From contig JAXDQU010000054.1 in NCBI GenBank assembly GCA_034667685.1, positions 20,742 to 84,741 of the forward strand: a DNA stretch of 64,000 nucleotides. The letters are read 5' to 3'. Both the position numbers and the translations under genes were made by a program. Below are positions 1 through 64,000 of this stretch, in pieces. The notes beneath the pieces were generated by a model, which searched no databases, was not told the DNA's origin, and worked only from the letters and a program-made list of their open reading frames with translations. The first letter of the stretch is position 1. The number at the start of each line of letters is the position of its first letter. Origin of the DNA: Thermoplasmata archaeon (lineage in GTDB: Archaea; Thermoplasmatota; SW-10-69-26; JACQPN01; JAJPHT01).

Positions 1-3000
1 GGCCGCGCAGGATCGGCATCTGGCTCCACGGACGCGCGTCGCCCGCGGCGCGAAGCGCGGCCTTGGCCGCCAACGTCGCGGCGAGCCAATCCTCCTTGCG
101 CTTCGTGACGGGCAGCGCGGAGAGCGCGGCCTGCTCGTCGGGTGATAGCACGCCCGACCAGAGGCCGGGCCGCTCCAGGAGCGCGCGCGCCGTCTCGACG
201 CCCACGCGCGTGACGTTGGTGCCGCCCACGTGCACGACGTCGTGCAGCCAGGGCGCGATGCCCGGAAGCGCGGCGGGGCCCGTGACGATGAGCGCGACGC
301 CCTGCATCGCGATGGCGACCTCGCCGTCCACGATGCATTGCACGTCGCCCTTGACGCGGTTGTCCTCCAGGCGCGCGTGCGCGACGCGGTACGTGGCGCG
401 GCCCGGCTCGAAGGGGCCGAAGAGGTCGACGCGCCCCACGCGCTCGGGAAGCGCCATGACGCCGCCCACGGCGAGGCCCCAGAGGCCCAGCGCCTGGAAC
501 GCGCCCTCCATGAGCGCGGCCGCGGGCGGGATCCCCTCGGCGGGGGCGCGGCCCGCGCACTCGATGCCATCCGACGCGGCGCGCGTCGGGCGTGATAGCA
601 CCTGGAACGCGGGGCCATGGAAGAACGGCGGGTAGACCCGCTCCGCGCTCCAGGGGTGCCCGGCGGCGCTCCACGGCGCGGGGCGCGGCGCGGCCGTGCC
701 GAGCAGGCGCGCGGTGAAGTGCGTGCGCGGCTGGCGAAGAGGACCCGGAGGGACGGAGGTGACGGAGGCCCTGCCGCCGCTCTCGACGTGCACCGTGATA
801 TCAACGGGCTGGTCGCGCAGCAGCTTCACCGGGTACGCGAAGTGCACGTCCTCCATCGCGGGGACCGGCGTGGGCGACGCGCTCGTCATCGCGCTCATGC
901 CCAGGACACCCGCGAGGTAGGGCACGCCCTCGACGCGGTGGTCGTCGAGCGCCGGGTCGGTGGCGCGCAGGGTCTGCGTCGATCCGGCGGGCTGCCCGAC
1001 GGGCTCCTCGTGCGGCTGCGCCTCGAGCTGGCCGAGGCCCTTCGCGAGCACGACCTCGGGCTCGTCGAGGCGCGCCAGCTCCGAGAGGAACGCGGAGACG
1101 CCCTCCGCCGTGGTGATGGGCTCGACGCCCGCGGCCTTGAGCACGGTGAGCGTGCTCCCCTTCGTCGCCATGCCGACCTCGCCCCACGGGCCCCAGGCGA
1201 ACACGGAGGCGCCGACGCCCTTGGCGCGCAGCGCGCGGGCCAATTTTGATATCGCGTCGTTGGCGGCGGAGTAGTCGGCTTGCGCCGCGTTGCCGTAGCG
1301 CCCCGCGACGCTGCCGAACATGACGAAGAACGCCGGCGGCTCCTTCTCCAGGAGACGCGCGAGGGCGAACGCGGCCTCGGCCTTGGGCTTCCACGCGCGG
1401 TCGAAGGCGCCTTCGTCCTTGTCGGCGAGGCGCTTGCTCTCCTCCAGGCCCGCGGCGTGGATGACGCCGTGGATGCGCCCGAAGCGCGCGCGGACGTCGT
1501 GGACCGCGCGCTCCAGCGCCGCGACGTCGGAGGCGTCGGCCTGCACGTACTCGGCGGTGGCGCCCAGCGCGCGAAGCTCGGCGAGGTTGCGCGCGATCTC
1601 CGCCTTGGCGCGCAGCGGCGCGACGCGCTTCTCGATGGCGACGGGCGTGACGCGCTCGCCGGCGGCCTTGAGGTCGGCCATCGCCTGCTCCTTGGCGCGC
1701 GTCTCGTCGAACGCTTCGCCGGTGGGCGGCGCGGTGCGGCCCAGGAGGACGAGCGTCGGCTTCTGCGGCGCGAGCGCCTTGAGCGCTTCCGCGGTGATGC
1801 CGCGCGCTCCGCCCGTCACGAGCAGCACGGCGCCCGCGGGCAGCTTGGGGTGCTGGCCGTCCGTCGTGCCCGCCTCGATGGTGCGCACGACGACGCGGCC
1901 GCGCGCGGAGCGGCCCACCTCGACCAGCGAGCGCTCGACGCGCAGCTCCGCCTCGACGTGGTGGACGCGGCGCGCGACGTCCTCGGCGGGATCGAGGTCC
2001 AGCGCGCGCACCCACGCCTTGGGGAACTCGGCCGCGAGCGCCTTCGCCATGCCGGTCAGGCCGCCCTGCTCGGGGTGCGCCGCGTGGTCGATGCCGCTGT
2101 GGCCGCCCATCTCGGTGACGACGAGCAGGCCGAGCCTTCCGTTGTCGAGGTCGTTGGCGCGGCTGCGCGCGAAGAGGAACAGCTCGCGCGCGGGGCCGCT
2201 GAAGATCGCGATATCACCTTGGGCGTGCGGCCACTTGTGGCGCAGCGCCTCGGCGAGCGCGCCGTGCCCGGCCACGAAGGCGGATCGCGTGGCGCTCCCC
2301 TCGGCGTGCGCGGGCGAGACGCGCGGCACGCGACGGACGAGCGCGGTGGCCGGCGCGTTCACGCGCGCCGTGTCGAGCGGCGCGGCGCTGGCGGCCGTCT
2401 GCGCGGCGGTGGCGCGGCCCGCGTGCGTGCTGATGAAGCCCGCGACGTGGCTCATCGTCGGGTAGTCCTTGAGGTTGACGCCCTCGATGCGCGGGATGCC
2501 GAACGCCTCGCGCAGCTCGCCGAAGATCTCGGCCTGCTTCACGGTGTCAATGCCCAGGTCCGCTTCCATGTCGAGGTTCGGATCGAGCATCTCCGGCGGG
2601 TAGCCGGTCTTCTGCGCGACGAGCGCCACGACCTTCGATAGCACGTCGTGCGCGGCGCCGGGGCCCTTCTGTGGCGCGGGGGCAGGCTGCGGCGCGGCGG
2701 GGTTGGGCGCGAACTGCGCGGGCGGCGCGGTGAACGGCACGGGCGGCGTGGGCGCCATCGCCTCCGCCACGGTCGGCGTGCCCGACATGCGCGAGACGAG
2801 GTAGTCGGCCACCTTCGCCAGCGTCGGGATGTCCTTGAGCGTCAGCTTGTCGTCGCGCGGCAGCCCGTAGCTCTCGCGCAGGATGCCGAAGATCTCCGCC
2901 TGCTTGACGGTGTCAATGCCCAGGTCCGCCTCCATGTCGAGGTTGGGATCGAGCATCTCGGGCGGATAGCCCGTCTTCTCGGCGACGAGGCCCATGACCT

Positions 3001-6000
3001 TCTGGACGACGGCCTCGCGCGGGACGCCGGCGACCGGGGAGGCCGGCGCGGGCTTCGGCGCCTCGGTCTGGACCGGCACGCTCACGGGCGGCGCGGGCGC
3101 CACGGTCGCGTTGCCGGTGACGCGGAGCACGCGCCCCTGCATCGCCGTCTTGGCGCCGCTGCCGCCGACGCACTGGTCGAGGAACGATTGATAGCGCGTG
3201 GCGTCCGCGACGCGGGCATCGCCCTGCGCCATGCGCTCGAAGAACGCCATCGCGAGCTGCGAGCCGAAGCCCGCGCTGAAGCGCATGGCGAACCGGCGCT
3301 GGTGCGCGCCGCCGCGGCTGAGGTTCAGGTCGGCGAACTCCGGGTCGACGTCGCGCAGGTTGGCGATCGGCGGCACCTTGCCGTATTGCAGCGACTTGAC
3401 CGCGAGGGCGTCCTCGATGCCTGCGCCCATCGGGTGGCCGGTGAAGCCCTTCGTGTTGGTCACGAGGACCTTGGTCGCGCCGCTGCCGAACGCCGCGCGC
3501 ATGGCGGCCGCCTCGGCCGACGCGGAGCCGCCGCGGGCGGGCGTGTACGTCTCGTGCGAGACGAAGATGGTGTCCTGGCCGAGCGCGTCGACGGCGAGGT
3601 TCAGCCGCCTCGCGGCGGCGTCGACCAGCGCCTTGGCCTCCTTGGCGATGTGCTCGACGTGGAGGCGCGAGCCGTGGTACGCGCTGTTCGCGATGCGGGT
3701 CGCGACGAGCCGGGCGACGGGCGTCATGCCGCGCGCCTCCACGTCCTCGCGGCGCTCCAGCACGAGGCCGACGGCGCCCATGCCGATGATCATGCCGTGG
3801 CGGCGGCGGTCGAACGGAAGCGCGCCTTCCTCGACGCTGCCGGCGGTGGTGGCCGCGCCGGAGACGAGGAAGCCGCTGCCGATCCACTCCAGGAGGTTCT
3901 CGGAGGTCACGTCGTCCGCGCCGACCACCACGACGCGTCGCGCTCGGCCGGTGCGCATCCAGTCCTCCGCGATGGCGATGGCCTGCGTGCTGCTGCTGCA
4001 CGCCGCGTTGACCTGCGTGTTGGGCCCGCGCGCGACGATCGTCTCGGCAAGCTCGGCGTGCCCGAGGCTGAGGATGCTGAAGAGGAAGTGGCGGTTGAAC
4101 GCCGCGACACCGTCCTCGTCGCCCGCGAGCTCGTGCAGCTCGTGCGCGTGCTTGGCGTAGAACGCGCTGATGCGGCTCTTCTTCTCGACGGGCACGGCGT
4201 CCAGAAGCTCGTGGTAGAGCGCGTCGAGCTCCGTGAGCGTGGCCTTCGCGTAACGCCTCGCCAGGTGGCGGCTCACTTCCTGCACGAAGTTGTCGTAGCC
4301 GGGGAACGCGCTGGCGAAGATGATGCCGGTGTCGTCCTGCATGTGCGGAGGCAGCACCCAGTCGCCGGGGAGGATCTTCCCGGTGGTCGTGCGCTTCATC
4401 TCCTGCACCATCGGGATGCCCGCGTCCCGCAGCGCCTCGTAGGCCGCCGCGATGGCGAGCTTGCTGGTGATATCAAGCGTCTTGAGGAGCTTGGGATCGA
4501 CGGCGTAGTCGCGCTCCATGTCGAGCCCGCCCTTGCGCCCGGCGAGCTTGAGGACCTCGCTGGCGTCCTTCACGGGCTCCATGCGCGGCTCGCCCTCGCC
4601 CTTCACGAGCCGGACGATCTCCTTGTCGAGGAACTTGCCCGCCCATTGCGTGTCGAGCCGGTCGATGCGGTTCTCGCCGCGGAAGAGCGCCTCGAAGTTG
4701 TCGTCGCCGAAGATGCGCTTCGCGGAGCCGGGCAGCCCCGCGGCCGCGCCGCTGACCACGACGTCGACGGGGAGCAGGCCATAGCGCGAGAAGGCGCCCT
4801 CGGCCTCCTTCAGGCGCGCAAGCTCGCGCTGGAAGCCATCAAAGCTGCTCTTGAGCGCCGCGTCGAGCATGGGCTGGACGCTGGTGCGGAACGCCTCGTA
4901 GCTGCCGTCCGTCGGGCCGACGACCTGCGTCGGGCGCGGCGCCGCGGCCTGCGGCATGGCCTCGGTGGCGTCGCCGCTGGGCAAGGATAGCTCGAACCCG
5001 ACGGCGCCCAGCTTGGCGACCGAGTCCAGGAACGAGGCGAGGTCGCCGCGCTTGGGGTGGTTCGTCGTGACCGCGAGCACGGCCTGGCCCAGGGTGGCCT
5101 CGACGAAGCCCGAGAGCGCGCGCTTCGGGCCGACCTCGACGAAGATCGTCGCGCCCGCGGCCTGCATCGCCTTCAGCTCCGCGATCCACTCGACGGGCGC
5201 GGCGATCTGCTTGGAAAGGATATCACGAATCGCGTCGGGGCTCGCGGGGTAGAGCGTCGCGTCGATGTTCGTGTAGCACGGGATGCGTGGCGCCTGGAAG
5301 CCGAGCCGATCCAGCACGCGGCGCAGCGGCTGCGCGGCGGGCGCCACGATGCTCGTGTGGAACGCGGCGCTCACGTTGAGCTGCATCACGTCGATGCCCA
5401 TGCTTTTGGCGACCTGCATCGCCTTCTGCACGGCCGGCGTCTCGCCCGCGATCACGGTCTGCACGGGACAGTTCTTGTTGGCCGCGACGACGTAGCCGGG
5501 CACCTGGCGGAGCACCTGCTCGACCTGCTCGGGGCCCGCGGAGACGGAGGCCATCAGGCCCTTGTCGGGCACCTGGACGCCGGCCATCTCCTTGCCGCGC
5601 GCCGAGACGGCGAGCAGCGCGTCTTCGAACGATAGCACGCCCGCGGCCACGAGGGCTGCGTACTCGCCCAGCGAGTGGCCGCCTACCATGTCCGGCTTGA
5701 TGCCGTGCTCGGCCAGCAGGCGGAAGATGGCGACGTCGGCCGCGAGCATCGCGGGCTGCGTCACCTCGGTCTGCTTGAGCGACTCCTCGGCGCGCGCCAC
5801 CGCGGCCGCGTCCTTCGGGTCGACCCAGAGCAGCGTGGTGAGCTTGCTTCCGAGCAGCGGCTCCAGCACGCGGTCCGCCTCGTCGAACGTCGCGCGCACC
5901 ACCGGGTAACGCATGGCAAGCTCGCGGCACATGTTGGCGTACTGCGAGCCCTGGCCCGGGAAGAGGAACGCGACCTTGCCCGTGGGACGGCCCTCGGCGA

Positions 6001-8776
6001 ACGCGGCGCCCTTGACCTTGAGCGGGAGCGCCTGGCGTCCCTTCGGGTCGAGGATCAGCGGCGCGGCGGCTTCGAGCGCGGCGGCGAGCCCGGCGCGGTC
6101 CTGCGCGCCCAGCCCCAGGCGCACGCTGCGGGTGTGCGCGCGGGGCGTCCGCACGTGGCGCGCGGCCTGCTCCAGCGTCGCGGCGGCCTTGACCTGTGCG
6201 ACCGCGGCCTTCGCCTCCGCGGCCAGGCCTTCCACGCTGTCGGCCGCGAGCACCACGACCTCGCCCTCGATCTGCGGGGCGAGGGCGGCGGGCGCGCGGG
6301 CCTGCAAGGGCGCGGCCGCGGGCTTCGGCTTCGCCGCGTGGTACTCGGGCAGGAATTCCTCGAGGATGACGTGGAAGTTCGTGCCGCCGAAGCCGAACGC
6401 GGAGACGGCGGCGCGGCGCGGCTCGCCCGTGGGCGTCTTGGGCCACGGCTCGGCGCTCGTCTGCACCTTGAAGGGGACCTTGCTCCAGTCGATGTTCGGG
6501 TTGGGCGTCTGGAAGTTGATCGACGGCGGGAGCGTCTTGTGGTGGAGCGCGAGCGCGGCCTTGAGCATGCCCGCGGCACCCGCGGCGCTCTTGAGGTGGC
6601 CGATCTGCGACTTGACGGAGCCGAGCGCGACGCTCTGGGACGGGAGCGGGCCGAAGACCTCGGCGATGCTCTCGACTTCGACCACGTCGCCGACCTTGGT
6701 GCTCGTGCCGTGCGCCTCGACGAGCTGCACGTGCTTGGGCTGGACCTCGGCGACCTGGAAGGCGCGCTTGACGGCGAGCTTCTGGCCGTCGGGGTTGGGC
6801 GCGGTGATGCCCTTGCCCTTGCCGTCGCTGCTGCTGCCCATCCCGCGGATGACGCAATAGATGCGGTCGCCGTCGCGCACCGCGTGAGATAGCTTTTTCA
6901 GGAGCAGGATCGCGACGCCCTCGCCCATGACGAAGCCGTTGGCGCGCGCGTCGAAGGGGGTGCTGCCGGTGGGCGAAAGCGCGCCGATCTTGCAGAACTT
7001 GACGTAGGTCGCGGGGTCCATGCTGCGGTCCGCGCCGCCGCAGAGCACCATGTCGGCCTCGCCGCCGAGGATCGCCTTGACGGCGGTGTCGAGCGCGGCG
7101 TGGCTGCTGGCGCACGCGGCGTCGGTGGTGAGGTTCTTGCCGGTGAGATTCAGCACGTTGGCGAGCCGGCCGGCGATGACGTTTGATAGCTCGCCGGGCA
7201 TCGAGTCCTCGGTGATGGTGGGCAGCGTCGCCTTGAACTGCGCGAGCGCGCGGTCCACGTCGGCGGCCGGCATCGACTTGCGCAGCGCTGCGGCGAACTC
7301 CGCGGCGTGCATGCGCTTCGAGGTCTCGTCCTTCATCTCGCCGCCCAGCGAGTTGCCCAGGATGACGGCGCAGCGCTGGCGATCGAACGGCTTGCGGTCA
7401 TACCCCGCGTCCGCGAGCGCCTCGGCAGCCGCCGTCAGCGCCATCTGCTGCACGGGGTCGAGCGCCTTCGCCGTGTTGGGCGGGATGCGGAACTTCAGCG
7501 CGTCGAAGCGGAAGCCGGTGATGAAGCCCCCGATCTTCGCGTAGGTCTTGTCCTCCTTCGTCGGGTCCGGGTCGTAGTGCACGCTCGCGTCCCAGCGGTC
7601 GGCCGGGACCTCGACGATGCAGTCCACCTTGTTCAGGACGTTCTGCCAGAACTCGCCCGCGTTGTTCGCGCGCGGCAGCACGGCGCCCACGCCGATGATC
7701 GCCACGGCCTCCTCGTGCGGCACCGTCTCGAAGCGCGGCGCGGTGACGGGCTCCGCGTTCAGCCGGGTGTGCCCGATGGGCGCGGCGGGGGGCTCGGCCA
7801 TCCGAGGATCGGGCATCGCCTCGCGCGGGGGAGGCGAAGGGATGCTGGGGGAGGCGGAGGGAGGTGGGGGGAGGCTGGGGGTGGGCGCCGCGCCCATGCG
7901 CCCCGCGAGATAATCCGCCACTTTCTCGAGCGTCGGGATGTCCTTGAGCGTGAGCTTGTCGTCGCGCGGCAATTGATAGCTTTCGCGCAGGATGCCGAAG
8001 ATCTCCGCCTGCTTCACCGTGTCGATGCCGAGGTCCGCCTCCATGTCGAGGCCGGGGTCGAGCAGGTCCTTCGGGTAGCCGGTCTTCTGCGCCACGAGGT
8101 CGATGACCTTCGCCAGGACCGCAGCCCGCGTAGCGGGCGAGGACCCCGACGAAGCCGCAGCTTCGTTGAGGACTTCCTCGCGCTTCGCTCCGGACGCGGC
8201 GGGCGCGGGCGGAGCGGCGGGCGCAGCAGCGGGCGCCGGGACCGGCGCGGGCGGGGGCGGCGGAGGGAGGCTCGGGGAGGCGGAGGGAGGCGGGGGGAGG
8301 CTGGGCGCGCCGAGGTCGCTGCGCACCTGCGCGATCGCGCCCGCGAGCGAGCCGGCGCGCTTGGCGAGGAACGGCGCGAGCAGCGCGTCGCGGCCCACCT
8401 TCAGGCCGCTGGGCAGCGTGGCGGAGCCGCCCGCGAAGTCGTTCGCGCCGAGCCGCGCCATCGCGGCCTTGTCGTCGGCGGAGAGCGGCGACTCGGGGAG
8501 GAGCCAGAGCTGCGCGTCGAGGATGACGCCCGCGGCGCCGGCCTCCGCGACGGCCTTGAGCGTCGCGCGGTCGAGTCCGCCCTGGGCCAGCGGTTGCTGC
8601 CCCAGGGACACCAGCCGCTTGACCTCGGCGAGCGTCTGCGCGGACGTCTGTCCGCGCGCGACGGGGTGGCCGTCCACGACGGCGTCGTCCGCGAACATGA
8701 GCGGCAGGCCACCGGCGGCTGCCACCTTGACGGCGAAGTCCGGGTTCCCGTTCGGCGTGACGACGTAGAGCTTCAT
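1..8776 (-). CDS. Iterative type I polyketide/fatty-acid synthase (PfaA-like), 3'-partial; domains: degenerate NMO/FabK-like segment, ACP, KS, AT, KS, ACP, ACP, KR, DH, PPTase
   Basis: Manual translation from ATG 8776 (MKLYVVTPNG) stays open to the window edge. KS1: DAACASS (Cys codon 7112-7114), HGTST, GHLKSAAG. AT: FPGQGSQ, GHSLG (Ser 5672-5674), SAAFH. KS2: NAACSSS (Cys 3998-4000), SHETYT, GHPMGAG. Three ACPs with DLGIDTVKQAE. KR: TGGARGIT, YSAAN. DH: DDHRVEGVPYL. Sfp-like LSPDE...DWLAATLAAKAA at the edge. Confidence 0.93.
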   Translation of the reverse strand, partial: MKLYVVTPNGNPDFAVKVAAAGGLPLMFADDAVVDGHPVARGQTSAQTLAEVKRLVSLGQQPLAQGGLDRATLKAVAEAGAAGVILDAQLWLLPESPLSADDKAAMARLGANDFAGGSATLPSGLKVGRDALLAPFLAKRAGSLAGAIAQVRSDLGAPSLPPPPSASPSLPPPPPPAPVPAPAAAPAAPPAPAASGAKREEVLNEAAASSGSSPATRAAVLAKVIDLVAQKTGYPKDLLDPGLDMEADLGIDTVKQAEIFGILRESYQLPRDDKLTLKDIPTLEKVADYLAGRMGAAPTPSLPPPPSASPSIPSPPPREAMPDPRMAEPPAAPIGHTRLNAEPVTAPRFETVPHEEAVAIIGVGAVLPRANNAGEFWQNVLNKVDCIVEVPADRWDASVHYDPDPTKEDKTYAKIGGFITGFRFDALKFRIPPNTAKALDPVQQMALTAAAEALADAGYDRKPFDRQRCAVILGNSLGGEMKDETSKRMHAAEFAAALRKSMPAADVDRALAQFKATLPTITEDSMPGELSNVIAGRLANVLNLTGKNLTTDAACASSHAALDTAVKAILGGEADMVLCGGADRSMDPATYVKFCKIGALSPTGSTPFDARANGFVMGEGVAILLLKKLSHAVRDGDRIYCVIRGMGSSSDGKGKGITAPNPDGQKLAVKRAFQVAEVQPKHVQLVEAHGTSTKVGDVVEVESIAEVFGPLPSQSVALGSVKSQIGHLKSAAGAAGMLKAALALHHKTLPPSINFQTPNPNIDWSKVPFKVQTSAEPWPKTPTGEPRRAAVSAFGFGGTNFHVILEEFLPEYHAAKPKPAAAPLQARAPAALAPQIEGEVVVLAADSVEGLAAEAKAAVAQVKAAATLEQAARHVRTPRAHTRSVRLGLGAQDRAGLAAALEAAAPLILDPKGRQALPLKVKGAAFAEGRPTGKVAFLFPGQGSQYANMCRELAMRYPVVRATFDEADRVLEPLLGSKLTTLLWVDPKDAAAVARAEESLKQTEVTQPAMLAADVAIFRLLAEHGIKPDMVGGHSLGEYAALVAAGVLSFEDALLAVSARGKEMAGVQVPDKGLMASVSAGPEQVEQVLRQVPGYVVAANKNCPVQTVIAGETPAVQKAMQVAKSMGIDVMQLNVSAAFHTSIVAPAAQPLRRVLDRLGFQAPRIPCYTNIDATLYPASPDAIRDILSKQIAAPVEWIAELKAMQAAGATIFVEVGPKRALSGFVEATLGQAVLAVTTNHPKRGDLASFLDSVAKLGAVGFELSLPSGDATEAMPQAAAPRPTQVVGPTDGSYEAFRTSVQPMLDAALKSSFDGFQRELARLKEAEGAFSRYGLLPVDVVVSGAAAGLPGSAKRIFGDDNFEALFRGENRIDRLDTQWAGKFLDKEIVRLVKGEGEPRMEPVKDASEVLKLAGRKGGLDMERDYAVDPKLLKTLDITSKLAIAAAYEALRDAGIPMVQEMKRTTTGKILPGDWVLPPHMQDDTGIIFASAFPGYDNFVQEVSRHLARRYAKATLTELDALYHELLDAVPVEKKSRISAFYAKHAHELHELAGDEDGVAAFNRHFLFSILSLGHAELAETIVARGPNTQVNAACSSSTQAIAIAEDWMRTGRARRVVVVGADDVTSENLLEWIGSGFLVSGAATTAGSVEEGALPFDRRRHGMIIGMGAVGLVLERREDVEARGMTPVARLVATRIANSAYHGSRLHVEHIAKEAKALVDAAARRLNLAVDALGQDTIFVSHETYTPARGGSASAEAAAMRAAFGSGATKVLVTNTKGFTGHPMGAGIEDALAVKSLQYGKVPPIANLRDVDPEFADLNLSRGGAHQRRFAMRFSAGFGSQLAMAFFERMAQGDARVADATRYQSFLDQCVGGSGAKTAMQGRVLRVTGNATVAPAPPVSVPVQTEAPKPAPASPVAGVPREAVVQKVMGLVAEKTGYPPEMLDPNLDMEADLGIDTVKQAEIFGILRESYGLPRDDKLTLKDIPTLAKVADYLVSRMSGTPTVAEAMAPTPPVPFTAPPAQFAPNPAAPQPAPAPQKGPGAAHDVLSKVVALVAQKTGYPPEMLDPNLDMEADLGIDTVKQAEIFGELREAFGIPRIEGVNLKDYPTMSHVAGFISTHAGRATAAQTAASAAPLDTARVNAPATALVRRVPRVSPAHAEGSATRSAFVAGHGALAEALRHKWPHAQGDIAIFSGPARELFLFARSRANDLDNGRLGLLVVTEMGGHSGIDHAAHPEQGGLTGMAKALAAEFPKAWVRALDLDPAEDVARRVHHVEAELRVERSLVEVGRSARGRVVVRTIEAGTTDGQHPKLPAGAVLLVTGGARGITAEALKALAPQKPTLVLLGRTAPPTGEAFDETRAKEQAMADLKAAGERVTPVAIEKRVAPLRAKAEIARNLAELRALGATAEYVQADASDVAALERAVHDVRARFGRIHGVIHAAGLEESKRLADKDEGAFDRAWKPKAEAAFALARLLEKEPPAFFVMFGSVAGRYGNAAQADYSAANDAISKLARALRAKGVGASVFAWGPWGEVGMATKGSTLTVLKAAGVEPITTAEGVSAFLSELARLDEPEVVLAKGLGQLEAQPHEEPVGQPAGSTQTLRATDPALDDHRVEGVPYLAGVLGMSAMTSASPTPVPAMEDVHFAYPVKLLRDQPVDITVHVESGGRASVTSVPPGPLRQPRTHFTARLLGTAAPRPAPWSAAGHPWSAERVYPPFFHGPAFQVLSRPTRAASDGIECAGRAPAEGIPPAAALMEGAFQALGLWGLAVGGVMALPERVGRVDLFGPFEPGRATYRVAHARLEDNRVKGDVQCIVDGEVAIAMQGVALIVTGPAALPGIAPWLHDVVHVGGTNVTRVGVETARALLERPGLWSGVLSPDEQAALSALPVTKRKEDWLAATLAAKAALRAAGDARPWSQMPILRG

Positions 8777-8780
8777 GATA

Positions 8781-9602
8781 TCACTGGGGCCCTTCGTAGG
8801 GGTTGAGACGAGGCTCGATGAGCAGGCGGTCCATCTCGGGCGGCGCGCCGACGCTGACGTAGCCCGCGTCGACGTAGATCGTCTGTCCCGTGATGCCGCC
8901 GCTGTCGGGCGTGAGGAGGAACCGCGCGGCCTTCGCGACGTCGACCTGCGTGACGTTGCGGCGCAGCGGCGTGTTGTTCGCCATCCAGTCGAGGATCTGG
9001 TCGAAGCCGGGCACGCCGGAGGCGGCGAGCGTCTTGATCGGGCCCGCGCTGATGGCGTTGACGCGGATGCCGTAGCCGGGGCCGACGCTCGCGGCCAGCT
9101 CGCGCACGAGCGACTCGATGGCAGCCTTCGCGGTGCCCTGCACGCGGTAGCCCGGGACGACGCGCTGGCCGCCCAGGTACGTGAGGGCGACGATGCCCGC
9201 GTCGCGGTTGAGCAGCGGCAGGCCGTTGCGCACGACGCGGACGAGGCTGTACGCGCTGATGGTGAGCGTGGTGTTGAAGTCGGCCTCGGTGGTCTCCGTG
9301 ATCGGCTTCATGAGCGCCTCGGCGGGCGTGAAGGCGATGGCGTGGACGAGGCCGTCGTACTTGCCGTGGAGCTTGGCGTGGAACGCCTTGACCGAGTCCT
9401 CGGAGGAGACGTCGCACTCCTCCATCTGGTCGATCCACTTCTGGTCCTTCGCAAGCTGGAGGACGCGGCTCATGAACCGCTTCTGGTAGGCGAGCGTGAC
9501 GGTCGCGCCGCGGCCCGCAAGCTCCTGTGCGATGGCCCAGGCGATGCTGGTGTCGCTGGCGACGCCGTACACGAGGAAACGCTTGCCTTGGAGGTCGTTC
9601 AT
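8781..9602 (-). CDS. fabI: Enoyl-ACP reductase (FabI-type SDR)
   Basis: GVASDTSIAWAIA N-terminus, HAIAF, catalytic YxxxxxxK (YRVQGTAK), IRVNAISAGPIKTLAA, ITGQTIYVDAG. Confidence 0.9.
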   Translation of the reverse strand: MNDLQGKRFLVYGVASDTSIAWAIAQELAGRGATVTLAYQKRFMSRVLQLAKDQKWIDQMEECDVSSEDSVKAFHAKLHGKYDGLVHAIAFTPAEALMKPITETTEADFNTTLTISAYSLVRVVRNGLPLLNRDAGIVALTYLGGQRVVPGYRVQGTAKAAIESLVRELAASVGPGYGIRVNAISAGPIKTLAASGVPGFDQILDWMANNTPLRRNVTQVDVAKAARFLLTPDSGGITGQTIYVDAGYVSVGAPPEMDRLLIEPRLNPYEGPQ

Positions 9603-9755
9603 CGGGCTCTCGTTCTCCTATCTTGTCTCGGGGGTTTGAAGGGGCGGGGTGCTCCGCATGCGACGACGCGACGAGCGCGATGCCCGCGACGTTCCGAAAG
9701 GAGTCGTCGCGGGCGTCGCGTCCGTCGCCGCATCGCATGCGGAGCCGCGAAGCGC

Positions 9756-11348
9756 TCAGAGGGGGATGTTTCCATGTTTGCGGGGCGGCCGCTCCACGTG
9801 CTTGGACGCGAGGCGGGCCAGGTGCGCCGACACGTGGGCGCGCGTCGTCGCGGGGTCGATGATGTCGTCCACGAAGCCCAGCTCGGCGGCGAACATCGGG
9901 TTGCCGAAGCGGTCGCGGTAGCCGGCCTCCAGCTCCTTGCGGAAGTCCTCGTCCGCATTCTTCAGCTCGCGGCGGTGCAGGATCTGGACCGCGCCCTGCG
10001 CGCCCAGCACGGCGATCTCCGCCTGCGGCCACGCGAGGTTGACGTCGCTGCGCAGGTGCTTGCTGCACATGACGATGTACGCGCCGCCGTAGGCCTTGCG
10101 CGTGACGACGGTGATCTTGGGGACCGTGGCCTCGCAGTAGGCGTAGAGGAGCTTCGCGCCGTGGCGGATGATGCCGCCGTGCTCCTGCTCGCGGCCCGGG
10201 AGGAAGCCCGGCACGTCCACGAGGCTGAGGAGCGGGACGTTGAACGCGTCGCAGAAGCGCACGAAGCGCGCGGCCTTCTCGGAGGCCTGCACGTCGAGGA
10301 CGCCGGCGAGGACCTTGGGCTGGTTGGCGACGATGCCCACGACGCGCCCTTCGACGCGGCCGAAGCCGACGACGACGTTGCGCGCCATCGCGGCGTGGAT
10401 CTCGAAGAACGAGTCGCGGTCCAGGATGCCGGCCATCACGTCGCGCATGTCGTAGGGCTGCGACGAGTCGGGCGGGACGACGGTGCGGAGCGCCTCGGGG
10501 TCCTGCGCGGGGATCGGCTCGTAGCGCGGCGGGTGCTCGAGGTGGTTCTGCGGCAGGTAGGAGAGGAGCGCGCGGATCTTGTCGAGCGTCTCCTCGTCCG
10601 TCTCGCCCGTGAGGTGGCAGACGCCCGAGTCGTTGGCGTGCACGTCCGCGCCGCCCAGGTCCACGTGGGTCGTCTCCTCGCCCAGGACCGTCTTCACGAC
10701 GTCCGGGCCGGTGAGGTACATGTAGCTCGTCTTGCGCGTCATCAGGACGAAGTCCGTGAGCGCGGGGCCGTAGACCGCGCCGCCGGCGCAGGGCCCGAGG
10801 ATGCCGGCGACCTGCGGGATGACGCCCGATGCGTCCACGTGCCGCTGGAAGATGTCGCCGTAGCCGCCCAGCGCCGCCACGCCTTCCTGGATGCGGGCGC
10901 CGCCACTGTCATTGAGCGCGACGAGGGGCACGCCGGTGGCGATGGCTTGCTCCATGATCTTGCAGATCTTGCGCGCCTGGGCGGACCCCAGCGAGCCGCC
11001 GGACACGGTGAAGTCCTGCGCGTAGATGCACACGGAGCGGCCGTGGATCTTGCCGTAGCCGGTGACGACGCCGTCGCCCGGGTGCGTGTCCTGCGGCAGG
11101 CCGCGGGAGAGCCCCTGGTGGACGGCGAAGGAGTCCGTCTCCATGAAGGAGCCCGGGTCCAGAAGATAGGCGATGCGCTCACGCGCCGTCATCTTCCCCT
11201 TGGCGTGCTGGGCCGCGATCTTCTCGGGGCCTCCGCCCTCCCGGCTGCGCTGGCGCGCGAGCTCGATGGGGTCCAGGGTCACGCGCCCGGCGTTGGGCGA
11301 GACGCGGACGATGGCGGGCTTCTGCGGCGCGGCCGTGGGGACGGTCAT
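9756..11348 (-). CDS. Acyl-CoA carboxylase carboxyltransferase (PccB/AccD-like beta subunit)
   Basis: QHAKGKMTARERI, GDGVVTGYG, DSGGARIQEG, GPCAGGAVY, DVPGFLPG, RKAYGGAY, RKHGNIPL; start placed at MTVPTAA. Confidence 0.93.
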   Translation of the reverse strand: MTVPTAAPQKPAIVRVSPNAGRVTLDPIELARQRSREGGGPEKIAAQHAKGKMTARERIAYLLDPGSFMETDSFAVHQGLSRGLPQDTHPGDGVVTGYGKIHGRSVCIYAQDFTVSGGSLGSAQARKICKIMEQAIATGVPLVALNDSGGARIQEGVAALGGYGDIFQRHVDASGVIPQVAGILGPCAGGAVYGPALTDFVLMTRKTSYMYLTGPDVVKTVLGEETTHVDLGGADVHANDSGVCHLTGETDEETLDKIRALLSYLPQNHLEHPPRYEPIPAQDPEALRTVVPPDSSQPYDMRDVMAGILDRDSFFEIHAAMARNVVVGFGRVEGRVVGIVANQPKVLAGVLDVQASEKAARFVRFCDAFNVPLLSLVDVPGFLPGREQEHGGIIRHGAKLLYAYCEATVPKITVVTRKAYGGAYIVMCSKHLRSDVNLAWPQAEIAVLGAQGAVQILHRRELKNADEDFRKELEAGYRDRFGNPMFAAELGFVDDIIDPATTRAHVSAHLARLASKHVERPPRKHGNIPL

Positions 11349-11509
11349 CGAGGCACCCCGCGCGGCGAGGCCGGGCTTCGGGTAAATGCCTTTTCGTCGT
11401 GACAAGGAGTGAAAACGAGTGAAGACCACAAGCGAAATCGGCGCACGCCGGAGAGGGGCACGGCGGCTTGGTGGGGGGCTGTGGGAGATACAGCCGCGCG
11501 GACGGGGCT

Positions 11510-11580
11510 CTGGGCTCAGGACTCCGGGCTCGGGGCTCTCCGGGTGCAGGGCAAGCGGAAGCCCCGAGTCCTGAGCCCAG
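11510..11580. repeat. Intergenic inverted repeat built from heptamer units
   Basis: ctgggctcaggactc (11510-11524) pairs perfectly with gagtcctgagcccag (11566-11580); tandem GGGGCTC-like heptamers at 11504-11538. Confidence 0.7.
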
Positions 11581-11640
11581 GCTGAGCGCAAGTTGATAGA
11601 AGAAAAGAAGGCCGCGCGCAGGCGGCCCCGGAGGGTGGCC

Positions 11641-12468
11641 TTACCAGGCCAGGTTCTCGGCGCGGATGCCCTGCGAGGTGAACGCCTCGGGGAGCACGCC
11701 CTCGTTGGCCCACTTGTAGAGGCCCGCGACGAGGATGCCGTCGACCGCGCTGTTGACTGCGGCCAGGACGACCCAGTAGGCGACCGCGACGGCGAAGAAG
11801 ACGATGGCGACCGCCACGAGGCCGGCGCTGAAGAGGCTCGCGCCGATCAGGATGGGGATCAGGCCCAAGAGGCCGAGGCCCATGAAGATGATCCCCGTGG
11901 TGGCGACGCCGGTGAGCGACTCGCCCCAGCTCTTCTTCATGATGCCCATGCTGCCCTTGATCGCGTCGAAGGGCCCGACGTCCTGGTAGACGAGGACGGG
12001 CACGACGAAGAACACCGCGACGTTCCAGCCGAACTCCAGGAAGGAGACGAGGATGCGCGCGATGATGTTGTCCTTCGCCTGGTCGCGCAGCATCTGGAGG
12101 ATGAGGCCGACCGTGGCCGCGATGACCGCCCACTGGAGGATGCGGCCGATGCGGCTCCAGGACTTGCGCAGGCCGTCCTTGAGCGTCGGGTCGCCGCCGT
12201 TGAAGCGGATCGTCGCCATCTCGACAGTGGCGGCGTTGAAGAAGATCACCGTCGCGTACATCGCGACGTAGAAGGCGAACAGGATGAGGTAGCCAACGAT
12301 GCCCATCTGGCCGACGTCCACGGCGAACACGAAGCCGAGGGCGACGCCGAGGATCAGCAGGTTGACGACGGCCGCGAGGAGCGGGAGGGCGATGATCTCC
12401 TTGTCAAGGCTGAGGACCTTGAAGGAGGCCTTCGTAAGGCTCCAGCCGCGGGCGATGCGTTCGAACAT
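11641..12468 (-). CDS. Multi-pass membrane protein (DUF6159-like)
   Basis: Several hydrophobic helices; FERIARGWSL and KKSWGE motifs; TATA-like TTATAT about 45 nt upstream. Confidence 0.75.
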   Translation of the reverse strand: MFERIARGWSLTKASFKVLSLDKEIIALPLLAAVVNLLILGVALGFVFAVDVGQMGIVGYLILFAFYVAMYATVIFFNAATVEMATIRFNGGDPTLKDGLRKSWSRIGRILQWAVIAATVGLILQMLRDQAKDNIIARILVSFLEFGWNVAVFFVVPVLVYQDVGPFDAIKGSMGIMKKSWGESLTGVATTGIIFMGLGLLGLIPILIGASLFSAGLVAVAIVFFAVAVAYWVVLAAVNSAVDGILVAGLYKWANEGVLPEAFTSQGIRAENLAW

Positions 12469-12783
12469 GAGGATGTGACACCTCTCAGAGGCGGCGATTC
12501 CGGGCCCGCTGATATAATCCTAGCGTGCAACCGCGCGCCCGTCGCTGTGCCGACGTCCCGAGCCCTCAGCCGGCATATCCCCAATGCTTGGCCGTCTGGT
12601 CGTCCCACGGGACGTTCTCGGGCCAGCCCTGCTTGAGGAGCGTGTCGAGCTTCGGGCGTCCGGTCGCGCAGCGCATGCGGGGCACTATCGCTTCGGAAGT
12701 CTTGACTCGTCGCTCCTACGTCGGGAAGCGCTGAGCCCTCCGAAGATCACGCGTGGGCGGATGGGCGCGCTCCGCGCGAGAGC

Positions 12784-12850
12784 ATCCCGAATCACGAAGA
12801 CCCGAATCACGGCGGGAAAAGACGTGATTCGGGTCTTCGTGATTCGGGAT
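12784..12850. repeat. Perfect 28-bp inverted repeat with an internal direct repeat
   Basis: atcccgaatcacgaagacccgaatcacg (12784-12811) and its exact reverse complement (12823-12850); 11-nt loop. Confidence 0.9.
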
Positions 12851-12897
12851 ACCTCCGCCGGAGGCGGCGCAGGCCGCCATGACGATGCGCCGAACTG

Positions 12898-13812
12898 TCA
12901 GCCCACGCGCATGAAGCGCCCGTCCTGCCGCGCCATCGCGAAGTCCTTCTCCAGGAGACGCGCGAGGTGCTTCTCCACCATGACGCGCTCGTGGTAGCGC
13001 GCGAGCGGCGTCGTGGGCTTGCCCATGCAGATGCCCAGGTCCGCCAGCTCGTCGAGACTGCGCGGGTGCTCCAGCGCGGCCAGCACGCGCCGGTCGCGCT
13101 CGCGGATCGCCTCGGCCATCCCGCGGAAGAGCGGCTTGATGCCGCGCTTGCGGGGCTCGGCGTGGCTCGAGACGAGGATCGCCACCGGCACGTCGGCCAG
13201 CATGCTCGCGGTGCGCTCCAGGTCGGAGGGATCGCTGGCCGGGTAGCCGTACCAGGGCTGGTCGTCGGCGCCGACGTCGGCCGCGAAGAGGATGTGGCGC
13301 TCCGCGTCGAGGAGCGCGATCATGCCGGCGCTGTGGCCCGGCGCGTGGAGGAGCTGCCACTCGCTCTTGTCGAGCTTGATGAGGCCGCCGGGGCGAAGCT
13401 CGCGCGCGACGTGCGCGGCCTCGTAGCCCCCCTTGCGGATGGCGCTCGCCACCGTGTCACGGTCGCGGCGGCTCACCTCGTAGGTCTGCAGGTAGTCCTC
13501 GGGCCCGAGCATCGCGCGCGCCTCGGCCTTCGGCGCCCACACCTCGCGGAAGTCTCGCGCGCCGTGGCTGTGGGCGACGTGGCAGTGGGTGAGCACGCAG
13601 AGGTCGACGTGCGGCGCGAGCTTGCGGCGCAGCGCCGGGGGCAGGCCCGCGTCCACGAGCACGACCTCGTTCCCTTCGTCGAGGACGAGGGCGTTCGCGC
13701 CCGCGTGGTCAGGCGGGCAGGCGACCAGCCCGACGCCCGGCGCGACCCACGCAAGGGTCTTGGCGAGGTCGGGCGGAAGCGGCACGCGCCGCGCAGCCGC
13801 ACCCCCCGGCAA
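12898..13812 (-). CDS. MBL-fold metallo-hydrolase with C-terminal winged helix
   Basis: LVDAG, THCHVAHSHG (HxHxDH variant), HAPGHSAG, LFAAD, SSH; true start may be GTG 13785. Confidence 0.8.
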   Translation of the reverse strand: MPGGAAARRVPLPPDLAKTLAWVAPGVGLVACPPDHAGANALVLDEGNEVVLVDAGLPPALRRKLAPHVDLCVLTHCHVAHSHGARDFREVWAPKAEARAMLGPEDYLQTYEVSRRDRDTVASAIRKGGYEAAHVARELRPGGLIKLDKSEWQLLHAPGHSAGMIALLDAERHILFAADVGADDQPWYGYPASDPSDLERTASMLADVPVAILVSSHAEPRKRGIKPLFRGMAEAIRERDRRVLAALEHPRSLDELADLGICMGKPTTPLARYHERVMVEKHLARLLEKDFAMARQDGRFMRVG

Positions 13813-13824
13813 AAACCATCTTCT

Positions 13825-13920
13825 TCAGCCCGCGTGGGCCAGGAGCTTGACGACGTCGAGGGTGCAGAGGTGGACGGCGTCCTTGGGGCGCGCCATGCCG
13901 CACAGGCAGCAGAAGTCCAT
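13825..13920 (-). CDS. Putative 31-aa Cys/His (zinc-binding) microprotein
   Basis: MDFCCLCGMARPKDAVHLCTLDVVKLLAHAG; host-like codons; TATA-like ACTTA about 25 nt upstream. Confidence 0.45.
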   Translation of the reverse strand: MDFCCLCGMARPKDAVHLCTLDVVKLLAHAG

Positions 13921-13994
13921 GCTGGTCTGTCCCCCGCGCGGGGTAAGTACGGCCCGCGCCCACCCCCGGTGGTTCTCGACGAACGGCGAACGCC

Positions 13995-15107
13995 CTACCA
14001 CGAGTATTGGCGCGAGACGCCCAGCGCGTGGACGATGGTGCGCACGTCGCCCATCTTGCCCAGGTTGAACAACACCGTCTTGGCGAGCGTGCCCAGGTAC
14101 GCGCGCTCGGTCGACACGCCGGGCCGCACGTCGAGGAGCCGGGGCGCGAAGCGCGTCAGCCGCGCGATGTCCTCGTTGCTCCAGCGGCGCAGCGCCTCCA
14201 GCGCGGGGCGGAACGACGGGTCGCAGAGCGGATGCGCCGCGATGCGCGCGCCGTATTCCTGCGGCTTGCCCTCGGCGAGGCAGCCGGCCAGCACCTCCGC
14301 CGCGTGGATCACGGCCGCCATGCCGCCCTTCGTGATCGGGTTCGTGAGCCCCGCGGCGTCGCCCACGAGGACGACGTTGTCCTGCTGCACCTTGTCGCCG
14401 AAGAAACCGATCGGGTACGCCTCGCGCTTGCGCACCTTGCCGGCGACGCCCTGGTCCGCCATGAAGCGGTCGAGGCGCTCCCAGTCGTGGCCGTCGCCCG
14501 CGGCGAGGAGCCCCACGTTCCACAGGTCGCCGCGCGGGAAGATCCACGCGTACTCGGGCGAGTAGCGCTTGTCCGTGTAGAAGAGAAGCCGCTCGGGCGA
14601 GGCCGCCACGGGCTCGACGCGGTACTGGATGCCCAGCATCGTCTCGTGGTGGCCGCCCACCACCTTGCGCACGACGCTGCCCGGCCCGTCCGCGCCGATG
14701 ACGAGGTCCGCCTCGCGCGCCATCTGCCGCACGTCGGCCTCCGTGATCTTGCGCCCGGTGAGATAGCTCGCGCCCAGCGCCTCGCACTCGGCGGCCATCG
14801 CGGGGATCCACCGCTCGCGCGCCATCGTGTGCCCGCGCTGGTGCACGCGCGCCTCCACGCCTTCGGGGAAGAACCACGACACGCCCTCGAACGTCTGCGC
14901 GATGTAAGGCGTCGAGTCGAAGGCGCTGAAGCGCCGCAGCGTGTCGTCGCTCAACCCCTCGCCGCAGAGCGTGGTGTGCGCGGCGCCCTCGCGCTCGTAG
15001 ATCGTGACGTTGGCGTCCACGGGCCGCTTGCCGTTGAGCAGCGTGAGCGCCGTGACCACGCCCGCGAAGCCGCCCCCGACGATGCGGATGTCGAGGGAGC
15101 GCGGCAT
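13995..15107 (-). CDS. Geranylgeranyl reductase-family FAD-dependent oxidoreductase
   Basis: IVGGGFAG dinucleotide-binding motif, LCGEGLS, IGADG, YAWIFP..NVG, GDAAGLTNPITKGGM. Confidence 0.85.
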   Translation of the reverse strand: MPRSLDIRIVGGGFAGVVTALTLLNGKRPVDANVTIYEREGAAHTTLCGEGLSDDTLRRFSAFDSTPYIAQTFEGVSWFFPEGVEARVHQRGHTMARERWIPAMAAECEALGASYLTGRKITEADVRQMAREADLVIGADGPGSVVRKVVGGHHETMLGIQYRVEPVAASPERLLFYTDKRYSPEYAWIFPRGDLWNVGLLAAGDGHDWERLDRFMADQGVAGKVRKREAYPIGFFGDKVQQDNVVLVGDAAGLTNPITKGGMAAVIHAAEVLAGCLAEGKPQEYGARIAAHPLCDPSFRPALEALRRWSNEDIARLTRFAPRLLDVRPGVSTERAYLGTLAKTVLFNLGKMGDVRTIVHALGVSRQYSW

Positions 15108-15154
15108 CAGCGCGCGCAGGCCTGCGCTCCCCCAAAAGTGTTGGTCTTGGTGGC

Positions 15155-15223
15155 GCTCCTTTCCCAACACCGCGAATCCCGGAATCCGCGGATGTCTCGG
15201 ATGCGCGGTGTTGGGAAGGGAGC
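15155..15223. repeat. Intergenic inverted repeat (20-bp arms, one G-T mismatch)
   Basis: gctcctttcccaacaccgcg (15155-15174) vs cgcggtgttgggaagggagc (15204-15223). Confidence 0.75.
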
Positions 15224-15296
15224 CCCAGCAAGACTGCAATTCGAAAGCGGAGCCCTCAAATCCGCGGACCCCGCCTCGAGCCCCGAGGATGCACCC

Positions 15297-15713
15297 ATGA
15301 GCGGAGACGCCCGCCCGATCTGCCCCCAATGCGGGGCTCCCCTGTTCCAACGCGCGCACGGCGACCAGACCTGCGTGCAGCACGGCCACTGGATCCCGAG
15401 TGAAGTGCTGGACGCCACGTTCGACGCCAACGCCAGCGCCACGGTCCGCGCCGCCATCGCGCGCACGCCGCTCACGCCGCGCAAGTGCCCGGACGACCGC
15501 TACGAGATGAGCCACCTCTCGAACGCCAGCGGCACGGTGCAGGCCGACGCGTGCGGCCGGTGCGGCGGCGTCTGGGTCGCGCTCTCCCTCGTCGAGCAGC
15601 TCAAGGCCACCACGCCCGTGAACGCGGGGACCGACGCCGAGGCGCGCTCCCTGTTGGCGCTCGCGGCGGCGCGCTCCCTGTGCGCTCCCGCCGTGCCCGC
15701 GCGGCGACGCTAG
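15297..15713 (+). CDS. Double zinc-ribbon (zf-TFIIB-like) protein
   Basis: CPQC...CVQHGHW and CPDD...DACGRCGGVW. Confidence 0.7.
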   Translation: MSGDARPICPQCGAPLFQRAHGDQTCVQHGHWIPSEVLDATFDANASATVRAAIARTPLTPRKCPDDRYEMSHLSNASGTVQADACGRCGGVWVALSLVEQLKATTPVNAGTDAEARSLLALAAARSLCAPAVPARRR

Positions 15714-16405
15714 GGGCCCTTCCGGAACAGCAGCAGCGTCTTCCCGCAGCGCACCAGGCCGCCGTTGGCCAGCGGGCGCACGACGCCACGCTCCAGCCGC
15801 TTCCAGTCGAGGTACGTCCCGTTGCTGCTGTGGAGGTCCGCCAGCTCGAAGCCGCCTCCGGACGCGCGGCGCAGCTCGGCATGCCGGGTGCTGACGAACG
15901 GATCGTAGTCGAGGCACACCAGCGCGTGCGGGTCGCGCCCCACCAGCCACGGGCCGCCGCCTGATAGCACGGCGGTCTGGCCGATGCGCAGGCCGTGCAC
16001 GATGGTCAGGCGCGGAAGCTCCTGCTCCTGCGGCGTCGTGGACGGCGCGGCGTCCGCGGCCACGGTCGCCATGCGCATCTCGACGTCCTCCTCCAGCTCC
16101 GCCTGCAGATCGCCCAGCCGGCCCAGCATCTCGTGGACCGCGAAGAGGCGCTGCGGCGCGAGCACGTAGTCGCGCACCGCGCCGTGCTGGCCGCGTCCGG
16201 GCACGCTCTGCAGGAACCCCAGCTCCACGAGCTGCTGCACGTGCTCCTGCGCGGTCTGGCGCGCGACGCCCAGGTGGCCCGCGATCTCCTCCAGGTGGTG
16301 CGGCCGCGTCAGGAAGCGCAGCGTCTGCAGCCGGCGCGGGTGGCCGAGCGCCTTGAGGTACTCCGCGAGCGAGTCGATCGCGAGGTCCTCGCCGGCCGCG
16401 CTCAT
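15710..16405 (-). CDS. ArsR-type HTH plus FHA domain transcription regulator
   Basis: N-terminal LKALGHPRRLQTL...EEIAGHLGVARQTAQEHVQQL; C-terminal FHA motifs VGRD, VSTRHA, DLHSSNGT; ATGA overlap with the kinase stop. Confidence 0.85.
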   Translation of the reverse strand: MSAAGEDLAIDSLAEYLKALGHPRRLQTLRFLTRPHHLEEIAGHLGVARQTAQEHVQQLVELGFLQSVPGRGQHGAVRDYVLAPQRLFAVHEMLGRLGDLQAELEEDVEMRMATVAADAAPSTTPQEQELPRLTIVHGLRIGQTAVLSGGGPWLVGRDPHALVCLDYDPFVSTRHAELRRASGGGFELADLHSSNGTYLDWKRLERGVVRPLANGGLVRCGKTLLLFRKGP

Positions 16406-18375
16406 GCCGGCACCTCCGGGCCCGACGCGGCAGGCGCGAGCGGCTCGCGCAGGCGCACCAGGCCCGCCAGGGCGCGGCGCATCTCGCCGGCCGATTGATA
16501 GCGTTGGGACGGGTCCTTGGCGAGGCCGACGCGCAGGAAGGGCTCGACGTCCTCGAGGTCGGCGGGCATGGCGATCTCGGGATCGCCCTGCAGGATCATG
16601 GCGCGGATCTGGAAATCGTCGCGCCCGGCGATCCGCAGGTAGTGGCGGCGGGTGAGCATCTGGTGGAAGAGCGCCGCTGCGGCGTAGAGGTCGCTCCTCG
16701 CGTCGGCGTGCGCGCCGCGGACCTGCTCGGGGCTCATGGAGAGGAGCGTCCCCGCGCCGCCGCCCGTGAGGCCCGTCGCGTCGAGGCGCATCGCGCGCGC
16801 GATGCCGAAGTCCGCGAGCTTCGGCTCGCCCTGCTCGCCCAGGAGCACGTTCTCGGGCTTCACGTCGAGGTGCACGACGCCCGCGGCGTGGCACGCGGCG
16901 AGCCCGTCGAGGACGCCGGCCATGATGCGCGCGGCCTCCTCGCGGGGGAGCGGCGCGCGGCGGCGCAGGAGCCCTTGCAGGTTCCCGCCCGGCGCGTAGT
17001 CCATCACGAGCACGCCCTGGTCGCCCTCCTCGCCGGCGTCGAGCGCGCGGACGACGTTGGGGTGCGCGACCTTGCGCAGCATGGCGGCCTCCTCGGCCGC
17101 GAGGCTCGGCGCCATCGTCTTGAGCGCCACCTGCTCGCCGGTGCGCAGGTCGCGCGCGAGATGCGTGCGCCCGTGCGCGCCCTCGCCCAGGAGCCGGTCG
17201 ATCCGATAGCGGCCCAGGATCGTGCGCGGCGTCGTGGTGCCCCCGCGGGTCGCGGTCGCGGCGGAGGCGAGCAGCGCGGCGTGCTCCTCGGCGCTGATGC
17301 CGAAGCCGCGGCGCAGGCGCTGCAGCTCGGGCGCCTCGGCGCCCAGGCCGGAAGCGAGCGCCGCCTCCAGGCCGGCGCGGTAGACCTCGAGCTTGCGGGC
17401 GCGCGCGTAGCCTTCCTCGCCGGTGGGCGCGCGCACCACGAGCCGGCCCAGGTCGCGCCGCGCCGCGTAGGCCATCATCGCGACGCCGGCGCCCACCGCG
17501 GCGGGCCACCAGGCGCGCGCCGCGAGGCTGGCGATGATGCCGTAGCCCAACGCGAGGAGCGCGACGGTCGGCCCCACGAGCCGCTTGAGGCGCACCTCCA
17601 CGTCGAAGAGGTGGCGCCGCGCGATGGCATAGGCGAGGAGGAGCGCCGTCCCCAGCCGCGCCGCGCCCGAGAGGCCGAACTCGCTCGCGCTGTCGGTGAG
17701 CGCGGTGACGAGGCCGAGGAGCGTGGGCGCCACCAGCACCGCGAGGAGGAGCGGGTCGCGTCCCTCGGGCCGCGGCGGGCGCAGGAGCGCGTGCGCGAAG
17801 ATCCCGACGACGGCGCCCAGGGGCACGACGAACTCGACGACGCGGACCCCGCCCTGGCCCAGGTAGGTGAACGAGCCCAGCGCGCCGACGTACGCGGGGA
17901 AGAGCACGAGCGCCACGAGAAGGTCGCGGTAACGGCGCCGCTGCGAGCCGGGCTCCGCCCGCTGGTGCTGGCCGTAGACGACGAAGATCGCGGCGCCGAA
18001 CGCCGCGAAGTACGTGCTGCCGGCGATGCTGAACGTCTCGGGGAGGGAGCTTCCCGTCGCGGCGCTCGCGGCGAGGGTCAGCGCGAGGTAGCCGGCGTAC
18101 GCGGCGAGCCAGGGCCAGAGGCGCGCGTGCCGGCTCGACCGCACGGCGAAGGCGAGCACGAGCACGCCGGCCGCGATGAACAGGACCGCGCTGCCCAGCG
18201 AAGCCCGGATCGGATCGTCCGCGAGGTTCGCGACGAGGGCGCCGCCCGCCCACGCGACGAGGAAGGCGCCCAGGAGGCGCGTGTCGGGACGCCGGCCCGG
18301 CAGCGCGAGGAGGGCGACGCCCAGGAGGACCAGGGGCACGCTGCCTAAGAGCAGGAGCGCAAAGCCCGGTTCCAT
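16402..18375 (-). CDS. Membrane-integral Hanks-type Ser/Thr protein kinase
   Basis: Multi-TM N-terminal half; GEGAHG, VALK, HLDVKPEN, DFG, MSPE, SDLYA. Confidence 0.92.
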   Translation of the reverse strand: MEPGFALLLLGSVPLVLLGVALLALPGRRPDTRLLGAFLVAWAGGALVANLADDPIRASLGSAVLFIAAGVLVLAFAVRSSRHARLWPWLAAYAGYLALTLAASAATGSSLPETFSIAGSTYFAAFGAAIFVVYGQHQRAEPGSQRRRYRDLLVALVLFPAYVGALGSFTYLGQGGVRVVEFVVPLGAVVGIFAHALLRPPRPEGRDPLLLAVLVAPTLLGLVTALTDSASEFGLSGAARLGTALLLAYAIARRHLFDVEVRLKRLVGPTVALLALGYGIIASLAARAWWPAAVGAGVAMMAYAARRDLGRLVVRAPTGEEGYARARKLEVYRAGLEAALASGLGAEAPELQRLRRGFGISAEEHAALLASAATATRGGTTTPRTILGRYRIDRLLGEGAHGRTHLARDLRTGEQVALKTMAPSLAAEEAAMLRKVAHPNVVRALDAGEEGDQGVLVMDYAPGGNLQGLLRRRAPLPREEAARIMAGVLDGLAACHAAGVVHLDVKPENVLLGEQGEPKLADFGIARAMRLDATGLTGGGAGTLLSMSPEQVRGAHADARSDLYAAAALFHQMLTRRHYLRIAGRDDFQIRAMILQGDPEIAMPADLEDVEPFLRVGLAKDPSQRYQSAGEMRRALAGLVRLREPLAPAASGPEVPA

Positions 18376-18491
18376 GGCTCCGACGAGACGCTGTGGGCTC
18401 TTGAAGCGAGCGCCCGCCGCGCAGGGAAATCCCTGCGGCCGCCGTCCCGCGGCGGGCCAAGGAGATGCCCCCGCGCCGCGTCCCTCAGCGC

Positions 18492-18584
18492 ATGGACCCG
18501 ACCACGACCTACGCCTTCGGCGCCGCCGGCCTGCTGCTCCTCCTCGCGATCCTCGAGCGCCTCACCTCGGACCGCGCGGACTGA
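18492..18584 (+). CDS. Putative 30-aa single-TM microprotein
   Basis: MDPTTTYAFGAAGLLLLLAILERLTSDRAD; host-like codon usage; intergenic. Confidence 0.45.
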   Translation: MDPTTTYAFGAAGLLLLLAILERLTSDRAD

Positions 18585-18631
18585 TCGCCAACCCGGAAAG
18601 TCCATGAGCGGAGCCCCCGCTCGCCGGCTCC

Positions 18632-18964
18632 ATGCCCGACTTCGAGATGCTCAGCAACGAGCGCGTCGAGTTCAACAACGGCGGCGAGTTCCTGGAGCTC
18701 TCCATCAACCTCGTGAAGGACGGCAACCGCGCCACGCCCTACCTGCGCCTCGCGCGCGGCTTCTACGGCAGCGACGGCGAGCCCCGTTACAAGAAGGGCG
18801 GCTGCACGCTGCCCATCGACCGCGAGGTCATCAACCAGCTCGCCGACGCGCTGAAGGCCTGGGACATCACCGAGGCCGTGAAGCAGAAGAGCGCGGCGGG
18901 ACCCGCGCCCGCGAAGAAGGCCGCCAAGAAGGGAGCGGCGGCCGAGGACGAGCCTGACGCGTAG
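18632..18964 (+). CDS. Small conserved protein, possibly PC4/Whirly-like nucleic-acid binding
   Basis: Beta-rich segment RLARGFYGSDGEPRYKKGGCTLP followed by a helix and a Lys/Ala tail; strong codon bias. Confidence 0.65.
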   Translation: MPDFEMLSNERVEFNNGGEFLELSINLVKDGNRATPYLRLARGFYGSDGEPRYKKGGCTLPIDREVINQLADALKAWDITEAVKQKSAAGPAPAKKAAKKGAAAEDEPDA

Positions 18965-19020
18965 GCTGTCAAACATCCTCCAACCTGTTCATGTGCAGGC
19001 GCGGCGTCGGCGCCTTGCCG

Positions 19021-21771
19021 ATGCAAGCCCTCCGCCTCGCCCTCCTCCTCGTGCTGCTGGCGCCGGCGCTGCTGCCGGCCGCGGGCGCGAAGGTGGGCCA
19101 TGTCCTGACTTTGACCTCTCGCTTCGAGGGCGACGCGCTCGTGGCCAACGTCACGGACTACGCGCATGCGGGGCCCCTGACCCTCGTGGTCTCGCCGCGG
19201 CTGGGCCCGCTGATCCGCGCGGTGCCGCTCGACCTCCAGCCCGGCCAGTCGGCCCTCGTGCGCATGCGGGACCTGCCCTGGACCGACCGCGACGCGCAGC
19301 TCGACGTGCGCGTGGTCGAAGGAAGGCTGGGCACCGCGGGCTTCTCCGACCTGCCCGCGGAGCCCGATCCCGCCGCGAACCCGACGATCGCGGAAGGCGC
19401 GGCGGACGTCCCGGTGGGCTTCGCGCGGCAGCCGCTGCTCGCGCCCGACGTGCTCGTCGCGAACCAGACGCCAGGCCCCGGCGACCTCAACGCGCGCATC
19501 CTCGCGACCCCCGAAAGCCTGCTGGTCACGGGCTGGGTCGGCGGCGGGCAGCTCTTCGTGTCGAGCTCGAAGGACGGCGGCCGGAGCTGGGGCGTGCCCA
19601 CGCTCGTGGGGCCCGCGAAGCCCGTCTCCACGAGCATCCTGTGGAGCATGGCGCAGGCGAGCCCCCGGCAGATCGTGATCGCGTACCAAGGCATGGCCGC
19701 CGGCGCGCCCTGGACGCTCTTCTCCTACGATCCGGTCGCCCAGAGCGGCAGCGCGAGCGCGACGATCCTCGGCCCCGCGCCGCCCGACACGCGCCAGCAG
19801 GGCGCCGTCGCGATCCGCGTCATGCCCACGACGTTCGCGGCCTACGTCGCCTCGCAGGCCGACGCGCAGGGGAACGTCGGCCTCTGGGAGGTCGATCCCA
19901 ACGGCACGTACCACGGCCTGGGCGGGGTTCGGTTCGCGGCGGAGGTGGGCGCGCTGCACCTTGTGGCCGACGGCTCGCGCCTCGCGCTGGTCGGGGACGT
20001 GAACCCCGCGAACGGCACGATGTCGCACCTGCGCGGCAGCACCTCGACGGACGGCGGCTACACGTGGACGGAGCCCGCCGACGTCTCGACGCCGACGCTC
20101 CAGGCCGACCTCGACTTCGCGGACGATGCGGGCACGGTCCACGTCGCGGGCTCCGTGGGCGCCACGATCCACCAGGCGATCGGCGAGACGTTCCCCCTCC
20201 AGGACCAGCCGGAGAGCCCCGAGGGGACCTACGCGTCCGAGGTCTCGCTGGGCGTGCGCGACGGGCTCTCGTGGACCGTCTTCATGACCAGCGACGCGAA
20301 CTCGGGCCACGTCGTCGACATGGCGCACGTCTCCTCCTCCCGAGGGAGCGCGACGTACGCGATGACGCCGCAGGACCACGTCGCGACGCGCGTCTACAGC
20401 GGCGGCGTGGGCGTGCTCCCCGACGGGCGCCCCGCGCTCCTGAGCGCCGGGACCGGCGTCTGGTCGCGCACGCTCTTCGACCCGCGCCCCGACGCGGCGG
20501 GCGTGCTCACGAAGATCAGCTACGGCGAGGCCACCAGCCTGGGCGCGCTGCTGGGCATCGTGTCCCTCACGCCCGATCCGCTCGTGGTGCCGGCCAACGC
20601 GACGGCCAACGTCACGGTACGCGTGACGAACGAGGGCGACGCGCCCGCGCGACCCTACCTCTCGCGTCTCGTCGACGAGCTCGGGCTCGACCACGCGCTG
20701 AACCTCAGCGGCGGCCCGTGGGCCACGCTTCCGGCGGGCGCGACGTCCGACCTGACGCTCCAGGTGCGCGCGGGCGACGCGGCCGGGCTCCTCACGAACG
20801 TCACGTTCACGCTGCGCGACCTCGACGCGAACGACAGCGCACGCGGCGCCTTCACGGTCCACGTCGCCAGCGCCCATGCGAAGGGACTCCTCGTCCTGCC
20901 TGCGCGCGTCGCCGTGCGCCTCACGCCAGGCGCGTCGACCGAGATCCTCGTGGCCGTGTCGAACGGCGGCGAAGGGCCGCTCGCGCTGGGCAACGCCTCC
21001 CTCGGGGGCCAGGGCGCGGTCACGTTGGCGGGCGCGCGGTTCGACGACGAGACGATCGCGCCGGGCGTCACGAGCACGATGCACGTGCGCCTCGACGCGC
21101 CGCGCGGACTGCGCGACAACGGCACCATGCTCCTCGCGGTGCGCAGCGCCGACGGCCAGCAGGGCGTCGTCGAGCTGGACTACGAGGTCGCGCCCGCGCC
21201 GCCGGGCCTCGGGGGAGCCTCGCCCCTCTCCGCGCCGGTGGGCGTCGCCGCGGCCGCCGTGGCCGTGGCCGCGGGCGCCAGCATCGCGGCGCTGGCGCGC
21301 ACCGACGCGGGACGCGTGGCCGGCGCCGTCGCGATGCTGCCGCTCTACACGCGCTTGGCCAAGTCCGACGTGCTCCAGCATGAGGTGCGCGCGGGCGTCT
21401 ACGCGCACGTGCTGGCGAATCCGGGCGCGCGCTTCGGCGAATTGCGGCGCGACCTCGGCCTCTCGAACGGCGCGCTGGTGTTCCACCTCAAGGTCTTGGA
21501 GCGCGAGGGGTACCTCAGCGCGCACCGCGAGTGGACGCGCCGCCGCTACTACGGCACGGGACGCGTGCCGCCGGCGGCGCCCGCCACCGTGGCAGATGCC
21601 ATCAACGGTCTCCTGCGCAGCGCGCCTGGCCTGCCGCTGGCCGAGGTCGCGCGCCGGCTGGGCGTCTCGCGCCAGCTCGCCGACTACCACCTGCGCAGGC
21701 TCGAACGGGCGCGCCGGGTCCGGCGCGAGGAGCGGGGGCGCTCGCCGACGTGGTTCGCCGAGGAGGGTTAG
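19021..21771 (+). CDS. Secreted Asp-box/Ig-like ectodomain, TM helix and cytoplasmic tandem winged-HTH (membrane-anchored regulator)
   Basis: Signal peptide MQALRLALLL; Asp-boxes SSKDGGRSW and STDGGYTW; Ig-like repeats; TM; NPGARFGELRRDLGLSNGALVFHL and a second HTH. Confidence 0.8.
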   Translation: MQALRLALLLVLLAPALLPAAGAKVGHVLTLTSRFEGDALVANVTDYAHAGPLTLVVSPRLGPLIRAVPLDLQPGQSALVRMRDLPWTDRDAQLDVRVVEGRLGTAGFSDLPAEPDPAANPTIAEGAADVPVGFARQPLLAPDVLVANQTPGPGDLNARILATPESLLVTGWVGGGQLFVSSSKDGGRSWGVPTLVGPAKPVSTSILWSMAQASPRQIVIAYQGMAAGAPWTLFSYDPVAQSGSASATILGPAPPDTRQQGAVAIRVMPTTFAAYVASQADAQGNVGLWEVDPNGTYHGLGGVRFAAEVGALHLVADGSRLALVGDVNPANGTMSHLRGSTSTDGGYTWTEPADVSTPTLQADLDFADDAGTVHVAGSVGATIHQAIGETFPLQDQPESPEGTYASEVSLGVRDGLSWTVFMTSDANSGHVVDMAHVSSSRGSATYAMTPQDHVATRVYSGGVGVLPDGRPALLSAGTGVWSRTLFDPRPDAAGVLTKISYGEATSLGALLGIVSLTPDPLVVPANATANVTVRVTNEGDAPARPYLSRLVDELGLDHALNLSGGPWATLPAGATSDLTLQVRAGDAAGLLTNVTFTLRDLDANDSARGAFTVHVASAHAKGLLVLPARVAVRLTPGASTEILVAVSNGGEGPLALGNASLGGQGAVTLAGARFDDETIAPGVTSTMHVRLDAPRGLRDNGTMLLAVRSADGQQGVVELDYEVAPAPPGLGGASPLSAPVGVAAAAVAVAAGASIAALARTDAGRVAGAVAMLPLYTRLAKSDVLQHEVRAGVYAHVLANPGARFGELRRDLGLSNGALVFHLKVLEREGYLSAHREWTRRRYYGTGRVPPAAPATVADAINGLLRSAPGLPLAEVARRLGVSRQLADYHLRRLERARRVRREERGRSPTWFAEEG

Positions 21772-21819
21772 GAACCCTCCGCCAACAATTTGATGTCCAG
21801 CTCGTGGGCTCGCGCGCCC

Positions 21820-22623
21820 ATGCAGCAAGATCGTCTGCTCGCCAACGCCGGGGGGCTGCTCCTGGCGGCCGGCGGCGTCGCGGCGTTCAGCGGCGGCTTC
21901 TATGGCCTCACGACGCAGAACCCCTGGCTCGTGGTGCTCAGCGTCGGCCTGCTGATGGGCTACGGCGTCGTGGGCTACCTGCTCATGAACCGCGGGCGCG
22001 CGGTCTTCGGCTTCGCGCTTCCCGCCAGCGCCGTGCTCGTGATGCTGACGCTCCTGCTCTTCCAGGGCGTGCGCCTCCTCGACGACGAGAGCATGCGCTA
22101 CGTGCTGGAGCCCTCGCTGACGCTGCTGCTGGCGTTCGCGGGCGGCGCGCTCCTGACGCACGCCTTCGAGGAGACGATGCCGCGCGTGCGCTGGCCCGGT
22201 CGCGGCGCGCCCAGCCTCAACCCGACGCTGCACATCGCGGCCGTGGGCCCCATCTGGGGCGCGTACACGCTCCTCGACATCGTGGGCCAGAAGACGCCGA
22301 CGTTCCGCATCCTGCTCGTGGGCGGCGCGGTCGTCGTGAGCGTCGCCTGCGTGGTGGGCGCGTACGCCGCGACGCGCAACGGCCACCCGCGCCTGACGCT
22401 CGGGGGCGCCGCGCTGGGCTTCCTGGCCTGCGCCGCGTTCCTCTTCCAGTTCATGCTCGGGCCCGGACGCGAGGGGGCGACGCTCTTCGGCGAGCTGCTG
22501 GCGCTCGTGGGCCTCGTCCTCACGGGGCTCGCCGCGGCCATCGCCACGGTCTCCTGGATCCAGATCCAGACGGGCGTCCCGCCCGAGGAGCCGATCATGG
22601 TCCCGCCCGCGCACATGCCGTGA
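21820..22623 (+). CDS. Multi-pass membrane protein
   Basis: About 8 hydrophobic segments; host codon usage. Confidence 0.7.
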   Translation: MQQDRLLANAGGLLLAAGGVAAFSGGFYGLTTQNPWLVVLSVGLLMGYGVVGYLLMNRGRAVFGFALPASAVLVMLTLLLFQGVRLLDDESMRYVLEPSLTLLLAFAGGALLTHAFEETMPRVRWPGRGAPSLNPTLHIAAVGPIWGAYTLLDIVGQKTPTFRILLVGGAVVVSVACVVGAYAATRNGHPRLTLGGAALGFLACAAFLFQFMLGPGREGATLFGELLALVGLVLTGLAAAIATVSWIQIQTGVPPEEPIMVPPAHMP

Positions 22624-22627
22624 GCCC

Positions 22628-23506
22628 ATGCGCCCGCGCACGTGGGGAGTCCTGGCCGCGCTCGCGGCGGCCGCCACGTTCGCGGCGGTCAACGTCGCCG
22701 GCCGCTTCGCCCTGGGGCGCGGCGTGCAGCCGCTCTGGATGGCGGCGTTCACGTACCTGGGCGGCGGGCTGCTCATGCTCCCGCACGCGCGCCGCGCGAA
22801 GCTGGCGCCGGCCGAGCGCCTCCGCATGGGGCTCGTGATCCTCTGCGGCGCGGTGGCGGCGCCGCTGCTGCTCTTCTTCGGCCTGCAGCGCACCGGCGCG
22901 GCGGACGCCTCGCTCGTGCTCAACCTGGAGATGGGCGCGACGACCGTGCTGGCGATCGCCTTCCTGCGCGAGCGCCTGGGCATGGCCGAGGCGCTGGGCG
23001 TGGCGCTCCTCGCGGCGGGCGCCATCGTGGTGAGCGCCGCCTCCGGCGCGCGGGGCGGAAGCACGCTCGTCGGCGTGCTCCTCGTCGCGGGCGCGGCGCT
23101 CCTGTGGGCGATGGACAACACACTGAGCACGCCGCTCTCGCGGACCCACGACCCGCGCGCGCTCATCGCGGTCAAGACGCTGGGCGGAGGCGTCGTGGTG
23201 CTGTCGGCCGCGCTCGTGCTGGCCGGCGCGCCCGGGGGCGACCCGCTCGCGTGGGCCGTGGCGCTGGCCTCCGGCGCGGTGGGTGTGGCCGTCAGCAGCG
23301 TGCTCTTCTACGTGGCCCTGGCGCGCATCGGCGCGGCGCGCACCACGGCGCTCTTCGCCACCAGCGGCCTCTTCGGCGTTACCCTCGCCGCGCTGGCCCT
23401 GCGGGAGCCGCTCACGGCCGCGCACTTCGTCGCTGCGGCGCTGTGCGTCCTGGGCGCGGGCGCCCTGCTCGTCCGGACGGACCGAACGGATATGACGATA
23501 GGTTAA
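22628..23506 (+). CDS. DMT/EamA family transporter
   Basis: Two EamA repeats; GLQRTGAADASLVLNLE...FLRERL; LREPL. Confidence 0.88.
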   Translation: MRPRTWGVLAALAAAATFAAVNVAGRFALGRGVQPLWMAAFTYLGGGLLMLPHARRAKLAPAERLRMGLVILCGAVAAPLLLFFGLQRTGAADASLVLNLEMGATTVLAIAFLRERLGMAEALGVALLAAGAIVVSAASGARGGSTLVGVLLVAGAALLWAMDNTLSTPLSRTHDPRALIAVKTLGGGVVVLSAALVLAGAPGGDPLAWAVALASGAVGVAVSSVLFYVALARIGAARTTALFATSGLFGVTLAALALREPLTAAHFVAAALCVLGAGALLVRTDRTDMTIG

Positions 23507-23531
23507 CTACCCCACGGGACGAGAGTCGCGC

Positions 23532-23987
23532 GTGGCCGCCTCGGTCCTGGTCGTCGACGACCTTCCGGAGATCTGCGGATTCTTCCGCGGGCTGGTGCGC
23601 CAGCTCAAGGGCCTCGACGTGGACCTCGTCACGGAGACCAACCCGGCCCGCGCCCTGGCGCTGCTCGACGAGCGCCGCTTCGACCTCGTCGTCTCCGACT
23701 TCCGCATGACCGAGCACGACGGCGCCGACGTCCTCACGCGCGCCCACGCCACGAACCCGACCGGCATCCGCGTCCTCATGACCGGCTACAACGAGGTGCC
23801 CACGCCGCTCTCCCGCCTCCGGACCGCGCGGGTCGACGCCTACCTCCAGAAACCGCTGCGGACGCAGGACCTCCTGTTACTTATCCTTCACCTTGTGCAG
23901 CGGGACGCCTCGACGCTGGACGCGTGCCGGCGTAACGCCCGGGAGCTGGAGAGCCTGGCGCAACGGGAAGAGATGATGCGCGTTTAG
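23532..23987 (+). CDS. Stand-alone response regulator receiver
   Basis: VLVVDD, DLVVSDFRM (phospho-Asp), LMTG, YLQKP. Confidence 0.88.
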   Translation: MAASVLVVDDLPEICGFFRGLVRQLKGLDVDLVTETNPARALALLDERRFDLVVSDFRMTEHDGADVLTRAHATNPTGIRVLMTGYNEVPTPLSRLRTARVDAYLQKPLRTQDLLLLILHLVQRDASTLDACRRNARELESLAQREEMMRV

Positions 23988-24002
23988 GAACATCGGGCCC
24001 CC

Positions 24003-24779
24003 ATGCGGATGAGCATGGACCGGCTTGCCGTCCTCCTTGAGCACGGTCTTTCCGAGTACCAGGCGCGCGTCTACCTCGCGCTGCTAGACTTCCCCTCCCT
24101 TCCCGCGGGCAGCCTGGCCAAGGCCGCGCAGATTCCGCGCAACCGGCTCTACGAGATCCTCGAGGAGCTGCAGGCGATGGGGCTCGTGGAGATCCTGCTG
24201 GAGGAGAACCGCAAGTACCGCGCGACGCCGCTGGGGCTCTACCTCGACCGGAGCGTGGCCGACCTCCGGGACCGCATCGGCAAGATCGAGGCGCAGAAAA
24301 GCTATCTCGAGGTCGCCTTCAAGCCGCCCACGCTCTCCGGCGCCGAGGACCTGGAGGCGGGGACGACGCGCGTGATCCTGACGCGCCGAGCCGTCGCGCG
24401 CGAGATCGACCGCCTCGTGGACGAGACGAACGAGAGCCTCGTGGTGGCGTGCAGCGCCGGGGGCTGGGAGCGCGTCGTGCGCCACCTCGCGCGCTTCCCC
24501 GCCGAGAAGAAGGGCGGCCTCACGCTGGTCGTGCCGCGCGCGGCCTCGTCGGCGGGCGGCGTCGAGCGGCTCGTCGAGGCGTGGCCCTCCTCCGTGCGCT
24601 GGACCGAGGCGCCGCTGCGGACGCTTGCGCTCGTGCGCGACGAGCAGGAGCTTCTTCTGGTGCACCCGCTGCCCGACGACGACAAGATGCGCGTCGGGCG
24701 CGACTTCGGCCTGCTCACGACGAACCTCGCGCTGGCGCGCGACCACGCCGCCCTGCTGCGCGAGTCCTCCAAACCTTGA
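24003..24779 (+). CDS. TrmB family transcriptional regulator
   Basis: GLSEYQARVYLALL...LAKAAQIPRNRLYEILEELQAMGLV...KYRA. Confidence 0.88.
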   Translation: MRMSMDRLAVLLEHGLSEYQARVYLALLDFPSLPAGSLAKAAQIPRNRLYEILEELQAMGLVEILLEENRKYRATPLGLYLDRSVADLRDRIGKIEAQKSYLEVAFKPPTLSGAEDLEAGTTRVILTRRAVAREIDRLVDETNESLVVACSAGGWERVVRHLARFPAEKKGGLTLVVPRAASSAGGVERLVEAWPSSVRWTEAPLRTLALVRDEQELLLVHPLPDDDKMRVGRDFGLLTTNLALARDHAALLRESSKP

Positions 24780-24806
24780 TGGCGCAGGAGCCGGCATCGG
24801 CGCGCG

Positions 24807-25835
24807 ATGCGCGTGGCGGAGCTGGCCGGGCGGCGGTTCGGCTGCCTGGAGGGGTGCGGCTTCTGCTGCACGTTCCAGCCCGAAGCGACCCAACGCGAGC
24901 TGGCCCGCCTGCGCGCCCGCCTCGCGCCGCGTCCGCTCCCCGTCGTCGCGGGCCAGGGCCGCACGTACCTCGCGCTGCACAACAAGTGCGGCGCGTGCAC
25001 GCTCCTGGAGCGCCGCGCGTGCCAGGCCTACGACCTGCGCCCGCAGCATTGCCGCTACTTCCCGTTCCACCTGCACTTCGCCGAGGAGCCGGAGGCCTAC
25101 GTCAACTACACGTGCCGCGGCGTGGAGCTCTCCGCGGACGGCGACCTGAGCGTGGCGTTCCGCGAGTCGGTCCTGGAGAACGCGGGCCAGGACGAGATCG
25201 CGCGCCACGAGCAGCTGGCGAAGCAGGCCTACGGCGAGTTCCAGCGCACCGCGCGGCGCCGCGGCGTGTGGGGCGACGCGGACGCGGTGGCGCGCGGCGC
25301 GGACCTTGGCGCGCTGCTCACGCGCGAGGGCATCGAGGCCGCGATCCGCCGCGGCGGGGACGAGGCCACCGCGCAGGAGGCCTGGGACGACGCGCTGGCG
25401 CCCTTCGCGGAGGATGACGTCACGCGCCGGCCGTTCTACCTGGCGCCCGACCTGCGCTGGCTCACCTTCGCGCGGAGCGGCGAGGGCCTCGACGTGCTGG
25501 AGATGGACGAGCAGGGCGCGCTCCTCCCGCGCGGGCGGCTCGACGACGTCGCCGCTTGGCGCGATGGCCCGGCCGACCTCGCCCCCTACTTCGCAAGCCT
25601 CGTCGCGCGCCGCGTCTTCACGGGCAGCGTCTATGCCCTGGTGGACGACGAGGACTACGCGATCAGCGTCGAGCAGGCGACGTGGCTGCGCCTCGCGGAG
25701 GTGGCGGCCGACCTCGCGGCGCGCGCGCACGTGCTCGCGAAGCTCGGCGTGCCGGCCGACCGCATCGAGGACGAGACGGCGCGCTTCTACGACAGCGCGT
25801 TCCTGGACGCGCCGACCATTGGAGGTTTCCTGTGA
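24807..25835 (+). CDS. YkgJ-family cysteine cluster protein
   Basis: FGCLEGCGFCC...CTLL...CQAYDLRPQHCRYFPF...CRG. Confidence 0.8.
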   Translation: MRVAELAGRRFGCLEGCGFCCTFQPEATQRELARLRARLAPRPLPVVAGQGRTYLALHNKCGACTLLERRACQAYDLRPQHCRYFPFHLHFAEEPEAYVNYTCRGVELSADGDLSVAFRESVLENAGQDEIARHEQLAKQAYGEFQRTARRRGVWGDADAVARGADLGALLTREGIEAAIRRGGDEATAQEAWDDALAPFAEDDVTRRPFYLAPDLRWLTFARSGEGLDVLEMDEQGALLPRGRLDDVAAWRDGPADLAPYFASLVARRVFTGSVYALVDDEDYAISVEQATWLRLAEVAADLAARAHVLAKLGVPADRIEDETARFYDSAFLDAPTIGGFL

Positions 25836-26287
25836 GCGTGAAGATCCGCGCGGCGGACCTCCACGACCTCGACGCCGCCCTCGCCCTGGAGCGCGCGTGC
25901 TATCAGGCCCCGCAGGCGTACGGCGCGGAGGAGTACCGCTACGCGCTGGGGCGCGCGAAGGCCGTGAACCTGCTCGCCGAGGACGAGCGCGGCGTCGCGG
26001 GGTTCGTCGGCGCGTTCCATCATGCGATCTGGCGCGCGGGGCACGTCTACACCGTGAACGTGCATCCGTCGCGCCGCGGCACGGGGCTCGGGCGCGCGCT
26101 CATGCAGGCGTGCGAGGACGAGCTTCGCAAGCTGGGCATGACGCGCGTCGTGCTGGAGGTCAACGTGGACAACGTCGAGGCGATCCGCCTCTACGAGCGC
26201 GGCGGCTACACGCGCGTGCGGCGGCTGCCGGACTACTACACGACCTACGCCAACAACGACGCGTGGCTTTACGAGAAGCCGCTCTAA
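25832..26287 (+). CDS. GNAT N-acetyltransferase (RimI-like)
   Basis: VHPSRRGTGLGRAL, LEVNVDNVEAIRLYE, DYY; GTG start overlaps the upstream stop. Confidence 0.88.
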   Translation: MSVKIRAADLHDLDAALALERACYQAPQAYGAEEYRYALGRAKAVNLLAEDERGVAGFVGAFHHAIWRAGHVYTVNVHPSRRGTGLGRALMQACEDELRKLGMTRVVLEVNVDNVEAIRLYERGGYTRVRRLPDYYTTYANNDAWLYEKPL

Positions 26288-26374
26288 CGGGGGTTTGGGG
26301 GCGGAGCCCCCAAGGTCCCGTTCTTCTCTCATGAAAAACGAGACGTCAGGGGGCTCCGCCCCCCGAACCCCCCG
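26288..26374. repeat. REP-like pair of inverted palindromes between convergent genes
   Basis: cgggggtttgggggcggagccccc ... gggggctccgccccccgaaccccccg; each unit is itself a hairpin. Confidence 0.7.
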
Positions 26375-26419
26375 CGGGCCGACGCGCTGCGGCGCGTCGG
26401 AAACGACGCCAGATTGGCG

Positions 26420-27901
26420 CTACGCGATCTCGTCTCCAGAAAATCCGGTGGATTCCCACGCCTCGCCGCGCTTCTCCAGCACGCCCTTCGCGCGCGTCAG
26501 GAAGATCGGATACACCTGCGCGACGAGGCTCGGCGGCATCGCGTCGCGCCGGCTCATCTCGGGGTGGAAGCGCACGGACTGAACCTGCGGGTGCTCGCGC
26601 GGCGCGTAGCCGTTGCCGGAGCCCTCGAAGCGCCAGCCGCGCTGCTGCGCCATCCACATCGCGTGCTCGGCCTCGACCTGGTCGACCTTGATCTCCGACT
26701 CGGCGATGCGGTGGGCGAGCGCGTCGACGTCCTCCTTGGCGTAGCGCAGCTTCGCCGGATCGTGCCCGCCCGCGAGGAGCAGGAGGATCACGCCCTGGCA
26801 CTTGCTGCACCGGCCGCAGGGCGCCGGCGCGCCGTCCTCCATGTGCGTCGCGTGGCAGGACGTCTGCACCGTGAGCAGGTCGGGGTAGCGCGTCGCGAGC
26901 AGGTCCTCGATGAGCAGCGAGGAGAGCGTGCGCAGGAGGCTCGTCTGCGTGAGGCCGCCCCACTTCTTCTCTGCGAAGTAGGCGTTGAGCACGAGGTCGA
27001 ACTCCTGCGACTGGTCGTAGATGCCCCACCAGTGGCGCACGCCCTTGACCTCGGGCCAGGGCCCCTCGTCGAACTCGTTGCCCATGAGCATCGTGCCGAT
27101 GCCCTCGTGCAGGCAGAGCCCGGCCACGGCGATCTGATAGCTGTTGAACGTGAAGAGCTGGATCGGATAGACGTCCGCCTCCAGCCGCTGCCAGTCCTGG
27201 CGCACGCAGGGCAGGAGCTTGTTCGCGGCGACGTAGAGCCGGTCGATGCTGCTCCAGATGCGCCGCGTCCGCGGGTCGGTGCGCTCGTGCAGCCGGTGCG
27301 CGAGGAGCGCGGTGTGCCAGTGGCGGCCGCTCTCGTTGACGTACACGGGCGAGACGTCGCGCCCCAGCTCGCGCAGGAGGCCGTACGTGAGCAGGCTCTC
27401 CTTGCCGCCGGACGATAGCACGGCGAAACGCTCGGGGTCGACGACGCGCGGCGGGCCTTCGACGCGCCGCTCCTCGACGACGATCTCCGCGAGGTCGTCC
27501 ACTGCCTCGGGCTCGAAGTCCTCGGGCTTCACGTGGAACTCGGGGAGGATCAGCGGGTGCGGCTCGTCCGTGACGAAGCGCGTGAGGTACTGCTCGCGCG
27601 CCGTGATGCCCTGCATCTGCCGGAGGTAGGCGACGTCCGACGGCTCGAGGGGGAATTCGAGGACGACGCGCTCGCAGAAGAGGCCGTAGTTGAGGCTCGG
27701 GATCGCGTGGTGCAGCCGCGCGTGGTTGCGCATCACGTCGTCCGCGTTGGCGTAGAGCGGGACGGGGAACTTCCAGCGCAGCTCGATGTCGGTGCGCTTG
27801 CCGGCGTGGTCCACGAACGTGTAGATGCTCGTCGTCGCGTCGGGCGCCACGAGCGGGTCGCTCACGCGCAGCTCGCGGAAGAACTTGAGATCGGGCCTCA
27901 T
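26420..27901 (-). CDS. PP-loop (QueC/MurL-like) adenine nucleotide hydrolase with Cys cluster
   Basis: LSSGGKESLL PP-loop variant; TSCH...PCGRCSKC; ATGA overlap with the DUF1611 gene. Confidence 0.65.
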   Translation of the reverse strand: MRPDLKFFRELRVSDPLVAPDATTSIYTFVDHAGKRTDIELRWKFPVPLYANADDVMRNHARLHHAIPSLNYGLFCERVVLEFPLEPSDVAYLRQMQGITAREQYLTRFVTDEPHPLILPEFHVKPEDFEPEAVDDLAEIVVEERRVEGPPRVVDPERFAVLSSGGKESLLTYGLLRELGRDVSPVYVNESGRHWHTALLAHRLHERTDPRTRRIWSSIDRLYVAANKLLPCVRQDWQRLEADVYPIQLFTFNSYQIAVAGLCLHEGIGTMLMGNEFDEGPWPEVKGVRHWWGIYDQSQEFDLVLNAYFAEKKWGGLTQTSLLRTLSSLLIEDLLATRYPDLLTVQTSCHATHMEDGAPAPCGRCSKCQGVILLLLAGGHDPAKLRYAKEDVDALAHRIAESEIKVDQVEAEHAMWMAQQRGWRFEGSGNGYAPREHPQVQSVRFHPEMSRRDAMPPSLVAQVYPIFLTRAKGVLEKRGEAWESTGFSGDEIA

Positions 27902-28965
27902 GCGCGCATCCTGAGGCCGAACCGCGCCACGACGGCGTCCACCAGAGGCTGCGGCCCGTCGAGGAGCACGTCGGTCACGGGCTTCCCGAAGCGATCGGCG
28001 AGGCGCTTCTTCCATTCCTCGACGCCCGCGCGGTCCAGGCCTTCGTGGTTGAGCGTGATCGCCACGAGCGGGTGGCCGCTGAGCGTCTCGGCGATCGTGA
28101 TATCACGGGCGGGATCGCCCATCGGGTACTGCGGGAAGCCGTCGAGCGTCTGGCGCGCCGGCGCGTGCTGGAGGATGACGCCCTTGACGCGCGCGCCGCA
28201 GATGATCTCGTAGCCGCCCGGGTAGCCCGGGTGCGTGAGCCCGCCCTGCCCCTCGACCACGATGACGTCGGGGCTCTCGTTCTTCCACGCGCTCCAGACG
28301 ACGTGCTCGATCTCGCCGGTGAGGAAGTCGTTGACCAGCGAGTCGAGGATGATGGAGTACTTCGCGCCCTGGAGGCGGCCCGTCTGGCCCGTGCCGACGA
28401 AGACGGCCTTGATGCCCTGCTCGTTCAGGGCCTTCACGAGGACGCGCGCGGTGGTGCGCTTGCCGATGGCGCTGTCGGTGCCCAGCACCGCGACGACGGG
28501 GCACGTGACCTCCTCGATCTTCCCCGAGAAGAAGTGCTGCTCCTCCTTGGGGGGGACGGTGCGCACGTCGCGGATCGTGGCGCCGTGCTGCTTCGCGAGG
28601 GCGGCCAGCTCGGCGTCCTGCTCCAGCTTCTCGTGGAGCCCGCTCACGACGTGGAGGCCTTTGCGCAGCGCGGCGCGCACGATGGGGCGATAGCTTTCCG
28701 GGAGCCTTCCGCCGTCGGTCGCCACGCCCATCACGAAGTGCGTGGGTTGGGTGGCCGCGAGGGCCGCGTCGAGGCTCGCGAAGATCGGCACGCCGCAGGG
28801 CTTGCCGTCGAGGACCTGGCCCGCGTCGTGCCCCGCGAGGCCGCTGTCGAGGACGCCCACGATCTCGTAGAGGTCGCTGTAGCGCACCAGGCCGTGCGCG
28901 GTCTTGCCGCTGGGATCGGCGAAGTGGCCTTCGCACATGACGAGAGCCTTGAGGCGGCTGGGCAT
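27898..28965 (-). CDS. DUF1611 family protein (DgcN-like, P-loop fold)
   Basis: GKTAHGLVR, SGLH, GTDSAIGKRTT, TGQTG, VEGQG, LQHAP. Confidence 0.85.
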   Translation of the reverse strand: MPSRLKALVMCEGHFADPSGKTAHGLVRYSDLYEIVGVLDSGLAGHDAGQVLDGKPCGVPIFASLDAALAATQPTHFVMGVATDGGRLPESYRPIVRAALRKGLHVVSGLHEKLEQDAELAALAKQHGATIRDVRTVPPKEEQHFFSGKIEEVTCPVVAVLGTDSAIGKRTTARVLVKALNEQGIKAVFVGTGQTGRLQGAKYSIILDSLVNDFLTGEIEHVVWSAWKNESPDVIVVEGQGGLTHPGYPGGYEIICGARVKGVILQHAPARQTLDGFPQYPMGDPARDITIAETLSGHPLVAITLNHEGLDRAGVEEWKKRLADRFGKPVTDVLLDGPQPLVDAVVARFGLRMRA

Positions 28966-29136
28966 CGCGCGTCGAACTTGGAGGCGCGTCAAAAAGGTGT
29001 GCCCCAAGCCTCCTTGGGGACGCATGGCAATGGTTCACCTAGGTCGCCGGTGCATTCGAGGAGACTTGGAAATAGTGTCTCCAGGCTCTACCCCGACCGG
29101 CCGGGATTAGTCCCGCGAATGCAGGATACGACCACT

Positions 29137-31842
29137 TCAGTCCTGGTTTCCATCTTCAAAGGTCGGCCGAATTCTCGGTAGCCGAATTGCTCCCTGACCC
29201 ATGACCGCCAAATCAACTCCCGAGAGGTTCGCCTTTGAGAAGTCTGCGCCCGCAACATGGGACTCCTTGAATGATGCGCTTGAAAGGTTTGCCTCTCTGA
29301 AAATGACATTGGCGAACCGCCCTCTGTCGAACCTCGCTCCGGAGAGGTTTGCATTTCGGAATGTGGCCCCTTGGCAAACGCTGTCTGTAAGGTCACATTC
29401 TGCCATGTTCGCGTAGTCAAAGCAAGCGAAATTCGCCCCGCAGGAACTGAGTTTGCTTCCTTCAAGGTCGGCCCCATAGAAGTCTTGGATGTGGAGCAGC
29501 GAGCCACTAAGGTCGAGATAGGTCAGGCTTTGCGAGACGATTCCTGGCACCGGCCCCATTCGTTGCCTTCGGACTCGCAGATACCAACCACCAAAGACGT
29601 CCAGCGAATTCAAGTTTAGCGAACTGACCTTTCTCGTCGTCCGGGTACAAGCACTGTGAGCAGCAAGGAGACTCTCTTCGGCATTCCTCGCCTGCCGCTG
29701 TGAGTCCGCGAAAGTAGACGTCCCAGGAACCGATTCCATCGGCAGGCCGCTCCTGATTGTGTGGGCGAGAAGTTTCGCCAGCGCACCCTGCCACCGAAGA
29801 ACCGCTGCTTGATCTCTTAAGGCGATTTCGCGCCTTAGAAAGTCGTTTACGTACTCGTCTATGTTGTTTGGACCACACAACTGCGCCCAATGGACGAGTG
29901 CTTCGCGTTCACCCCACCCGGTGTCCGGATCTTGGGAGCGACGCAACATCTCATCCGTAATCCGCGTAATCCCGCGGACGATACGCCTTGCGGCGAGATA
30001 TTCTCCGAAGCTCTTGTGAGTGAATTCGAACGTCTTTTCTCCATCCGAGGCCGTGCCCGCCTGTCTGAAATAGAACGCGGTGAGTAGCCGAGTTACACCG
30101 GCTCGGGCACCCTCTTGGAATGCGTCGAGCAAGATCTTCAGGCCAGTATTCGAGCAATGTCGTTCAATTTCGCGGACTGTCGTCGTTCTGCTGGCGCCGT
30201 GCCAGGCTGCGATGCCAATTTCTTCAAGGATGCGGACGAAAGAATCGAGACTTACATTGCGGATCGAAAGATGCTGCTCAGCGGCCCAGCCGCGCTCGTA
30301 CACCGCCTCGAGAAGGTCCTGATAGGCGGCGTTCACGTTGTGCTCAATCGAGAAGTCTACCTTGCCTCTTTCATATGAAAGAGCGACGAGATAGTTTAAC
30401 AGGGGTTGGGCAGTGATCTCGTCGAGTTCACGGCTTGCCAAGGCCTTGGGCATCCCATCATATGGTTTGCCTTTCATCCTGCCATAGTTTCGCCACCAGG
30501 CTTGACGTTGATCGACGCTCAGGCGCTTTTCCGGATCATCGAATTCCTCGTATGACGACGGGGGAATCCAATAAGGCAACACAGTAAGAACTTGGCGAGG
30601 ACGCCTAAATTCTGTAATGTTCGATTGAATTACAATTTGCCTCCCCGTAATGAGGACCTGCAGCCTCAATTGTACGCTGTTCTTCCTTGCGAGAGTGCGT
30701 TGGACTTCTCGCACAAATGCACGTGCCGTTTCCTCGGCGACTTTCCCCTGCAGCGCGAGTTCGTCGAGACCGTCGAAAATGATCAAAAGCCGATTGTCGC
30801 CGCCTTCGCGATCCATTGGATTGTGAACAAGGTATGGGTCGTCGCGGACGAAATTCCGGACTGCATCCGAGAGCTCGCCACTTGGATCAAATTGATGGAG
30901 CGGAACGAAAAGAACACGCACCTTCTCAAGTGCTGCAACTCGCGCAGCGAACATCTTTGCGAAGGATGACTTCCCGGCCCCAGGATCTCCGCTGACGATA
31001 CGAAGAGCGTCGTCGACGTCGGCGCTTTCGATCCAACCGAGTAATTCGCGTTCAAGATCGACAACTACTTTGCGTTCCTGTTGAAAGGCAATCGGCGCCG
31101 GATTAGACTCAGTCTTTCGAGGGTAGGAAGCCCGGACGGGAACGTATACCGATTTGAGACTGAAAGCTTCGTCGAATAACGGGGAATCGGTTTGCCGATT
31201 GAGCCACGAGCCATACGCGGCCCAGCCGAGTTCTCTGCGAATCGCGTCCCCAAAGGGCGAATCCAGATACAACAGAAGCTTCGCATAACGATCGGGGTTC
31301 GCTATCCATTCACGATGGAGTTCGACTGCGAAATATGTCGGCAGTCGGCTGGCGATAGCCCACGCGTGCGGCTTGTCGACGCCCGCGTTCTCAAGACATT
31401 CCCTAAAGTACTCTTGTGAACGTTCTACGATTGGCAATTTCAGAGGGTCGCGGAGACTTTTCGAATCTATTGCGAACTCAATGTCGCCGACTCCAATGTC
31501 AAAATCTTCATTGAACTCGACGATTGCATCTGGGTCGAAGAATTCCTTGCTTTCATTGACTAGAGCGCTAACTGCGCGGAACTGAGCTGTGAAGAATAGT
31601 TGGCTCGCTAGAACTTCGGGCTCAGCGTCAGTGCGGACGGCGGTCACAGTGTCAATCACGCTGTTTATCGCCGTTGGCACGTCGCCGGCTTTCGCTGCGA
31701 CGATACACTTGGCAAAACCCTGCACGAGTGCGCTTGGTTTGACGGTAAGTCGGACCTTGGACCGCCGCGTGCTGATTTTCACGCCAACGGGGGTCCCATT
31801 AGCGGACGGCTTTCCGCGCGCCACGGTTACTCTGGACGGCAT
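29137..31842 (-). CDS. NACHT/STAND NTPase with C-terminal pentapeptide repeats (low-GC, foreign)
   Basis: Walker A GDPGAGKS, Walker B LLIIFDGLDE, FEFTHKSFGEYL, A(N/D)LS repeats; GC visibly lower than flanks. Confidence 0.88.
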   Translation of the reverse strand: MPSRVTVARGKPSANGTPVGVKISTRRSKVRLTVKPSALVQGFAKCIVAAKAGDVPTAINSVIDTVTAVRTDAEPEVLASQLFFTAQFRAVSALVNESKEFFDPDAIVEFNEDFDIGVGDIEFAIDSKSLRDPLKLPIVERSQEYFRECLENAGVDKPHAWAIASRLPTYFAVELHREWIANPDRYAKLLLYLDSPFGDAIRRELGWAAYGSWLNRQTDSPLFDEAFSLKSVYVPVRASYPRKTESNPAPIAFQQERKVVVDLERELLGWIESADVDDALRIVSGDPGAGKSSFAKMFAARVAALEKVRVLFVPLHQFDPSGELSDAVRNFVRDDPYLVHNPMDREGGDNRLLIIFDGLDELALQGKVAEETARAFVREVQRTLARKNSVQLRLQVLITGRQIVIQSNITEFRRPRQVLTVLPYWIPPSSYEEFDDPEKRLSVDQRQAWWRNYGRMKGKPYDGMPKALASRELDEITAQPLLNYLVALSYERGKVDFSIEHNVNAAYQDLLEAVYERGWAAEQHLSIRNVSLDSFVRILEEIGIAAWHGASRTTTVREIERHCSNTGLKILLDAFQEGARAGVTRLLTAFYFRQAGTASDGEKTFEFTHKSFGEYLAARRIVRGITRITDEMLRRSQDPDTGWGEREALVHWAQLCGPNNIDEYVNDFLRREIALRDQAAVLRWQGALAKLLAHTIRSGLPMESVPGTSTFADSQRQARNAEESLLAAHSACTRTTRKVSSLNLNSLDVFGGWYLRVRRQRMGPVPGIVSQSLTYLDLSGSLLHIQDFYGADLEGSKLSSCGANFACFDYANMAECDLTDSVCQGATFRNANLSGARFDRGRFANVIFREANLSSASFKESHVAGADFSKANLSGVDLAVMGQGAIRLPRIRPTFEDGNQD

Positions 31843-31922
31843 GGCGCCTTATAGCCTTAAAGGCCCCGAGTAGACCCTTCTCTTGGTCGCCGCTCTTCCC
31901 GCGTGGGAATTTGGAGGCGGAG

Positions 31923-32963
31923 TCAACTCACAGGCTGCGGTAAGCCCGTAACCACGGCCGGCCGCGCCCGTGGCTTCTCGTGATGCCGGCCGGTGAGCAC
32001 CGCGACGTGCAGCCCGTCGCCCACGAGCCCTTCGTGGACGGCCTTGCGCAGGCCGACGAGCGAGGCGGTGCTCGCGGTCATGACGTTGATGCCTTCGAGG
32101 CTGCGCGTGAGCTGGGTGAGGCGGCGCATCTCGGCGTCGCTGGCGTAGGCCGCGTAGCCGTTGGATCGGTAGATGGCGTCGAGCGCGCGCTGGCCGTCGA
32201 AGGAGTGCCAGTTGACGAGCGGCTCGTTGACCGTCGTCTCGCGGATCTCCTCCGGGCGCAGGTCGACGCACTCCTTCAGCCCGGCCTTCCACGACTTGAT
32301 GATGGGGTTGCCGCGCGGCGTCGAGGCGCCGATCATGCGCGGGAGCGCGTGCATGCCGCGCTCGCGGGCGGCCTCGCGGAAGCCCTCGAAGATCGCGGCG
32401 AGCGTCGTGCCGTTGCCCACGGCGACGCTGACCGTGTCGGGCATGCGGCCGAGCTGCTCGACGATCTCGTGCGCGATGCGGCCGTACCCCGCACGCGCGA
32501 TGTCCCACTGCGAGTCGGTGCCCGGGTTCGCGTCGTACCAGCCGTGCTGCACCGCGGCCTCGCGGCTCGCGGCGACGGCGTCCTCGTAGTCGCCCGGCAC
32601 GCGGATGATGCGCGCGCCCAGGCGCTCCATCTCGCCGATGCGCGGCGTGTGGTAGTCCGAGGGGACGAAGACGGTGGGGCGGATGCCGTTGTGGCTGCAC
32701 GCCCAGGCGACCGAGGCGCCGAAGTTGCCGCACGTCGCGACGGTGATCGTGTCGAATCCCTTGGCGTGCGCCTCGTCGTAGACGCGCCGGGCCACGCGGT
32801 CCTTCTGCGTGCCGGTGGGGTTCGAGCCTTCGAACTTCAGGAAGATGCTGCGGACGCCGAGCGTCGCTTCCAGGTTGCGGCCCCGCGAGAAAAGTGTGCC
32901 ACCCGCTTCAGCGAGCATGGGGTCGATCATCCGGGCGGTCGTGCCGCCGCGAATCGGGTCCAT
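31923..32963 (-). CDS. PLP-dependent enzyme, threonine synthase/TrpB-fold family
   Basis: LKFEGSNPTGTQKDR, ATCGNFG, VAVGNGT, VLTG; start could be 32930. Confidence 0.85.
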   Translation of the reverse strand: MDPIRGGTTARMIDPMLAEAGGTLFSRGRNLEATLGVRSIFLKFEGSNPTGTQKDRVARRVYDEAHAKGFDTITVATCGNFGASVAWACSHNGIRPTVFVPSDYHTPRIGEMERLGARIIRVPGDYEDAVAASREAAVQHGWYDANPGTDSQWDIARAGYGRIAHEIVEQLGRMPDTVSVAVGNGTTLAAIFEGFREAARERGMHALPRMIGASTPRGNPIIKSWKAGLKECVDLRPEEIRETTVNEPLVNWHSFDGQRALDAIYRSNGYAAYASDAEMRRLTQLTRSLEGINVMTASTASLVGLRKAVHEGLVGDGLHVAVLTGRHHEKPRARPAVVTGLPQPVS

Positions 32964-33179
32964 CGCATGTCACTATTTGGAGATTTCGAGGTCCGGGCGC
33001 GCGTGGGTCGATGACAGGTGGAACGCCTCGACATCGCCGTGCCTTGTGGCGCACGCTGGCACGACCGGGCCGACCCTAGCCGTCACATTGCCGGTCCAGC
33101 CGCCCCTTCTAAGCCTTCCGTCGTTCCTTTTGGTCCGCCGGCCACAAGCCTAAGAAGCGGGAGAGTCACAGGCTCGTTC

Positions 33180-33506
33180 ATGCCCGATTTCGATGCCCTT
33201 CTCGCTGAGCTCCTGGAGGAGCCCGAGGAGGTCCTGGGCATCCTGTCCGACGTCGTGGAGCGCGGCCGCCTGCAGGCCGACGACCTGCCCGCGGAGTCGG
33301 TCGAGATCCTCTCCGGCTACGACCTCGTCGCCTTCCTCATCACGCGCAAGGCGCGCCGCCCCATGCACACGTGGGTCTACCCCACGCCGCTCGGGCTGCG
33401 CGTCTACGCCACGCTGGAGCGTGAGGCCGAGCGCGTCGCCGCGCTGGAGGCGCAGCCCCAGGTGCGCACCGGCAAGCGGGGCAACCGCACCGGCGTCAGC
33501 CGTTGA
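33180..33506 (+). CDS. Hypothetical protein (winged-helix-like)
   Basis: Host codon usage; YPTPLGLRV pattern; TATA-like TAAGAA upstream. Confidence 0.55.
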   Translation: MPDFDALLAELLEEPEEVLGILSDVVERGRLQADDLPAESVEILSGYDLVAFLITRKARRPMHTWVYPTPLGLRVYATLEREAERVAALEAQPQVRTGKRGNRTGVSR

Positions 33507-33509
33507 ACC

Positions 33510-34391
33510 TCAGCGGTATTCGCCGAGGATCGCGCTGTAGTCCTGTCCCGTCAGGGGCAGGTCCACCAGCGAGTCCACGCCTTCGAGCGCCTTCATCTGG
33601 CTCTCGGGCGTGGGCCGGACCTCCTTGTAGAGCAGGCCGTTGTACAGGTTGCCGTCGAGCACGCGCTGCATCGCCATCTGCTTGCTGCTCGGGTCGTGGC
33701 TGACCTTCTGGCCGTCGATGGTGACCAGCGCGTCGCGGTAGAACTGGTACGTCTGCACCTTGTTGAAGGTCACGCACGGGCTGAAGGTGTTGACCAGCGC
33801 GAAGCCCGGGTGCTCGATGGCGTCCTGGTAGAGCTGCGCCAGCGTCTTCTGGTCGCCCGAGTAGCCCTGCGCGAGGTAGCTGCCGCCCGAGGCCAGGAAG
33901 AGCGCGAGCGGGTTGACCGGCGCCTCGGCGTTGCCGTGCGGCGTGGTCGCGGTGACGAAGCCGAGCTGCGAGGTGGGGCTCACCTGGCCCTTCGTGAGGC
34001 CGTAGATCGAGTTGTCCATCACGATGTACGTGAGGTCGATGTTGCGGCGCGCCGCGTGGACGAAGTGGCCCGCGCCGATGCCGTAGCCGTCGCCGTCGCC
34101 GCCCACCACGATGACCTTCTGCCCCTTGTTGGCGAGCTTCATCGCCTGCGCGGGCGGAAGCGCGCGGCCGTGGAGCGAGTGATAGCTGTACGACTTGATG
34201 TAGCCGCTGAGCTTGCCCGAGCAGCCGATGCCCGACACGACGGTCACTTCGTGGTTCTCGTAGCCCAGCGTCGCGAGGGCGCGCTGGAGCGCCGCGAGGA
34301 CGCCGAAGTCGCCGCAGCCGGGGCACCACCAGGACGCGGTGGTCGTCTGCCAGTCCTTGATCGTCTTCTGCGGGGGCGCCACGGCCGACAT
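33510..34391 (-). CDS. korB: 2-oxoacid:ferredoxin oxidoreductase beta subunit
   Basis: WCPGCG, SGIGCS, HGRA, TPP motif GGDGD...DNSIYGLTKGQ, SPCVT. Confidence 0.93.
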   Translation of the reverse strand: MSAVAPPQKTIKDWQTTTASWWCPGCGDFGVLAALQRALATLGYENHEVTVVSGIGCSGKLSGYIKSYSYHSLHGRALPPAQAMKLANKGQKVIVVGGDGDGYGIGAGHFVHAARRNIDLTYIVMDNSIYGLTKGQVSPTSQLGFVTATTPHGNAEAPVNPLALFLASGGSYLAQGYSGDQKTLAQLYQDAIEHPGFALVNTFSPCVTFNKVQTYQFYRDALVTIDGQKVSHDPSSKQMAMQRVLDGNLYNGLLYKEVRPTPESQMKALEGVDSLVDLPLTGQDYSAILGEYR

Positions 34392-36154
34392 CAGATCTCC
34401 TCCTGGATGCCCTTCGCGATCTCAGACGGGCGGAAGGGCGTGCCGTCGTACTTCACGATCTTGCGAATCTTCTCGTGGCCGCCGACCTCCTTCTGGATGA
34501 GGCCGGCCATCTGGCCGCTGAAGTTGTTCTCGACCACGATCACGGTGTCGCACGAGTCGAGGAAGGCCTTGACCTCCTTGTGCGGGAAGGGCCAGGCGAC
34601 CTTGATCGCCATGCGCTTGACCTTCGCGCCGGTGACGCGGGGGATCGCCTCGTCGCACGCGAGGACGGTCGAGCCCCACGAGATGACGCCGACCTTGGCC
34701 TCCTTGGGACCCACGGTCTCCGTCGCGGGGTAGGAGATGTGCTGCTCGAAGGTGCGCAGCTTCTGCTCGCGCTTCTCCATCATGCGGTTGCGGTTCACCT
34801 TGTTCTCGGTGATGACGCCGCGGTCGTCCTGCTCGGAGCCGGACGCGAGGTAGAGCGTGTTGGGGTAGCCGGGGATCGTCCGCGTGGAGACGCCGTCGGG
34901 CGTGAACTCGAAGCGCTTGTAGGTGTCCGGCGTCATCGCGGCGGCCTGCTCGCGCGTGAGGATCTTGCCGCGCTTCACCGGCACGCGCTTGGTGTCCAGC
35001 GTGTCGAGCGGGCAGTTCGCGATGGCGAGGTCCTGGTCGATGAGGAAGAAGACCGGAAGCTGGTACTCCTCCATCCAGTTGAGCGCGTGCTGCACGAGGT
35101 AGAACGCCTCTTCGACCGTGGTGGGCGAGACGACGATGCGCGGGAAGTCGTCGTGGCCGCCGTAGATGGCGAAGTTGAGGTCCGCCTGCGAGTGCTTCGT
35201 GGGGAGGCCGGTGGACGGGCCGGGACGCATCACGTCCACGACCATGATCGGGTGCTCCGCCTTGCCCGCGAGGCCGATGGCCTCGGTCATCAGCGAGAGG
35301 CCCGGTCCGGACGTCGCGGTGAGCGCGCGCACGCCGGCGTACGAGGCGCCCAGGATCATGTTGATCGCGGAGAGCTCGTCCTCGCTCTGCACGACGACGG
35401 CGTGGTGGTCCTCGCCGTGGTCGATGAACCACTCCATGACGTCGGTGGCGGGCGTGATCGGGTAGCCGGCGACGAAGCGCACGCCGCCCACGAGCGCGCC
35501 GAAGGAGAGCGCGCTGTTGCCGTTGATGACGAGCCGGCGGCCCGTCGCGGGAAGGGGACGGCGTTCGAGCACCCACATCGGGGGCATCGTGAACGTGTCC
35601 TTCACCGTCTGGTAGGCCTGCGCGAGCGCGGCCTTGTTCATGTTGACGACCTTGTCGCCCTTGCGGCCGAAGCGCTCCTGGACGAACTCGTTGAAGACGT
35701 CCAGATCCATGTTGAGCAGCGCGGCGGAGGCGCCCAGCGCCACCATGTTGCGCATGATCTTGCTGCCGTTGGCCTCGGCGAGCTTCGTCATGGGCACGGC
35801 GACGAGGTGCACCTGGTCCTTGTGCTTCGCGTCGAGCTCCGGCGTGAACGCGTCCGAGTCGTAGAGGATGATCGCGTTCCTGGAGATCGTCTCCAGCGTC
35901 GCGTCGATGACCTCCTGGCCCAGCGCCAGGACGATGTCGACGGTGTCGGGGCGCGCGTGGACGGGCTTGTCCGAGATGCGCACCTCGAAGAAGGTCAGGC
36001 CGCCGCGGATGCGGCTGCTGAAGGAGCGGTACGTGTAGAGGTGGAGGCCGTAGCGGGCGACCGCCTTGGCGAAGATGTCGCCCGTGCTGTCGATGCCTTC
36101 GCCCTGCTGGCCGCCGATGCGCCAGCTCACGTTGTTCACGATGGGTTGCGCCAT
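34391..36154 (-). CDS. korA: 2-oxoacid:ferredoxin oxidoreductase alpha subunit (gamma-alpha fusion)
   Basis: GGQQGEG, SRIRGG, YPITPAT, EDE, ATSGPG, RPGPSTGLPT. Confidence 0.93.
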   Translation of the reverse strand: MAQPIVNNVSWRIGGQQGEGIDSTGDIFAKAVARYGLHLYTYRSFSSRIRGGLTFFEVRISDKPVHARPDTVDIVLALGQEVIDATLETISRNAIILYDSDAFTPELDAKHKDQVHLVAVPMTKLAEANGSKIMRNMVALGASAALLNMDLDVFNEFVQERFGRKGDKVVNMNKAALAQAYQTVKDTFTMPPMWVLERRPLPATGRRLVINGNSALSFGALVGGVRFVAGYPITPATDVMEWFIDHGEDHHAVVVQSEDELSAINMILGASYAGVRALTATSGPGLSLMTEAIGLAGKAEHPIMVVDVMRPGPSTGLPTKHSQADLNFAIYGGHDDFPRIVVSPTTVEEAFYLVQHALNWMEEYQLPVFFLIDQDLAIANCPLDTLDTKRVPVKRGKILTREQAAAMTPDTYKRFEFTPDGVSTRTIPGYPNTLYLASGSEQDDRGVITENKVNRNRMMEKREQKLRTFEQHISYPATETVGPKEAKVGVISWGSTVLACDEAIPRVTGAKVKRMAIKVAWPFPHKEVKAFLDSCDTVIVVENNFSGQMAGLIQKEVGGHEKIRKIVKYDGTPFRPSEIAKGIQEEI

Positions 36155-36249
36155 GCTGTGGCTCCCGGCCCCCTGTCATGGCGGAAAGCCAGGGATAAGC
36201 ATTCGGCGGGGGCTTGTGCTTTCGATGGCGGGCCAAGTATATACTCGGC

Positions 36250-36462
36250 TCAGGAGCGCAGGCAGTCCGCCGTGATGGCGTGGACGCCGCCGCCGACCGT
36301 GATCGGGACGTAGACGTTGCAGTCGACCGGCGCGGGCACGTTCGCCTCCTCGTGGCTGCAGTCGGTCCGGGCGCAGCCCCAGACCGTGACGTCGGCCGAC
36401 GCGAGGGGCACGACGAGGAAGGCCGAGAGGACGAGCAGGGTCAGGAGGGCGCGCGAGGCCAT
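36250..36462 (-). CDS. Small secreted Cys-containing protein
   Basis: Signal peptide MASRALLTLLVLSAFLVVPLASA; 4 Cys in a 47-aa mature part. Confidence 0.6.
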   Translation of the reverse strand: MASRALLTLLVLSAFLVVPLASADVTVWGCARTDCSHEEANVPAPVDCNVYVPITVGGGVHAITADCLRS

Positions 36463-36585
36463 GACGATGCCACGCCCGCCCGAAGGGATAACCCGAGGCA
36501 GCCGCGCGGTTGCCTCGGCGCGCGCGGGCGACGATGGCCGGGGAGCGGCGCGCCACGAGACCGCGTTCGGCAAGGCGGGCCGGGC

Positions 36586-37086
36586 TCAACCGGCGTAGTG
36601 CCAACCGGTCTCCGCGTGGGTCAAGGGTCGAGAATCCCTGCGATGCTCCCACGCCACGATCTTCGCGACGACGACGGCGTGGTCGTTCTCGCCCTCGTAG
36701 ACGTGGACGACCTCGCACTCGACGGTGGCGGGCGTGTCGGGGATCACGGGCGCGCCGGTGGCGGCGCCGCGCGCGTAGGGGACGCCGGCCATGTCCTTGT
36801 CGGTCACGACAAGGTCCTTGAAGAAGCGCGAGGCGAGATCCTTCTGCTCCGCGCCCAGGATGTTCAGCGTGAACACGCCCGACTCGCGGATCATCTCCAG
36901 CGAGTGCGCGTCGCGCTTCACGCCGAGGACGAGCATCGGCGGCTTGAACGAGACCTGCGTGACCCACGAGCCGACGAACGCGTTGAGGTCGGTCGCCACG
37001 TCGCGCACCTCGCGCCGGCGCACGCCCACCAGGTAGAGCCCGTAGGGCACCATGCGCAGCGCCTTCTTGCGGGAAGCCTCGTCCAT
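36586..37086 (-). CDS. Flavin reductase family protein
   Basis: ALRMVPYGLY, SWVTQVSFKPP, FTLNIL, ECEV...DH, GWHYAG. Confidence 0.88.
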   Translation of the reverse strand: MDEASRKKALRMVPYGLYLVGVRRREVRDVATDLNAFVGSWVTQVSFKPPMLVLGVKRDAHSLEMIRESGVFTLNILGAEQKDLASRFFKDLVVTDKDMAGVPYARGAATGAPVIPDTPATVECEVVHVYEGENDHAVVVAKIVAWEHRRDSRPLTHAETGWHYAG

Positions 37087-37160
37087 GGCGGCGCGAAGGC
37101 GCGCTCCGCTCAAATGTCTTCGCGGGTCAGGTTCAAGACCGCGGGCGCGCCTGCTCGGGC

Positions 37161-37805
37161 GTGCGATTCCGGCTCGACCCCAAGGACGCGGACGCTCCCG
37201 TGCCGCCGCCGCTGCGGGCTGCCGTCCCGGCGCAGACCGCCGCTGCGCCGGTCGCCGCCCCCGCCCCGACGCCTTCGCGCTGGACGAAGAAGCGCCTCCT
37301 CGTGGTCGCGGCCATCGCGCTGCTCCTCCTGGGTGGCGGCGCGACCGCGGTCCTCTACGCGACCGACTCGGGGCCGTTCGCCTATCCGCACGCGTACCTG
37401 CTGGAGGGCTCCAGCGTGCCCCGGGGACTGAGCCTGCCCGACGTGCCGCAAGACGTGCGGGACGAGTGGGGCATCACCACGAACCCCGGGCAGGTCCCCG
37501 ACGACAAGCTCGGCCAGTTCGAGGGCACGACGCGGCCCACCGACGCCTGGATCGAGGTGCTCCAGGCCGGCGGGCGCTCGGACGCGGTGAGCGTGGCCGC
37601 GCTGCGCTTCAGCGACGAGGACCACGCGAACACCTTCATCTCGCAGGTCTCGCTGCGCTGCGCGGCGGGCGGCTTCGCGATCCTCCAGGACGGCCGGGTC
37701 GTCGACCTCGTCATCGTGGGCGACAGCCAGGCGATGCCGTACTACAACGCGATCGTCAGCGCCCTCCACGCGCAGGCGAGCGGGCTGCACGGCCTCTGCG
37801 GCTAG
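37161..37805 (+). CDS. Membrane-anchored hypothetical protein
   Basis: Pro/Ala linker, single TM, globular C-terminal domain. Confidence 0.65.
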   Translation: MRFRLDPKDADAPVPPPLRAAVPAQTAAAPVAAPAPTPSRWTKKRLLVVAAIALLLLGGGATAVLYATDSGPFAYPHAYLLEGSSVPRGLSLPDVPQDVRDEWGITTNPGQVPDDKLGQFEGTTRPTDAWIEVLQAGGRSDAVSVAALRFSDEDHANTFISQVSLRCAAGGFAILQDGRVVDLVIVGDSQAMPYYNAIVSALHAQASGLHGLCG

Positions 37806-38797
37806 GTCTCGTCGGCCTGCGCGCCCTCGCCGATCCAGGCTTGCAGCGTGCGGCCCACGGCCTCCAGGCTCGCGGCGCTCACGTGCGACATGTCGTCGTG
37901 CTGCGTGTGGTGCCACTCGGGGAACGCCTTGGGGTTCGGCACGAGGTGGATCAGGTCGACCGCGCGGATGCCCTCCTCGACGAAGGGCTCGTGGTCGTCC
38001 TCAATGCTCCACGTGGCGCCCGCGCGGGTCTCGTTGCTGAACTGGCGATAGCCGAGGCCGCCCGCGATGCCGTAGATGCGGTCCTGGACGGGCCGGCCCA
38101 GCCCCTGATAGCTCGACAGCTCGCGCGGCATCGTGAGGTTCGGGTCGCCCACGAGGTCCACGAGCACCATCGCCTTCGCGGCGTCGCGCTCGGCGGCGCT
38201 CAGGTTCTGCGCGTAGTGGCGCGAGCCCATCAGCCAGTCCGTGCCGCAGGCATTGGGCATGTCGCCCCCGTCCTCCGCGTCGAAGAAGACGAGACGCACA
38301 GTATCGGGCGTGCGGTTGAGCACCTTTGCCAATTCCAGGAGAACGCCCACGCCGCTGCCGCCGTCGTTCGCGCCGGGGATCGGCAGCGTCCGGTTGATCG
38401 GGTCCGCGTCGCTCTCCGCGATCGGCCGCGTGTCGTAGTGCGCGCCCAGGATCACGAGCTTGCCGCTGGCGCCCGCGCGCTCCGCGACGACGTTGTGAAG
38501 CTGCACGTCCCGGCATGCGTAGCTGGCGTTCCAGCGGTCCCAGGTGACGTTCCAGCCGGCGCCCGCGAGCGCGTCGGCGATGAGCTGCGCCGCCTCGTCG
38601 TTGCCCGCGGTCCCGGGCACGCGGTGGCGCACGCTGCCGTCGGGCGCGAGGACCTGCCGCTCCACGTCGTGGTACGCGGCCTGGCCGTCGAAGGGCGAGC
38701 CCGCGGGCGGCGGCACGATCCCGTCGTCGGGGCGCCCGGGCGGAGACGAGCAGCCCGCCAGCAGGACCGCGAGAAGAAGCCACGTCCAGGCGCGCAC
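37802..38797 (-). CDS. M28 family peptidase / glutaminyl cyclase-like lipoprotein
   Basis: Lipobox LAGC; GAHYD, GANDGGSG, FDAED, DDHEPF, WHHTQHD. Confidence 0.85.
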   Translation of the reverse strand: MRAWTWLLLAVLLAGCSSPPGRPDDGIVPPPAGSPFDGQAAYHDVERQVLAPDGSVRHRVPGTAGNDEAAQLIADALAGAGWNVTWDRWNASYACRDVQLHNVVAERAGASGKLVILGAHYDTRPIAESDADPINRTLPIPGANDGGSGVGVLLELAKVLNRTPDTVRLVFFDAEDGGDMPNACGTDWLMGSRHYAQNLSAAERDAAKAMVLVDLVGDPNLTMPRELSSYQGLGRPVQDRIYGIAGGLGYRQFSNETRAGATWSIEDDHEPFVEEGIRAVDLIHLVPNPKAFPEWHHTQHDDMSHVSAASLEAVGRTLQAWIGEGAQADET

Positions 38798-38862
38798 GCA
38801 CGGCAAAGCGCGAACTCCCCCATGAAGCACGTGGATGCCGCGTCGAAGAACGCGCGGATGGA

Positions 38863-39585
38863 TTGAAGCCGAGGCGGGCCTCAGCCTGGGGCGTGCCCGG
38901 CCGTCGCGAGGAGGAGAGCGCCAGCCTGCGCGCGCGTTACGGCGAGCCGGTCGAGATGACGCTCGACGTCCCGATGCGCGAGTGGGAGTTCAACCTGCTG
39001 CGCTTCAGCAAGACCGACGGGCGTTACCGCGACGCGACCATCCTGATCCCGCACGAGGGGCGCCTCGTCTGCATCGTGAAGCACAGCTATCCCGCGGGCG
39101 TCGCGCGTCCCCCCAGCGGCGGCGTGGTGCCCGGCGAGCCGCTCGACGCCGCCGCCCAGCGCGAGGCCTACGAGGAGACCGGCCTGCGCGTCCGCATCAC
39201 GGACTACCTGCTGCGCGTCGCGTGCCACTTCACGCTTGGCAAGCACGCCACGCCCAGCGCGCACGCCCTCGCCGAGGCGAGCCGCCGCGGAAGGAGCGAC
39301 GAGTGGGTCTTCGACTCGCTGGCGCGCTTCGCCGCCGAGACGCCCCCCAAGGCCGACGAGCCCGAGTATTGGGAGAGCCACGTCTTCTGGGCCCTCCCCG
39401 AGGGCGGCGCGCTCGGGCCGCTCGACACCAACGAGATCAAGGAGGTCGTGCTCCTCTCGCCCGACGAGCTGGAGCGCGACGTCCATGCCCGGATGCGCGC
39501 GGCCGACATCGGCGGCTTCGCGTACCGCGTCCGGCTCCAGGAGGCCGCGCTCGCGGCGGCGCGGCAGCGCGGGCTGCTTCCGTAG
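38863..39585 (+). CDS. NUDIX hydrolase
   Basis: Nudix box GGVVPGEPLDAAAQREAYEETG. Confidence 0.85.
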   Translation: MKPRRASAWGVPGRREEESASLRARYGEPVEMTLDVPMREWEFNLLRFSKTDGRYRDATILIPHEGRLVCIVKHSYPAGVARPPSGGVVPGEPLDAAAQREAYEETGLRVRITDYLLRVACHFTLGKHATPSAHALAEASRRGRSDEWVFDSLARFAAETPPKADEPEYWESHVFWALPEGGALGPLDTNEIKEVVLLSPDELERDVHARMRAADIGGFAYRVRLQEAALAAARQRGLLP

Positions 39586-39587
39586 AC

Positions 39588-40022
39588 CTACGGCAGCAGG
39601 CCCGAGATGACCGGCGGGTTGCCCACGGGGCAGCCCAGCGGCGCGCTGTCGGAGACGACGTCCGTCTGCGCCGTGGCCGTGGTCTCGCAGTTGCCGTTGA
39701 TGGTCGTCCAGTCGAGCTGCACGTACTGGTAGCCGTTGGTGCTGGAGTCGTAGACGTAGACGCCCGTGAACACCGACGTGTAGTCGTAGTTGTAGAACGC
39801 CGAGTGGTACAAGTTGCAGACGTTGCCGCCCTGGACGCCGACCGACTTGGGCGCGACGCCGCCGCCCGCGCTCGCGACGTTGTACTGGTAGCCGTTGGTC
39901 GTGCTGCTGCACTTGCCGGAGTTGTACGAGCCGACGCCCGCGCTTTCGAACACGCCGCCCGCGAGCGCCGCGGGGACCACCAGGGCCAGGGAGACGAGAC
40001 CGATCAGGATGAGAGAACGCAT
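39588..40022 (-). CDS. Secreted hypothetical protein
   Basis: Signal peptide MRSLILIGLVSLALVVPAALA; 4 Cys; internal STNGYQY repeat. Confidence 0.7.
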   Translation of the reverse strand: MRSLILIGLVSLALVVPAALAGGVFESAGVGSYNSGKCSSTTNGYQYNVASAGGGVAPKSVGVQGGNVCNLYHSAFYNYDYTSVFTGVYVYDSSTNGYQYVQLDWTTINGNCETTATAQTDVVSDSAPLGCPVGNPPVISGLLP

Positions 40023-40151
40023 GATATCCAAACCTTCGCGGCGCCGCACGCGATGGCCCCTGATAGCAGACGCGGGCGGGCAGCCGGGCAGCGGCGGACG
40101 CGATGGACGTGGAAAGAAAGACGCGGAGCGGGGAAGTCCCGCACTCCGCCT

Positions 40152-40328
40152 TCAACACCCCAGGACGAAGCAGAGCACGTCCGACACGATCCCGGACGCG
40201 TCGTCGTAGACCGTACATGCCTCACCGCTACCAATGACGGAGGGGCACGCGCTGGCCTCGGGCGTGGCGAGGACGGCGACGCCGCCCAACAGGAGCGACG
40301 CGACAAGCAGCATGACAACAACCTTCAC
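40152..40328 (-). CDS. 58-aa secreted Cys-rich peptide (not in ORF track)
   Basis: GGGAGGTGA RBS 6 nt before GTG; MKVVVMLLVASLLLGGVAVLATPEASA followed by CPSVIGSGEACTVYDDASGIVSDVLCFVLGC. Confidence 0.65.
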   Translation of the reverse strand: MKVVVMLLVASLLLGGVAVLATPEASACPSVIGSGEACTVYDDASGIVSDVLCFVLGC

Positions 40329-40433
40329 TTCGATTCACCTCCCGCTTCGCCCTGGAAGCACGCCTCCAAGGCGCCTAGCCGGCAAGAGATGGCTAGCCGC
40401 GGCTTGTACCTCGGCGTAACAAGCCCCGGGCGC

Positions 40434-41099
40434 TCACATGCTGATGATCTGGTTGAGCGTATCGAACGCCGCCATCATGTCGCTCTGCTCGATGACGAAC
40501 ATGGTGTCCTTGTAGCACGAGATCAGCTCGAGGAAGTTGATGCCCTTCGACGAGAGGCTGCTGCTGAGGAACGCCACGACGCCCTGCACGTCCTCGACGA
40601 CCTCGGGCGAGGTCACGATCAGCTCGACGAGGTCGCGCGCGTCCTTCATGACCTCCTCCTCGCCCACGATGTCGCGGACCTCCTTCGCCACGGCGCCGTC
40701 CATGATGATGGTCACGCCCGCCGTCCCCTGGATGATGTGGACGTTCTGCTCGCGGCCACGCAGCGCGCTCATCACCTTCTCCAGCTTGCCGTACATGTGC
40801 CACGAGGGGCGGACGGTCATCGTGACCACCTTGGTGCGGATCTCCAGCTTGCTCTTCCGCAGGACCTTGAGGATGGCCTCCTCGTTGATCTTGGACTTGG
40901 GGTCAAGCTCGTAGCGCCGGCACGCCATGAGCGCCGCCTCCTCGGACTTGAGCCCCTTCTCCTCCATGATCTTGCGGGCCAGCGCGCTCAGGTTGATGAT
41001 GCCCATGCGCATGCCGTCCTTGATCGAGGGATGGGTGTCGATGTAGTCCCGAACGACAGCGGCGGTGGACACGGTGGTGGTTGGCTTTCTGCGTGGCAT
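40434..41099 (-). CDS. ACT domain-containing protein (archaeal type with N-terminal helical domain)
   Basis: YIDTHPSIKDGMRMGIINLSALARKI...GINFLELISCYKDT. Confidence 0.8.
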   Translation of the reverse strand: MPRRKPTTTVSTAAVVRDYIDTHPSIKDGMRMGIINLSALARKIMEEKGLKSEEAALMACRRYELDPKSKINEEAILKVLRKSKLEIRTKVVTMTVRPSWHMYGKLEKVMSALRGREQNVHIIQGTAGVTIIMDGAVAKEVRDIVGEEEVMKDARDLVELIVTSPEVVEDVQGVVAFLSSSLSSKGINFLELISCYKDTMFVIEQSDMMAAFDTLNQIISM

Positions 41100-41246
41100 C
41101 TGCTATCCCTCGGTCTGGATCGGAAGACGGGCATCGTGCGAGAACGGGGGCCGAAGGCCCCCGGACAAAACCGCCGGCGCCTTTCGGGGCCGTTGACTGA
41201 TGCCCATGCGCATGCCGTCCTTGATCGAGGGATGGGTGTCGATGTA
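40997..41246. repeat. 49-bp exact direct repeat (40997-41045 and 41198-41246)
   Basis: tgatgcccatgcgcatgccgtccttgatcgagggatgggtgtcgatgta present twice, 201 bp apart. Confidence 0.92.
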
Positions 41247-41300
41247 ATCGCGGACGACGGCCGCGGTCGAGACGCCCGTGGCCTGCTTCTTGCGCGGCAC
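41103..41300 (-). pseudogene. Truncated duplicate of the 5' end of the ACT-domain gene
   Basis: VPRKKQATGVSTAAVVRDYIDTHPSIKDGMRMGI, then unrelated sequence and a stop. Confidence 0.8.
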
Positions 41301-41413
41301 GCGAGCGGCCACGGCGCGGGCGCGCATGAAGCCTCGGGCTCCCGACGCGCGCGACCCGAATCGGTCACGCTTGTCAGGGGGCCCCTCGTTGCGGCGATTC
41401 AACGTGGTGTTCG

Positions 41414-41428
41414 AAAGCTTCAGGTAGC
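41414..41428 (+). promoter_or_regulatory. Conserved 15-bp upstream element (BRE/TATA-like), copy 1
   Basis: aaagcttcaggtagc ends 20 nt before ATG 41449; identical copy at 42040. Confidence 0.6.
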
Positions 41429-41448
41429 CCTCCGCTGTCCGGCCACCC

Positions 41449-41988
41449 ATGAGGCTTCTCCCTGTCCTCCTGATCGCGCTCGCGCTCGCCTTCGCGGGCT
41501 GCTTCGGCAAGAAGGCCGATAACACCCCGACCGACGGTGGCGCCACTACGCCCACCGACACCACCCCGTCGAGCAGCGGCGGCTCCACGCCCGCCTCCAG
41601 CACGCCCGGCGGCACCGACACGAACTCGACGCCGCCCGCCGCGCTCCCGCCCAAGCAGGCGTGCTCGGCGAGCGTGGACTTCACCGAGGCGCCCAGCGGC
41701 CCCGCGGCCCCCGCGCCCCCGGCGGCGACCCCCTGCAACATCGACCCGGGCTACACGCACCTGATCCTCAACGTCACGTGGGCCCTCACGACGCCCGCGG
41801 CGCCCGACCCGCAGCCCCCCAGCGTCGCCATCGGCGGCGCGACGTGCGCCCTCGCGGGCCCCGTCGAGCAGTCGGCCCCCGCCGTGTGCAGCAAGCCCGG
41901 CACCGCGACGCCTGGCAAGATGTCGATCACGTACGGCGGCGGCCCCGCGCCGATCACGGCGACCGTGACCGTCTTCGAGACCGCTTAG
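41449..41988 (+). CDS. Lipoprotein, paralog 1
   Basis: Lipobox FAGC, Thr/Pro linker, IDPGYTxLxLNVT domain. Confidence 0.75.
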   Translation: MRLLPVLLIALALAFAGCFGKKADNTPTDGGATTPTDTTPSSSGGSTPASSTPGGTDTNSTPPAALPPKQACSASVDFTEAPSGPAAPAPPAATPCNIDPGYTHLILNVTWALTTPAAPDPQPPSVAIGGATCALAGPVEQSAPAVCSKPGTATPGKMSITYGGGPAPITATVTVFETA

Positions 41989-42000
41989 GCCAGCCCCTCC

Positions 42001-42020
42001 GGCCGGGCGCGCGCCCGGCC
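42001..42020. terminator. Perfect 20-bp palindrome, possible terminator
   Basis: ggccgggcgcgcgcccggcc, 12 nt after the stop, followed by a pyrimidine run. Confidence 0.4.
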
Positions 42021-42039
42021 CCCGCTTCTCTTCCATAGA

Positions 42040-42054
42040 AAAGCTTCAGGTAGC
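42040..42054 (+). promoter_or_regulatory. Conserved 15-bp upstream element, copy 2
   Basis: aaagcttcaggtagc ends 19 nt before ATG 42074. Confidence 0.6.
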
Positions 42055-42073
42055 GCGCTGGGTCTGCGGCCGC

Positions 42074-42583
42074 ATGAAGCGGTTCGCCCTCTTCGCGCTC
42101 GTCCTCTCGCTCGCGTTCGCCGGGTGCTTCGGCAAGAAGACCGACGACGGCGCCACGCCGACCGACAACGGCACGGGCACGACGACGTCGACCCCCGGCG
42201 GGACGGGCGGCAACACGACCCCCGGCGGCGGCACGACGACGCTGGCGCCCAAGACCGTCTGCACCGATTCCCCCGACTTCAGCCAGGCCGGGAACCCCGC
42301 GACGGGCGCCGAGCCCCCCGCGAAGGCGTGCACGATCGACCCCGGCTACACGACGCTCACGCTGATCGTCAACGTCACGCAGCAGACGCCCGCGCCCGGC
42401 GCCGTCGTGCAAGCGTTCGACGTGAAGGTCGCGGGCCTCGACGTGCAGGTGGGGCAGGGCCCCGTCACCGCGGCGACCTCGGCGACCAAGACCGGCGCGG
42501 CCACCCCCGGCGCGGCGAAGATCGAGTACACCGGCGGCCCCGCCGTGGGCGTGACGGTCGACGTGAAGGTCGTCGAATCGTAA
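42074..42583 (+). CDS. Lipoprotein, paralog 2
   Basis: FAGCFGKK, IDPGYTTL, ATPGAAKIEY. Confidence 0.75.
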   Translation: MKRFALFALVLSLAFAGCFGKKTDDGATPTDNGTGTTTSTPGGTGGNTTPGGGTTTLAPKTVCTDSPDFSQAGNPATGAEPPAKACTIDPGYTTLTLIVNVTQQTPAPGAVVQAFDVKVAGLDVQVGQGPVTAATSATKTGAATPGAAKIEYTGGPAVGVTVDVKVVES

Positions 42584-42652
42584 CCGCGCGCTCGGCATGT
42601 CAACGACCGGGCCGATTCGTTCATCCATCCCTTCGCGCTCGTAGGGGTCCGT

Positions 42653-43111
42653 ATGCGCATCGCGATCCTCCTGGTCGTCGGCTTCGTCCTCGCGGCAGGC
42701 TGCGCCACGAACAACGGCGGCAACAACGGCACGACGCCCACGGACAACGGCGCCGGCGGCGGCAACGGCACGACGGCGGCCAAGGTCGTCAAGACCGACA
42801 CGCACGACTTCGCCACGGACGCGCCCGCAGGCGCCCCCGCGGGCACGCCGACCCCCACCGCCATCACGATCGACCCGGGCTACACGACGCTCAAGCTCAA
42901 CGTCACGTTCACGGGCGACGCGCCTGCGGCGGGCGCCGGCGTCGCCTCGGGCGTCACGGTCAAGGTGGGCTCGCTCACGTGCACGATCGACGGGCCCGTG
43001 ACGGCCGCCTCGACGTGCACCAAGAGCGGCACCGCGACGGCCGGAAAGGCGCAGATCGAGTACAGCGGCAGCGGCCCCGTCACGGCCACCGTCACCGTGA
43101 GCGAGAGCTGA
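42653..43111 (+). CDS. Lipoprotein, paralog 3
   Basis: AAGC lipobox, IDPGYTTL, ATAGKAQIEY. Confidence 0.75.
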   Translation: MRIAILLVVGFVLAAGCATNNGGNNGTTPTDNGAGGGNGTTAAKVVKTDTHDFATDAPAGAPAGTPTPTAITIDPGYTTLKLNVTFTGDAPAAGAGVASGVTVKVGSLTCTIDGPVTAASTCTKSGTATAGKAQIEYSGSGPVTATVTVSES

Positions 43112-43118
43112 GCCATCG

Positions 43119-44252
43119 ATGCGCGTCCTCGTCCCCGTCCTCCTCGCGCTGGCGACGCTCGCCGGCTGCCTCGAGACCCCCGCGCCGCCCGCGGACAACG
43201 CCACGGCCCCCGGCACGGGGCTCGGCGACCTCGCGCGCCACCCGGACCTTCCGGTGGGCGTGCTCTACCAGGACTCGTTCGGCTTCGGGCCGGGCGAGGG
43301 GGACCGGCGCGACACGTTCGTCGTGCCGCCCGCGACGGACGCGCTCGCCTTCGAGGCCAACCTCAGCGCCACGACCGACGGGGCCGACGCCAGCGCGGTC
43401 GCGCTCTTCGCGCCCAACGGAACGGGCATGGCGAAGTGCTACGAGAGCCCGTGCCTCCAGCGCGTCGAGTCGCCGACCCCCGGCGCGTGGCAGGTCTCCT
43501 TCTCCGGCATGGCCGGCCGCAACGGCACCGTGACCGTGCGCGTCGCCGCCTCGTCGCCCGCTCCCTCGACGCCCGCGACGCCGCCGACGGTGACGCCGAG
43601 CCCCACGCCGCCGACCCCCGCATCCACGACGTACACGTACGCGCGGACCATCACCTTCAACGCGCGGACCAACCAGACGGATTTCCTGGTCGTGCTCCCG
43701 GGCGCCACGCGCCTGCGCGGCGCGGTCGTCTTCGAGAACGTGAGCAGCGAGTCGAACTACCCGCCCGCCGTCTCGGTCTACCGGCGCGACGGCGGCGTCT
43801 ACACGCCGCCCTGCCAAGCCTCGTGCGAGATCGACCTCGAAGCGAAGCCGGGCCTCTACCTCGTCAGCTATCAGGGCAACGGCACCGGATCGGCCTACGT
43901 GAAGATCGACGTCGAGGGCGCCCCCGACGCCACGGGCTCCGTGGACGTCTACATGAGCGGCCACGACTACGCCTCCGGCCAGCTCCGCGGTCCGTTCGAC
44001 GAGGGGTTCCTCGTGCCGCCCGGATTCTCGCGCCTGGAGTTCGACGTGCAGTGGGGCCAGGCCCACGATCCCGCGTCCAACGCGACCATCGTGCTCCGCG
44101 ACCCCGCCGGCGCCGAGATCGCGCGGTGCGCGCGGCTGGATCAGGACGTCTGCACGATCGACCGCGAGGGCGCGGCGCCCGGCCTCTGGAAGGTGGAGTA
44201 CCTCGGCCGGGACAGCCTCGCTGGGCCGCGCACCCACGCCAAGGCCGGCTGA
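43119..44252 (+). CDS. Lipoprotein with three repeated beta-sandwich (PPC-like) domains
   Basis: LAGC; repeated F.VP(P)G, Cys pairs and PG.W.V.(Y/F).G motifs. Confidence 0.7.
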   Translation: MRVLVPVLLALATLAGCLETPAPPADNATAPGTGLGDLARHPDLPVGVLYQDSFGFGPGEGDRRDTFVVPPATDALAFEANLSATTDGADASAVALFAPNGTGMAKCYESPCLQRVESPTPGAWQVSFSGMAGRNGTVTVRVAASSPAPSTPATPPTVTPSPTPPTPASTTYTYARTITFNARTNQTDFLVVLPGATRLRGAVVFENVSSESNYPPAVSVYRRDGGVYTPPCQASCEIDLEAKPGLYLVSYQGNGTGSAYVKIDVEGAPDATGSVDVYMSGHDYASGQLRGPFDEGFLVPPGFSRLEFDVQWGQAHDPASNATIVLRDPAGAEIARCARLDQDVCTIDREGAAPGLWKVEYLGRDSLAGPRTHAKAG

Positions 44253-44339
44253 CGCGCGTGTCCAGATCCTGACATGCGCGTCCCCCCTTGTCGGGGCAGA
44301 GGCGCACGCTTCATCCTCCGGACGGCTTAAGCTGACCCG

Positions 44340-45548
44340 ATGACCCAGAAGGCCGTCCTCGGCTACTCCGGCGGGCTCGACACCAGCGTCATGATCCACT
44401 GGCTCAAGGCCAACTACCACGTCGACGTGATCTGCGTCCTGGTCGACGTTGGCCAGCCGCTCACCAACCTCGACGACGCCGTGGCCCGCGCCAAGAAGAA
44501 CGGCGCCGCCAAGGTGCTCGTCGTGGACGCCAAGGACGAGTTCGCGCGCGACTTCGTCGCCCCGACCCTCAAGGCCAACGCGATGTACGAGGACGTCTAC
44601 CCTCTCGCCACCAGCATCGCGCGCCCCCTCATCGCCAAGCACCTCGTCGCCGTCGCCAAGCAGGAGGGCGCCTCCTTCATCGCGCACGGCTGCACCGGCA
44701 AGGGCAACGACCAGGTCCGCTTCGAGGTCACGATCCGCGCCCTCGCGCCCGAGATCAAGGTCATCGCGCCGCTGCGCGAGTGGACCATGACGCGCGCCCA
44801 GGAGATCGAGTACGCCGCGCAGAACGACGTCCTCATCCCGGACATCGCGAAGAAGTCCGAGTTCTCCACCGACGAGAACCTCTGGGGCCGCAGCGTCGAG
44901 GCCGGCGTGCTGGAGAACCCCGAGAACGAGGTCGTCGAGGCCGCCTACGCGTGGACCACCTCCCCGCTCCACGCGCCCAGCCACCCCGAGACCGTCACCA
45001 TCGGCTTCCAGACCGGCGTCCCCGTCAGCGTCAACGGCAAGCAGCTCGGCCTCGCGGAGCTCGTGGCGTACCTCAACGGCATCGCGGGCGCGCACGGCAT
45101 CGGCCGCGTCGACCACGTCGAGAACCGCCTCGTGGGCATCAAGAGCCGCGAGGTCTACGAGGCGCCCGCCGCCATCACGCTCATCACGGCCAAGAAAGCG
45201 CTGGAGGCGCTGACCTTGACGCGCGACGTCGCCCACTACAAGACGCAGCTCGAGGACAAGTTCGCCGAGTTGGCCTACGACGGCCTCTGGTACACGCCGC
45301 TGCGCGAGGCCATCAGCGCGTTCCTCGACAACGTCAACCAGTGGGTCACCGGCGAGGTCACGCTCAAGCTCTACAAGGGCAGCGCGACGCTCGCGGGCCG
45401 CACCGCGCCCCAGAGCCTCTACACGAAGCACCTCGCGACCTACGACGTGGGCGACACGTTCAACCACAAGAGCGCGGCGGGCTTCATCGACATCTGGGGC
45501 CTGCCGAGCGCGAATGCGAGCAAGGTGCGCGGCAACAAGCTGCGCTGA
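44340..45548 (+). CDS. argG: Argininosuccinate synthase
   Basis: GYSGGLDTS, HGCTGKGNDQVRFE, DENLWGRS, ENRLVGIKSRE. Confidence 0.97.
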   Translation: MTQKAVLGYSGGLDTSVMIHWLKANYHVDVICVLVDVGQPLTNLDDAVARAKKNGAAKVLVVDAKDEFARDFVAPTLKANAMYEDVYPLATSIARPLIAKHLVAVAKQEGASFIAHGCTGKGNDQVRFEVTIRALAPEIKVIAPLREWTMTRAQEIEYAAQNDVLIPDIAKKSEFSTDENLWGRSVEAGVLENPENEVVEAAYAWTTSPLHAPSHPETVTIGFQTGVPVSVNGKQLGLAELVAYLNGIAGAHGIGRVDHVENRLVGIKSREVYEAPAAITLITAKKALEALTLTRDVAHYKTQLEDKFAELAYDGLWYTPLREAISAFLDNVNQWVTGEVTLKLYKGSATLAGRTAPQSLYTKHLATYDVGDTFNHKSAAGFIDIWGLPSANASKVRGNKLR

Positions 45549-45605
45549 TCGTTTCGGGCAGCCTCCTGGAGCGACCTCCGGAGGAGACTGAAGCGCCCAG
45601 CAGCC

Positions 45606-46151
45606 ATGGCTTCGGCCATGGATGACGAGCCCGCGCGGGCGGTCCTGGAGATTCTTCGCGAGGCGGAGCGCGTCCTCGACCACCAGATCCGCAGCCTGGA
45701 GGAGCTCGACGACAAGATCGAGCAGATGCTCGCCCTGGGCGTGGGCAGCCTGGCGGGCGCCTTCGCGCTGGCGGCGTTCATCGCCTCGCGCGAACCCCGC
45801 TGGGCAGGATACGCCGCGGCGCTCGCCTCTGGCGCGCTCTGGAACTGCGCGGCGGTGTTCTATTTCGCGCGCGGCTACGGGATCGTGGACCGCGAAGTGC
45901 AGGCGAAGGTCGGGCCGAGCACGGGCTGGCTTGCGGCGCAGGCACAAGGTCCATCTCCAAACCTCGTGGAACATGGCCGCCTGGTGGTCGCCGTGCTCCA
46001 CAATTCCTTCGAGGACAACGACGAGACGGCCACGTTCATCGCCCAGCAGTCGCGCAAGGGCGTCCGATGGCTCGCGGCCGCGCTGATGCTCTATGGCGCC
46101 GTCGTCGTGCTGTTCCTCGTCCTGGATCGGGGACAAGCCATTAAGCCGTGA
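45606..46151 (+). CDS. Membrane protein (about 3 TM)
   Basis: EAERVLDHQIRSLEELDDK followed by hydrophobic helices. Confidence 0.6.
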   Translation: MASAMDDEPARAVLEILREAERVLDHQIRSLEELDDKIEQMLALGVGSLAGAFALAAFIASREPRWAGYAAALASGALWNCAAVFYFARGYGIVDREVQAKVGPSTGWLAAQAQGPSPNLVEHGRLVVAVLHNSFEDNDETATFIAQQSRKGVRWLAAALMLYGAVVVLFLVLDRGQAIKP

Positions 46152-46343
46152 GGCGCACCATGGAAGCGAGGTCAGAGAAGATGGGAAAGATCGAACCCTC
46201 GCCGCCGATGGCGGTCATCCGGAAGACCATCCTGCCGGAGAACGACCCAAAGCCCAAGAAGAAGGCCGGCAAGCGCTAGGCGCGCCCCACCCCGGGCCGC
46301 ATCTGGGCAAATGCTCACGTCCTGGGCGGCTCCACACGGACCC

Positions 46344-46724
46344 ATGCCCTCCCATTCCGATCTCAAGACGCGCCTCACGCCGCTCCAATACAAGGTGACG
46401 CAGGAGGCCGGCACGGAGCGGCCCTTCACGGGCGAATACTGGAACCACCACGCGGAGGGCGAGTACCGGTGCGTGGTGTGCGACGCGCCGCTTTTTGATA
46501 GCAGGGCGAAGTTCGACTCCGGCACCGGCTGGCCGAGCTTCTGGCAGCCGGCCGAGGGGGCGCGCGTCGCCGAGCACGTCGACCGCTCGCTCTTCATGAA
46601 GCGCGTCGAGGTGCGCTGCGAAGCGTGCGACGCGCACCTGGGCCACGTCTTCCCCGACGGGCCGCCGCCCACGGGACAGCGGTTCTGCATCAACAGCGCG
46701 TCGTTGGCGTTCAAGCCGCGTTAG
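46344..46724 (+). CDS. msrB: Peptide methionine (R)-sulfoxide reductase
   Basis: [42 protein letters not shown]. Confidence 0.95.
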
Positions 46725-47254
46725 CGTCCGTTGTCCACGGAGCACGCCTGCCCGGCGCCGTTGCCCGTGCTCTCGAAGTGCGTCGTGGCGATCGTCGCGA
46801 TGCCCTGCGCCACGCTGGCGTCGATCGAGCCCGCGATCGTGACGGTCACGGTGAGGCACTCGCCCAGCGCGAGCGGGCGCGTGACGCCGCCCGCGGGCCC
46901 CTGCTGGCTGTCCGTGCAGTCCACGAGCCCGACGAAGTCGCACGCGCCCGCGTGGGGGAACGGCGTGTCCGCGCAGCCCGAGACGCTGGAGCAGACGCGC
47001 ACCGTGGCATCGATGACGTGCGACTCGTGGCCCGGCAGCAGTGCGGGGCTGTAGGCCTGCGTGAGCCACCCGTAGGTCCACGAGCACGAGGCGGCGCTGG
47101 CGTCCAGGGCGATGGCGCATTGCACGTTGGCGCCGAGGTCCATCCCGGCGCAGACGAGCGCGCCCGTCGCGTCGCACGCGCCGTGCCCGGGCGATTCGGC
47201 GCGGGCCGCGGGAAGCAGCAGCGGAAGGAGGACCAGGACGACGAGGGCGCGCAT
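46721..47254 (-). CDS. Secreted Cys-rich hypothetical protein
   Basis: Signal peptide [19 protein letters not shown]; 10 Cys. Confidence 0.65.
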
Positions 47255-47333
47255 GGGGCGCCGAACGTCCTGCCGGGACAAGGCCGTTTCGCCCTCGGGA
47301 GAGATTATGCACTTCCCCAGGGCTGCGCGCGCC

Positions 47334-47774
47334 GTGACCCACGTCGAGCGCCATGGCCTGGTGCGCGCGCCGCCCGCCGCCGTCTACGCCCTCATCACCG
47401 ACTTCGACGCGAGCAAGACGTGGCTCTCGGGCGTCACCGATTCGCGCCTCGACACGCCGGGCCCCGTGAAGGCCGGCACGCGCTTCACGCAGAAGCGCAC
47501 CACGATGGGCAAGGCTTCGGACGTCGTGGGCACGGTCACGAAGGCCGAGGCGCCGCGCCTGCTCGTCCTCGACATCCGCCGCGACGGGAAGCCGGCCGGC
47601 GTCGCGACGTGGACGCTCACGCCCGAAGGTCCCGGCACGCGCGTCTCGTGCGCGATCGACTTCCAGCTCCCGGGCCTCATGAAGCTCTTCTCGCCCCTGG
47701 TCAAGGGCGCCATCGCCAAGCAGACCGCGGGCGACATCGAAGCCATCGACAAGAAGCTGGCTACAAAGCCGTGA
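47334..47774 (+). CDS. SRPBCC (polyketide cyclase-like) protein
   Basis: VRAPPAAVYALITD...W...GTRF...GTRV. Confidence 0.8.
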   Translation: MTHVERHGLVRAPPAAVYALITDFDASKTWLSGVTDSRLDTPGPVKAGTRFTQKRTTMGKASDVVGTVTKAEAPRLLVLDIRRDGKPAGVATWTLTPEGPGTRVSCAIDFQLPGLMKLFSPLVKGAIAKQTAGDIEAIDKKLATKP

Positions 47775-47985
47775 GAAGCTCGTCGCCGATCTCGTCGTAG
47801 GCGACGGCGAAGGCGAGCACGTCGCCGAAGGGCCCGACCTCGACGTGGAGGCCGGCGTCGTATTCGCCCAGGTCGAAGACGTGGCGGAGCGCGTGCCACG
47901 CGATGCGGCGGGTCGACTCGATCCCCAGGAGACGGACGCCGCCGAGGGGAAGCGCGAGTTCACCCGTGGGCTCGAGCGCGAGCAT
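47761..47985 (-). CDS. Small hypothetical protein
   Basis: 74-aa ORF MLALEPTGEL with host codon usage and GGAGG RBS. Confidence 0.45.
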   Translation of the reverse strand: MLALEPTGELALPLGGVRLLGIESTRRIAWHALRHVFDLGEYDAGLHVEVGPFGDVLAFAVAYDEIGDELLTAL

Positions 47986-48054
47986 CGTTCCTCCGTGGGC
48001 GGGACGAGCATATGAGCCGATTGGTTCAGGACCAGGGGAATACCTCCCCGCGGC

Positions 48055-48495
48055 GTGCCCCGCCTGACCCGCGAGCGCGTCGTCCGCGCGCCGCCCGAGC
48101 GCGTCTGGTCGCTGCTGACGGACCCCGCCGAGCGCGCGCGCTGGCTCCGCAGCATGAAGGAGGAGCCCGCGACGGAGCCGATGCGCGTGGGCGCCCGCGT
48201 CAAGTCGCGCCGCACCGCGCCGGGCAGCCGGAGCACGTACGAGTCCACGGTCCGGACGCTGGAGCCGCCGCGCCTGCTCGCGATGGAGATCCGGCGCAAC
48301 GGCGAGCCCGCGGGCACGGGCGGCTACGAGCTGCACAAGCACGCCGACGGGACGCGCGTCGTCGCCTTCGCCGAGTACGAGCTGAAGGGCGCGCAGAAGC
48401 TCCTCGGGCCCGTGGTGCACGCGGGACTCGTCAAGGAGCTCGACGCGGACCTCGCGGGGCTCGCGGCGCGGGCCGAGAACGACACAGGAAGGTGA
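48055..48495 (+). CDS. SRPBCC family protein
   Basis: VRAPPERVWSLLTDP...W...EPPRLL...GTRV. Confidence 0.8.
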   Translation: MPRLTRERVVRAPPERVWSLLTDPAERARWLRSMKEEPATEPMRVGARVKSRRTAPGSRSTYESTVRTLEPPRLLAMEIRRNGEPAGTGGYELHKHADGTRVVAFAEYELKGAQKLLGPVVHAGLVKELDADLAGLAARAENDTGR

Positions 48496-48560
48496 AGAAG
48501 GGGACGAAAGAGGAATCCGAGGACTCCTCTTTCGTCCCCTTCTTCACCTTCCTGTGTCGT
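48479..48560. repeat. Perfect 36-bp inverted repeat between convergent genes
   Basis: acgacacaggaaggtgaagaaggggacgaaagagga (48479-48514) and its exact reverse complement (48525-48560); 10-nt spacer. Confidence 0.92.
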
Positions 48561-48572
48561 CGCAGCGCCAAC

Positions 48573-50213
48573 TCAGGAATACTTGTACGGAGCCGCGGCC
48601 GGCGCGGGGTTCGTCGCGTCGAACTTCACGATGTAGAGGCCGGTCGTGTCCTCGTTGAGCACGAGCGTGCCGTCGGGGAAGGCGTCGACCTGCTCGTCGA
48701 AGGGCAGCGTGTCGTTCTTCTTGGGCATGACCTGCGGCGGGATCGCCGGGAGGAACACGCCGATCGAGGGCGGCGCCTTGAGCGAGGTCGCGTTGCTGAC
48801 GTCCGCGGCCCAGATGCCCGCGTGGTAGTCGCTGATGAAGAGCGTGCGGTTGACGAGCGCGAGGTAGTGCGGGCTCGCCTGGTACTCCGTCGTCCACACG
48901 CCGGTGTCCTCGGGGAGGTGCCACTCGCCGACCATCTTGGGCGTGGAGGGGTCCGTGTTGTCGATGACGAAGACCTGGCCGCCGGGCGTCTTGGTGTCGG
49001 TCTTCATCGGGCACTCCTGGCCCGCGAAGATGTAGTGCTTGCCGTCCCACGCGGTCTCCGCCGCGAGCACCTCGTGCACCGCGTTGTGATAGCACGGGCC
49101 GGAGTCGGGCAGGCCGCCGCTGGCCTGGAGGTCGGCGGTCGGGCCGGCCGCGGGCGGGAGCCACATGCCCGTGAGCACCGGCGCCTGGGGCACGGTCATG
49201 TCCAGCGTGATGACGCCGCCCTCCCACGCCGCGAGGTAGGCGTAGGTCTTGTGATCGAGCGGGTGCTTCGAGATCGAGACGTCGGTGTGGCCGTTGACGA
49301 GCGGCGCCGCGACGTTGCCGTCCTTCGTGACGGTGGCGGGCGGCATCGTGAACGTCGACATGCGGACGAGCTTCGCGCCCAGGGGCGTCTCCATGACCTG
49401 GTCGAAGATCCAGTACGACGCCTGGTGGCAGAGGCAGAGCTCGCTGCCGGTGACCCACGTCACGTTGTCGACGCTGGCCGTGCTGACGCTGTGCAGGTTG
49501 ACGCCGGGGCTCGGGTCCCAGTCGGCGTAGACGGGCTTCGTGGGGTCGCTGATGTCGATGAGCACGATGCCGTTGGTGAAGGCGAGGTCGGGCAGCGCGA
49601 AGCGCATGTCGCCGCACGCGCTGCGGAAGCCGAGGCCGGGCGCGTCGCCGATGATGCCCGCGCTGGCCGGACTGCGGTCCGGTCGCGCCGCATCGTCGCG
49701 GACGATGCCGGCCCCGCCGGGCTGGCGCAGGATGCCGTCGAAGGCGAGCACGACGTACTTGCCATCGGGCGTGATGTCGGCGTCGTAGCTGCCCATGCCC
49801 TTGGCGTAGAACTCGCCGACCTTCTTGGGCTCCGTCGCGCTGGTCACGTCCACGAGCACGAACGTGAGATCGTTCTGGAAGCCGTTGACGACGACGAAGC
49901 GCTTCCCGTCCGCGCGCGTCGCGGTGCCGCCGCAGCCGTAGCCGAACGCGGGCTGGCCCTTGAGCGCGTCCGTGACCAGGAAGTCGTGGCCCAGGAGCTG
50001 GAAGTTGGACGTGGACGCGTTCATGTGCTGAAGGACGTCCTTGTGGTCGTGCTCCTTGTCGTGCGCGAGCGCCTTCTCGTACCACGTCGCGTTCATCACG
50101 GGCGTGGGCGCGTTGGCCTGCGTGACGGAGGACGCGGGCGCGTTGAGGCAGCCCGAGAGGACGGGGGCGGCGACGAGGGCCGCCAGGAGCGCGACGGGAA
50201 GGAGCCTGGGCAT
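48573..50213 (-). CDS. LVIVD-repeat beta-propeller lipoprotein, paralog A
   Basis: LSGC lipobox; HDHKD..QH..STSNF; repeated LVD(V/I)(S/T)DP..P; NGHTD; SPHY. Confidence 0.75.
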   Translation of the reverse strand: MPRLLPVALLAALVAAPVLSGCLNAPASSVTQANAPTPVMNATWYEKALAHDKEHDHKDVLQHMNASTSNFQLLGHDFLVTDALKGQPAFGYGCGGTATRADGKRFVVVNGFQNDLTFVLVDVTSATEPKKVGEFYAKGMGSYDADITPDGKYVVLAFDGILRQPGGAGIVRDDAARPDRSPASAGIIGDAPGLGFRSACGDMRFALPDLAFTNGIVLIDISDPTKPVYADWDPSPGVNLHSVSTASVDNVTWVTGSELCLCHQASYWIFDQVMETPLGAKLVRMSTFTMPPATVTKDGNVAAPLVNGHTDVSISKHPLDHKTYAYLAAWEGGVITLDMTVPQAPVLTGMWLPPAAGPTADLQASGGLPDSGPCYHNAVHEVLAAETAWDGKHYIFAGQECPMKTDTKTPGGQVFVIDNTDPSTPKMVGEWHLPEDTGVWTTEYQASPHYLALVNRTLFISDYHAGIWAADVSNATSLKAPPSIGVFLPAIPPQVMPKKNDTLPFDEQVDAFPDGTLVLNEDTTGLYIVKFDATNPAPAAAPYKYS

Positions 50214-50278
50214 GGCTGGATCGGGCCTGACTCCTGGGAAGCCCACTTCATCGTTGTGGCGCGCCTGATGAACAATGC

Positions 50279-50757
50279 TCAGAGCAGCGGGGCGAGCCGC
50301 TCCCACGTGTCCAACCGCCGCGCGGCCTCCTCGACATAGGCGCGGTCCAGGACGTGGGCGCGCGCCACCTGCTCGACGTCCACGGCATCCTGCGCGGCCT
50401 TGGCCCGCGATCGCGTGGGCGCGACCATGTAGGCCGACTTGAGCAGCACGAAGTCCTCGGGGCGTGGCACCCAGACGTCGCGCCCGAGGAGCTCGCTCCG
50501 TCGGCGCACGCGCTGCGCGAGGGCCTGTCGGGGGAGCCAGTGCGACGCGAAGAAGAGCTCGAAGGGGAGACGATGAAGCCGAACGCGACCGACATCCCGC
50601 GAGGGAGCCTGGCCGGGAGCGCCACCTGGAGGTCCACGTCGAACGTCGCGCGAGGCACGCCCAGCGCGTCGAGCGCGAGACCGCCCACGAGCATGCTCGG
50701 AAGCGACTCGCCCTCGAGCGCCGCCACGAGATCCGCGAGGTCGGCGGCGACGTTCAT
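50279..50757 (-). pseudogene. Nucleotidyltransferase (DUF6036/AbiEii-like) with internal deletion and frameshift
   Basis: VGGLAL...PRATFDVD in one frame, ELFFASHW...PEDFVLLK...QD in another; 479 nt, not a multiple of 3; about 20 codons missing relative to the paralog at 52652; junction near 50570. Confidence 0.75.
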
Positions 50758-50969
50758 CCCCGGCTCCTCTTGCGGAGCGCCCAGAACGCCTCGCGGGCCT
50801 GGGCCTCGGTGAGATCGGAGGTCGGCAGGCCCTCCTCGCGGAGCGCGGCCTCCATCGCGGCCTGCGCCATGCGGATCCCCTCGTCCAAGCGCTGCTCGGG
50901 CGTGGTCCGCTTGAGGTACGCGCGCCTGGCCGCGTCGCCCATCGGCCGCGACTCGGCGCGCGCCGCCAT
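50754..50969 (-). CDS. Small helical partner of the nucleotidyltransferase (antitoxin-like)
   Basis: TTPEQRL motif; ATGA overlap with the NTase. Confidence 0.6.
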   Translation of the reverse strand: MAARAESRPMGDAARRAYLKRTTPEQRLDEGIRMAQAAMEAALREEGLPTSDLTEAQAREAFWALRKRSRG

Positions 50970-51013
50970 GAACCTTGCGAACCCTCAAGACCGGAGCCCG
51001 GCATCGGCGCGCG

Positions 51014-52441
51014 ATGAGCAACCCCTGGTCCGGCCGCTTCGACGAAGCGCCCGACAAGGCGTTCCTGGCGTTCAGCAGCAGCCTCGCGGAGGACGCGCTC
51101 CTGGTGCGCGAGGACGTCGTGGGGAGCCTCGCGCACGTGGCGACGCTGCGCGACGCGGGCGTGCTGACCCCCGCGGAGCACGACCAGATCGCCGCGGGGC
51201 TGCGTCAGGCGTACGCGGACCTGCGCGCGGGCCGCGTCAAGCTCGCGGAGGAGCTGGAGGACGTCCACATGAACGTGGAGACGCACCTGGCCAAGATCCT
51301 CGGGCCGCTGGCCGGCAAGCTTCACACCGCGCGCTCGCGCAACGACCAGGTCGCGCTCGACATGCGGCTCTGGACCCGCCGCGCGCTGCTCGACCTCGCC
51401 TCCTCCTCGCTCGACCTCGCGGACGCGCTCTTGGCGAAAGCGGCCGCCACCTCCGAGCTGGCGATGCCGGGCTACACGCACCTCCAGCCCGCGCAGCCGG
51501 TCACGCTGGGCCACGCGCTGCACGCCCACGCCGAGCGCGCGATGCGCGACGCGGGCCGCGCGCTGGACGCCTTCGCCCGCGCGAACGTGAGCCCGCTGGG
51601 CGCCGCCGCGCTCGCCGGCACGAGCTATCCCATCGACCCGCGGAAGACCGCGGAGCGCCTGGCCTTCGCGCGCGCGTTCCCCAACAGCCTCGACGCGGTG
51701 AGCGACCGCGACTTCGCCGCCGAATCGCTCTTCGTCGCCTCGCTCGCCGCGACGCACCTCGCGGGCCTGGGCGAAGAGCTGGTCCTCTTCACGAGCCCGG
51801 CGTATGGCTTCCTCCGTCTCCCCGAGGCCTACACGAGCGGCAGCAGCATCATGCCGCAGAAGCGCAACGCCGACAGCGCCGAGCTGCTGCGTGGCCGCGC
51901 CGGCCGCGAGGTCGGGGATCTCGTGGCGGTGCTGACGATTCTGAAGGGCCTGCCGCTCGCCTACAACCGCGACCTGCAGGAGGCCAAGGCGCCGCTCCTG
52001 CGCAGCGTGGCGCGCGTCGTCGAGTCGCTGCGCCTCGCCCGCGCGATGGCCGCGGGGCTGGAGCCCGTGCCGGAGCGCATGCGCGAGGCGCTCGCGTACG
52101 GCCACCTCGAAGCCACCGAGCTCGCCGACCTGCTCGCGCAGCGCGGGATGCCCTTCCGCGAGGCGCATCACGTCGTGGGCGCGCTCGTAAAGGACGCGGA
52201 GCGCACCGGCAAGACGCTGAGCGCGCTCGCGGCGGCGCATCCCGCCTTCGCGGGCGCCGACCTCTCGCGCTTCGGGCCCGGCGACGCCGCGGCGCGCAAG
52301 ACGAGCCCCGGCGGCACGGCGCCGGCGCGCGTGCGCGAGGCGGTGGCCGAGGCGCAGCAGCGCGCGGTCGCGATGCGCGGGCTCGTGGACGCGGCGCGCG
52401 CGAAGATCGACCGCGCGGAGAATGCGTTGCTCCAAGACTAG
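51014..52441 (+). CDS. argH: Argininosuccinate lyase
   Basis: WSGRF, EDVH, HTARSRNDQV, MPGYTHLQ.AQP, GSSIMPQKRN, YNRDLQE. Confidence 0.96.
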   Translation: MSNPWSGRFDEAPDKAFLAFSSSLAEDALLVREDVVGSLAHVATLRDAGVLTPAEHDQIAAGLRQAYADLRAGRVKLAEELEDVHMNVETHLAKILGPLAGKLHTARSRNDQVALDMRLWTRRALLDLASSSLDLADALLAKAAATSELAMPGYTHLQPAQPVTLGHALHAHAERAMRDAGRALDAFARANVSPLGAAALAGTSYPIDPRKTAERLAFARAFPNSLDAVSDRDFAAESLFVASLAATHLAGLGEELVLFTSPAYGFLRLPEAYTSGSSIMPQKRNADSAELLRGRAGREVGDLVAVLTILKGLPLAYNRDLQEAKAPLLRSVARVVESLRLARAMAAGLEPVPERMREALAYGHLEATELADLLAQRGMPFREAHHVVGALVKDAERTGKTLSALAAAHPAFAGADLSRFGPGDAAARKTSPGGTAPARVREAVAEAQQRAVAMRGLVDAARAKIDRAENALLQD

Positions 52442-52479
52442 CCAGAAACCGTCATAGGCAAGATGACCGCTCGAAGGTC

Positions 52480-52659
52480 GTGGAAGGTCCAGCCATCGCG
52501 CGGTGGGTGAAGCGGCACTCACAGCAGGAGCGCTTCGAGGCTACCATGGCGCTGATGGACGCGGCGATCGAGGAGGCGCGTCGTCGCGCGATGGCCGAGA
52601 ACCCCAACGCGACGCCGCGGGACGTTCGCGCCTACATCAGGCGGCTCCGGCATGGCTGA
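52480..52659 (+). CDS. Small helical partner of the nucleotidyltransferase (antitoxin-like)
   Basis: SQQERF...ENPNATPRDVRAYIRRL; overlaps the NTase start. Confidence 0.55.
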   Translation: MEGPAIARWVKRHSQQERFEATMALMDAAIEEARRRAMAENPNATPRDVRAYIRRLRHG

Positions 52660-53221
52660 GGGCAAGCGCGGCGACGCGAACGAGGTTCTCCGCCAGGCGG
52701 TCGCGATCTTCGAGCGCGCCGGGCTTGCGTTCACGCTCGTCGGCGCAACGGCCTATGGGCTCAGGACGCTGCCGCGCGCGACCTACGACCTGGACTTCGT
52801 GGTTGAGGACCGCGCGCCAGCGCTCGACGGGGCGCTTCGGGATTTCTTCATTGACTCGGAGACGCACGACCCCGTCTTCGACCAGCGCGCGATGGTGCTG
52901 GAGGTGCCAACGTTCGTGACGCCGGTGGAAGTGTTCGTCGCGACGCACTGGCTCGCGAAAAGCGCGCTGCTGCGACGCGTCACGATGCGCGCGGGCGATC
53001 TCGCGCTTCCGGTCGCAACGCCCGAGGATTTGCTGCTGATGAAAGCGGCCACGGCGGCGCATCCATCGCGGCCGCGCTACAAGCGCGCCACCGACCTTGC
53101 GGACATGGGCGCGCTCCTCGATGCTGATCTCGGCCTGGACCGCCCCTATCTTCTCGCGTGCGCGACGAGGCTCGGCGTCGTCGACGTGCTTCGCGAGTGC
53201 GGCCTCGACCTTCACGAGTAG
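52652..53221 (+). CDS. Nucleotidyltransferase (DUF6036/AbiEii-like)
   Basis: LVGATA...PRATYDLDF...ATPEDLLLMK...D..D. Confidence 0.8.
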   Translation: MAEGKRGDANEVLRQAVAIFERAGLAFTLVGATAYGLRTLPRATYDLDFVVEDRAPALDGALRDFFIDSETHDPVFDQRAMVLEVPTFVTPVEVFVATHWLAKSALLRRVTMRAGDLALPVATPEDLLLMKAATAAHPSRPRYKRATDLADMGALLDADLGLDRPYLLACATRLGVVDVLRECGLDLHE

Positions 53222-54786
53222 GCGAACGGCGCCGCTTCCGGCATCGGGTTGCTCGCGTCGAACTTCAGCGTGTAGAGCCCCGAGAGGTCGTCGTTGAGGA
53301 CGATGGTCCCGTCGGCGAACGCATCGACCTGCTCGTCGAAGGGCGCGGGCGTGCCGCGGCCGGCGTGCGGCGCGACGGGCGGCGCCTCGTCGGGCAGGAA
53401 CACGCCGATGGAGGGCGGGCTCGCGAGCTTGCTGGGGCCGACGTCCACGGCCCACAGCCCCGCGTGGTAGTCCGACACGAGCAGCGTGCGGTTGACGAGC
53501 GCGACGTAGTGCGGGCTCGCCTGGTACTCCGTCGTCCAGACGCCGGTGTCCTCGGGAAGGTGCCACTCGCCGATCTCGGAGAGGAGCGCCGGGTTCGTGA
53601 TATCAAGCACGAAGACGCTGCCGCCGGGCGCGTGCGTGCTCGTCTTCATGGGGCATTCCTGGCCCGCGAAGAGGACGTGCCGCCCCTCCCAGAGGCCGGG
53701 CGCGGGGAGGACAGTGTGGATCGCGCCGGGATAGCAATCGCCGTTGAGCAGGTCGATCAGCTCGCCGCCTGCGTTGGCCGCGGGCGGGATCCACTGCGCG
53801 ACCATCACGGGCGCGACAGGCACGGTCATGTCGAGGATGACGACGCCGCCGTCCCAGTCCGCGAGGTAGGCGTACTCCATGCCGTCCGCCGGGTTCCTCT
53901 CCAGCGTCGCGTCCACGTGGCCGTTGGTGAGCGGCGCCACGAGCGGCCGCGCGCCGGTGAGGCTCGTCGAGGTGGCGAGGGGCGGCGAGTCGAACGTGGA
54001 GAGACGCACGAGCTTGCCGCCCAGGGGCGTCTCCAGCACCGTGTCGAAGACGAAGTAGGACGCGGGGTGCGCGAGGCTGACCATCGAGCCGATGACGACC
54101 TGCAGGCCGTCCATCTCCGCGGTGCTGACGCTGTGCGTGTTGTAGCCGGGCATCGGGTCGTAGTCCGCGTAGACGGGGCTCGTCGGGTCGCGCACGTCGA
54201 TCATCATGATGCCCGTCGTGACCGCGGCGTCGGGCAGCGCGAGGCGCATGGTCGCGCCGTCGCAGGCGCGCTGGAAGGCGATGCCGGGCGCGGAGGGCAC
54301 GCGGGCGAGCGAGTCGAGCGCGAGGACGACGAAGTGGCCGTCGCGCGTGATCGCGGCGTCCCACGAGCCGATGCCCTGGCTGTAGAACTCGCCCACGCGC
54401 TGCGGGCGCGCGGCGTCGGTGACGTCGACGAGCTCGAAGGCCATGTCGTCGAGGAACGACGCGACGACGGTGAGCCGGCGGCCGTCCGCGCGCGTCGCGC
54501 TGTCGCCGCACCCGTAGGCGCCGCTGGGCTGGCCGCCGTAGTGCGGCGAGAGCAGCGGGTCGTGGCCGAGCTTCACGAAGTTGGGCGTGGAGGCGTTGCG
54601 GTGCTGCGAGAGGTCCTGGTGGTCGTGCCCGGCGCCGTGCGCGAGCGCGGCCTCGTACCAGGGACCCGCGGGCGGGAGCGCGGCGGCGGGCGTGGCGCGG
54701 GCCGAGAAGGCGCCCTCCAGGCATCCCGCGACCGCGGGGACGAGCGCGCAGAGGGCGACGACGAGCAGCGTGCGGAGGCGGGCCAC
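53212..54786 (-). CDS. LVIVD-repeat lipoprotein, paralog B
   Basis: VAGC lipobox; HDHQDLSQH.NASTPNF; GEWHLPEDTGVWTTEYQASPHY identical to paralog A. Confidence 0.75.
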   Translation of the reverse strand: MARLRTLLVVALCALVPAVAGCLEGAFSARATPAAALPPAGPWYEAALAHGAGHDHQDLSQHRNASTPNFVKLGHDPLLSPHYGGQPSGAYGCGDSATRADGRRLTVVASFLDDMAFELVDVTDAARPQRVGEFYSQGIGSWDAAITRDGHFVVLALDSLARVPSAPGIAFQRACDGATMRLALPDAAVTTGIMMIDVRDPTSPVYADYDPMPGYNTHSVSTAEMDGLQVVIGSMVSLAHPASYFVFDTVLETPLGGKLVRLSTFDSPPLATSTSLTGARPLVAPLTNGHVDATLERNPADGMEYAYLADWDGGVVILDMTVPVAPVMVAQWIPPAANAGGELIDLLNGDCYPGAIHTVLPAPGLWEGRHVLFAGQECPMKTSTHAPGGSVFVLDITNPALLSEIGEWHLPEDTGVWTTEYQASPHYVALVNRTLLVSDYHAGLWAVDVGPSKLASPPSIGVFLPDEAPPVAPHAGRGTPAPFDEQVDAFADGTIVLNDDLSGLYTLKFDASNPMPEAAPFAYS

Positions 54787-54787
54787 G

Positions 54788-55183
54788 TCAGACCACCTTG
54801 AGCTTGAGCGTGCCGCGCTCCTCGAGGTCGGCCTTCGCGGTGGGCGTCTTCGAGGTCCAGGGCGTGCGGGTGTACGCGACGCGGATCGTCCAGGCGAGGT
54901 CCATCTCGCCGCGCCGCTGGAGGCGGAAGGGGAGCGCCACGTAGCTGCGCATGGAGTCGTCGCGCACCTTCGAGTCGTCGATGAGGTCCTCGACGCGGCC
55001 GAGCTTCGCGCCCGACATCTCGGCGGAGAGCGCGACGCGCGTCTCGTCCTTGTCGTTGGAGGGCTCCTCGTAGCTGTAGGAGACGACGAGCTCCAGCGTC
55101 TCGCCGGCATGCGCGTCCACGGGCCCCTCGGCCTCGGGCTTCCATGCCATTTCCTCGCCCCGCAGCGTCAGGGTGCCCAGCAT
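54788..55183 (-). CDS. Hypothetical protein
   Basis: Beta-rich ORF with host codon usage lying between LVIVD genes. Confidence 0.6.
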   Translation of the reverse strand: MLGTLTLRGEEMAWKPEAEGPVDAHAGETLELVVSYSYEEPSNDKDETRVALSAEMSGAKLGRVEDLIDDSKVRDDSMRSYVALPFRLQRRGEMDLAWTIRVAYTRTPWTSKTPTAKADLEERGTLKLKVV

Positions 55184-55243
55184 GATGCGACGCGCCTCTC
55201 CAGCCATGATGCGGCCAAGGCGCCGGGCCGATGAAAAAGGCAT

Positions 55244-56751
55244 CTACGGCTTGTGCGTCAGGGTCCACGCCGGCAGGGCCGGCACGCCGGACGTCTCCGG
55301 GTGGAAGCGCAGCACGTAGGCGCCGCTGTAGGCGTCGAACGTGACGAGCGTGCCGTCGGGCTGCGGCAGCACGTCCTCGACGTCGGGCGTGCCGGTCTGG
55401 TCCTTCGCCGGGGGCGGGTCGGGCGGCGCGCGGTCCGGGATGAAGACGCCCAGCGTGGGCGGGTTGGCGATCTGCTCGGGCGTGCTCAGGTTGACGGCCC
55501 AGAGCCCCGCGTGATAGCTCGACACGAAGAGCGTGCGGTCGACCATCCCGACGTAGTGGAGCGAGAAGGCGAGATAGCCCTGCCACTCGCGCTCGACGGG
55601 GATCGTCCAGCGCCCCGCGACCTTGAGGTTCGCCGGGTCGGTGTCGTCGAGGATGTAGACCCAGCCGCTCGGGCGGTCCGCGGGCTTGTCGGTCAGCTCC
55701 TGCCCGGCGAGGACGTAGTGCCTGCCCTCCCACGTGCCGTTGATGGGCCACACGTCGTGGATCGAGCCGTCCGCCGGGATGTAGACGGTCGGGTCCTTCA
55801 TCTCGCTGAAGCTGCTGACGTAGAGCGGCACGCGGATGTTGCTCACGTCCACGACGATCATGCCGGCGTTCCAGTCGGCGAGGTACGCGAGCGTCTGGTG
55901 CGTGAGCGGGTGCTTCGCGATCGTGCCGTCCATGTGGCCGTTCAGGATCGCGGGCGTCTGGCCCGGCACGGGCGGCGCCTGGTAGACGCTCTGGAGGTCG
56001 AGCTTGTCGCCCTCCACCGTGAAGAACTCGTAGAAGCTGGCCTGGTGCTCGATCTGGAGCGCGCTGACGATGGCGTAGGTCACGCCGTCGACCTGGCTGG
56101 TGGCCACGCTCTGCGGGCCCACGGCGCCCGAGAAGAATCCGTCCACGATCTTCGGGTGCGTGGGGTCGGCGACGTTGATCAGCACGACGCCGGGCAGCAC
56201 GGAGAGCAGGCCGTTCGGATCGGTGGGGACGTGGGCGCCGGTGCACGCGTCGCGGAAGTAGGGCTGCTGGAGCGCGCCGGTGATCTGGCCCTGCCGGACG
56301 TTGTTCTGCGCGAGCAGGACGTGCGCGCCGTCGGGCGTCATCGCGACGTCGTAGGCGTGCCCCTCGGGCATCACGAACTCGCCAACCTTCTGCGGGTGAG
56401 CGGGGTCCGTGATATCAACCAGGACGAACATCACGTCGGTGGTGAACGAGTTGACGACCGCGAGGTGGCGGCCGCTGGACGTCACGCTGGTCTCGCCGCA
56501 GGCCCAGCCGCCGGCCGACTTGTTCTCCATCGCCGCGGTGGGGAGCGGGCTCCAGCCCACGACCTCGAAGTTGGGCGTGGAGAGCCCCCTGTGCTGCGCG
56601 GGGTCGTGGTGGTCGTGGCCGCTGCCGGTGGGCAGGGCGCGCACGGCCCAATCGACGTCCGCGACCGACGCGGAGGAGACGACCTGCTGTGGAGCCGTGC
56701 CGAGGCATCCCGCGGCGAGGACGAGCAGCGCGCGGCCGCGACCCAGCGCAT
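55244..56751 (-). pseudogene. LVIVD-repeat lipoprotein, paralog C, with a +2 frameshift in the signal peptide
   Basis: GGTGA RBS and ATG 56751 (MRWVAAA) are out of frame with LLVLAAGCLG... by an extra CG in a GCGCGC run near 56728-56733; the body of the gene is intact. Confidence 0.7.
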
Positions 56752-56760
56752 GATATCACC

Positions 56761-58395
56761 TCAGGAGGGCGACTTGCCGCTGGCGGGCCAGGGCGTGGGC
56801 GCGGGGAGCTTCATCTCGGGGTGCCAGAGCAGCGAGTAGACGCCGCTCAACGCGTCGAAGACGACGAGGTGGTTGCCGCCCTCCGGGAACACGTCGAGGA
56901 CGAAGGGCGCGTAGTCGTAGCCCTGCGTGGGCGTGCGGCCCTTGGCGACCCACTTGTCGGGGACGAAGACCCCCTCGCTCACGGGCTCCTTCATGTTCTC
57001 GGGGTGGTCGAAGTCGAGCTTGAACGCCCAGACGCCGCCGTGGTACATCGCGACGAACGCCGTGTCGTTGACCACGCGGAAGTAGTGCGTGCTGAACAGC
57101 TCGACGCTGCCCCACTTCGCCTGCGTGTCGACGGGCAGCGTCCAGCGCCCGACCTCCTTGACGTTGGCCGGGTCCGTGTCGTCGAGGATGTAGATCCAGC
57201 CGCTGGGGCGGTTCGACGGGTGGCCCGTGAACTCCTGGCCCGCGAGCAGGTAGTGGTGGCCGTTGTAGACGCCGTCGATCGAGCGCGTGCTGTGGAGCGC
57301 GCCGCCGTCGGCGCCCGTGTCGGCCCACGAGCCGAGCACCGTGGGCGCCTGGGGCGTGGTGAAGTCGAGGATGATCATGCCGCCGTCCCAGTCGCTGAGG
57401 TAGACGACGGGCTTCTTCGTGACGGGGTGCACGGAGATCTCGGCGTCCACGTGGCCGTTGGTCGTCGCCATGAGGTTGCCCGCCTGGCCAGCGTCGAACG
57501 TGGAGACCGGGACGAGCTTGCCGCCGGTGGGAAGCTCCTGGATCTCGAAGAACTGGAAGTAGCTGGCCTGGTGGACGAGGTTCGTCGTGGAGGCCGCGAC
57601 GTAGATCGTGTCGCCGACCTTGGCCGTGGACACGCTGTGCGGGCCGATGACCGGCGCGGGGGCGAAGTCCTCGAAGACGGGGTTCTTGGGGTCCGCGATG
57701 GAGACGAGCACGGTGCCCGGCCAGATCGGGAGCGCCTGCTCGGGGCCCGCGTTGCGCACCTCGCCGGTGCACGCGTCGCGGAACCGGGGCTGGACGTGGA
57801 CGACGGGCGCGGGCGCGACGCCGCCGATGGGAACGACCGCGTCGGCGACCGGCGCGTGGTTCTGCTGGAGCACGGGCGTGTCGGCCGCGATGACGACGTG
57901 CAGGCCGTCGGGCGTGATGTCGACGTCGTAGGTGTTCGCGCCGAGGTCCGGGCCCGCGGGCGTGGGCTGGCCGAGCATGTAGTCGCCCAGGTGGACCGGG
58001 TGGTCGGGGTCCGTCACGTCGACGAGGACGAACGCGACGTCGGTGTCGAAGGAGTTGATGACCGCGAGGTGGTGCCCCTGGGCCGTGGTCGCCGTGCCGC
58101 CGCAGAAGTACTCGCCCGCGCTTGCGTTGCCGTAGTACGCGACGCCCAGCGGGTCGTGCGCCAGCTCCTCGAAGTTGGGCGTCGAGAGGCCGACGTGCTC
58201 CGACCAGTTGCGGTGGTCGTGCTTGCTGCCGTCCGCGGGCGTGCTGTTCGGGATCGCCTTCGCGGCCCAGCTCGCGTCGACGACGCTGGCCGTGGAGAGG
58301 GGCGCGCCTCCCGTGGTGGGGGCCTGGACGCAGCCCGCGACCAGCGCAGCGGTGGCGAGAAGGACGACGAGGACGATGGCCCGGGCGGCGGACAT
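56761..58395 (-). CDS. LVIVD-repeat lipoprotein, paralog D
   Basis: VAGC; HDHRNWSEH.GLSTPNF; NGHVD; FSTHY. Confidence 0.75.
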   Translation of the reverse strand: MSAARAIVLVVLLATAALVAGCVQAPTTGGAPLSTASVVDASWAAKAIPNSTPADGSKHDHRNWSEHVGLSTPNFEELAHDPLGVAYYGNASAGEYFCGGTATTAQGHHLAVINSFDTDVAFVLVDVTDPDHPVHLGDYMLGQPTPAGPDLGANTYDVDITPDGLHVVIAADTPVLQQNHAPVADAVVPIGGVAPAPVVHVQPRFRDACTGEVRNAGPEQALPIWPGTVLVSIADPKNPVFEDFAPAPVIGPHSVSTAKVGDTIYVAASTTNLVHQASYFQFFEIQELPTGGKLVPVSTFDAGQAGNLMATTNGHVDAEISVHPVTKKPVVYLSDWDGGMIILDFTTPQAPTVLGSWADTGADGGALHSTRSIDGVYNGHHYLLAGQEFTGHPSNRPSGWIYILDDTDPANVKEVGRWTLPVDTQAKWGSVELFSTHYFRVVNDTAFVAMYHGGVWAFKLDFDHPENMKEPVSEGVFVPDKWVAKGRTPTQGYDYAPFVLDVFPEGGNHLVVFDALSGVYSLLWHPEMKLPAPTPWPASGKSPS

Positions 58396-58536
58396 GGCCG
58401 GGGCAGCCCGGCGCGCACCACTTAACCGTTCCCGCACCCCAGTTGTCCGATGCGCTGCCTGAAATCCGACGCCCTTGTCCCGGATCGGCTCATCTCGGAC
58501 GCTCGGTTCTTGCCCTTGACCGACCCCTGCATCGTC

Positions 58537-59562
58537 GTGCCCACGAAGGCCACGCAGGACCCCAGCCTCCGCCCGAGCCTCAGCCCCAGCCCGGCGAACG
58601 CGTCGCGCGACCTGCTGCGCATGGCGGACTTCGGCGCGGACCTGGAGGACGTGATCGACGCCGCGCGCGCCATCAAGCGTCTCAACAAGGGCGGCCACCC
58701 CACGCCCTACCTCGCCGCGAAGAGCGCCGTGCTCATCTTCGAGAAGGCCAGCACGCGCACCCGCGTCAGCTTCGAGGTCGGCCTCGCCAAGCTCGGCATG
58801 ACCAGCACGTTCCTCAGCACGCGCGACATCCAGATGGGACGCGGCGAGTCGATCGAGGACACCGCGCTCGTCCTCTCGCGCTACGCCGACGTGCTGGTCT
58901 ACCGCGCGTTCCGCAACGAGGACGTGAAGGCGCTCGCGCAGCACGCCACGAGCCCCGTCGTCAACGCGCTCGACGACCTGGAGCACCCCTGCCAGGTCGC
59001 GGCGGACCTCATGACCATCGCCGAGAAGAAGGGCGCCCTCGCGGGCCTGCGCTTCCTCTACGTGGGCGACGGCAACAACATGTGCCACTCGTACCTCATC
59101 GGCATGGCGATGGCGGGCATGCACGTCACCGTCGCGACGCCCGCGGCCTACGCACCCGACTCCGCCGTGGTCAAGGAGGCCGAGGCGATCGCCCACGCCA
59201 TGGGCGGGAGCGTCACGCTCCTCCACCCCGATGATATCACGCCGCTCTTCGACGGGCAGGACGTCGTCGCCACGGACACGTGGATCAGCATGGGCGACGA
59301 GGACGAGAAGGAGCAGCGCGTGAAGGACTTCGCGGGCTACACCGTCACGTCGGCCCACATGGCGCGCACGAACGAGGGCGTCTTCCTCCACTGCCTCCCA
59401 GCCTACTACGGCTACGAGGTCGAGAAGGACGTCGCCCACGGCCCGCAGAGCGCCGTCTTCGACGAGGCCGAGAACCGCCTCTGGGCCCAGATGGCGATCC
59501 TGGTCTGGCTGCTCGCGCCGTGGCGCATCCCGCAGCTGGCGGCGCAGGGCCGGGAACACTGA
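58537..59562 (+). CDS. argF: Ornithine carbamoyltransferase
   Basis: FEKASTRT, HPCQ, GDGNN, DTWISMG, HCLP, EAENR; start uncertain. Confidence 0.93.
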   Translation: MPTKATQDPSLRPSLSPSPANASRDLLRMADFGADLEDVIDAARAIKRLNKGGHPTPYLAAKSAVLIFEKASTRTRVSFEVGLAKLGMTSTFLSTRDIQMGRGESIEDTALVLSRYADVLVYRAFRNEDVKALAQHATSPVVNALDDLEHPCQVAADLMTIAEKKGALAGLRFLYVGDGNNMCHSYLIGMAMAGMHVTVATPAAYAPDSAVVKEAEAIAHAMGGSVTLLHPDDITPLFDGQDVVATDTWISMGDEDEKEQRVKDFAGYTVTSAHMARTNEGVFLHCLPAYYGYEVEKDVAHGPQSAVFDEAENRLWAQMAILVWLLAPWRIPQLAAQGREH

Positions 59563-59735
59563 ATCGGAGGATCGCGCCGACGCGCGCCGCCGAACGCCGC
59601 CAGCCCTTGGAAACGTGGCGCCCGAAATCCGATCCGATGGAATGGCGCGCGCTCTGGGCGGCGCGGCGTGGGACGCCGGATTCCGGAATACCGGCAGCAG
59701 GATGCTCCTGGGCCGCGTAGGCGCGGTGGATCAGC

Positions 59736-59996
59736 ATGCCCACCTTCCTGGACACCCACAGCGGGACCGAGCTTCCGAGCGAGCTGCGTCGCATGGTCGA
59801 GGCGCGCGTCAAGAGCGGCGAGAAGGACTCCTTCGGCGTCGTCGACCGCGGCATCATCATCGACCGCGAGGGCAACGAGATGCATTGCCTGCTCGACGCG
59901 CCCGACGCCAACGCGATCGTGAAGCACCACGAGGCGCTGAAGGTCCCGCTCGCGCGCGAGACGATCCACCGCGCCGACACGACGAGCCTGCGATAG
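59736..59996 (+). CDS. DUF4242 / SCO4226-like small metal-binding protein
   Basis: MPTFLDTH...HCLLDAPD..AI.KHH. Confidence 0.7.
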   Translation: MPTFLDTHSGTELPSELRRMVEARVKSGEKDSFGVVDRGIIIDREGNEMHCLLDAPDANAIVKHHEALKVPLARETIHRADTTSLR

Positions 59997-60026
59997 ATCA
60001 AAGCTCCGCGCCCCGCTCCGAAGCGC

Positions 60027-60344
60027 ATGCGCGCCGCGCTCCTTCTCCTCGTCCTCGTCGCCGCCGGGCTGGCCGGCTGCGCGGCGCCCGGCTCGCCCCC
60101 GGCGACGACGGTCGTGATCGAGAACGCGACCTACCACCCCGGCGAGATCACGGTGAAGAACGGGACGGTGCTCCGGTTCGAGAACCGAGACGACGTCACG
60201 CACGCGCCGCAGACCGCCGCGTGGACCGTGCAGACGCCGCCGGGCACGACCTCGCAGGTCAAGGTGGACCGCGTGGGCGACTTCGAGGTCCCGTGCGCGT
60301 ACCATGGCATCGTCTCGCCGCTGAAGCTGCACGTCGTCGCGTGA
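60027..60344 (+). CDS. Cupredoxin-like lipoprotein
   Basis: LAGC; YHPGEITVKNGTVLRFEN.D...H; CAYH. Confidence 0.75.
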   Translation: MRAALLLLVLVAAGLAGCAAPGSPPATTVVIENATYHPGEITVKNGTVLRFENRDDVTHAPQTAAWTVQTPPGTTSQVKVDRVGDFEVPCAYHGIVSPLKLHVVA

Positions 60345-60360
60345 AGAGCGAAAGCCCGAT

Positions 60361-60777
60361 GTGCCCGCGGCCGCATCCGCTCGCGTGCGCCTCGCGCCGC
60401 TCCTGATCGTCTGCCTCGTGCTGCCGCTCGCGGGCTGCGTGAAGCCACCCGGCGCGCCCGCCGACGACCGCATCGTCATGACCATCACCGACGACGCGAG
60501 CGGGAACCCTGTGCTCAGCACGACGAACGTGAGCGCGGCGCCCAACCAGCTCCTCGAATGGCGCAACGAGGGCGCCCACGTGCACCAGATGATCGTGGAC
60601 GAGCTGGCGCCCTACGGCCACACGTACGACATCCAGCCGAAGGGGTGCAACACCAGCCTGTGCAGCGTCGGCGAGCTGAAGCTTGGCCTCGCGAAGGGCG
60701 AGACCGAGACGACGTGGCACCTGCACTGCAAGTACCACCCCGGCCTCACGATGACGGTCACGGTCCGGGGCCAGTGA
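60361..60777 (+). CDS. Cupredoxin-like lipoprotein
   Basis: LAGC; WRNEG...H; C-x2-H-x4-M (CKYHPGLTM). Confidence 0.75.
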   Translation: MPAAASARVRLAPLLIVCLVLPLAGCVKPPGAPADDRIVMTITDDASGNPVLSTTNVSAAPNQLLEWRNEGAHVHQMIVDELAPYGHTYDIQPKGCNTSLCSVGELKLGLAKGETETTWHLHCKYHPGLTMTVTVRGQ

Positions 60778-60861
60778 GCCCGGCCGTCGGCTTTGACCCA
60801 AGCGCGAGAGCTCCGGCTCAGGACGGAGGGTTTCGGGTGCCCCCGGGATCGCGGCGAATCG

Positions 60862-61371
60862 TTAGGCGGCCGGTGGCGTGTCTTCTTGGACACCCATCAG
60901 GAGAAGCCAGGAGCTGGAGATCGTGAGGCCCAAGCTGGCCACCATGGCGACGGCGGCCACGTTGAGCCCCCAACCTGCCCCGAAGAAAAGCAGGCCGGCG
61001 CCGAGCATCTCGACGCTGTAGCCCGTGGTGCCGCCGATCGTCCGGAGAAGCGAGGAGCGGTGCGCGGCAGGAGTCTTCGCGACGGGAGCGTAGCTGAGCA
61101 AGTTGGCGATCGTCAGGACCAGGCACACGACGAAGAGATCGACGGCGACGGATCGGCCGTCTTGATTCGCCATGAGGGCGAGCGAGCAGCGCACGAAGAC
61201 GCCCGCCAAGGTGGCGAGAATCATGCGGGCCCGATGGCGCAAGGCCGGATCGGTCCGGATCATCTCCAAGTGCATCGACATGGCGACGACGACCAAGCCC
61301 GTCAAGGCCGCAGCGCCGCCACCAACCGTCAGGAAAAAGTCGTGCCATGGCTCCGGTTGGTAGGGCACCAA
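60862..61371 (-). CDS. Membrane protein (about 5 TM), less host-like composition
   Basis: WHDFF...GAAALTGL..VA.S motif. Confidence 0.65.
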   Translation of the reverse strand: MVPYQPEPWHDFFLTVGGGAAALTGLVVVAMSMHLEMIRTDPALRHRARMILATLAGVFVRCSLALMANQDGRSVAVDLFVVCLVLTIANLLSYAPVAKTPAAHRSSLLRTIGGTTGYSVEMLGAGLLFFGAGWGLNVAAVAMVASLGLTISSSWLLLMGVQEDTPPAA

Positions 61372-61610
61372 GCCATCAGACCCCCTTCACCGTTCCTGGG
61401 TCGGAGTCGGCAGGAATCGCCATCTCGATCTCCATGGTCTGACTGGCCACGTGCCCTCCTGCGGCATATTCGTTCCTGACTACCTTCAGGCGCCGCGTGC
61501 CGGTGGATGCGGACCGCAATCCTGCTTCGATCCAAGTTCGATCCGGGTGAAGACCCTCGGGCGAGGGTTTCGGGGCGTCGTAGGGTTTGGAGTCAAAGCC
61601 CCGGCCGTCC

Positions 61611-61623
61611 AAACGCTTATGAA
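61611..61623 (+). promoter_or_regulatory. Archaeal BRE/TATA-like element upstream of the tRNA
   Basis: aaacgcttatgaa about 50 nt upstream of the tRNA. Confidence 0.45.
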
Positions 61624-61670
61624 CGGGACGAGGGCTCCCGGCGCTGCCTCCTCCGGGAGGAAATTCGCTT

Positions 61671-61742
61671 GCCGCCTTGGCTTAGAGGTATAGCGACGCC
61701 TTGGTAAGGCGTAGGTCCGGGGTTCGATTCCCCGAGGCGGCT
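61671..61742 (+). tRNA. tRNA-Thr(GGU)
   Basis: Acceptor GCCGCCT/AGGCGGC, anticodon arm ACGCC-TTGGTAA-GGCGT, T-arm CGGGG-TTCGATT-CCCCG, discriminator U, no CCA. Confidence 0.95.
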
Positions 61743-61768
61743 CTTCTGCGACAGCGAAGCGCCTCGCG

Positions 61769-62044
61769 CTAGGCCGCGATCAGGTCGCCCAGATCGTTCT
61801 CGATCTGCTGGAGGCTGGGGAGCGGCGGAGGCTGCGTGCCCGCGACGCATCCGTGCCCGTTCCAGTAGACGCACAGCTCCATCGCGCTGCCGCAGACGGT
61901 CGTGCAGTCGATGACCATGTAGAAGCAGGCGTAGCGCGGCACCGATCCGCACCAGCCGCCGGCTGGGATCGAGGTGGATGCGCTCGCGGCGGGGACGAGC
62001 AGGAGCAGCAGGCTCGCGGCAAGGAGCAGGGGAAGGGCGCGCAT
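61769..62044 (-). CDS. Small secreted Cys-rich protein
   Basis: Signal peptide ending in ASA; 6 Cys. Confidence 0.65.
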   Translation of the reverse strand: MRALPLLLAASLLLLLVPAASASTSIPAGGWCGSVPRYACFYMVIDCTTVCGSAMELCVYWNGHGCVAGTQPPPLPSLQQIENDLGDLIAA

Positions 62045-62107
62045 GTTGTACCCGCGGCCGCACGCGGGACGGGAGCCATCAATCTGCCGTCGACGGACGC
62101 GGCGGCC

Positions 62108-62611
62108 CTAGCTTGACCCCTGGAGGATGGCCTCGACGAGGGCCGCGGGGTCGGAGAGGACCTCTTCTCCCTGCGCCGACTCGAACGCCCAGGCCATCGT
62201 GCTGTTCTGGCGGCCGAAGACCTGGAGCGTGTGGCCGCCGAAGCTCACCTGGTCCACCTGGAGCCGGTCGGGCGCCACGAGCCTCACGTGGACGGTCGGT
62301 CCCGCCTGCTGGATGCTGCGCCACGTCTCCTCCAGGCGCGCGTCGTCCTCGAAGCGCATGACGCCCACGGTGATCTGGTGGCGCACCGTCTCGTTGCCTC
62401 GCGTGTAGTCGAACACCCGCGAGGCCGCGTCGCTCCCGTCGGAGCGCGTCTCGGGCTGGTCCCATCCAAGGTGGAAGCCGGGCGGCAGCGCGGTCTCGTT
62501 GGGCAGCGTGGCGTGCAGGGGCGCCGCGTCGAGGAAGACGGTGCGGACGCGCGGCGCGGGGGCGGCGCAGCCCGCGAGGACGAGCAGGGCGACCAGGATG
62601 AGCGCGCGCAC
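62108..62611 (-). CDS. Lipoprotein
   Basis: VRALILVALLVLAGC lipobox. Confidence 0.65.
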   Translation of the reverse strand: MRALILVALLVLAGCAAPAPRVRTVFLDAAPLHATLPNETALPPGFHLGWDQPETRSDGSDAASRVFDYTRGNETVRHQITVGVMRFEDDARLEETWRSIQQAGPTVHVRLVAPDRLQVDQVSFGGHTLQVFGRQNSTMAWAFESAQGEEVLSDPAALVEAILQGSS

Positions 62612-62656
62612 GCCTTGGCCTCGGCGGGACCCGCGCATCAACGTTGGGCGATGGGC

Positions 62657-63187
62657 TCACGGGCGGAGAGGTGGGGCCGTCGCCAGGAACTCCTGCGTGT
62701 GGCGCAGCAGCCGGTGCACGTCCTCCTCGTCCATCCACGGGTTGGTGAGGTGGTCGATGACGTCCTCGTCGTCCATGCCGAGGCGGCGCCCTTCCTCGAC
62801 CGCGACCGCGTACCCCTCGATCTCGGTGGGGCGGTCCACGTACTCGTAGCGCTCGTCCCAGAGGTCGCGCCCCTCGTGGTGCTGGCGGATGTGCGTCAGC
62901 TCGTGGAGCATGTCCATGTAGAGGTCGATGTCCTTGCCCGTGCGGTAGTACTCCTCGGAGAGCACGATGCAGGGCGTCTCGACGTCGACGTACGCGAAGC
63001 CGCCGCCCGGCTTGATGAACACGAGCGCCTCGCTCACGAGCTTGGCGCGCTTCGCGGCGTCCGGCTCGATGCGCGCGAGTCCCGGGCTCTGCGTCGCGCC
63101 CGGCAGCACGTGCAGGTACGGGTGCAGGCCCGCGGGGAGCTTGCGGTTGAGCAGGCCGAAGTCCGGGACCCGGTGCTGCTTCGCCAT
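62657..63187 (-). CDS. HExxH zinc metallopeptidase-like protein
   Basis: HELTH...YVDRPTEIEGY. Confidence 0.7.
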   Translation of the reverse strand: MAKQHRVPDFGLLNRKLPAGLHPYLHVLPGATQSPGLARIEPDAAKRAKLVSEALVFIKPGGGFAYVDVETPCIVLSEEYYRTGKDIDLYMDMLHELTHIRQHHEGRDLWDERYEYVDRPTEIEGYAVAVEEGRRLGMDDEDVIDHLTNPWMDEEDVHRLLRHTQEFLATAPPLRP

Positions 63188-63488
63188 GCCGCGCGATCCC
63201 TGCCGCGGGATTTAACCGCTGGGCTTTCCCGCGCGTGAGCCGGGAGGCGCGGCGCGACGGCCGGGCAACGCCCGGAGCCGATTCTCGGGGGAGGCGCCGC
63301 GCCTCCAAGCCCGCCCGTTCCTCTGCGCGTCCCCCTCATGGACTTGCGGCCGGGGCGCGGAACGTTCAACCCGACCCTGACAGGGGGCTGCCGGTGCTTG
63401 CATCCAATTCGGGGAAGGATGGACATCCTTTTTGGATCGGAAGCGAACGGCGCCGATTGCGCCTGCCGCTCCACGGCTGCGGACGCGC

Positions 63489-63734
63489 ATGGGGGAGAAC
63501 ATGTTGACGGACGCGACCCTGCGGCCCTCGCCGCAAGCCAAGGAACTGAAGGTCAAGCTCCCGGCGGGGCATCACGTGAAGCTCATGTCGGTCAAGATCC
63601 TCACCGGGAAACCGATCCACCAGGCGGTCTCCGAGGCGCTCGACCTGTACTTTGCCGCCCATCCGCTCGAGCAGGCGCTCCTGGACGCCGGGTTCACCGA
63701 CGCCGATTCGCTCGACGAGGCCCACTCGACCTGA
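63489..63734 (+). CDS. Small ribbon-helix-helix-like DNA-binding protein
   Basis: KELKVKLP strand followed by helices ...TGKPIHQAVSEALDLYF. Confidence 0.6.
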   Translation: MGENMLTDATLRPSPQAKELKVKLPAGHHVKLMSVKILTGKPIHQAVSEALDLYFAAHPLEQALLDAGFTDADSLDEAHST

Positions 63735-63816
63735 CGTTCCGCTGGAAACAATAGCGAAACGCTCTTGGCGTCGGCCCCCCCATCCGGGGCCTGCCGAGAT
63801 ATAAAAAGGGTTGAAC

Positions 63817-64000
63817 ATGGCGACCGCCAAGAAGAGCGCCGCGAAGGCGAAGGGCAAGAAGACGGCCCCCAAGAAGGCGGTCCCCAGGAAGCCGGCCGCG
63901 AAACCGAAGCCTGCGCCGAAGAAGCCCGCCCCGAAGAAGGCGGCGCCCAAGCCGGCCCCGAAACCTGCGCCGAAGAAGGCCCCGCTGGCCGAACGCGGTT
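63817..64000 (+). CDS. Lys/Ala/Pro-rich (histone H1-like) N-terminus, partial
   Basis: MATAKKSAAKAKGKKTAPKK...PAPKK repeats; open at the window end. Confidence 0.6.
   Translation, partial: MATAKKSAAKAKGKKTAPKKAVPRKPAAKPKPAPKKPAPKKAAPKPAPKPAPKKAPLAERG

What the first reader, a model, noticed from the sequence alone, without database searches (positions are those of the whole stretch)
2543..8020. All three ACP domains carry Thr at the phosphopantetheine attachment position (GIDT, not GIDS)
Seen: DLGIDTVKQAE in all three ACPs (Thr codons ACG 8018-8020, ACC 2909-2911, ACC 2543-2545). Two different Thr codons argue against a sequencing error. Known: canonical ACPs are modified on the Ser of G(I/L)DS. 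Inference: either the fused C-terminal PPTase phosphopantetheinylates Thr (an orthogonal carrier chemistry) or these carriers work non-canonically.
Basis: partly seen in the sequence, partly recalled or inferred. Interest (0 to 1): 0.8.

Follow-up and report, generated by a model that had tools for sequence, protein, structure and literature searches.

The report
Carrier domains with threonine attachment site
A giant fatty-acid/polyketide-type synthase in a soil archaeon, and hundreds of its relatives in bacteria and archaea, carry threonine instead of the universal serine at the spot where the swinging cofactor arm is attached, and they travel with their own arm-attaching enzyme, which suggests a so far undescribed threonine-linked version of this classic protein modification.

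Summary
One 3072-aa gene (window 8776 to beyond base 1, minus strand) encodes ACP-KS-AT-KS2-ACP-ACP-KR-DH-PPTase, and all three ACPs read DLGIDTVKQAE with Thr (ACG, ACC, ACC) exactly where carrier proteins have the phosphopantetheine-bearing Ser. It is not an error or a quirk of this gene: it is the hallmark of a large family, the 'Type R secondary lipid synthases' of Shulse and Allen 2011 (product unknown). Among 150 representatives found through the KS2 domain alone, ACP motifs read 350 Thr to 8 Ser; in 80 genome loci, 224 Thr to 5 Ser. Ser and Thr ACPs occasionally sit in one protein. A related Sfp-type PPTase with its catalytic residues kept is fused to or lies beside the synthase in at least 43 of 54 loci. 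In this archaeal genome and six other archaeal genomes searched, the synthase ORF holds the only carrier domains found; in six of the seven, including this one, the only PPTase found is its own (the seventh was not searched). Best reading: Thr is the phosphopantetheine acceptor, served by a co-inherited PPTase (confidence about 0.7). No experiment shows it, and I found no report of Thr-linked phosphopantetheine. It is a new variant of a known kind and worth a mass-spectrometry test.

The parts
1..8776 (-). Multidomain synthase gene, 3072 aa in full; the last 147 codons and the stop lie beyond window base 1 (contig C54:20299-29517)
   Evidence: ORF and translation; Pfam KS, AT, PP-binding, KR, DH; best NCBIfam match PfaA, TIGR02813, 999.9 bits, just under its cut-off of 1010.1
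7874..8146 (-). ACP1; Thr253 codon ACG at 8018-8020
   Evidence: PP-binding 21.0 bits; sequence
6278..7711 (-). KS1 (residues 356-833)
   Evidence: PF00109, PF02801 and PF16197
5081..5968 (-). Acyltransferase (residues 937-1232), GHSLG motif present
   Evidence: PF00698, E 1.2e-43; translation
3107..4909 (-). KS2 (residues 1290-1890), the 'CLF' of Shulse and Allen; keeps Cys, His and His
   Evidence: Second KS stretch; invariant C304, H452 and H492 in alignment A1; 554 cluster representatives at E<=1e-30
2765..3037 (-). ACP2; Thr1956 codon ACC at 2909-2911
   Evidence: PP-binding 30.0 bits; AlphaFold2 model with helix II starting at the Thr; sequence
2399..2671 (-). ACP3; Thr2078 codon ACC at 2543-2545
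   Evidence: PP-binding 33.8 bits; alignments to solved ACPs; sequence
1181..1828 (-). Ketoreductase (residues 2317-2532)
   Evidence: PF08659, E 1.4e-36
227..979 (-). PKS-type dehydratase (about residues 2600-2850)
   Evidence: PF21089, weak, E 0.0029; the region is conserved in homologues
1..208 (-). N-terminal part of the fused Sfp-type PPTase domain (residues about 2857-2925); the catalytic core lies outside the window at C54:20392-20646
   Evidence: PF01648, 59.9 bits, inside the same open frame; PDB matches PptT and Sfp; G-x-D-x-E and W-x-x-K-E-x-x-x-K are invariant in 30 family PPTases
8781..9602 (-). FabI-like enoyl reductase, 4 bases upstream of the synthase start, same strand
   Evidence: PF13561, E 5.8e-72; NCBIfam FabI models about 236 bits, below their cut-offs
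9756..11591 (-). Acyl-CoA carboxylase carboxyltransferase (probable malonyl-CoA supply)
   Evidence: PF01039, E 2e-191; TIGR01117, 713.8 bits, below cut-off
11641..12468 (-). DUF6159 protein, same strand; possibly part of the operon
   Evidence: PF19656, E 3.3e-45
12898..13812 (-). Metallo-beta-lactamase-fold hydrolase, same strand; link to the cluster is only positional
   Evidence: PF00753, E 1.8e-14

Best explanation
The gene encodes an iterative PfaA-like ('Type R secondary lipid') synthase whose acyl carrier domains use threonine, not serine, as the attachment residue for 4'-phosphopantetheine. The Sfp-type PPTase that always travels with the family (fused to the C-terminus here) transfers the arm from CoA onto the Thr hydroxyl at the N-terminus of ACP helix II. 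The holo-ACPs then serve KS1, AT, KS2, KR, DH and the adjacent FabI-like enoyl reductase, using malonyl-CoA from the adjacent carboxyltransferase, to build a long fatty-acyl-type chain. Shown: the Thr sits at the canonical position, the trait is family-wide, the PPTase is linked and keeps its catalytic residues, and the archaeal genomes searched hold no other carrier or PPTase. Inferred: that Thr is actually modified, that generic PPTases cannot do it (orthogonality), and what the product is.
For: (1) Position. The Thr aligns with the Ser of solved ACPs and opens helix II in the model. (2) Family trait found without using the ACP. Among the 150 best cluster representatives retrieved with KS2 alone from 1.84 billion proteins, 128 proteins have only Thr-ACPs, 2 only Ser, 1 both, and 19 fragments have no ACP; motifs read 350 Thr to 8 Ser. 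In 80 genome loci the counts are 224 Thr to 5 Ser. All four Thr codons are used (ACG 119, ACC 109, ACT 18, ACA 7) although Ser codons are one base away. (3) Ser and Thr are interchangeable in register. Four genome loci (L043, L046, L062, L063) and the G047 synthase ORF each hold Ser- and Thr-ACPs in one ORF (P0159 is the L062 protein). The three Ser-bearing representatives sit at three separate places among Thr-only tips of a KS2 tree. (4) In 128 of the 131 representatives with a recognisable ACP there is no Ser-ACP, yet the KS2 Cys-His-His is invariant across the nine aligned sequences, and this protein keeps the KS1 Cys and the AT GHSLG motif. (5) Linked PPTase. Of 54 loci that contain the KR-DH end, 15 have it fused, 15 have it within 1.5 kb downstream and 13 have it 5.5-6 kb away. 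R37, G104, D106, E108, E126, W144, K147, E148 and K152 are invariant in 30 sequences. (6) Closed systems. In G000, G003, G007, G016, G054 and G063 the only PF01648 matches lie in or next to the synthase. In G000, G003, G007, G016, G054, G037 and G063 all PP-binding matches lie in the synthase ORF. (7) Within-genome controls. In a Roseiflexus MAG two other carriers have D-S-L while the three synthase ACPs have Thr. In Paractinoplanes durhamensis the 22 inspected of 42 PP-binding matches all have Ser. Both genomes keep a separate PPTase beside the synthase in addition to others. (8) E. coli ACP(S36T) is reported as not modifiable and non-functional (PMC3340395, passages read), so a specialised enzyme is plausible.
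Against: There is no mass-spectrometric or biochemical evidence for any family member, and I know of no precedent for Thr-linked phosphopantetheine. The only experimental datum I read (E. coli S36T) shows that a canonical PPTase rejects Thr. I found nothing in the family PPTase alignment that visibly explains acceptance of a secondary alcohol: its invariant residues are the ordinary Sfp-type set. In 11 of 54 loci no linked PPTase was found in the 0.8-6.6 kb of sequence available downstream. The whole-genome family searches use a fast first look and missed ACP1 of this very protein, so 'the only carrier or PPTase' means 'the only one found'. The ACP-based protein search (584 of 584 motif matches Thr, six of them from two copies of the query itself) is biased by its word index and is not counted as independent.
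Confidence: 0.7

Rival explanations
1. Thr is the acceptor but carries no special meaning: any Sfp-type or AcpS enzyme loads it, and Thr is a neutral substitute for Ser, so there is no orthogonality and no specialised PPTase.
For: Ser and Thr ACPs coexist in single proteins served by one linked PPTase. The family PPTases keep only the generic Sfp-type catalytic residues.
Against: If the choice were neutral, Ser (one base away) should be common, but the ratio is 350:8 and 224:5 across many phyla with all four Thr codons in use. Bacteria that already have AcpS-like and other PPTases still keep one beside this synthase. E. coli AcpS does not load ACP S36T (PMC3340395 passages).
Confidence: 0.15
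2. The Thr-ACPs are never phosphopantetheinylated. They are structural or docking pseudo-carriers, and the synthase works on CoA thioesters, as proposed for ACP-independent fatty-acid synthesis in archaea, or is inactive.
For: Canonical PPTases reject Thr. Archaea are described as making fatty acids without ACP (bioRxiv 10.1101/2024.07.05.601840, abstract seen in a search listing only).
Against: It leaves the conserved, catalytically intact, tightly linked PPTase without any substrate in the six archaeal genomes searched for both families, which hold no other carrier. The ACPs are the most conserved part of the protein (many positions at 99-100% in 579 domains) and occur in tandem arrays of up to 8, as in PUFA synthases (that comparison is my own knowledge). 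Occasional Ser at the same position argues that the position is the working hydroxyl.
Confidence: 0.08
3. The arm, or another prosthetic group, is attached to a different residue of the ACP or linker, and the Thr at the canonical site is incidental.
For: Two other Thr are almost invariant in the domain (KTGYP at -21, 98%; YPTL at +29, 99%).
Against: No Ser is conserved anywhere in the 85-residue ACP profile. The DYPT-type motif is a common structural motif of PKS ACPs (my own knowledge, not tested). The canonical site at the N-terminus of helix II is the one that PPTase-carrier complexes present to CoA (my own knowledge). The occasional Ser replacements occur at the canonical site.
Confidence: 0.04
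4. Sequencing or assembly error, or a decaying pseudogene.
For: None found.
Against: Two different Thr codons are used. Contigs from an independent sample and study are identical over the three codons. An intact 3072-codon frame has third-position GC of 0.94. An 84% identical orthologue in the same genus has the same three motifs. The trait is family-wide.
Confidence: 0.01

Closest known systems
Type R secondary lipid synthase gene cluster (Shulse and Allen 2011, PLoS One 6:e20146, PMC3098273; passages read)
   Same: A single pfaA homologue with KS-MAT-'CLF'-ACP(n)-KR plus an associated PPTase, sometimes with an acetyl-CoA carboxylase gene. The listed hosts (Roseiflexus, Koribacter, Solibacter, Elusimicrobium) reappear among my homologues. 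The PPTase has the hShxH (SISH) type P1b' motif.
   Different: Here the PPTase is fused and an extra N-terminal ACP precedes KS1. There are only 2 ACPs after KS2, against 3-6 in the paper. The host is an archaeon. The text of that paper does not mention threonine (0 occurrences) and the product is uncharacterised.
PfaA of bacterial PUFA synthases (TIGR02813)
   Same: KS-MAT-tandem ACP-KR-DH order, an iterative type I FAS/PKS-like enzyme, and a dedicated PPTase (PfaE).
   Different: The score of 999.9 bits is just under the 1010.1 cut-off. There is an additional active KS between AT and the ACPs. No pfaB, pfaC or pfaD were seen among the neighbours scanned. PfaA ACPs carry Ser (my own knowledge, LGIDSIKRVEI type, not tested here).
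Enediyne PKSE (KS-AT-ACP-KR-DH-PPTase)
   Same: An iterative type I PKS with a C-terminal integrated Sfp-type PPTase that self-loads its ACP (recalled from the literature, not tested).
   Different: It has a single Ser-ACP and no second KS; it did not appear among the family matches I saw.
Sfp / PptT / AASDHPPT group II PPTases
   Same: The fused domain matches PptT (E 3e-05) and Sfp. The family profile matches AcpS, AASDHPPT, Sfp and EntD. The Mg-binding Asp and Glu and the Glu/Lys of the W-x-x-K-E-x-x-x-K motif are kept.
   Different: All characterised members load Ser. This clade is linked to carriers that have Thr.

Membership tests
Acyl carrier protein domain (Pfam PP-binding, PF00550) | Sequence match above the gathering score | tested here: met
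   21.0, 30.0 and 33.8 bits against a cut-off of 20.8 for ACP1, ACP2 and ACP3
Acyl carrier protein domain (Pfam PP-binding, PF00550) | Helical-bundle ACP fold with the attachment residue at the N-terminus of helix II | tested here: met
   AlphaFold2 model with pLDDT 85.9 and helix II at residues 43-57, starting at the Thr; Foldseek top matches are ACPs
Acyl carrier protein domain (Pfam PP-binding, PF00550) | Conserved Ser in the D-S-[LIV] motif as phosphopantetheine acceptor | tested here: not met
   Thr in all three domains and in 350 of 358 family motifs
Acyl carrier protein domain (Pfam PP-binding, PF00550) | Actually carries 4'-phosphopantetheine | not testable with these tools
   Needs mass spectrometry
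Type R secondary lipid synthase (Shulse and Allen 2011) | pfaA homologue with KS-MAT-CLF-ACP(3-6)-KR | tested here: met
   KS-AT-KS2-ACP-ACP-KR-DH. The ACP number after KS2 is 2 here plus one N-terminal ACP; homologues have 3-8. Roseiflexus, Elusimicrobia and 'Koro...' records are among the homologues
Type R secondary lipid synthase (Shulse and Allen 2011) | Associated PPTase directly downstream | tested here: met
   Fused in the same frame here; fused or linked in 43 of 54 loci
PUFA synthase PfaA (TIGR02813) | Score above the curated cut-off; companion pfaB, pfaC and pfaD genes | tested here: not met
   999.9 bits against a cut-off of 1010.1; the neighbours are a FabI-like ER and a carboxyltransferase, not pfaBCD
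Sfp-type (group II) PPTase | PF01648 match, two-lobed length of about 220 aa, G-x-D-x-E and W-x-x-K-E-x-x-x-K motifs | tested here: met
   59.9 bits; PptT and Sfp alignments over residues 21-153; invariant residues
Sfp-type (group II) PPTase | Transfers Ppant from CoA to the carrier | not testable with these tools

The most novel reading that the evidence does not exclude
O-(4'-phosphopantetheinyl)-threonine is a natural, widespread post-translational modification that defines a whole family of lipid/polyketide synthases. It is installed by a co-inherited PPTase clade that is insulated from the host's AcpS/Sfp enzymes (and perhaps from ACP phosphodiesterase). Carried as a self-contained fused cassette, it has given Thermoplasmatota and Heimdallarchaeota, which otherwise show no carrier proteins, an ACP-dependent fatty-acyl synthase.
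Probability: 0.5. Interest if true: 0.85.

Novelty: new variant of a known kind. Interest (0 to 1): 0.72.

Why it matters
Every textbook and database rule for carrier proteins (FAS, PKS, NRPS) rests on a Ser acceptor, and domain callers flag non-Ser carriers as inactive. If a large, phylogenetically broad family uses Thr, three things follow. First, a new variant of a fundamental modification exists. Second, hundreds of 'inactive-looking' synthases are in fact active. Third, a naturally orthogonal carrier/PPTase pair becomes available for labelling and pathway engineering. It also gives a simple handle (the DTVKQ motif plus the KS2 domain) on an uncharacterised lipid pathway. That pathway is common in soil Acidobacteriota, Chloroflexota, Actinomycetota and Myxococcota. 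In Thermoplasmatota and Heimdallarchaeota it bears on whether some archaea make ACP-dependent fatty-acyl lipids.

Tried and rejected
Literature: ten full-text searches. Searches looked for Thr as acceptor or for the motifs GIDT, LGIDT and DTVKQ and found nothing relevant. Searches (archaea, PfaA; Type R) found no later work on the family. Passages in three candidate papers concern other things. The Beld et al. PPTase review was not held under the two ids I recalled, so I could not check it. Supplements of Shulse and Allen (Figure S3, the PPTase alignment) are EPS files that I did not see.

Complex prediction for the PPTase domain plus ACP2 plus CoA and Mg was not available, so no docking result exists.

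RNA evidence: no RNA holder was listed for this stretch.

The search of earlier findings returned nothing for this place.

The ACP-seeded protein search (584 of 584 motif matches Thr, six of them from two copies of the query itself) was set aside as circular because its word index favours GIDTV-containing candidates. It was replaced by the KS2-seeded search.

The first single-sequence PPTase screen of the loci was too insensitive (29 of 54) and was replaced by a profile.

I looked for PPTase residues that distinguish this clade from Ser-loading enzymes and found only the generic catalytic set.

The two PPTase matches in Ca. Heimdallarchaeum aukensis, which I first took for two specificities, are near-identical copies.

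The N-terminal 199 residues match no Pfam or NCBIfam family and were not pursued.
Full report
**What is there.** A single open frame runs on the minus strand from window 8776 past base 1. On the contig (C54:20299-29517) it is 3072 codons long. Pfam and NCBIfam give the order: N-terminal region of about 200 aa with no family, ACP1, KS1, AT, a second KS (KS2), ACP2, ACP3, KR, a PKS-type DH, and a C-terminal 4'-phosphopantetheinyl transferase. The closest curated model is PfaA (TIGR02813), at 999.9 bits, just under its cut-off of 1010.1. All three ACPs read DLGIDTVKQAE. The catalytic core of the PPTase lies outside the window (C54:20392-20646).

**Is the Thr really at the attachment position?** Yes.
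- Each ACP passes Pfam PP-binding on its own.
- phmmer alignments to solved carrier proteins (PigH, mitochondrial and bacterial ACPs, an A. baumannii PCP) put the Thr on the Ser of their DS[LI] motif.
- An AlphaFold2 model of ACP2, built on 40 family ACPs, has mean pLDDT 85.9. Its helix II begins at D42-T43, and its best Foldseek matches are ACPs.
- Contigs of an independent soil run from a different sample and study are identical over all three codons.
- An 84% identical orthologue in the same genus has the same three motifs.

Error and chance are excluded.

**It is a family hallmark.** To avoid circularity I searched with the KS2 domain alone (601 aa) against 1.84 billion cluster representatives. 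This gave 8453 proteins at E<=0.001 and 554 at E<=1e-30. I then read the ACP motifs of the best 150.
- 128 proteins have only Thr, 2 have only Ser (P0155, P0227), 1 has both (P0159), and 19 are fragments without an ACP. In motifs that is 350 Thr to 8 Ser.
- A scan of one genome per species with a KS2 alignment found 596 relatives. The 80 best loci come from Thermoplasmatota, Heimdallarchaeota (including the complete Ca. Heimdallarchaeum aukensis genome), Myxococcota, Chloroflexota (Roseiflexus, Ca. Chloroploca), Acidobacteriota and Actinomycetota (including the cultured Paractinoplanes durhamensis).
- Their ACP motifs read 224 Thr to 5 Ser. Sixty-seven loci have Thr only (one of them also gave a spurious opposite-strand match), 4 have both, and 9 have no ACP in the stretch.
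- All four Thr codons are used (ACG 119, ACC 109, ACT 18, ACA 7), against 6 Ser codons. Ser is one base away, so Thr is being maintained by selection.
- The ACP is extraordinarily conserved: many positions around the site are 99-100% identical in 579 domains. That set came from the ACP-seeded, word-biased search.
- Among 61 genomes of the window's own phylum, 23 have the gene, including 8 of 8 in its family.

**Ser and Thr are exchangeable at this site.** Ser-ACPs and Thr-ACPs occur in one polypeptide in L043, L046, L063, L062 (the Heimdallarchaeum protein, also P0159) and in a Thermoplasmatota relative (G047). In a KS2 tree of 145 representatives, crudely rooted with the paralogous KS1, the three Ser-bearing proteins sit at three separate places, each among Thr-only neighbours. 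This is what one expects if the residue's hydroxyl is what matters, and it argues against the Thr domains being dead.

**The partner enzyme.** I built a profile from this protein's PPTase domain and its first hits and searched the loci with it. Of the 54 loci that contain the end of the KR-DH region:
- 15 have a related PPTase fused in the same frame;
- 15 have it as the next gene (within 1.5 kb, same strand);
- 13 have it 5.5-6 kb away, 5 of them on the other strand;
- 11 show none in the 0.8-6.6 kb available.

Thirty of these PPTases align with invariant R37, G72, G104, D106, E108, E126, W144, K147, E148, K152 and G157. That is the Sfp-type metal-binding and catalytic set as I recall it from the Sfp literature. 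The domain and profile match PptT, Sfp, AASDHPPT, EntD and AcpS in the PDB.

**Closed systems in archaea.** The genome is archaeal. Its SSU rRNA scores 1498 bits over the full length of the archaeal model, though that model also matches bacteria and I ran no bacterial-model comparison. An L10P insertion domain and HVO-type and TrmB regulators lie nearby. It has 3.48 Mb and 71% GC.
- In this genome the only PP-binding matches and the only PF01648 match lie in this one ORF.
- The same holds for PF01648 in G003, G007, G016, G054 (next gene) and G063.
- It holds for PP-binding in G003, G007, G016, G054, G037 and G063.
- Caveat: these searches use a fast first look that missed ACP1 here, so this means 'only ones found'.

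A conserved, catalytically intact PPTase with no conceivable substrate other than Thr-ACPs is the strongest argument that Thr is loaded.

**Controls inside bacterial genomes.**
- A Roseiflexus MAG has an AcpP-like carrier and one other carrier with D-S-L, plus three Thr-ACPs in the synthase.
- In Paractinoplanes durhamensis the 22 PP-binding matches I could inspect (of 42) all have Ser.
- Both genomes hold other PPTases yet keep one beside this synthase: 2 and 5 PF01648 matches respectively.
- E. coli ACP(S36T) is described as not modifiable by 4'-PP and unable to replace acpP (PMC3340395, passages read).

Together these make a dedicated, possibly orthogonal, Thr-accepting PPTase plausible. 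No sequence feature that would explain the specificity was found.

**What the system probably does.** Directly upstream on the same strand lie a FabI-like enoyl reductase (4 bases from the synthase start) and an acyl-CoA carboxyltransferase, then a DUF6159 protein and an MBL-fold hydrolase. With KS, AT, ACP, KR and DH in the synthase, this is a complete set for reductive chain elongation from malonyl-CoA. I infer a long-chain fatty-acyl-type 'secondary lipid'. The product is unknown.

**Relation to what is known.** The family is the 'Type R' cluster of Shulse and Allen (2011): KS-MAT-CLF-ACP(3-6)-KR followed by a PPTase gene, found in Koribacter, Solibacter, Elusimicrobium and Roseiflexus, sometimes with an ACC gene in between, product uncharacterised (PMC3098273, passages read). 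The 5.5-6 kb spacing that I see in Acidobacteriota fits their ACC-interrupted arrangement; I did not annotate the intervening gene. The text of that paper does not contain the word threonine. None of my ten literature searches found a report of Thr-linked phosphopantetheine or of these motifs. The library lacks most subscription journals, and I could not open the main PPTase review, so 'not in print' is not established.

**Verdict.** The interpretation (Thr as acceptor for the cognate PPTase) is the best-supported reading, at about 0.7, and rests entirely on comparative genomics. The rivals are a neutral Thr loaded by any PPTase (0.15), unmodified pseudo-carriers (0.08), attachment elsewhere (0.04) and error (0.01). 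It is a new variant of a known kind and can be tested by one mass-spectrometry experiment.

Noticed in passing
window 3107-4909 (-): The domain that Shulse and Allen call 'CLF' keeps the active-site Cys and both His (invariant C304, H452 and H492 in 9 aligned sequences, with an unusual S-H-E-T-Y-T-P motif). It therefore looks like a second working ketosynthase rather than a chain-length factor.
   Followed up: partly
whole genome G000; window 8781-11591 (-): The host is an archaeon (related records are labelled Thermoplasmatota) with no other carrier protein or PPTase found. Yet it carries a complete ACP-dependent elongation set (synthase, FabI-like ER, carboxyltransferase). The same gene is in Ca. 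Heimdallarchaeum aukensis. This bears on fatty-acyl lipid synthesis in archaea.
   Followed up: partly
window 8180-8776 (-), residues 1-199: The N-terminal region of about 200 aa before ACP1 matches no Pfam or NCBIfam family. A proline-rich linker (PPPPSASPSLPPPPPPAP) follows it.
   Followed up: no
L062:15191-15826 and L062:17923-18522: In Ca. Heimdallarchaeum aukensis the C-terminal PPTase of the synthase is repeated almost identically as a separate 208-aa ORF about 2.5 kb downstream. This is a local duplication or an assembly repeat.
   Followed up: no
window 2876-2905 and 7985-8012: Short-read contigs of all three runs break at the ACP repeats. The ACP-coding DNA is repeated within the gene: window 28636-28850 of the contig matched 2786-3000 at 83% identity.
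   Followed up: no
L083, L087, L093, L104-L106 and others: In Acidobacteriota and Actinomycetota loci the PPTase lies a constant 5.5-6 kb beyond the synthase. This presumably leaves room for one large intervening gene (an ACC component, according to Shulse and Allen for Koribacter). I did not annotate it.
   Followed up: no
window 16402-18375 (-) and 18991-21771 (+): A eukaryote-type Ser/Thr protein kinase (657 aa) and a 926-aa protein ending in two HVO_0163-type winged-helix domains lie a few kb from the cluster. No link to it was examined.
   Followed up: no

Follow-up and report, generated by a model that had tools for sequence, protein, structure and literature searches.

The uptake sequences DUS (Neisseriaceae) and USS (Pasteurellaceae) form lineage 'dialects' that accumulate by drive, are scarce in foreign islands and are accommodated in coding frames at some protein cost; we know of no sequence-specific DNA uptake in archaea. 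Chi octamers, the crossover hotspots of RecBCD/AddAB, are asymmetric and co-oriented with replication. In E. coli, Dcm/Vsr very-short-patch repair affects CCWGG and CTAG by turning near-cognate words into cognate ones, with depletion of the near-cognates and an effect under 2-fold. Cyanobacteria carry the palindrome HIP1 (GCGATCGC) and alternate palindromes that are likewise highly iterated (Elhai 2015, PMC4390886; Rodriguez-Cruz et al. 2026, PMC13756078), and the later paper presents HIP1 spacing as quasi-periodic and the origin and role of such palindromes as open since 1993 (PMC13756078).

The word TGATAKCA was analyzed in G000, the genome of an uncultured soil archaeon (3.48 Mb, 71% GC, 99% complete, 124 contigs), and in a window of 64,000 nucleotides, meaning the whole stretch of DNA presented above. 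TGATAKCA resembles HIP1 in several ways: it is eight letters long, with tolerant ends around a strict inner hexamer, and hugely exceeds what composition allows; its copies sit within genes, in preferred frames; and it varies among lineages and propagates through substitution, not insertion. It differs from HIP1 in being archaeal, AT-rich although its genome has 71% GC, restricted to one genus and clearly young; its position K is degenerate, so that about half of the copies (329) are non-palindromic, its spacing is random, and a cognate methyltransferase was not identified in G000. HIP1 is also denser than TGATAKCA, which occurs about once per 5 kb. Like DUS and USS, TGATAKCA is short, lineage-specific, scarce in foreign DNA and placed in coding frames at protein cost, but G000 showed no terminator-type inverted pairs, no enrichment outside genes and no ComEC. 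The over-representation of this octamer, its density and the possibility that it marks 'self' DNA recall Chi; unlike Chi, it is palindromic or near-palindromic, is enriched in both orientations and has a window strand bias that follows the genes.

If the word does come from a sequence-reading system of its own, archaea would have their first counterpart of HIP1 or of uptake sequences. The word is an independent case of a highly iterated word in another domain of life. Literature searches for highly iterated palindromes in archaea found none, the matches concerning cyanobacteria or general topics; nothing related was found for over-represented uptake sequences in archaeal genomes, and nothing for GATATC methylation in Thermoplasmat-. 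A search on TGATATCA itself gave, among the matches listed, primers, CRE variants and the like.

Sites in the window and along the genome

Pattern search of the window for WGATAKCW on both strands returned 33 rows, which represent 25 distinct sites because eight palindromes appear on both strands (shuffle mean 1.55, maximum 6). All 25 coordinates listed by the first-pass annotation were right and its list was complete for this pattern. Eight sites are TGATATCA, against a mean of 0.07 in 100 dinucleotide shuffles, none of which reached eight; the variant classes contribute another 7, 7 and 3 sites. The word had also been described as embedded in coding sequence, which, according to gene calls that are crude GC3-based ORFs covering 72-76% of the genome, is correct for 19 of these 25 sites. 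The sites are listed below; G001-G004 are the other four species searched in the same genus as G000, and G003 is the closest of them.

143..150, + strand: TGATAGCA; coding (-) strand GTG CTA TCA (V-L-S), in a giant gene ending at 8776
593..600, + strand: TGATAGCA; coding strand GTG CTA TCA; common to G003
796..803, strandless: palindrome TGATATCA; GTT GAT ATC ACG (V-D-I-T); TGATGTCG in G003, TGATATCG in G002
4468..4475, strandless: TGATATCA; CTT GAT ATC ACC; common to G002 and G003, one letter off in G001, two in G004
6887..6894, + strand: weak variant AGATAGCT; coding strand AAG CTA TCT
7184..7191, + strand: TGATAGCT; coding strand GAG CTA TCA; common to G003
7974..7981, + strand: TGATAGCT; coding strand AGC TAT CAA; common to G003
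8776..8783, strandless: TGATATCA at a gene boundary; - strand TGATATC-ATG, directly 5' of the start codon
14761..14768, + strand: weak variant AGATAGCT; outside called genes
15962..15969, + strand: TGATAGCA; outside called genes
24300..24307, - strand: AGATAGCT; + strand gene, AGC TAT CTC
25898..25905, - strand: TGATAGCA; outside called genes
27135..27142, + strand: TGATAGCT; coding strand AGC TAT CAG
28098..28105, strandless: TGATATCA; CGT GAT ATC ACG
28106..34179, strandless: WGATAKCW-free stretch around a 55-63% GC island; bare GCTATC cores only, at 28689, 31301 and 31354
34180..34187, + strand: TGATAGCT; coding strand AGC TAT CAC
38106..38113, + strand: TGATAGCT; coding strand AGC TAT CAG
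40061..40068, + strand: TGATAGCA; just outside the end of a called gene
43866..43873, - strand: TGATAGCT; + strand gene, AGC TAT CAG
46496..46503, + strand: TGATAGCA on the coding strand; TTT GAT AGC AGG (F-D-S-R)
49087..49094, + strand: TGATAGCA; coding strand TGC TAT CAC
53598..53605, strandless: TGATATCA; CTT GAT ATC ACG
55512..55519, + strand: TGATAGCT; coding strand AGC TAT CAC
56410..56417, strandless: TGATATCA; GTT GAT ATC ACG
56751..56758, strandless: TGATATCA at a gene boundary; - strand GAGGTGATATC-ATG, 5' of the start codon
59232..59239, strandless: TGATATCA; CGT GAT ATC ATC

The excess of copies on the + strand of the window tracks gene orientation and reflects no polarity of the word. 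Contigs from another soil sample (sequencing run X2) showed no differences over sites 143, 593, 796, 4468, 8776 and 14761, and these sites are therefore no artefact of one assembly. The contigs of runs X3, X4 and X7 were a mix of relatives, too noisy for a polymorphism test.

Across G000, 378 TGATATCA and 329 TGATAGCA/TGCTATCA sites were counted, about 700 TGATAKCA in 3.48 Mb. Among octamers with six A/T letters, TGATATCA was the commonest by far, the next unrelated word reaching 162 and the median being 3. This is an unusual direction for such a word: at 71% GC hardly any copies of an AT-rich word are expected by chance, so that every copy is informative. Word density climbed with local GC and reached 0.44 per kb where GC was at least 78%; below 63% GC, a single site was found in 28 two-kb windows (56 kb), and the lowest densities occurred on two contigs of 66-67% GC (C42 and C118). 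The word is nearly missing from low-GC (foreign) DNA of G000, and in the window the reported lack of WGATAKCW from the low-GC NACHT island was borne out, with none between 28105 and 34180. TGATAKCA is also a practical marker for native versus foreign DNA in these uncultured archaea. The gaps between sites were exponential, as for random placement (CV 1.0, 595 gaps), with no periodic spacing detected in G000 and no pairs nearer than 50 bp (7.2 expected). In DNA without coding periodicity the density was 4-fold lower (0.053 per kb vs 0.203 overall), which is not predicted by a context-blind drive and counts against it, although near-cognate words are scarcer in this class, to which the low-GC foreign islands belong.

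A word read on double-stranded DNA

In the coding DNA of G000, no octamer is more over-represented than TGATATCA (z 129). Synonymous-codon shuffling within genes (30 shuffles) gave 4.5 copies (sd 2.0, maximum 8) against 262 observed, and a first-order codon chain, used as the dicodon null, predicted 9.4 instances of xxT-GAT-ATC-Axx against 249. These are the shuffles under which, according to the first-pass annotation, a spurious enrichment should vanish; it stayed, and the proposed genome-wide DNA-level signal of the HIP1 kind is supported by an excess due neither to composition nor to codon usage. A maximal-order Markov model (672 vs 756 for TGATATCA) was discarded, as it provides no useful null because the excess already sits in sub-words.

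On the coding strand, both orientations of the asymmetric form were enriched (TGCTATCA, 187 vs 6.4; TGATAGCA, 61 vs 0.7), and three reading frames were used, namely xxT-GAT-ATC-A, xTG-CTA-TCA and AGC/TGC-TAT-CA. Because both orientations and three frames are enriched, TGATAKCA is read on double-stranded DNA, neither as codons nor as peptides. A translation-level or codon-pair effect, or an artefact of composition or assembly, would fit with the favoured reading frame that each form shows, and a true codon-pair effect, GAA-TTG, does exist in G000. In contrast to TGATAKCA, however, the corresponding word GAATTG shows an excess in one orientation on the coding strand (185 vs 25.9) and none in the other (CAATTC, 41 vs 46.1). 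The survival of the excess under both nulls, its absence from a sister genus (G007) at the same GC and the identical sites in another sample's contigs likewise contradict this alternative, which is already refuted and retains practically no probability.

Analysis of the recognition profile revealed that the letters 5' of TATCA are T (63%), G (95%) and A (56%) or C (41%), with no information outside 8 bp. The strict core is GMTATC (= GATAKC), to which a preceding T and a following A add strength. The consensus WGATAKCW proposed initially is thereby refined in its outer letters: preference at the first position runs T > A > C > G, while A is preferred over the others at the final one. The octamer classes AGATAGCT and TGATAGCT proved to be members of the family, but weaker ones, and AGCTATCA was enriched 11-fold compared to 65-fold for TGATATCA. 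Variants at positions 1 and 8 (2- to 7-fold) and one inner position (A/C, 33-fold) were best tolerated; other one-letter variants of the word were at most 7-fold enriched, the remaining inner-position changes 0- to 3-fold, and the double variant TGCTAGCA showed no enrichment (1 vs 0.5). The near-cognate TGCTACCA was depleted (3 vs 23.7), a likeness to Dcm/Vsr repair, from which G000 differs in that no Vsr homologue was found and in a bias that involves four or more positions, includes transversions and reaches 30- to 65-fold. A symmetric degenerate site GMTAKC was rejected, since GCTAGC (79 sites) and TGCTAGCA are not enriched, and so were hidden-stop or Shine-Dalgarno-like readings, given that TGA-keeping variants (TGATATCG) are enriched only 3-fold.

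The word occupies 52-97% of the synonymously reachable places, the one-step places being the most saturated. The share of TAT was 97% in TGC-TAY-CA (28/29), 87% after AGC, 76% after CGC, 46% after GGC and 93% after xGA, against 3-19% after other preceding dinucleotides (3-9% except TG, 27 cases) and 0-10% where the next letter is other than C. TGATATCA itself was present at 249 of the 482 X-D-I-(A..) places. Letters as far as 7 bp from one another contribute to the effect, and gains of TGATAKCA override the approximately 92-97% preference for C/G-ending codons.

Gain of the word within one genus

The word was found in all five species searched of the genus (116-707 sites each), with TGATATCA counts of 378 in G000 and of 111, 141, 210 and 53 in G001-G004, and TGATAGCA counts of 72, 229, 151 and 63 in G001-G004. 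Each of the four sister genera in the family had 2-5 TGATATCA; for one of them, G007, the TGATAGCA count was 5, and a 1.18-Mb sample of it (70.5% GC) contained 6 sites. Three genomes of other classes gave raw TGATATCA counts of 163-215, uncorrected for GC content. The word arose within one archaeal genus, and its origin can be dated because all five congeneric species have it and the four sister genera do not. It is clearly young, as sister genera at equal GC are without it and copy numbers differ 6-fold among species.

Alignment of G000 with G003 (470 kb, 79% identity) showed a divergence of 0.36 inside the word and 0.19-0.21 in its flanks, and, by position, of 0.58-0.67 at 1, 4, 5 and 8 and 0.24-0.28 at 2, 3, 6 and 7. 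Only 21 of 109 G000 sites were common to G003, compared to 28% identity for any octamer; 99 of the 109 aligned without gaps, with flanks at background divergence, and many G000-only sites differed at 3-5 positions. None of 70 orthologous places in G007 carried the word, and among 20 polarised differing positions, a small sample from 10 sites, the change lay on the G000 side in 14 and on the G003 side in 1, 5 being ambiguous. The word thus spreads by nucleotide substitution, without indels, and is still being gained.

A reader-free, context-dependent mutation, such as deamination of methylated CpG, could convert CGACGTCG-like words into TGATATCA, and the commonest G003 states at G000-only palindromes are indeed SGAYGTCG-like, from which CpG C>T / G>A changes give the word. 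However, 34 of 122 changes inferred from the G007 state at positions 1, 4, 5 and 8 of the palindromes were transversions (G>T 21, C>A 13), C>A changes at Leu codons are required for the TGCTATCA form, CpG shows no depletion (CGCG 1.04, ACGT 1.14, TCGA 1.11), and the context dependence reaches up to 7 bp. The transversions, which also speak against the pure methylation/deamination signature suggested at first, together with the long-range context dependence largely refute this explanation, and we consider it very improbable.

The gains also affect proteins. At positions 5 and 8, an amino-acid replacement, e.g., Val to Ile, follows from half of the states seen in G007, and amino-acid identity was 0.53 at the word codons compared to 0.64 across the aligned stretch. 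Word gains therefore cause conservative replacements of the Val-to-Ile type, and the force behind the word is able to change protein sequences.

Candidate mechanisms and the search for a reader or writer

On balance, and with modest confidence, TGATAKCA appears to be a genus-specific highly iterated word, a watermark resembling HIP1 or uptake sequences and built by fixation bias. A putative factor would recognise the word roughly like a symmetric dimer, with one half-site perfect and the other tolerating a single defined change, and through this factor match-improving substitutions would fix more often than match-worsening ones, which amounts to molecular drive. The likeliest route would be either mismatch or heteroduplex correction biased toward the strand with the (possibly modified) word, or genetic exchange in which DNA carrying the word is preferentially accepted; these are the two routes proposed earlier for HIP1 and for DUS/USS. 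More tentatively, a sequence-reading system may have arisen recently in one soil-archaeal genus and may be actively rewriting the chromosome toward its own word. Among the four mechanisms of the first-pass annotation, drive of the HIP1 or uptake-sequence type is the preferred, tentative reading; no reader protein was found.

Alternatively, an abundant chromosomal protein specific to the genus could bind the word, each copy being selected because it is used; such a protein might act in nucleoid organisation, segregation, the entry of repair or the marking of self versus non-self. The profile is graded like a binding-energy matrix, with a perfect half-site needed and the double variant not tolerated; 45% of the G003 sites (21/47) are kept in G000 compared to 28% for any octamer, and the word is missing from foreign low-GC DNA. 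We nevertheless regard site-by-site selection as unlikely, since a need for density predicts neither the 87-97% filling of one-step places nor exponential spacing, counts differ 6-fold between congeners, most G000 sites are recent, and a candidate protein was not found. The near-saturated places and Poisson spacing are equally a poor fit to the chromatin/condensin loading site once proposed, which needs a set density.

A ratchet of the type described by Elhai, in which a GMTATC methyltransferase marks the new strand after a word-creating error and mismatch repair then fixes the error, seems more doubtful still. In its favour, HIP1 has the same strict inner hexamer with the most tolerance at the first and last letters (Elhai 2015, PMC4390886), the one-step places are the most saturated, and at least five methyltransferase genes or fragments and a NucS mismatch nuclease are present in G000. 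However, no methyltransferase with genus-only distribution was found among those compared, a monomeric GMTAKC enzyme should also drive GCTAGC, and the 3-5 differences at many G000-only sites exceed what a last-step ratchet alone explains. To our knowledge, no methyl-directed repair has been described in archaea. CTAG itself is avoided in G000 (0.22 of expectation), which tempers the argument from GCTAGC.

For the preferred watermark reading, the contrast between genus and sisters turns the question of what writes the word into a concrete one for comparative genomics and methylomes, and the youth of the word may make this genus the most tractable case for finding watermark machinery by comparative genomics. 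Among methyltransferases, Vsr, ComEC, MutS and NucS, no pattern matching the genus was found. The C106 N4/N6 and C63 C5 methyltransferases are genus-wide but extend beyond the genus, to its sisters and to the wider order or class, and the C97 type II and C118 HmaB-like DUF1156 methyltransferases were found in G000 only, among 13 genomes. Contigs C103 and C51 end in the parts of a split C5 methyltransferase gene, which was examined in G000 alone. In G000 (99% complete), an EcoRV-type (D12) methyltransferase, Vsr (PF03852) and ComEC (PF03772) were not found; PF02384 gave weak hits only, and PF02086 one borderline hit, inside HmaB. A MutS_V-like gene is present in 9/9 family genomes and NucS in 7/9, and neither sets the genus apart from its sisters. 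A synteny comparison with G007, aimed at genes inserted in G000 (404 reciprocal best hits, 57 candidates), is uninformative at the 38% of G007 covered. Four of its candidates also occur in the G003 sample and presumably, from reading their sequences, resemble ArgB, ArgJ, an SRPBCC-type protein and a small protein.

Excess of the word in the window and in the genome

The octamer TGATAKCA (palindromic form TGATATCA; K=G form asymmetric) was counted in the window (C54:20742-84741) and in the source genome G000 (3,481,428 bases, 124 contigs, 71.1% GC), whose small- and large-subunit rRNA genes fit archaeal Rfam models. All eight TGATATCA coordinates read by the first-pass annotation were exact, while after dinucleotide-preserving shuffling the mean was 0.07 and the count never reached eight in 100 shuffles. 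Its three lists of variants were also complete: WGATAKCW returned 33 rows, which represent 25 distinct sites since each palindrome appears twice, against 1.55 expected. The GC content of the window is 69-76%, apart from an island of 55-63% at 28-32 kb which, as had been noticed, is free of the word. The whole genome contained 378 sites of TGATATCA, 329 of TGATAGCA/TGCTATCA, 130 of TGATAGCT/AGCTATCA and 32 of AGATAGCT/AGCTATCT; the median count among octamers with six A/T letters (n = 3028) was 3, and the next unrelated word after TGATATCA reached 162.

Genes were called crudely, as open reading frames with GC3 >= 0.85 and GC3 > GC1 > GC2 (2464 calls, 72% of the genome), and synonymous codons were shuffled 30 times within each call. 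TGATATCA was seen 262 times in called genes compared to 4.5 (maximum 8) after shuffling, TGCTATCA 187 compared to 6.4, AGCTATCA 93 compared to 8.3 and TGATAGCA, on the coding strand, 61 compared to 0.7. Under this null TGATATCA was the most over-represented octamer (z 129), followed by the K=G forms. A dicodon chain, which already includes part of the word signal, expected 9.4 occurrences of xxT-GAT-ATC-Axx and 2.6 of xxT-GAT-AGC-Axx, where 249 and 58, respectively, were seen. The excess thus outlasts both the codon and the dicodon null, by which the first-pass annotation had wanted it judged, and the enrichment is not lost.

The palindrome occupied 249 of the 482 X-D-I-(A..) places, and the word was used at 76 of 108 S-Y-(CAx) and 28 of 30 C-Y-(CAx) places; xTG-L-S was written as CTA-TCA in 155 of 590 cases. 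The core of the word accounts for 47% of the CTA and 33% of the TAT codons in the genome. Spacing of the 707 TGATAKCA sites was exponential (CV 1.0), with no pair less than 50 bp apart. Density in two-kb windows increased with local GC: the 28 windows below 63% had a single site, those at 69-74% had 0.21-0.22 sites per kb and those at 78% or more had 0.44. This is the opposite of a composition effect and is expected if the word accumulated only in long-resident DNA. The DNA that lacks coding periodicity (66% GC over about 360 kb, foreign islands included) carried 0.053 sites per kb, compared to 0.203 overall.

Features observed within the window:
2-8776, - strand: giant gene (over 2925 codons), extending past the window start, with seven copies of the word
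8776-8786, - strand: palindromic copy adjoining a start codon (TGATATC-ATG)
56751-56761, - strand: palindromic copy adjoining a start codon (TGATATC-ATG), preceded by GAGG, so that the word overlaps the Shine-Dalgarno-like GAGGTGAT
10006-11339 and 16676-17342: metagenome contig depth 5- to 40-fold above neighbouring bins in all four runs
9756-11210: several matches in each relative genome

The letter following the word showed no preference genome-wide. The two segments of high depth probably belong to widespread families of paralogues.

Recognition profile and reading on double-stranded DNA

When sites were anchored on TATCA, the letters upstream were T in 63% (C 19, A 9, G 9), then G in 95%, then A in 56% or C in 41%, and no departure from the shuffled profile was found outside the eight letters. 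Among the 12 one-letter variants, strong enrichment was restricted to TGCTATCA (33-fold); the others ranged from 0- to 7-fold, with most tolerance for a different letter at either end. The double variant TGCTAGCA was not enriched (1 vs 0.5 expected), and the near-cognate TGCTACCA was depleted (3 vs 23.7 expected).

Tyrosine codon choice according to context (share of TAT)
TGC-TAY-CA: 97% (28/29)
AGC-TAY-CA: 87%
CGC-TAY-CA: 76%
GGC-TAY-CA: 46%
xGA-TAY-CA: 93%
Other preceding dinucleotides: 3-19% (3-9% except TG, 27 cases)
Following codon without initial C: 0-10%

This map of codon choice indicates a strict core, GMTATC, reinforced by the first letter (in the order T > A > C > G) and by a final A. 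The profile is graded and demands one perfect half-site, which suggests that the reader is a dimer binding DNA above a threshold and not a monomeric methyltransferase with a degenerate palindromic target.

Reading is on double-stranded DNA: the asymmetric form of the word was enriched in both orientations, and the word occupies three frames, encoding the unrelated peptides D-I, L-S, S/C-Y-Q/H and D-S. The + strand carries 14 of the window's 17 asymmetric copies, since the genes there lie mostly on the - strand (34.8 vs 16.1 kb).

Other short words also departed from expectation. GAATTG, which joins two rare codons (GAA for Glu, TTG for Leu) and occurs for example around 75773 of contig C8, was 7-fold enriched genome-wide, but in contrast to the main word on the coding strand only (185 vs 25.9); CAATTC was not enriched (41 vs 46.1 expected). 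The pattern resembles an effect at the level of codon pairs or of the mRNA, separate from the main word, which GAATTG at times overlaps as GAATTGCTATC. CTAG stood at 0.22 of Markov expectation genome-wide, and AATT, ATAT and TTAA at 2.4- to 3.2-fold, ATAT being raised by the word itself.

Gain of sites within one genus

Copies of the word in G000 and related genomes
G000 (source genome): TGATATCA 378; TGATAGCA on both strands 329
G001 (same genus): 111; 72
G002 (same genus): 141; 229
G003 (same genus): 210; 151
G004 (same genus): 53; 63
G005-G008 (four sister genera, same family): 2-5; 5 in G007, counted there only
G009-G020 (twelve genomes, other families of the same order or class): TGATATCA 0-9

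Both forms together come to between 116 and 707 copies per genome in the genus. A 1.18 Mb sample of G007 (70.5% GC) contained 6 TGATAKCA sites. From G003, the closest species, 792 kb were taken, of which 470 kb aligned to G000 at 79% identity. The places of 109 G000 sites were the word in G003 in 21 cases, one letter off in 6, two to seven letters off in 72 and in gaps in 10. Conversely, 21 of 47 G003 sites were the word in G000, against a baseline of 28% identity for any octamer. Divergence was 0.36 within the word (0.44 at non-shared sites) and 0.19-0.21 in the 30-nt flanks, and by position it was 0.58-0.67 at 1, 4, 5 and 8 and 0.24-0.28 at 2, 3, 6 and 7. Non-shared G000 sites lay on average 3.4 letters from G003, compared to 2.1 letters for control octamers with at least one difference, and the G003 state at palindromes restricted to G000 was mostly S-G-A-Y-G-T-C-G, i.e., Asp-Val-(Gxx). 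Within the window, the sites at 593, 4468, 7184 and 7974 are common to G003, that at 4468 also to G002, and others occur in G000 only.

The word was absent from all 70 places of G007 for which the top tblastn hit, with 50% identity or more, gave an orthologue. C or G stood at position 1 in 38 of 42 cases and likewise at position 4; position 5 was A in 19, G in 19 and C in 4, and position 8 was A in 19, G in 14 and C in 9. These states imply that about half of the sites could be gained only with an amino-acid replacement. Of the 122 changes deduced from them at positions 1, 4, 5 and 8, 34 were transversions. At the 10 sites with orthologues in both G003 and G007, polarised G000/G003 differences fell 14 on the G000 side and 1 on the G003 side, with 5 ambiguous. 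Amino-acid identity to G007 was 0.53 in the word codons and 0.64 along the aligned stretch (n = 70); to G003 it was 0.74 and 0.78, respectively (n = 77).

The data demonstrate a directional, strand-symmetric and word-specific force at the DNA level, which originated in one genus, is still active, beats codon bias and fixes conservative replacements. We infer that this force is a fixation bias (drive), as opposed to selection on each site for its function, because nearly all cost-free places are filled, sites are spaced at random and close species differ 6-fold in copy number.

Candidate readers and comparison with known systems

DNA methyltransferase genes and gene fragments found in G000:
Contig C106: beta-class N4/N6 methyltransferase
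Contig C63: C5 methyltransferase adjoining a primase-like gene
C97:3088-4443 (L033): type II N4/N6 methyltransferase
C118:34272-37541 (L001): HmaB-like DUF1156 adenine methylase (PADLOC 335 bits)
C103 end and C51 start (L035, L036): C5 methylase gene, split

The first two were rejected as genus-specific readers, both being present in sister genera (59-68% identity) and across the order or class. The C97 enzyme and the HmaB-like methylase were not found in any of the 12 relatives, which leaves G000 alone among the 13 genomes searched; these two and the C103/C51 gene are defence or mobile genes. On contig C118 the word is scarce (0.086 per kb). Neither Vsr nor ComEC was found in the G000 genome. 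A MutS_V-like gene, present in 9 of 9 family genomes, and NucS, present in 7 of 9 (the two lacking it are 72% and 86% complete), were likewise discarded, and a synteny screen of G000 against the partial G007 sample returned nothing relevant. These results thus gave no gene-content correlate of the trait, and altered specificity of a conserved gene is a possible source.

HIP1, the highly iterated palindrome of cyanobacteria, and its alternates are the closest known phenomenon. Like HIP1, the word is over-represented, propagates by substitution and tolerates changes of its end letters; it lacks the quasi-periodic spacing, and no cognate methyltransferase was identified for it. It resembles uptake sequences in its genus-level "dialect" and its absence from foreign DNA, but differs in lacking ComEC and terminator-type pairs. 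For HIP1, two routes have been discussed: mismatch repair with a bias linked to methylation (Elhai 2015; PMC4390886), and a preference for DNA bearing the word in uptake or integration, for which PMC13756078 cites transformation experiments. The latter source also related HIP1 density to the presence of gene families by phylogenetic regression. Either route would fit the present data. No account of this word, or of an iterated palindrome in any archaeon, was found in the literature covered, which excludes most subscription journals. The word would be an archaeal variant of the HIP-like kind, AT-rich in GC-rich DNA and recently born.

In other classes of the same phylum, three genomes (G030, G032 and G037) contained 163-215 copies of TGATATCA compared to 5-17 of the reversed control word, as counts unscaled for GC content.
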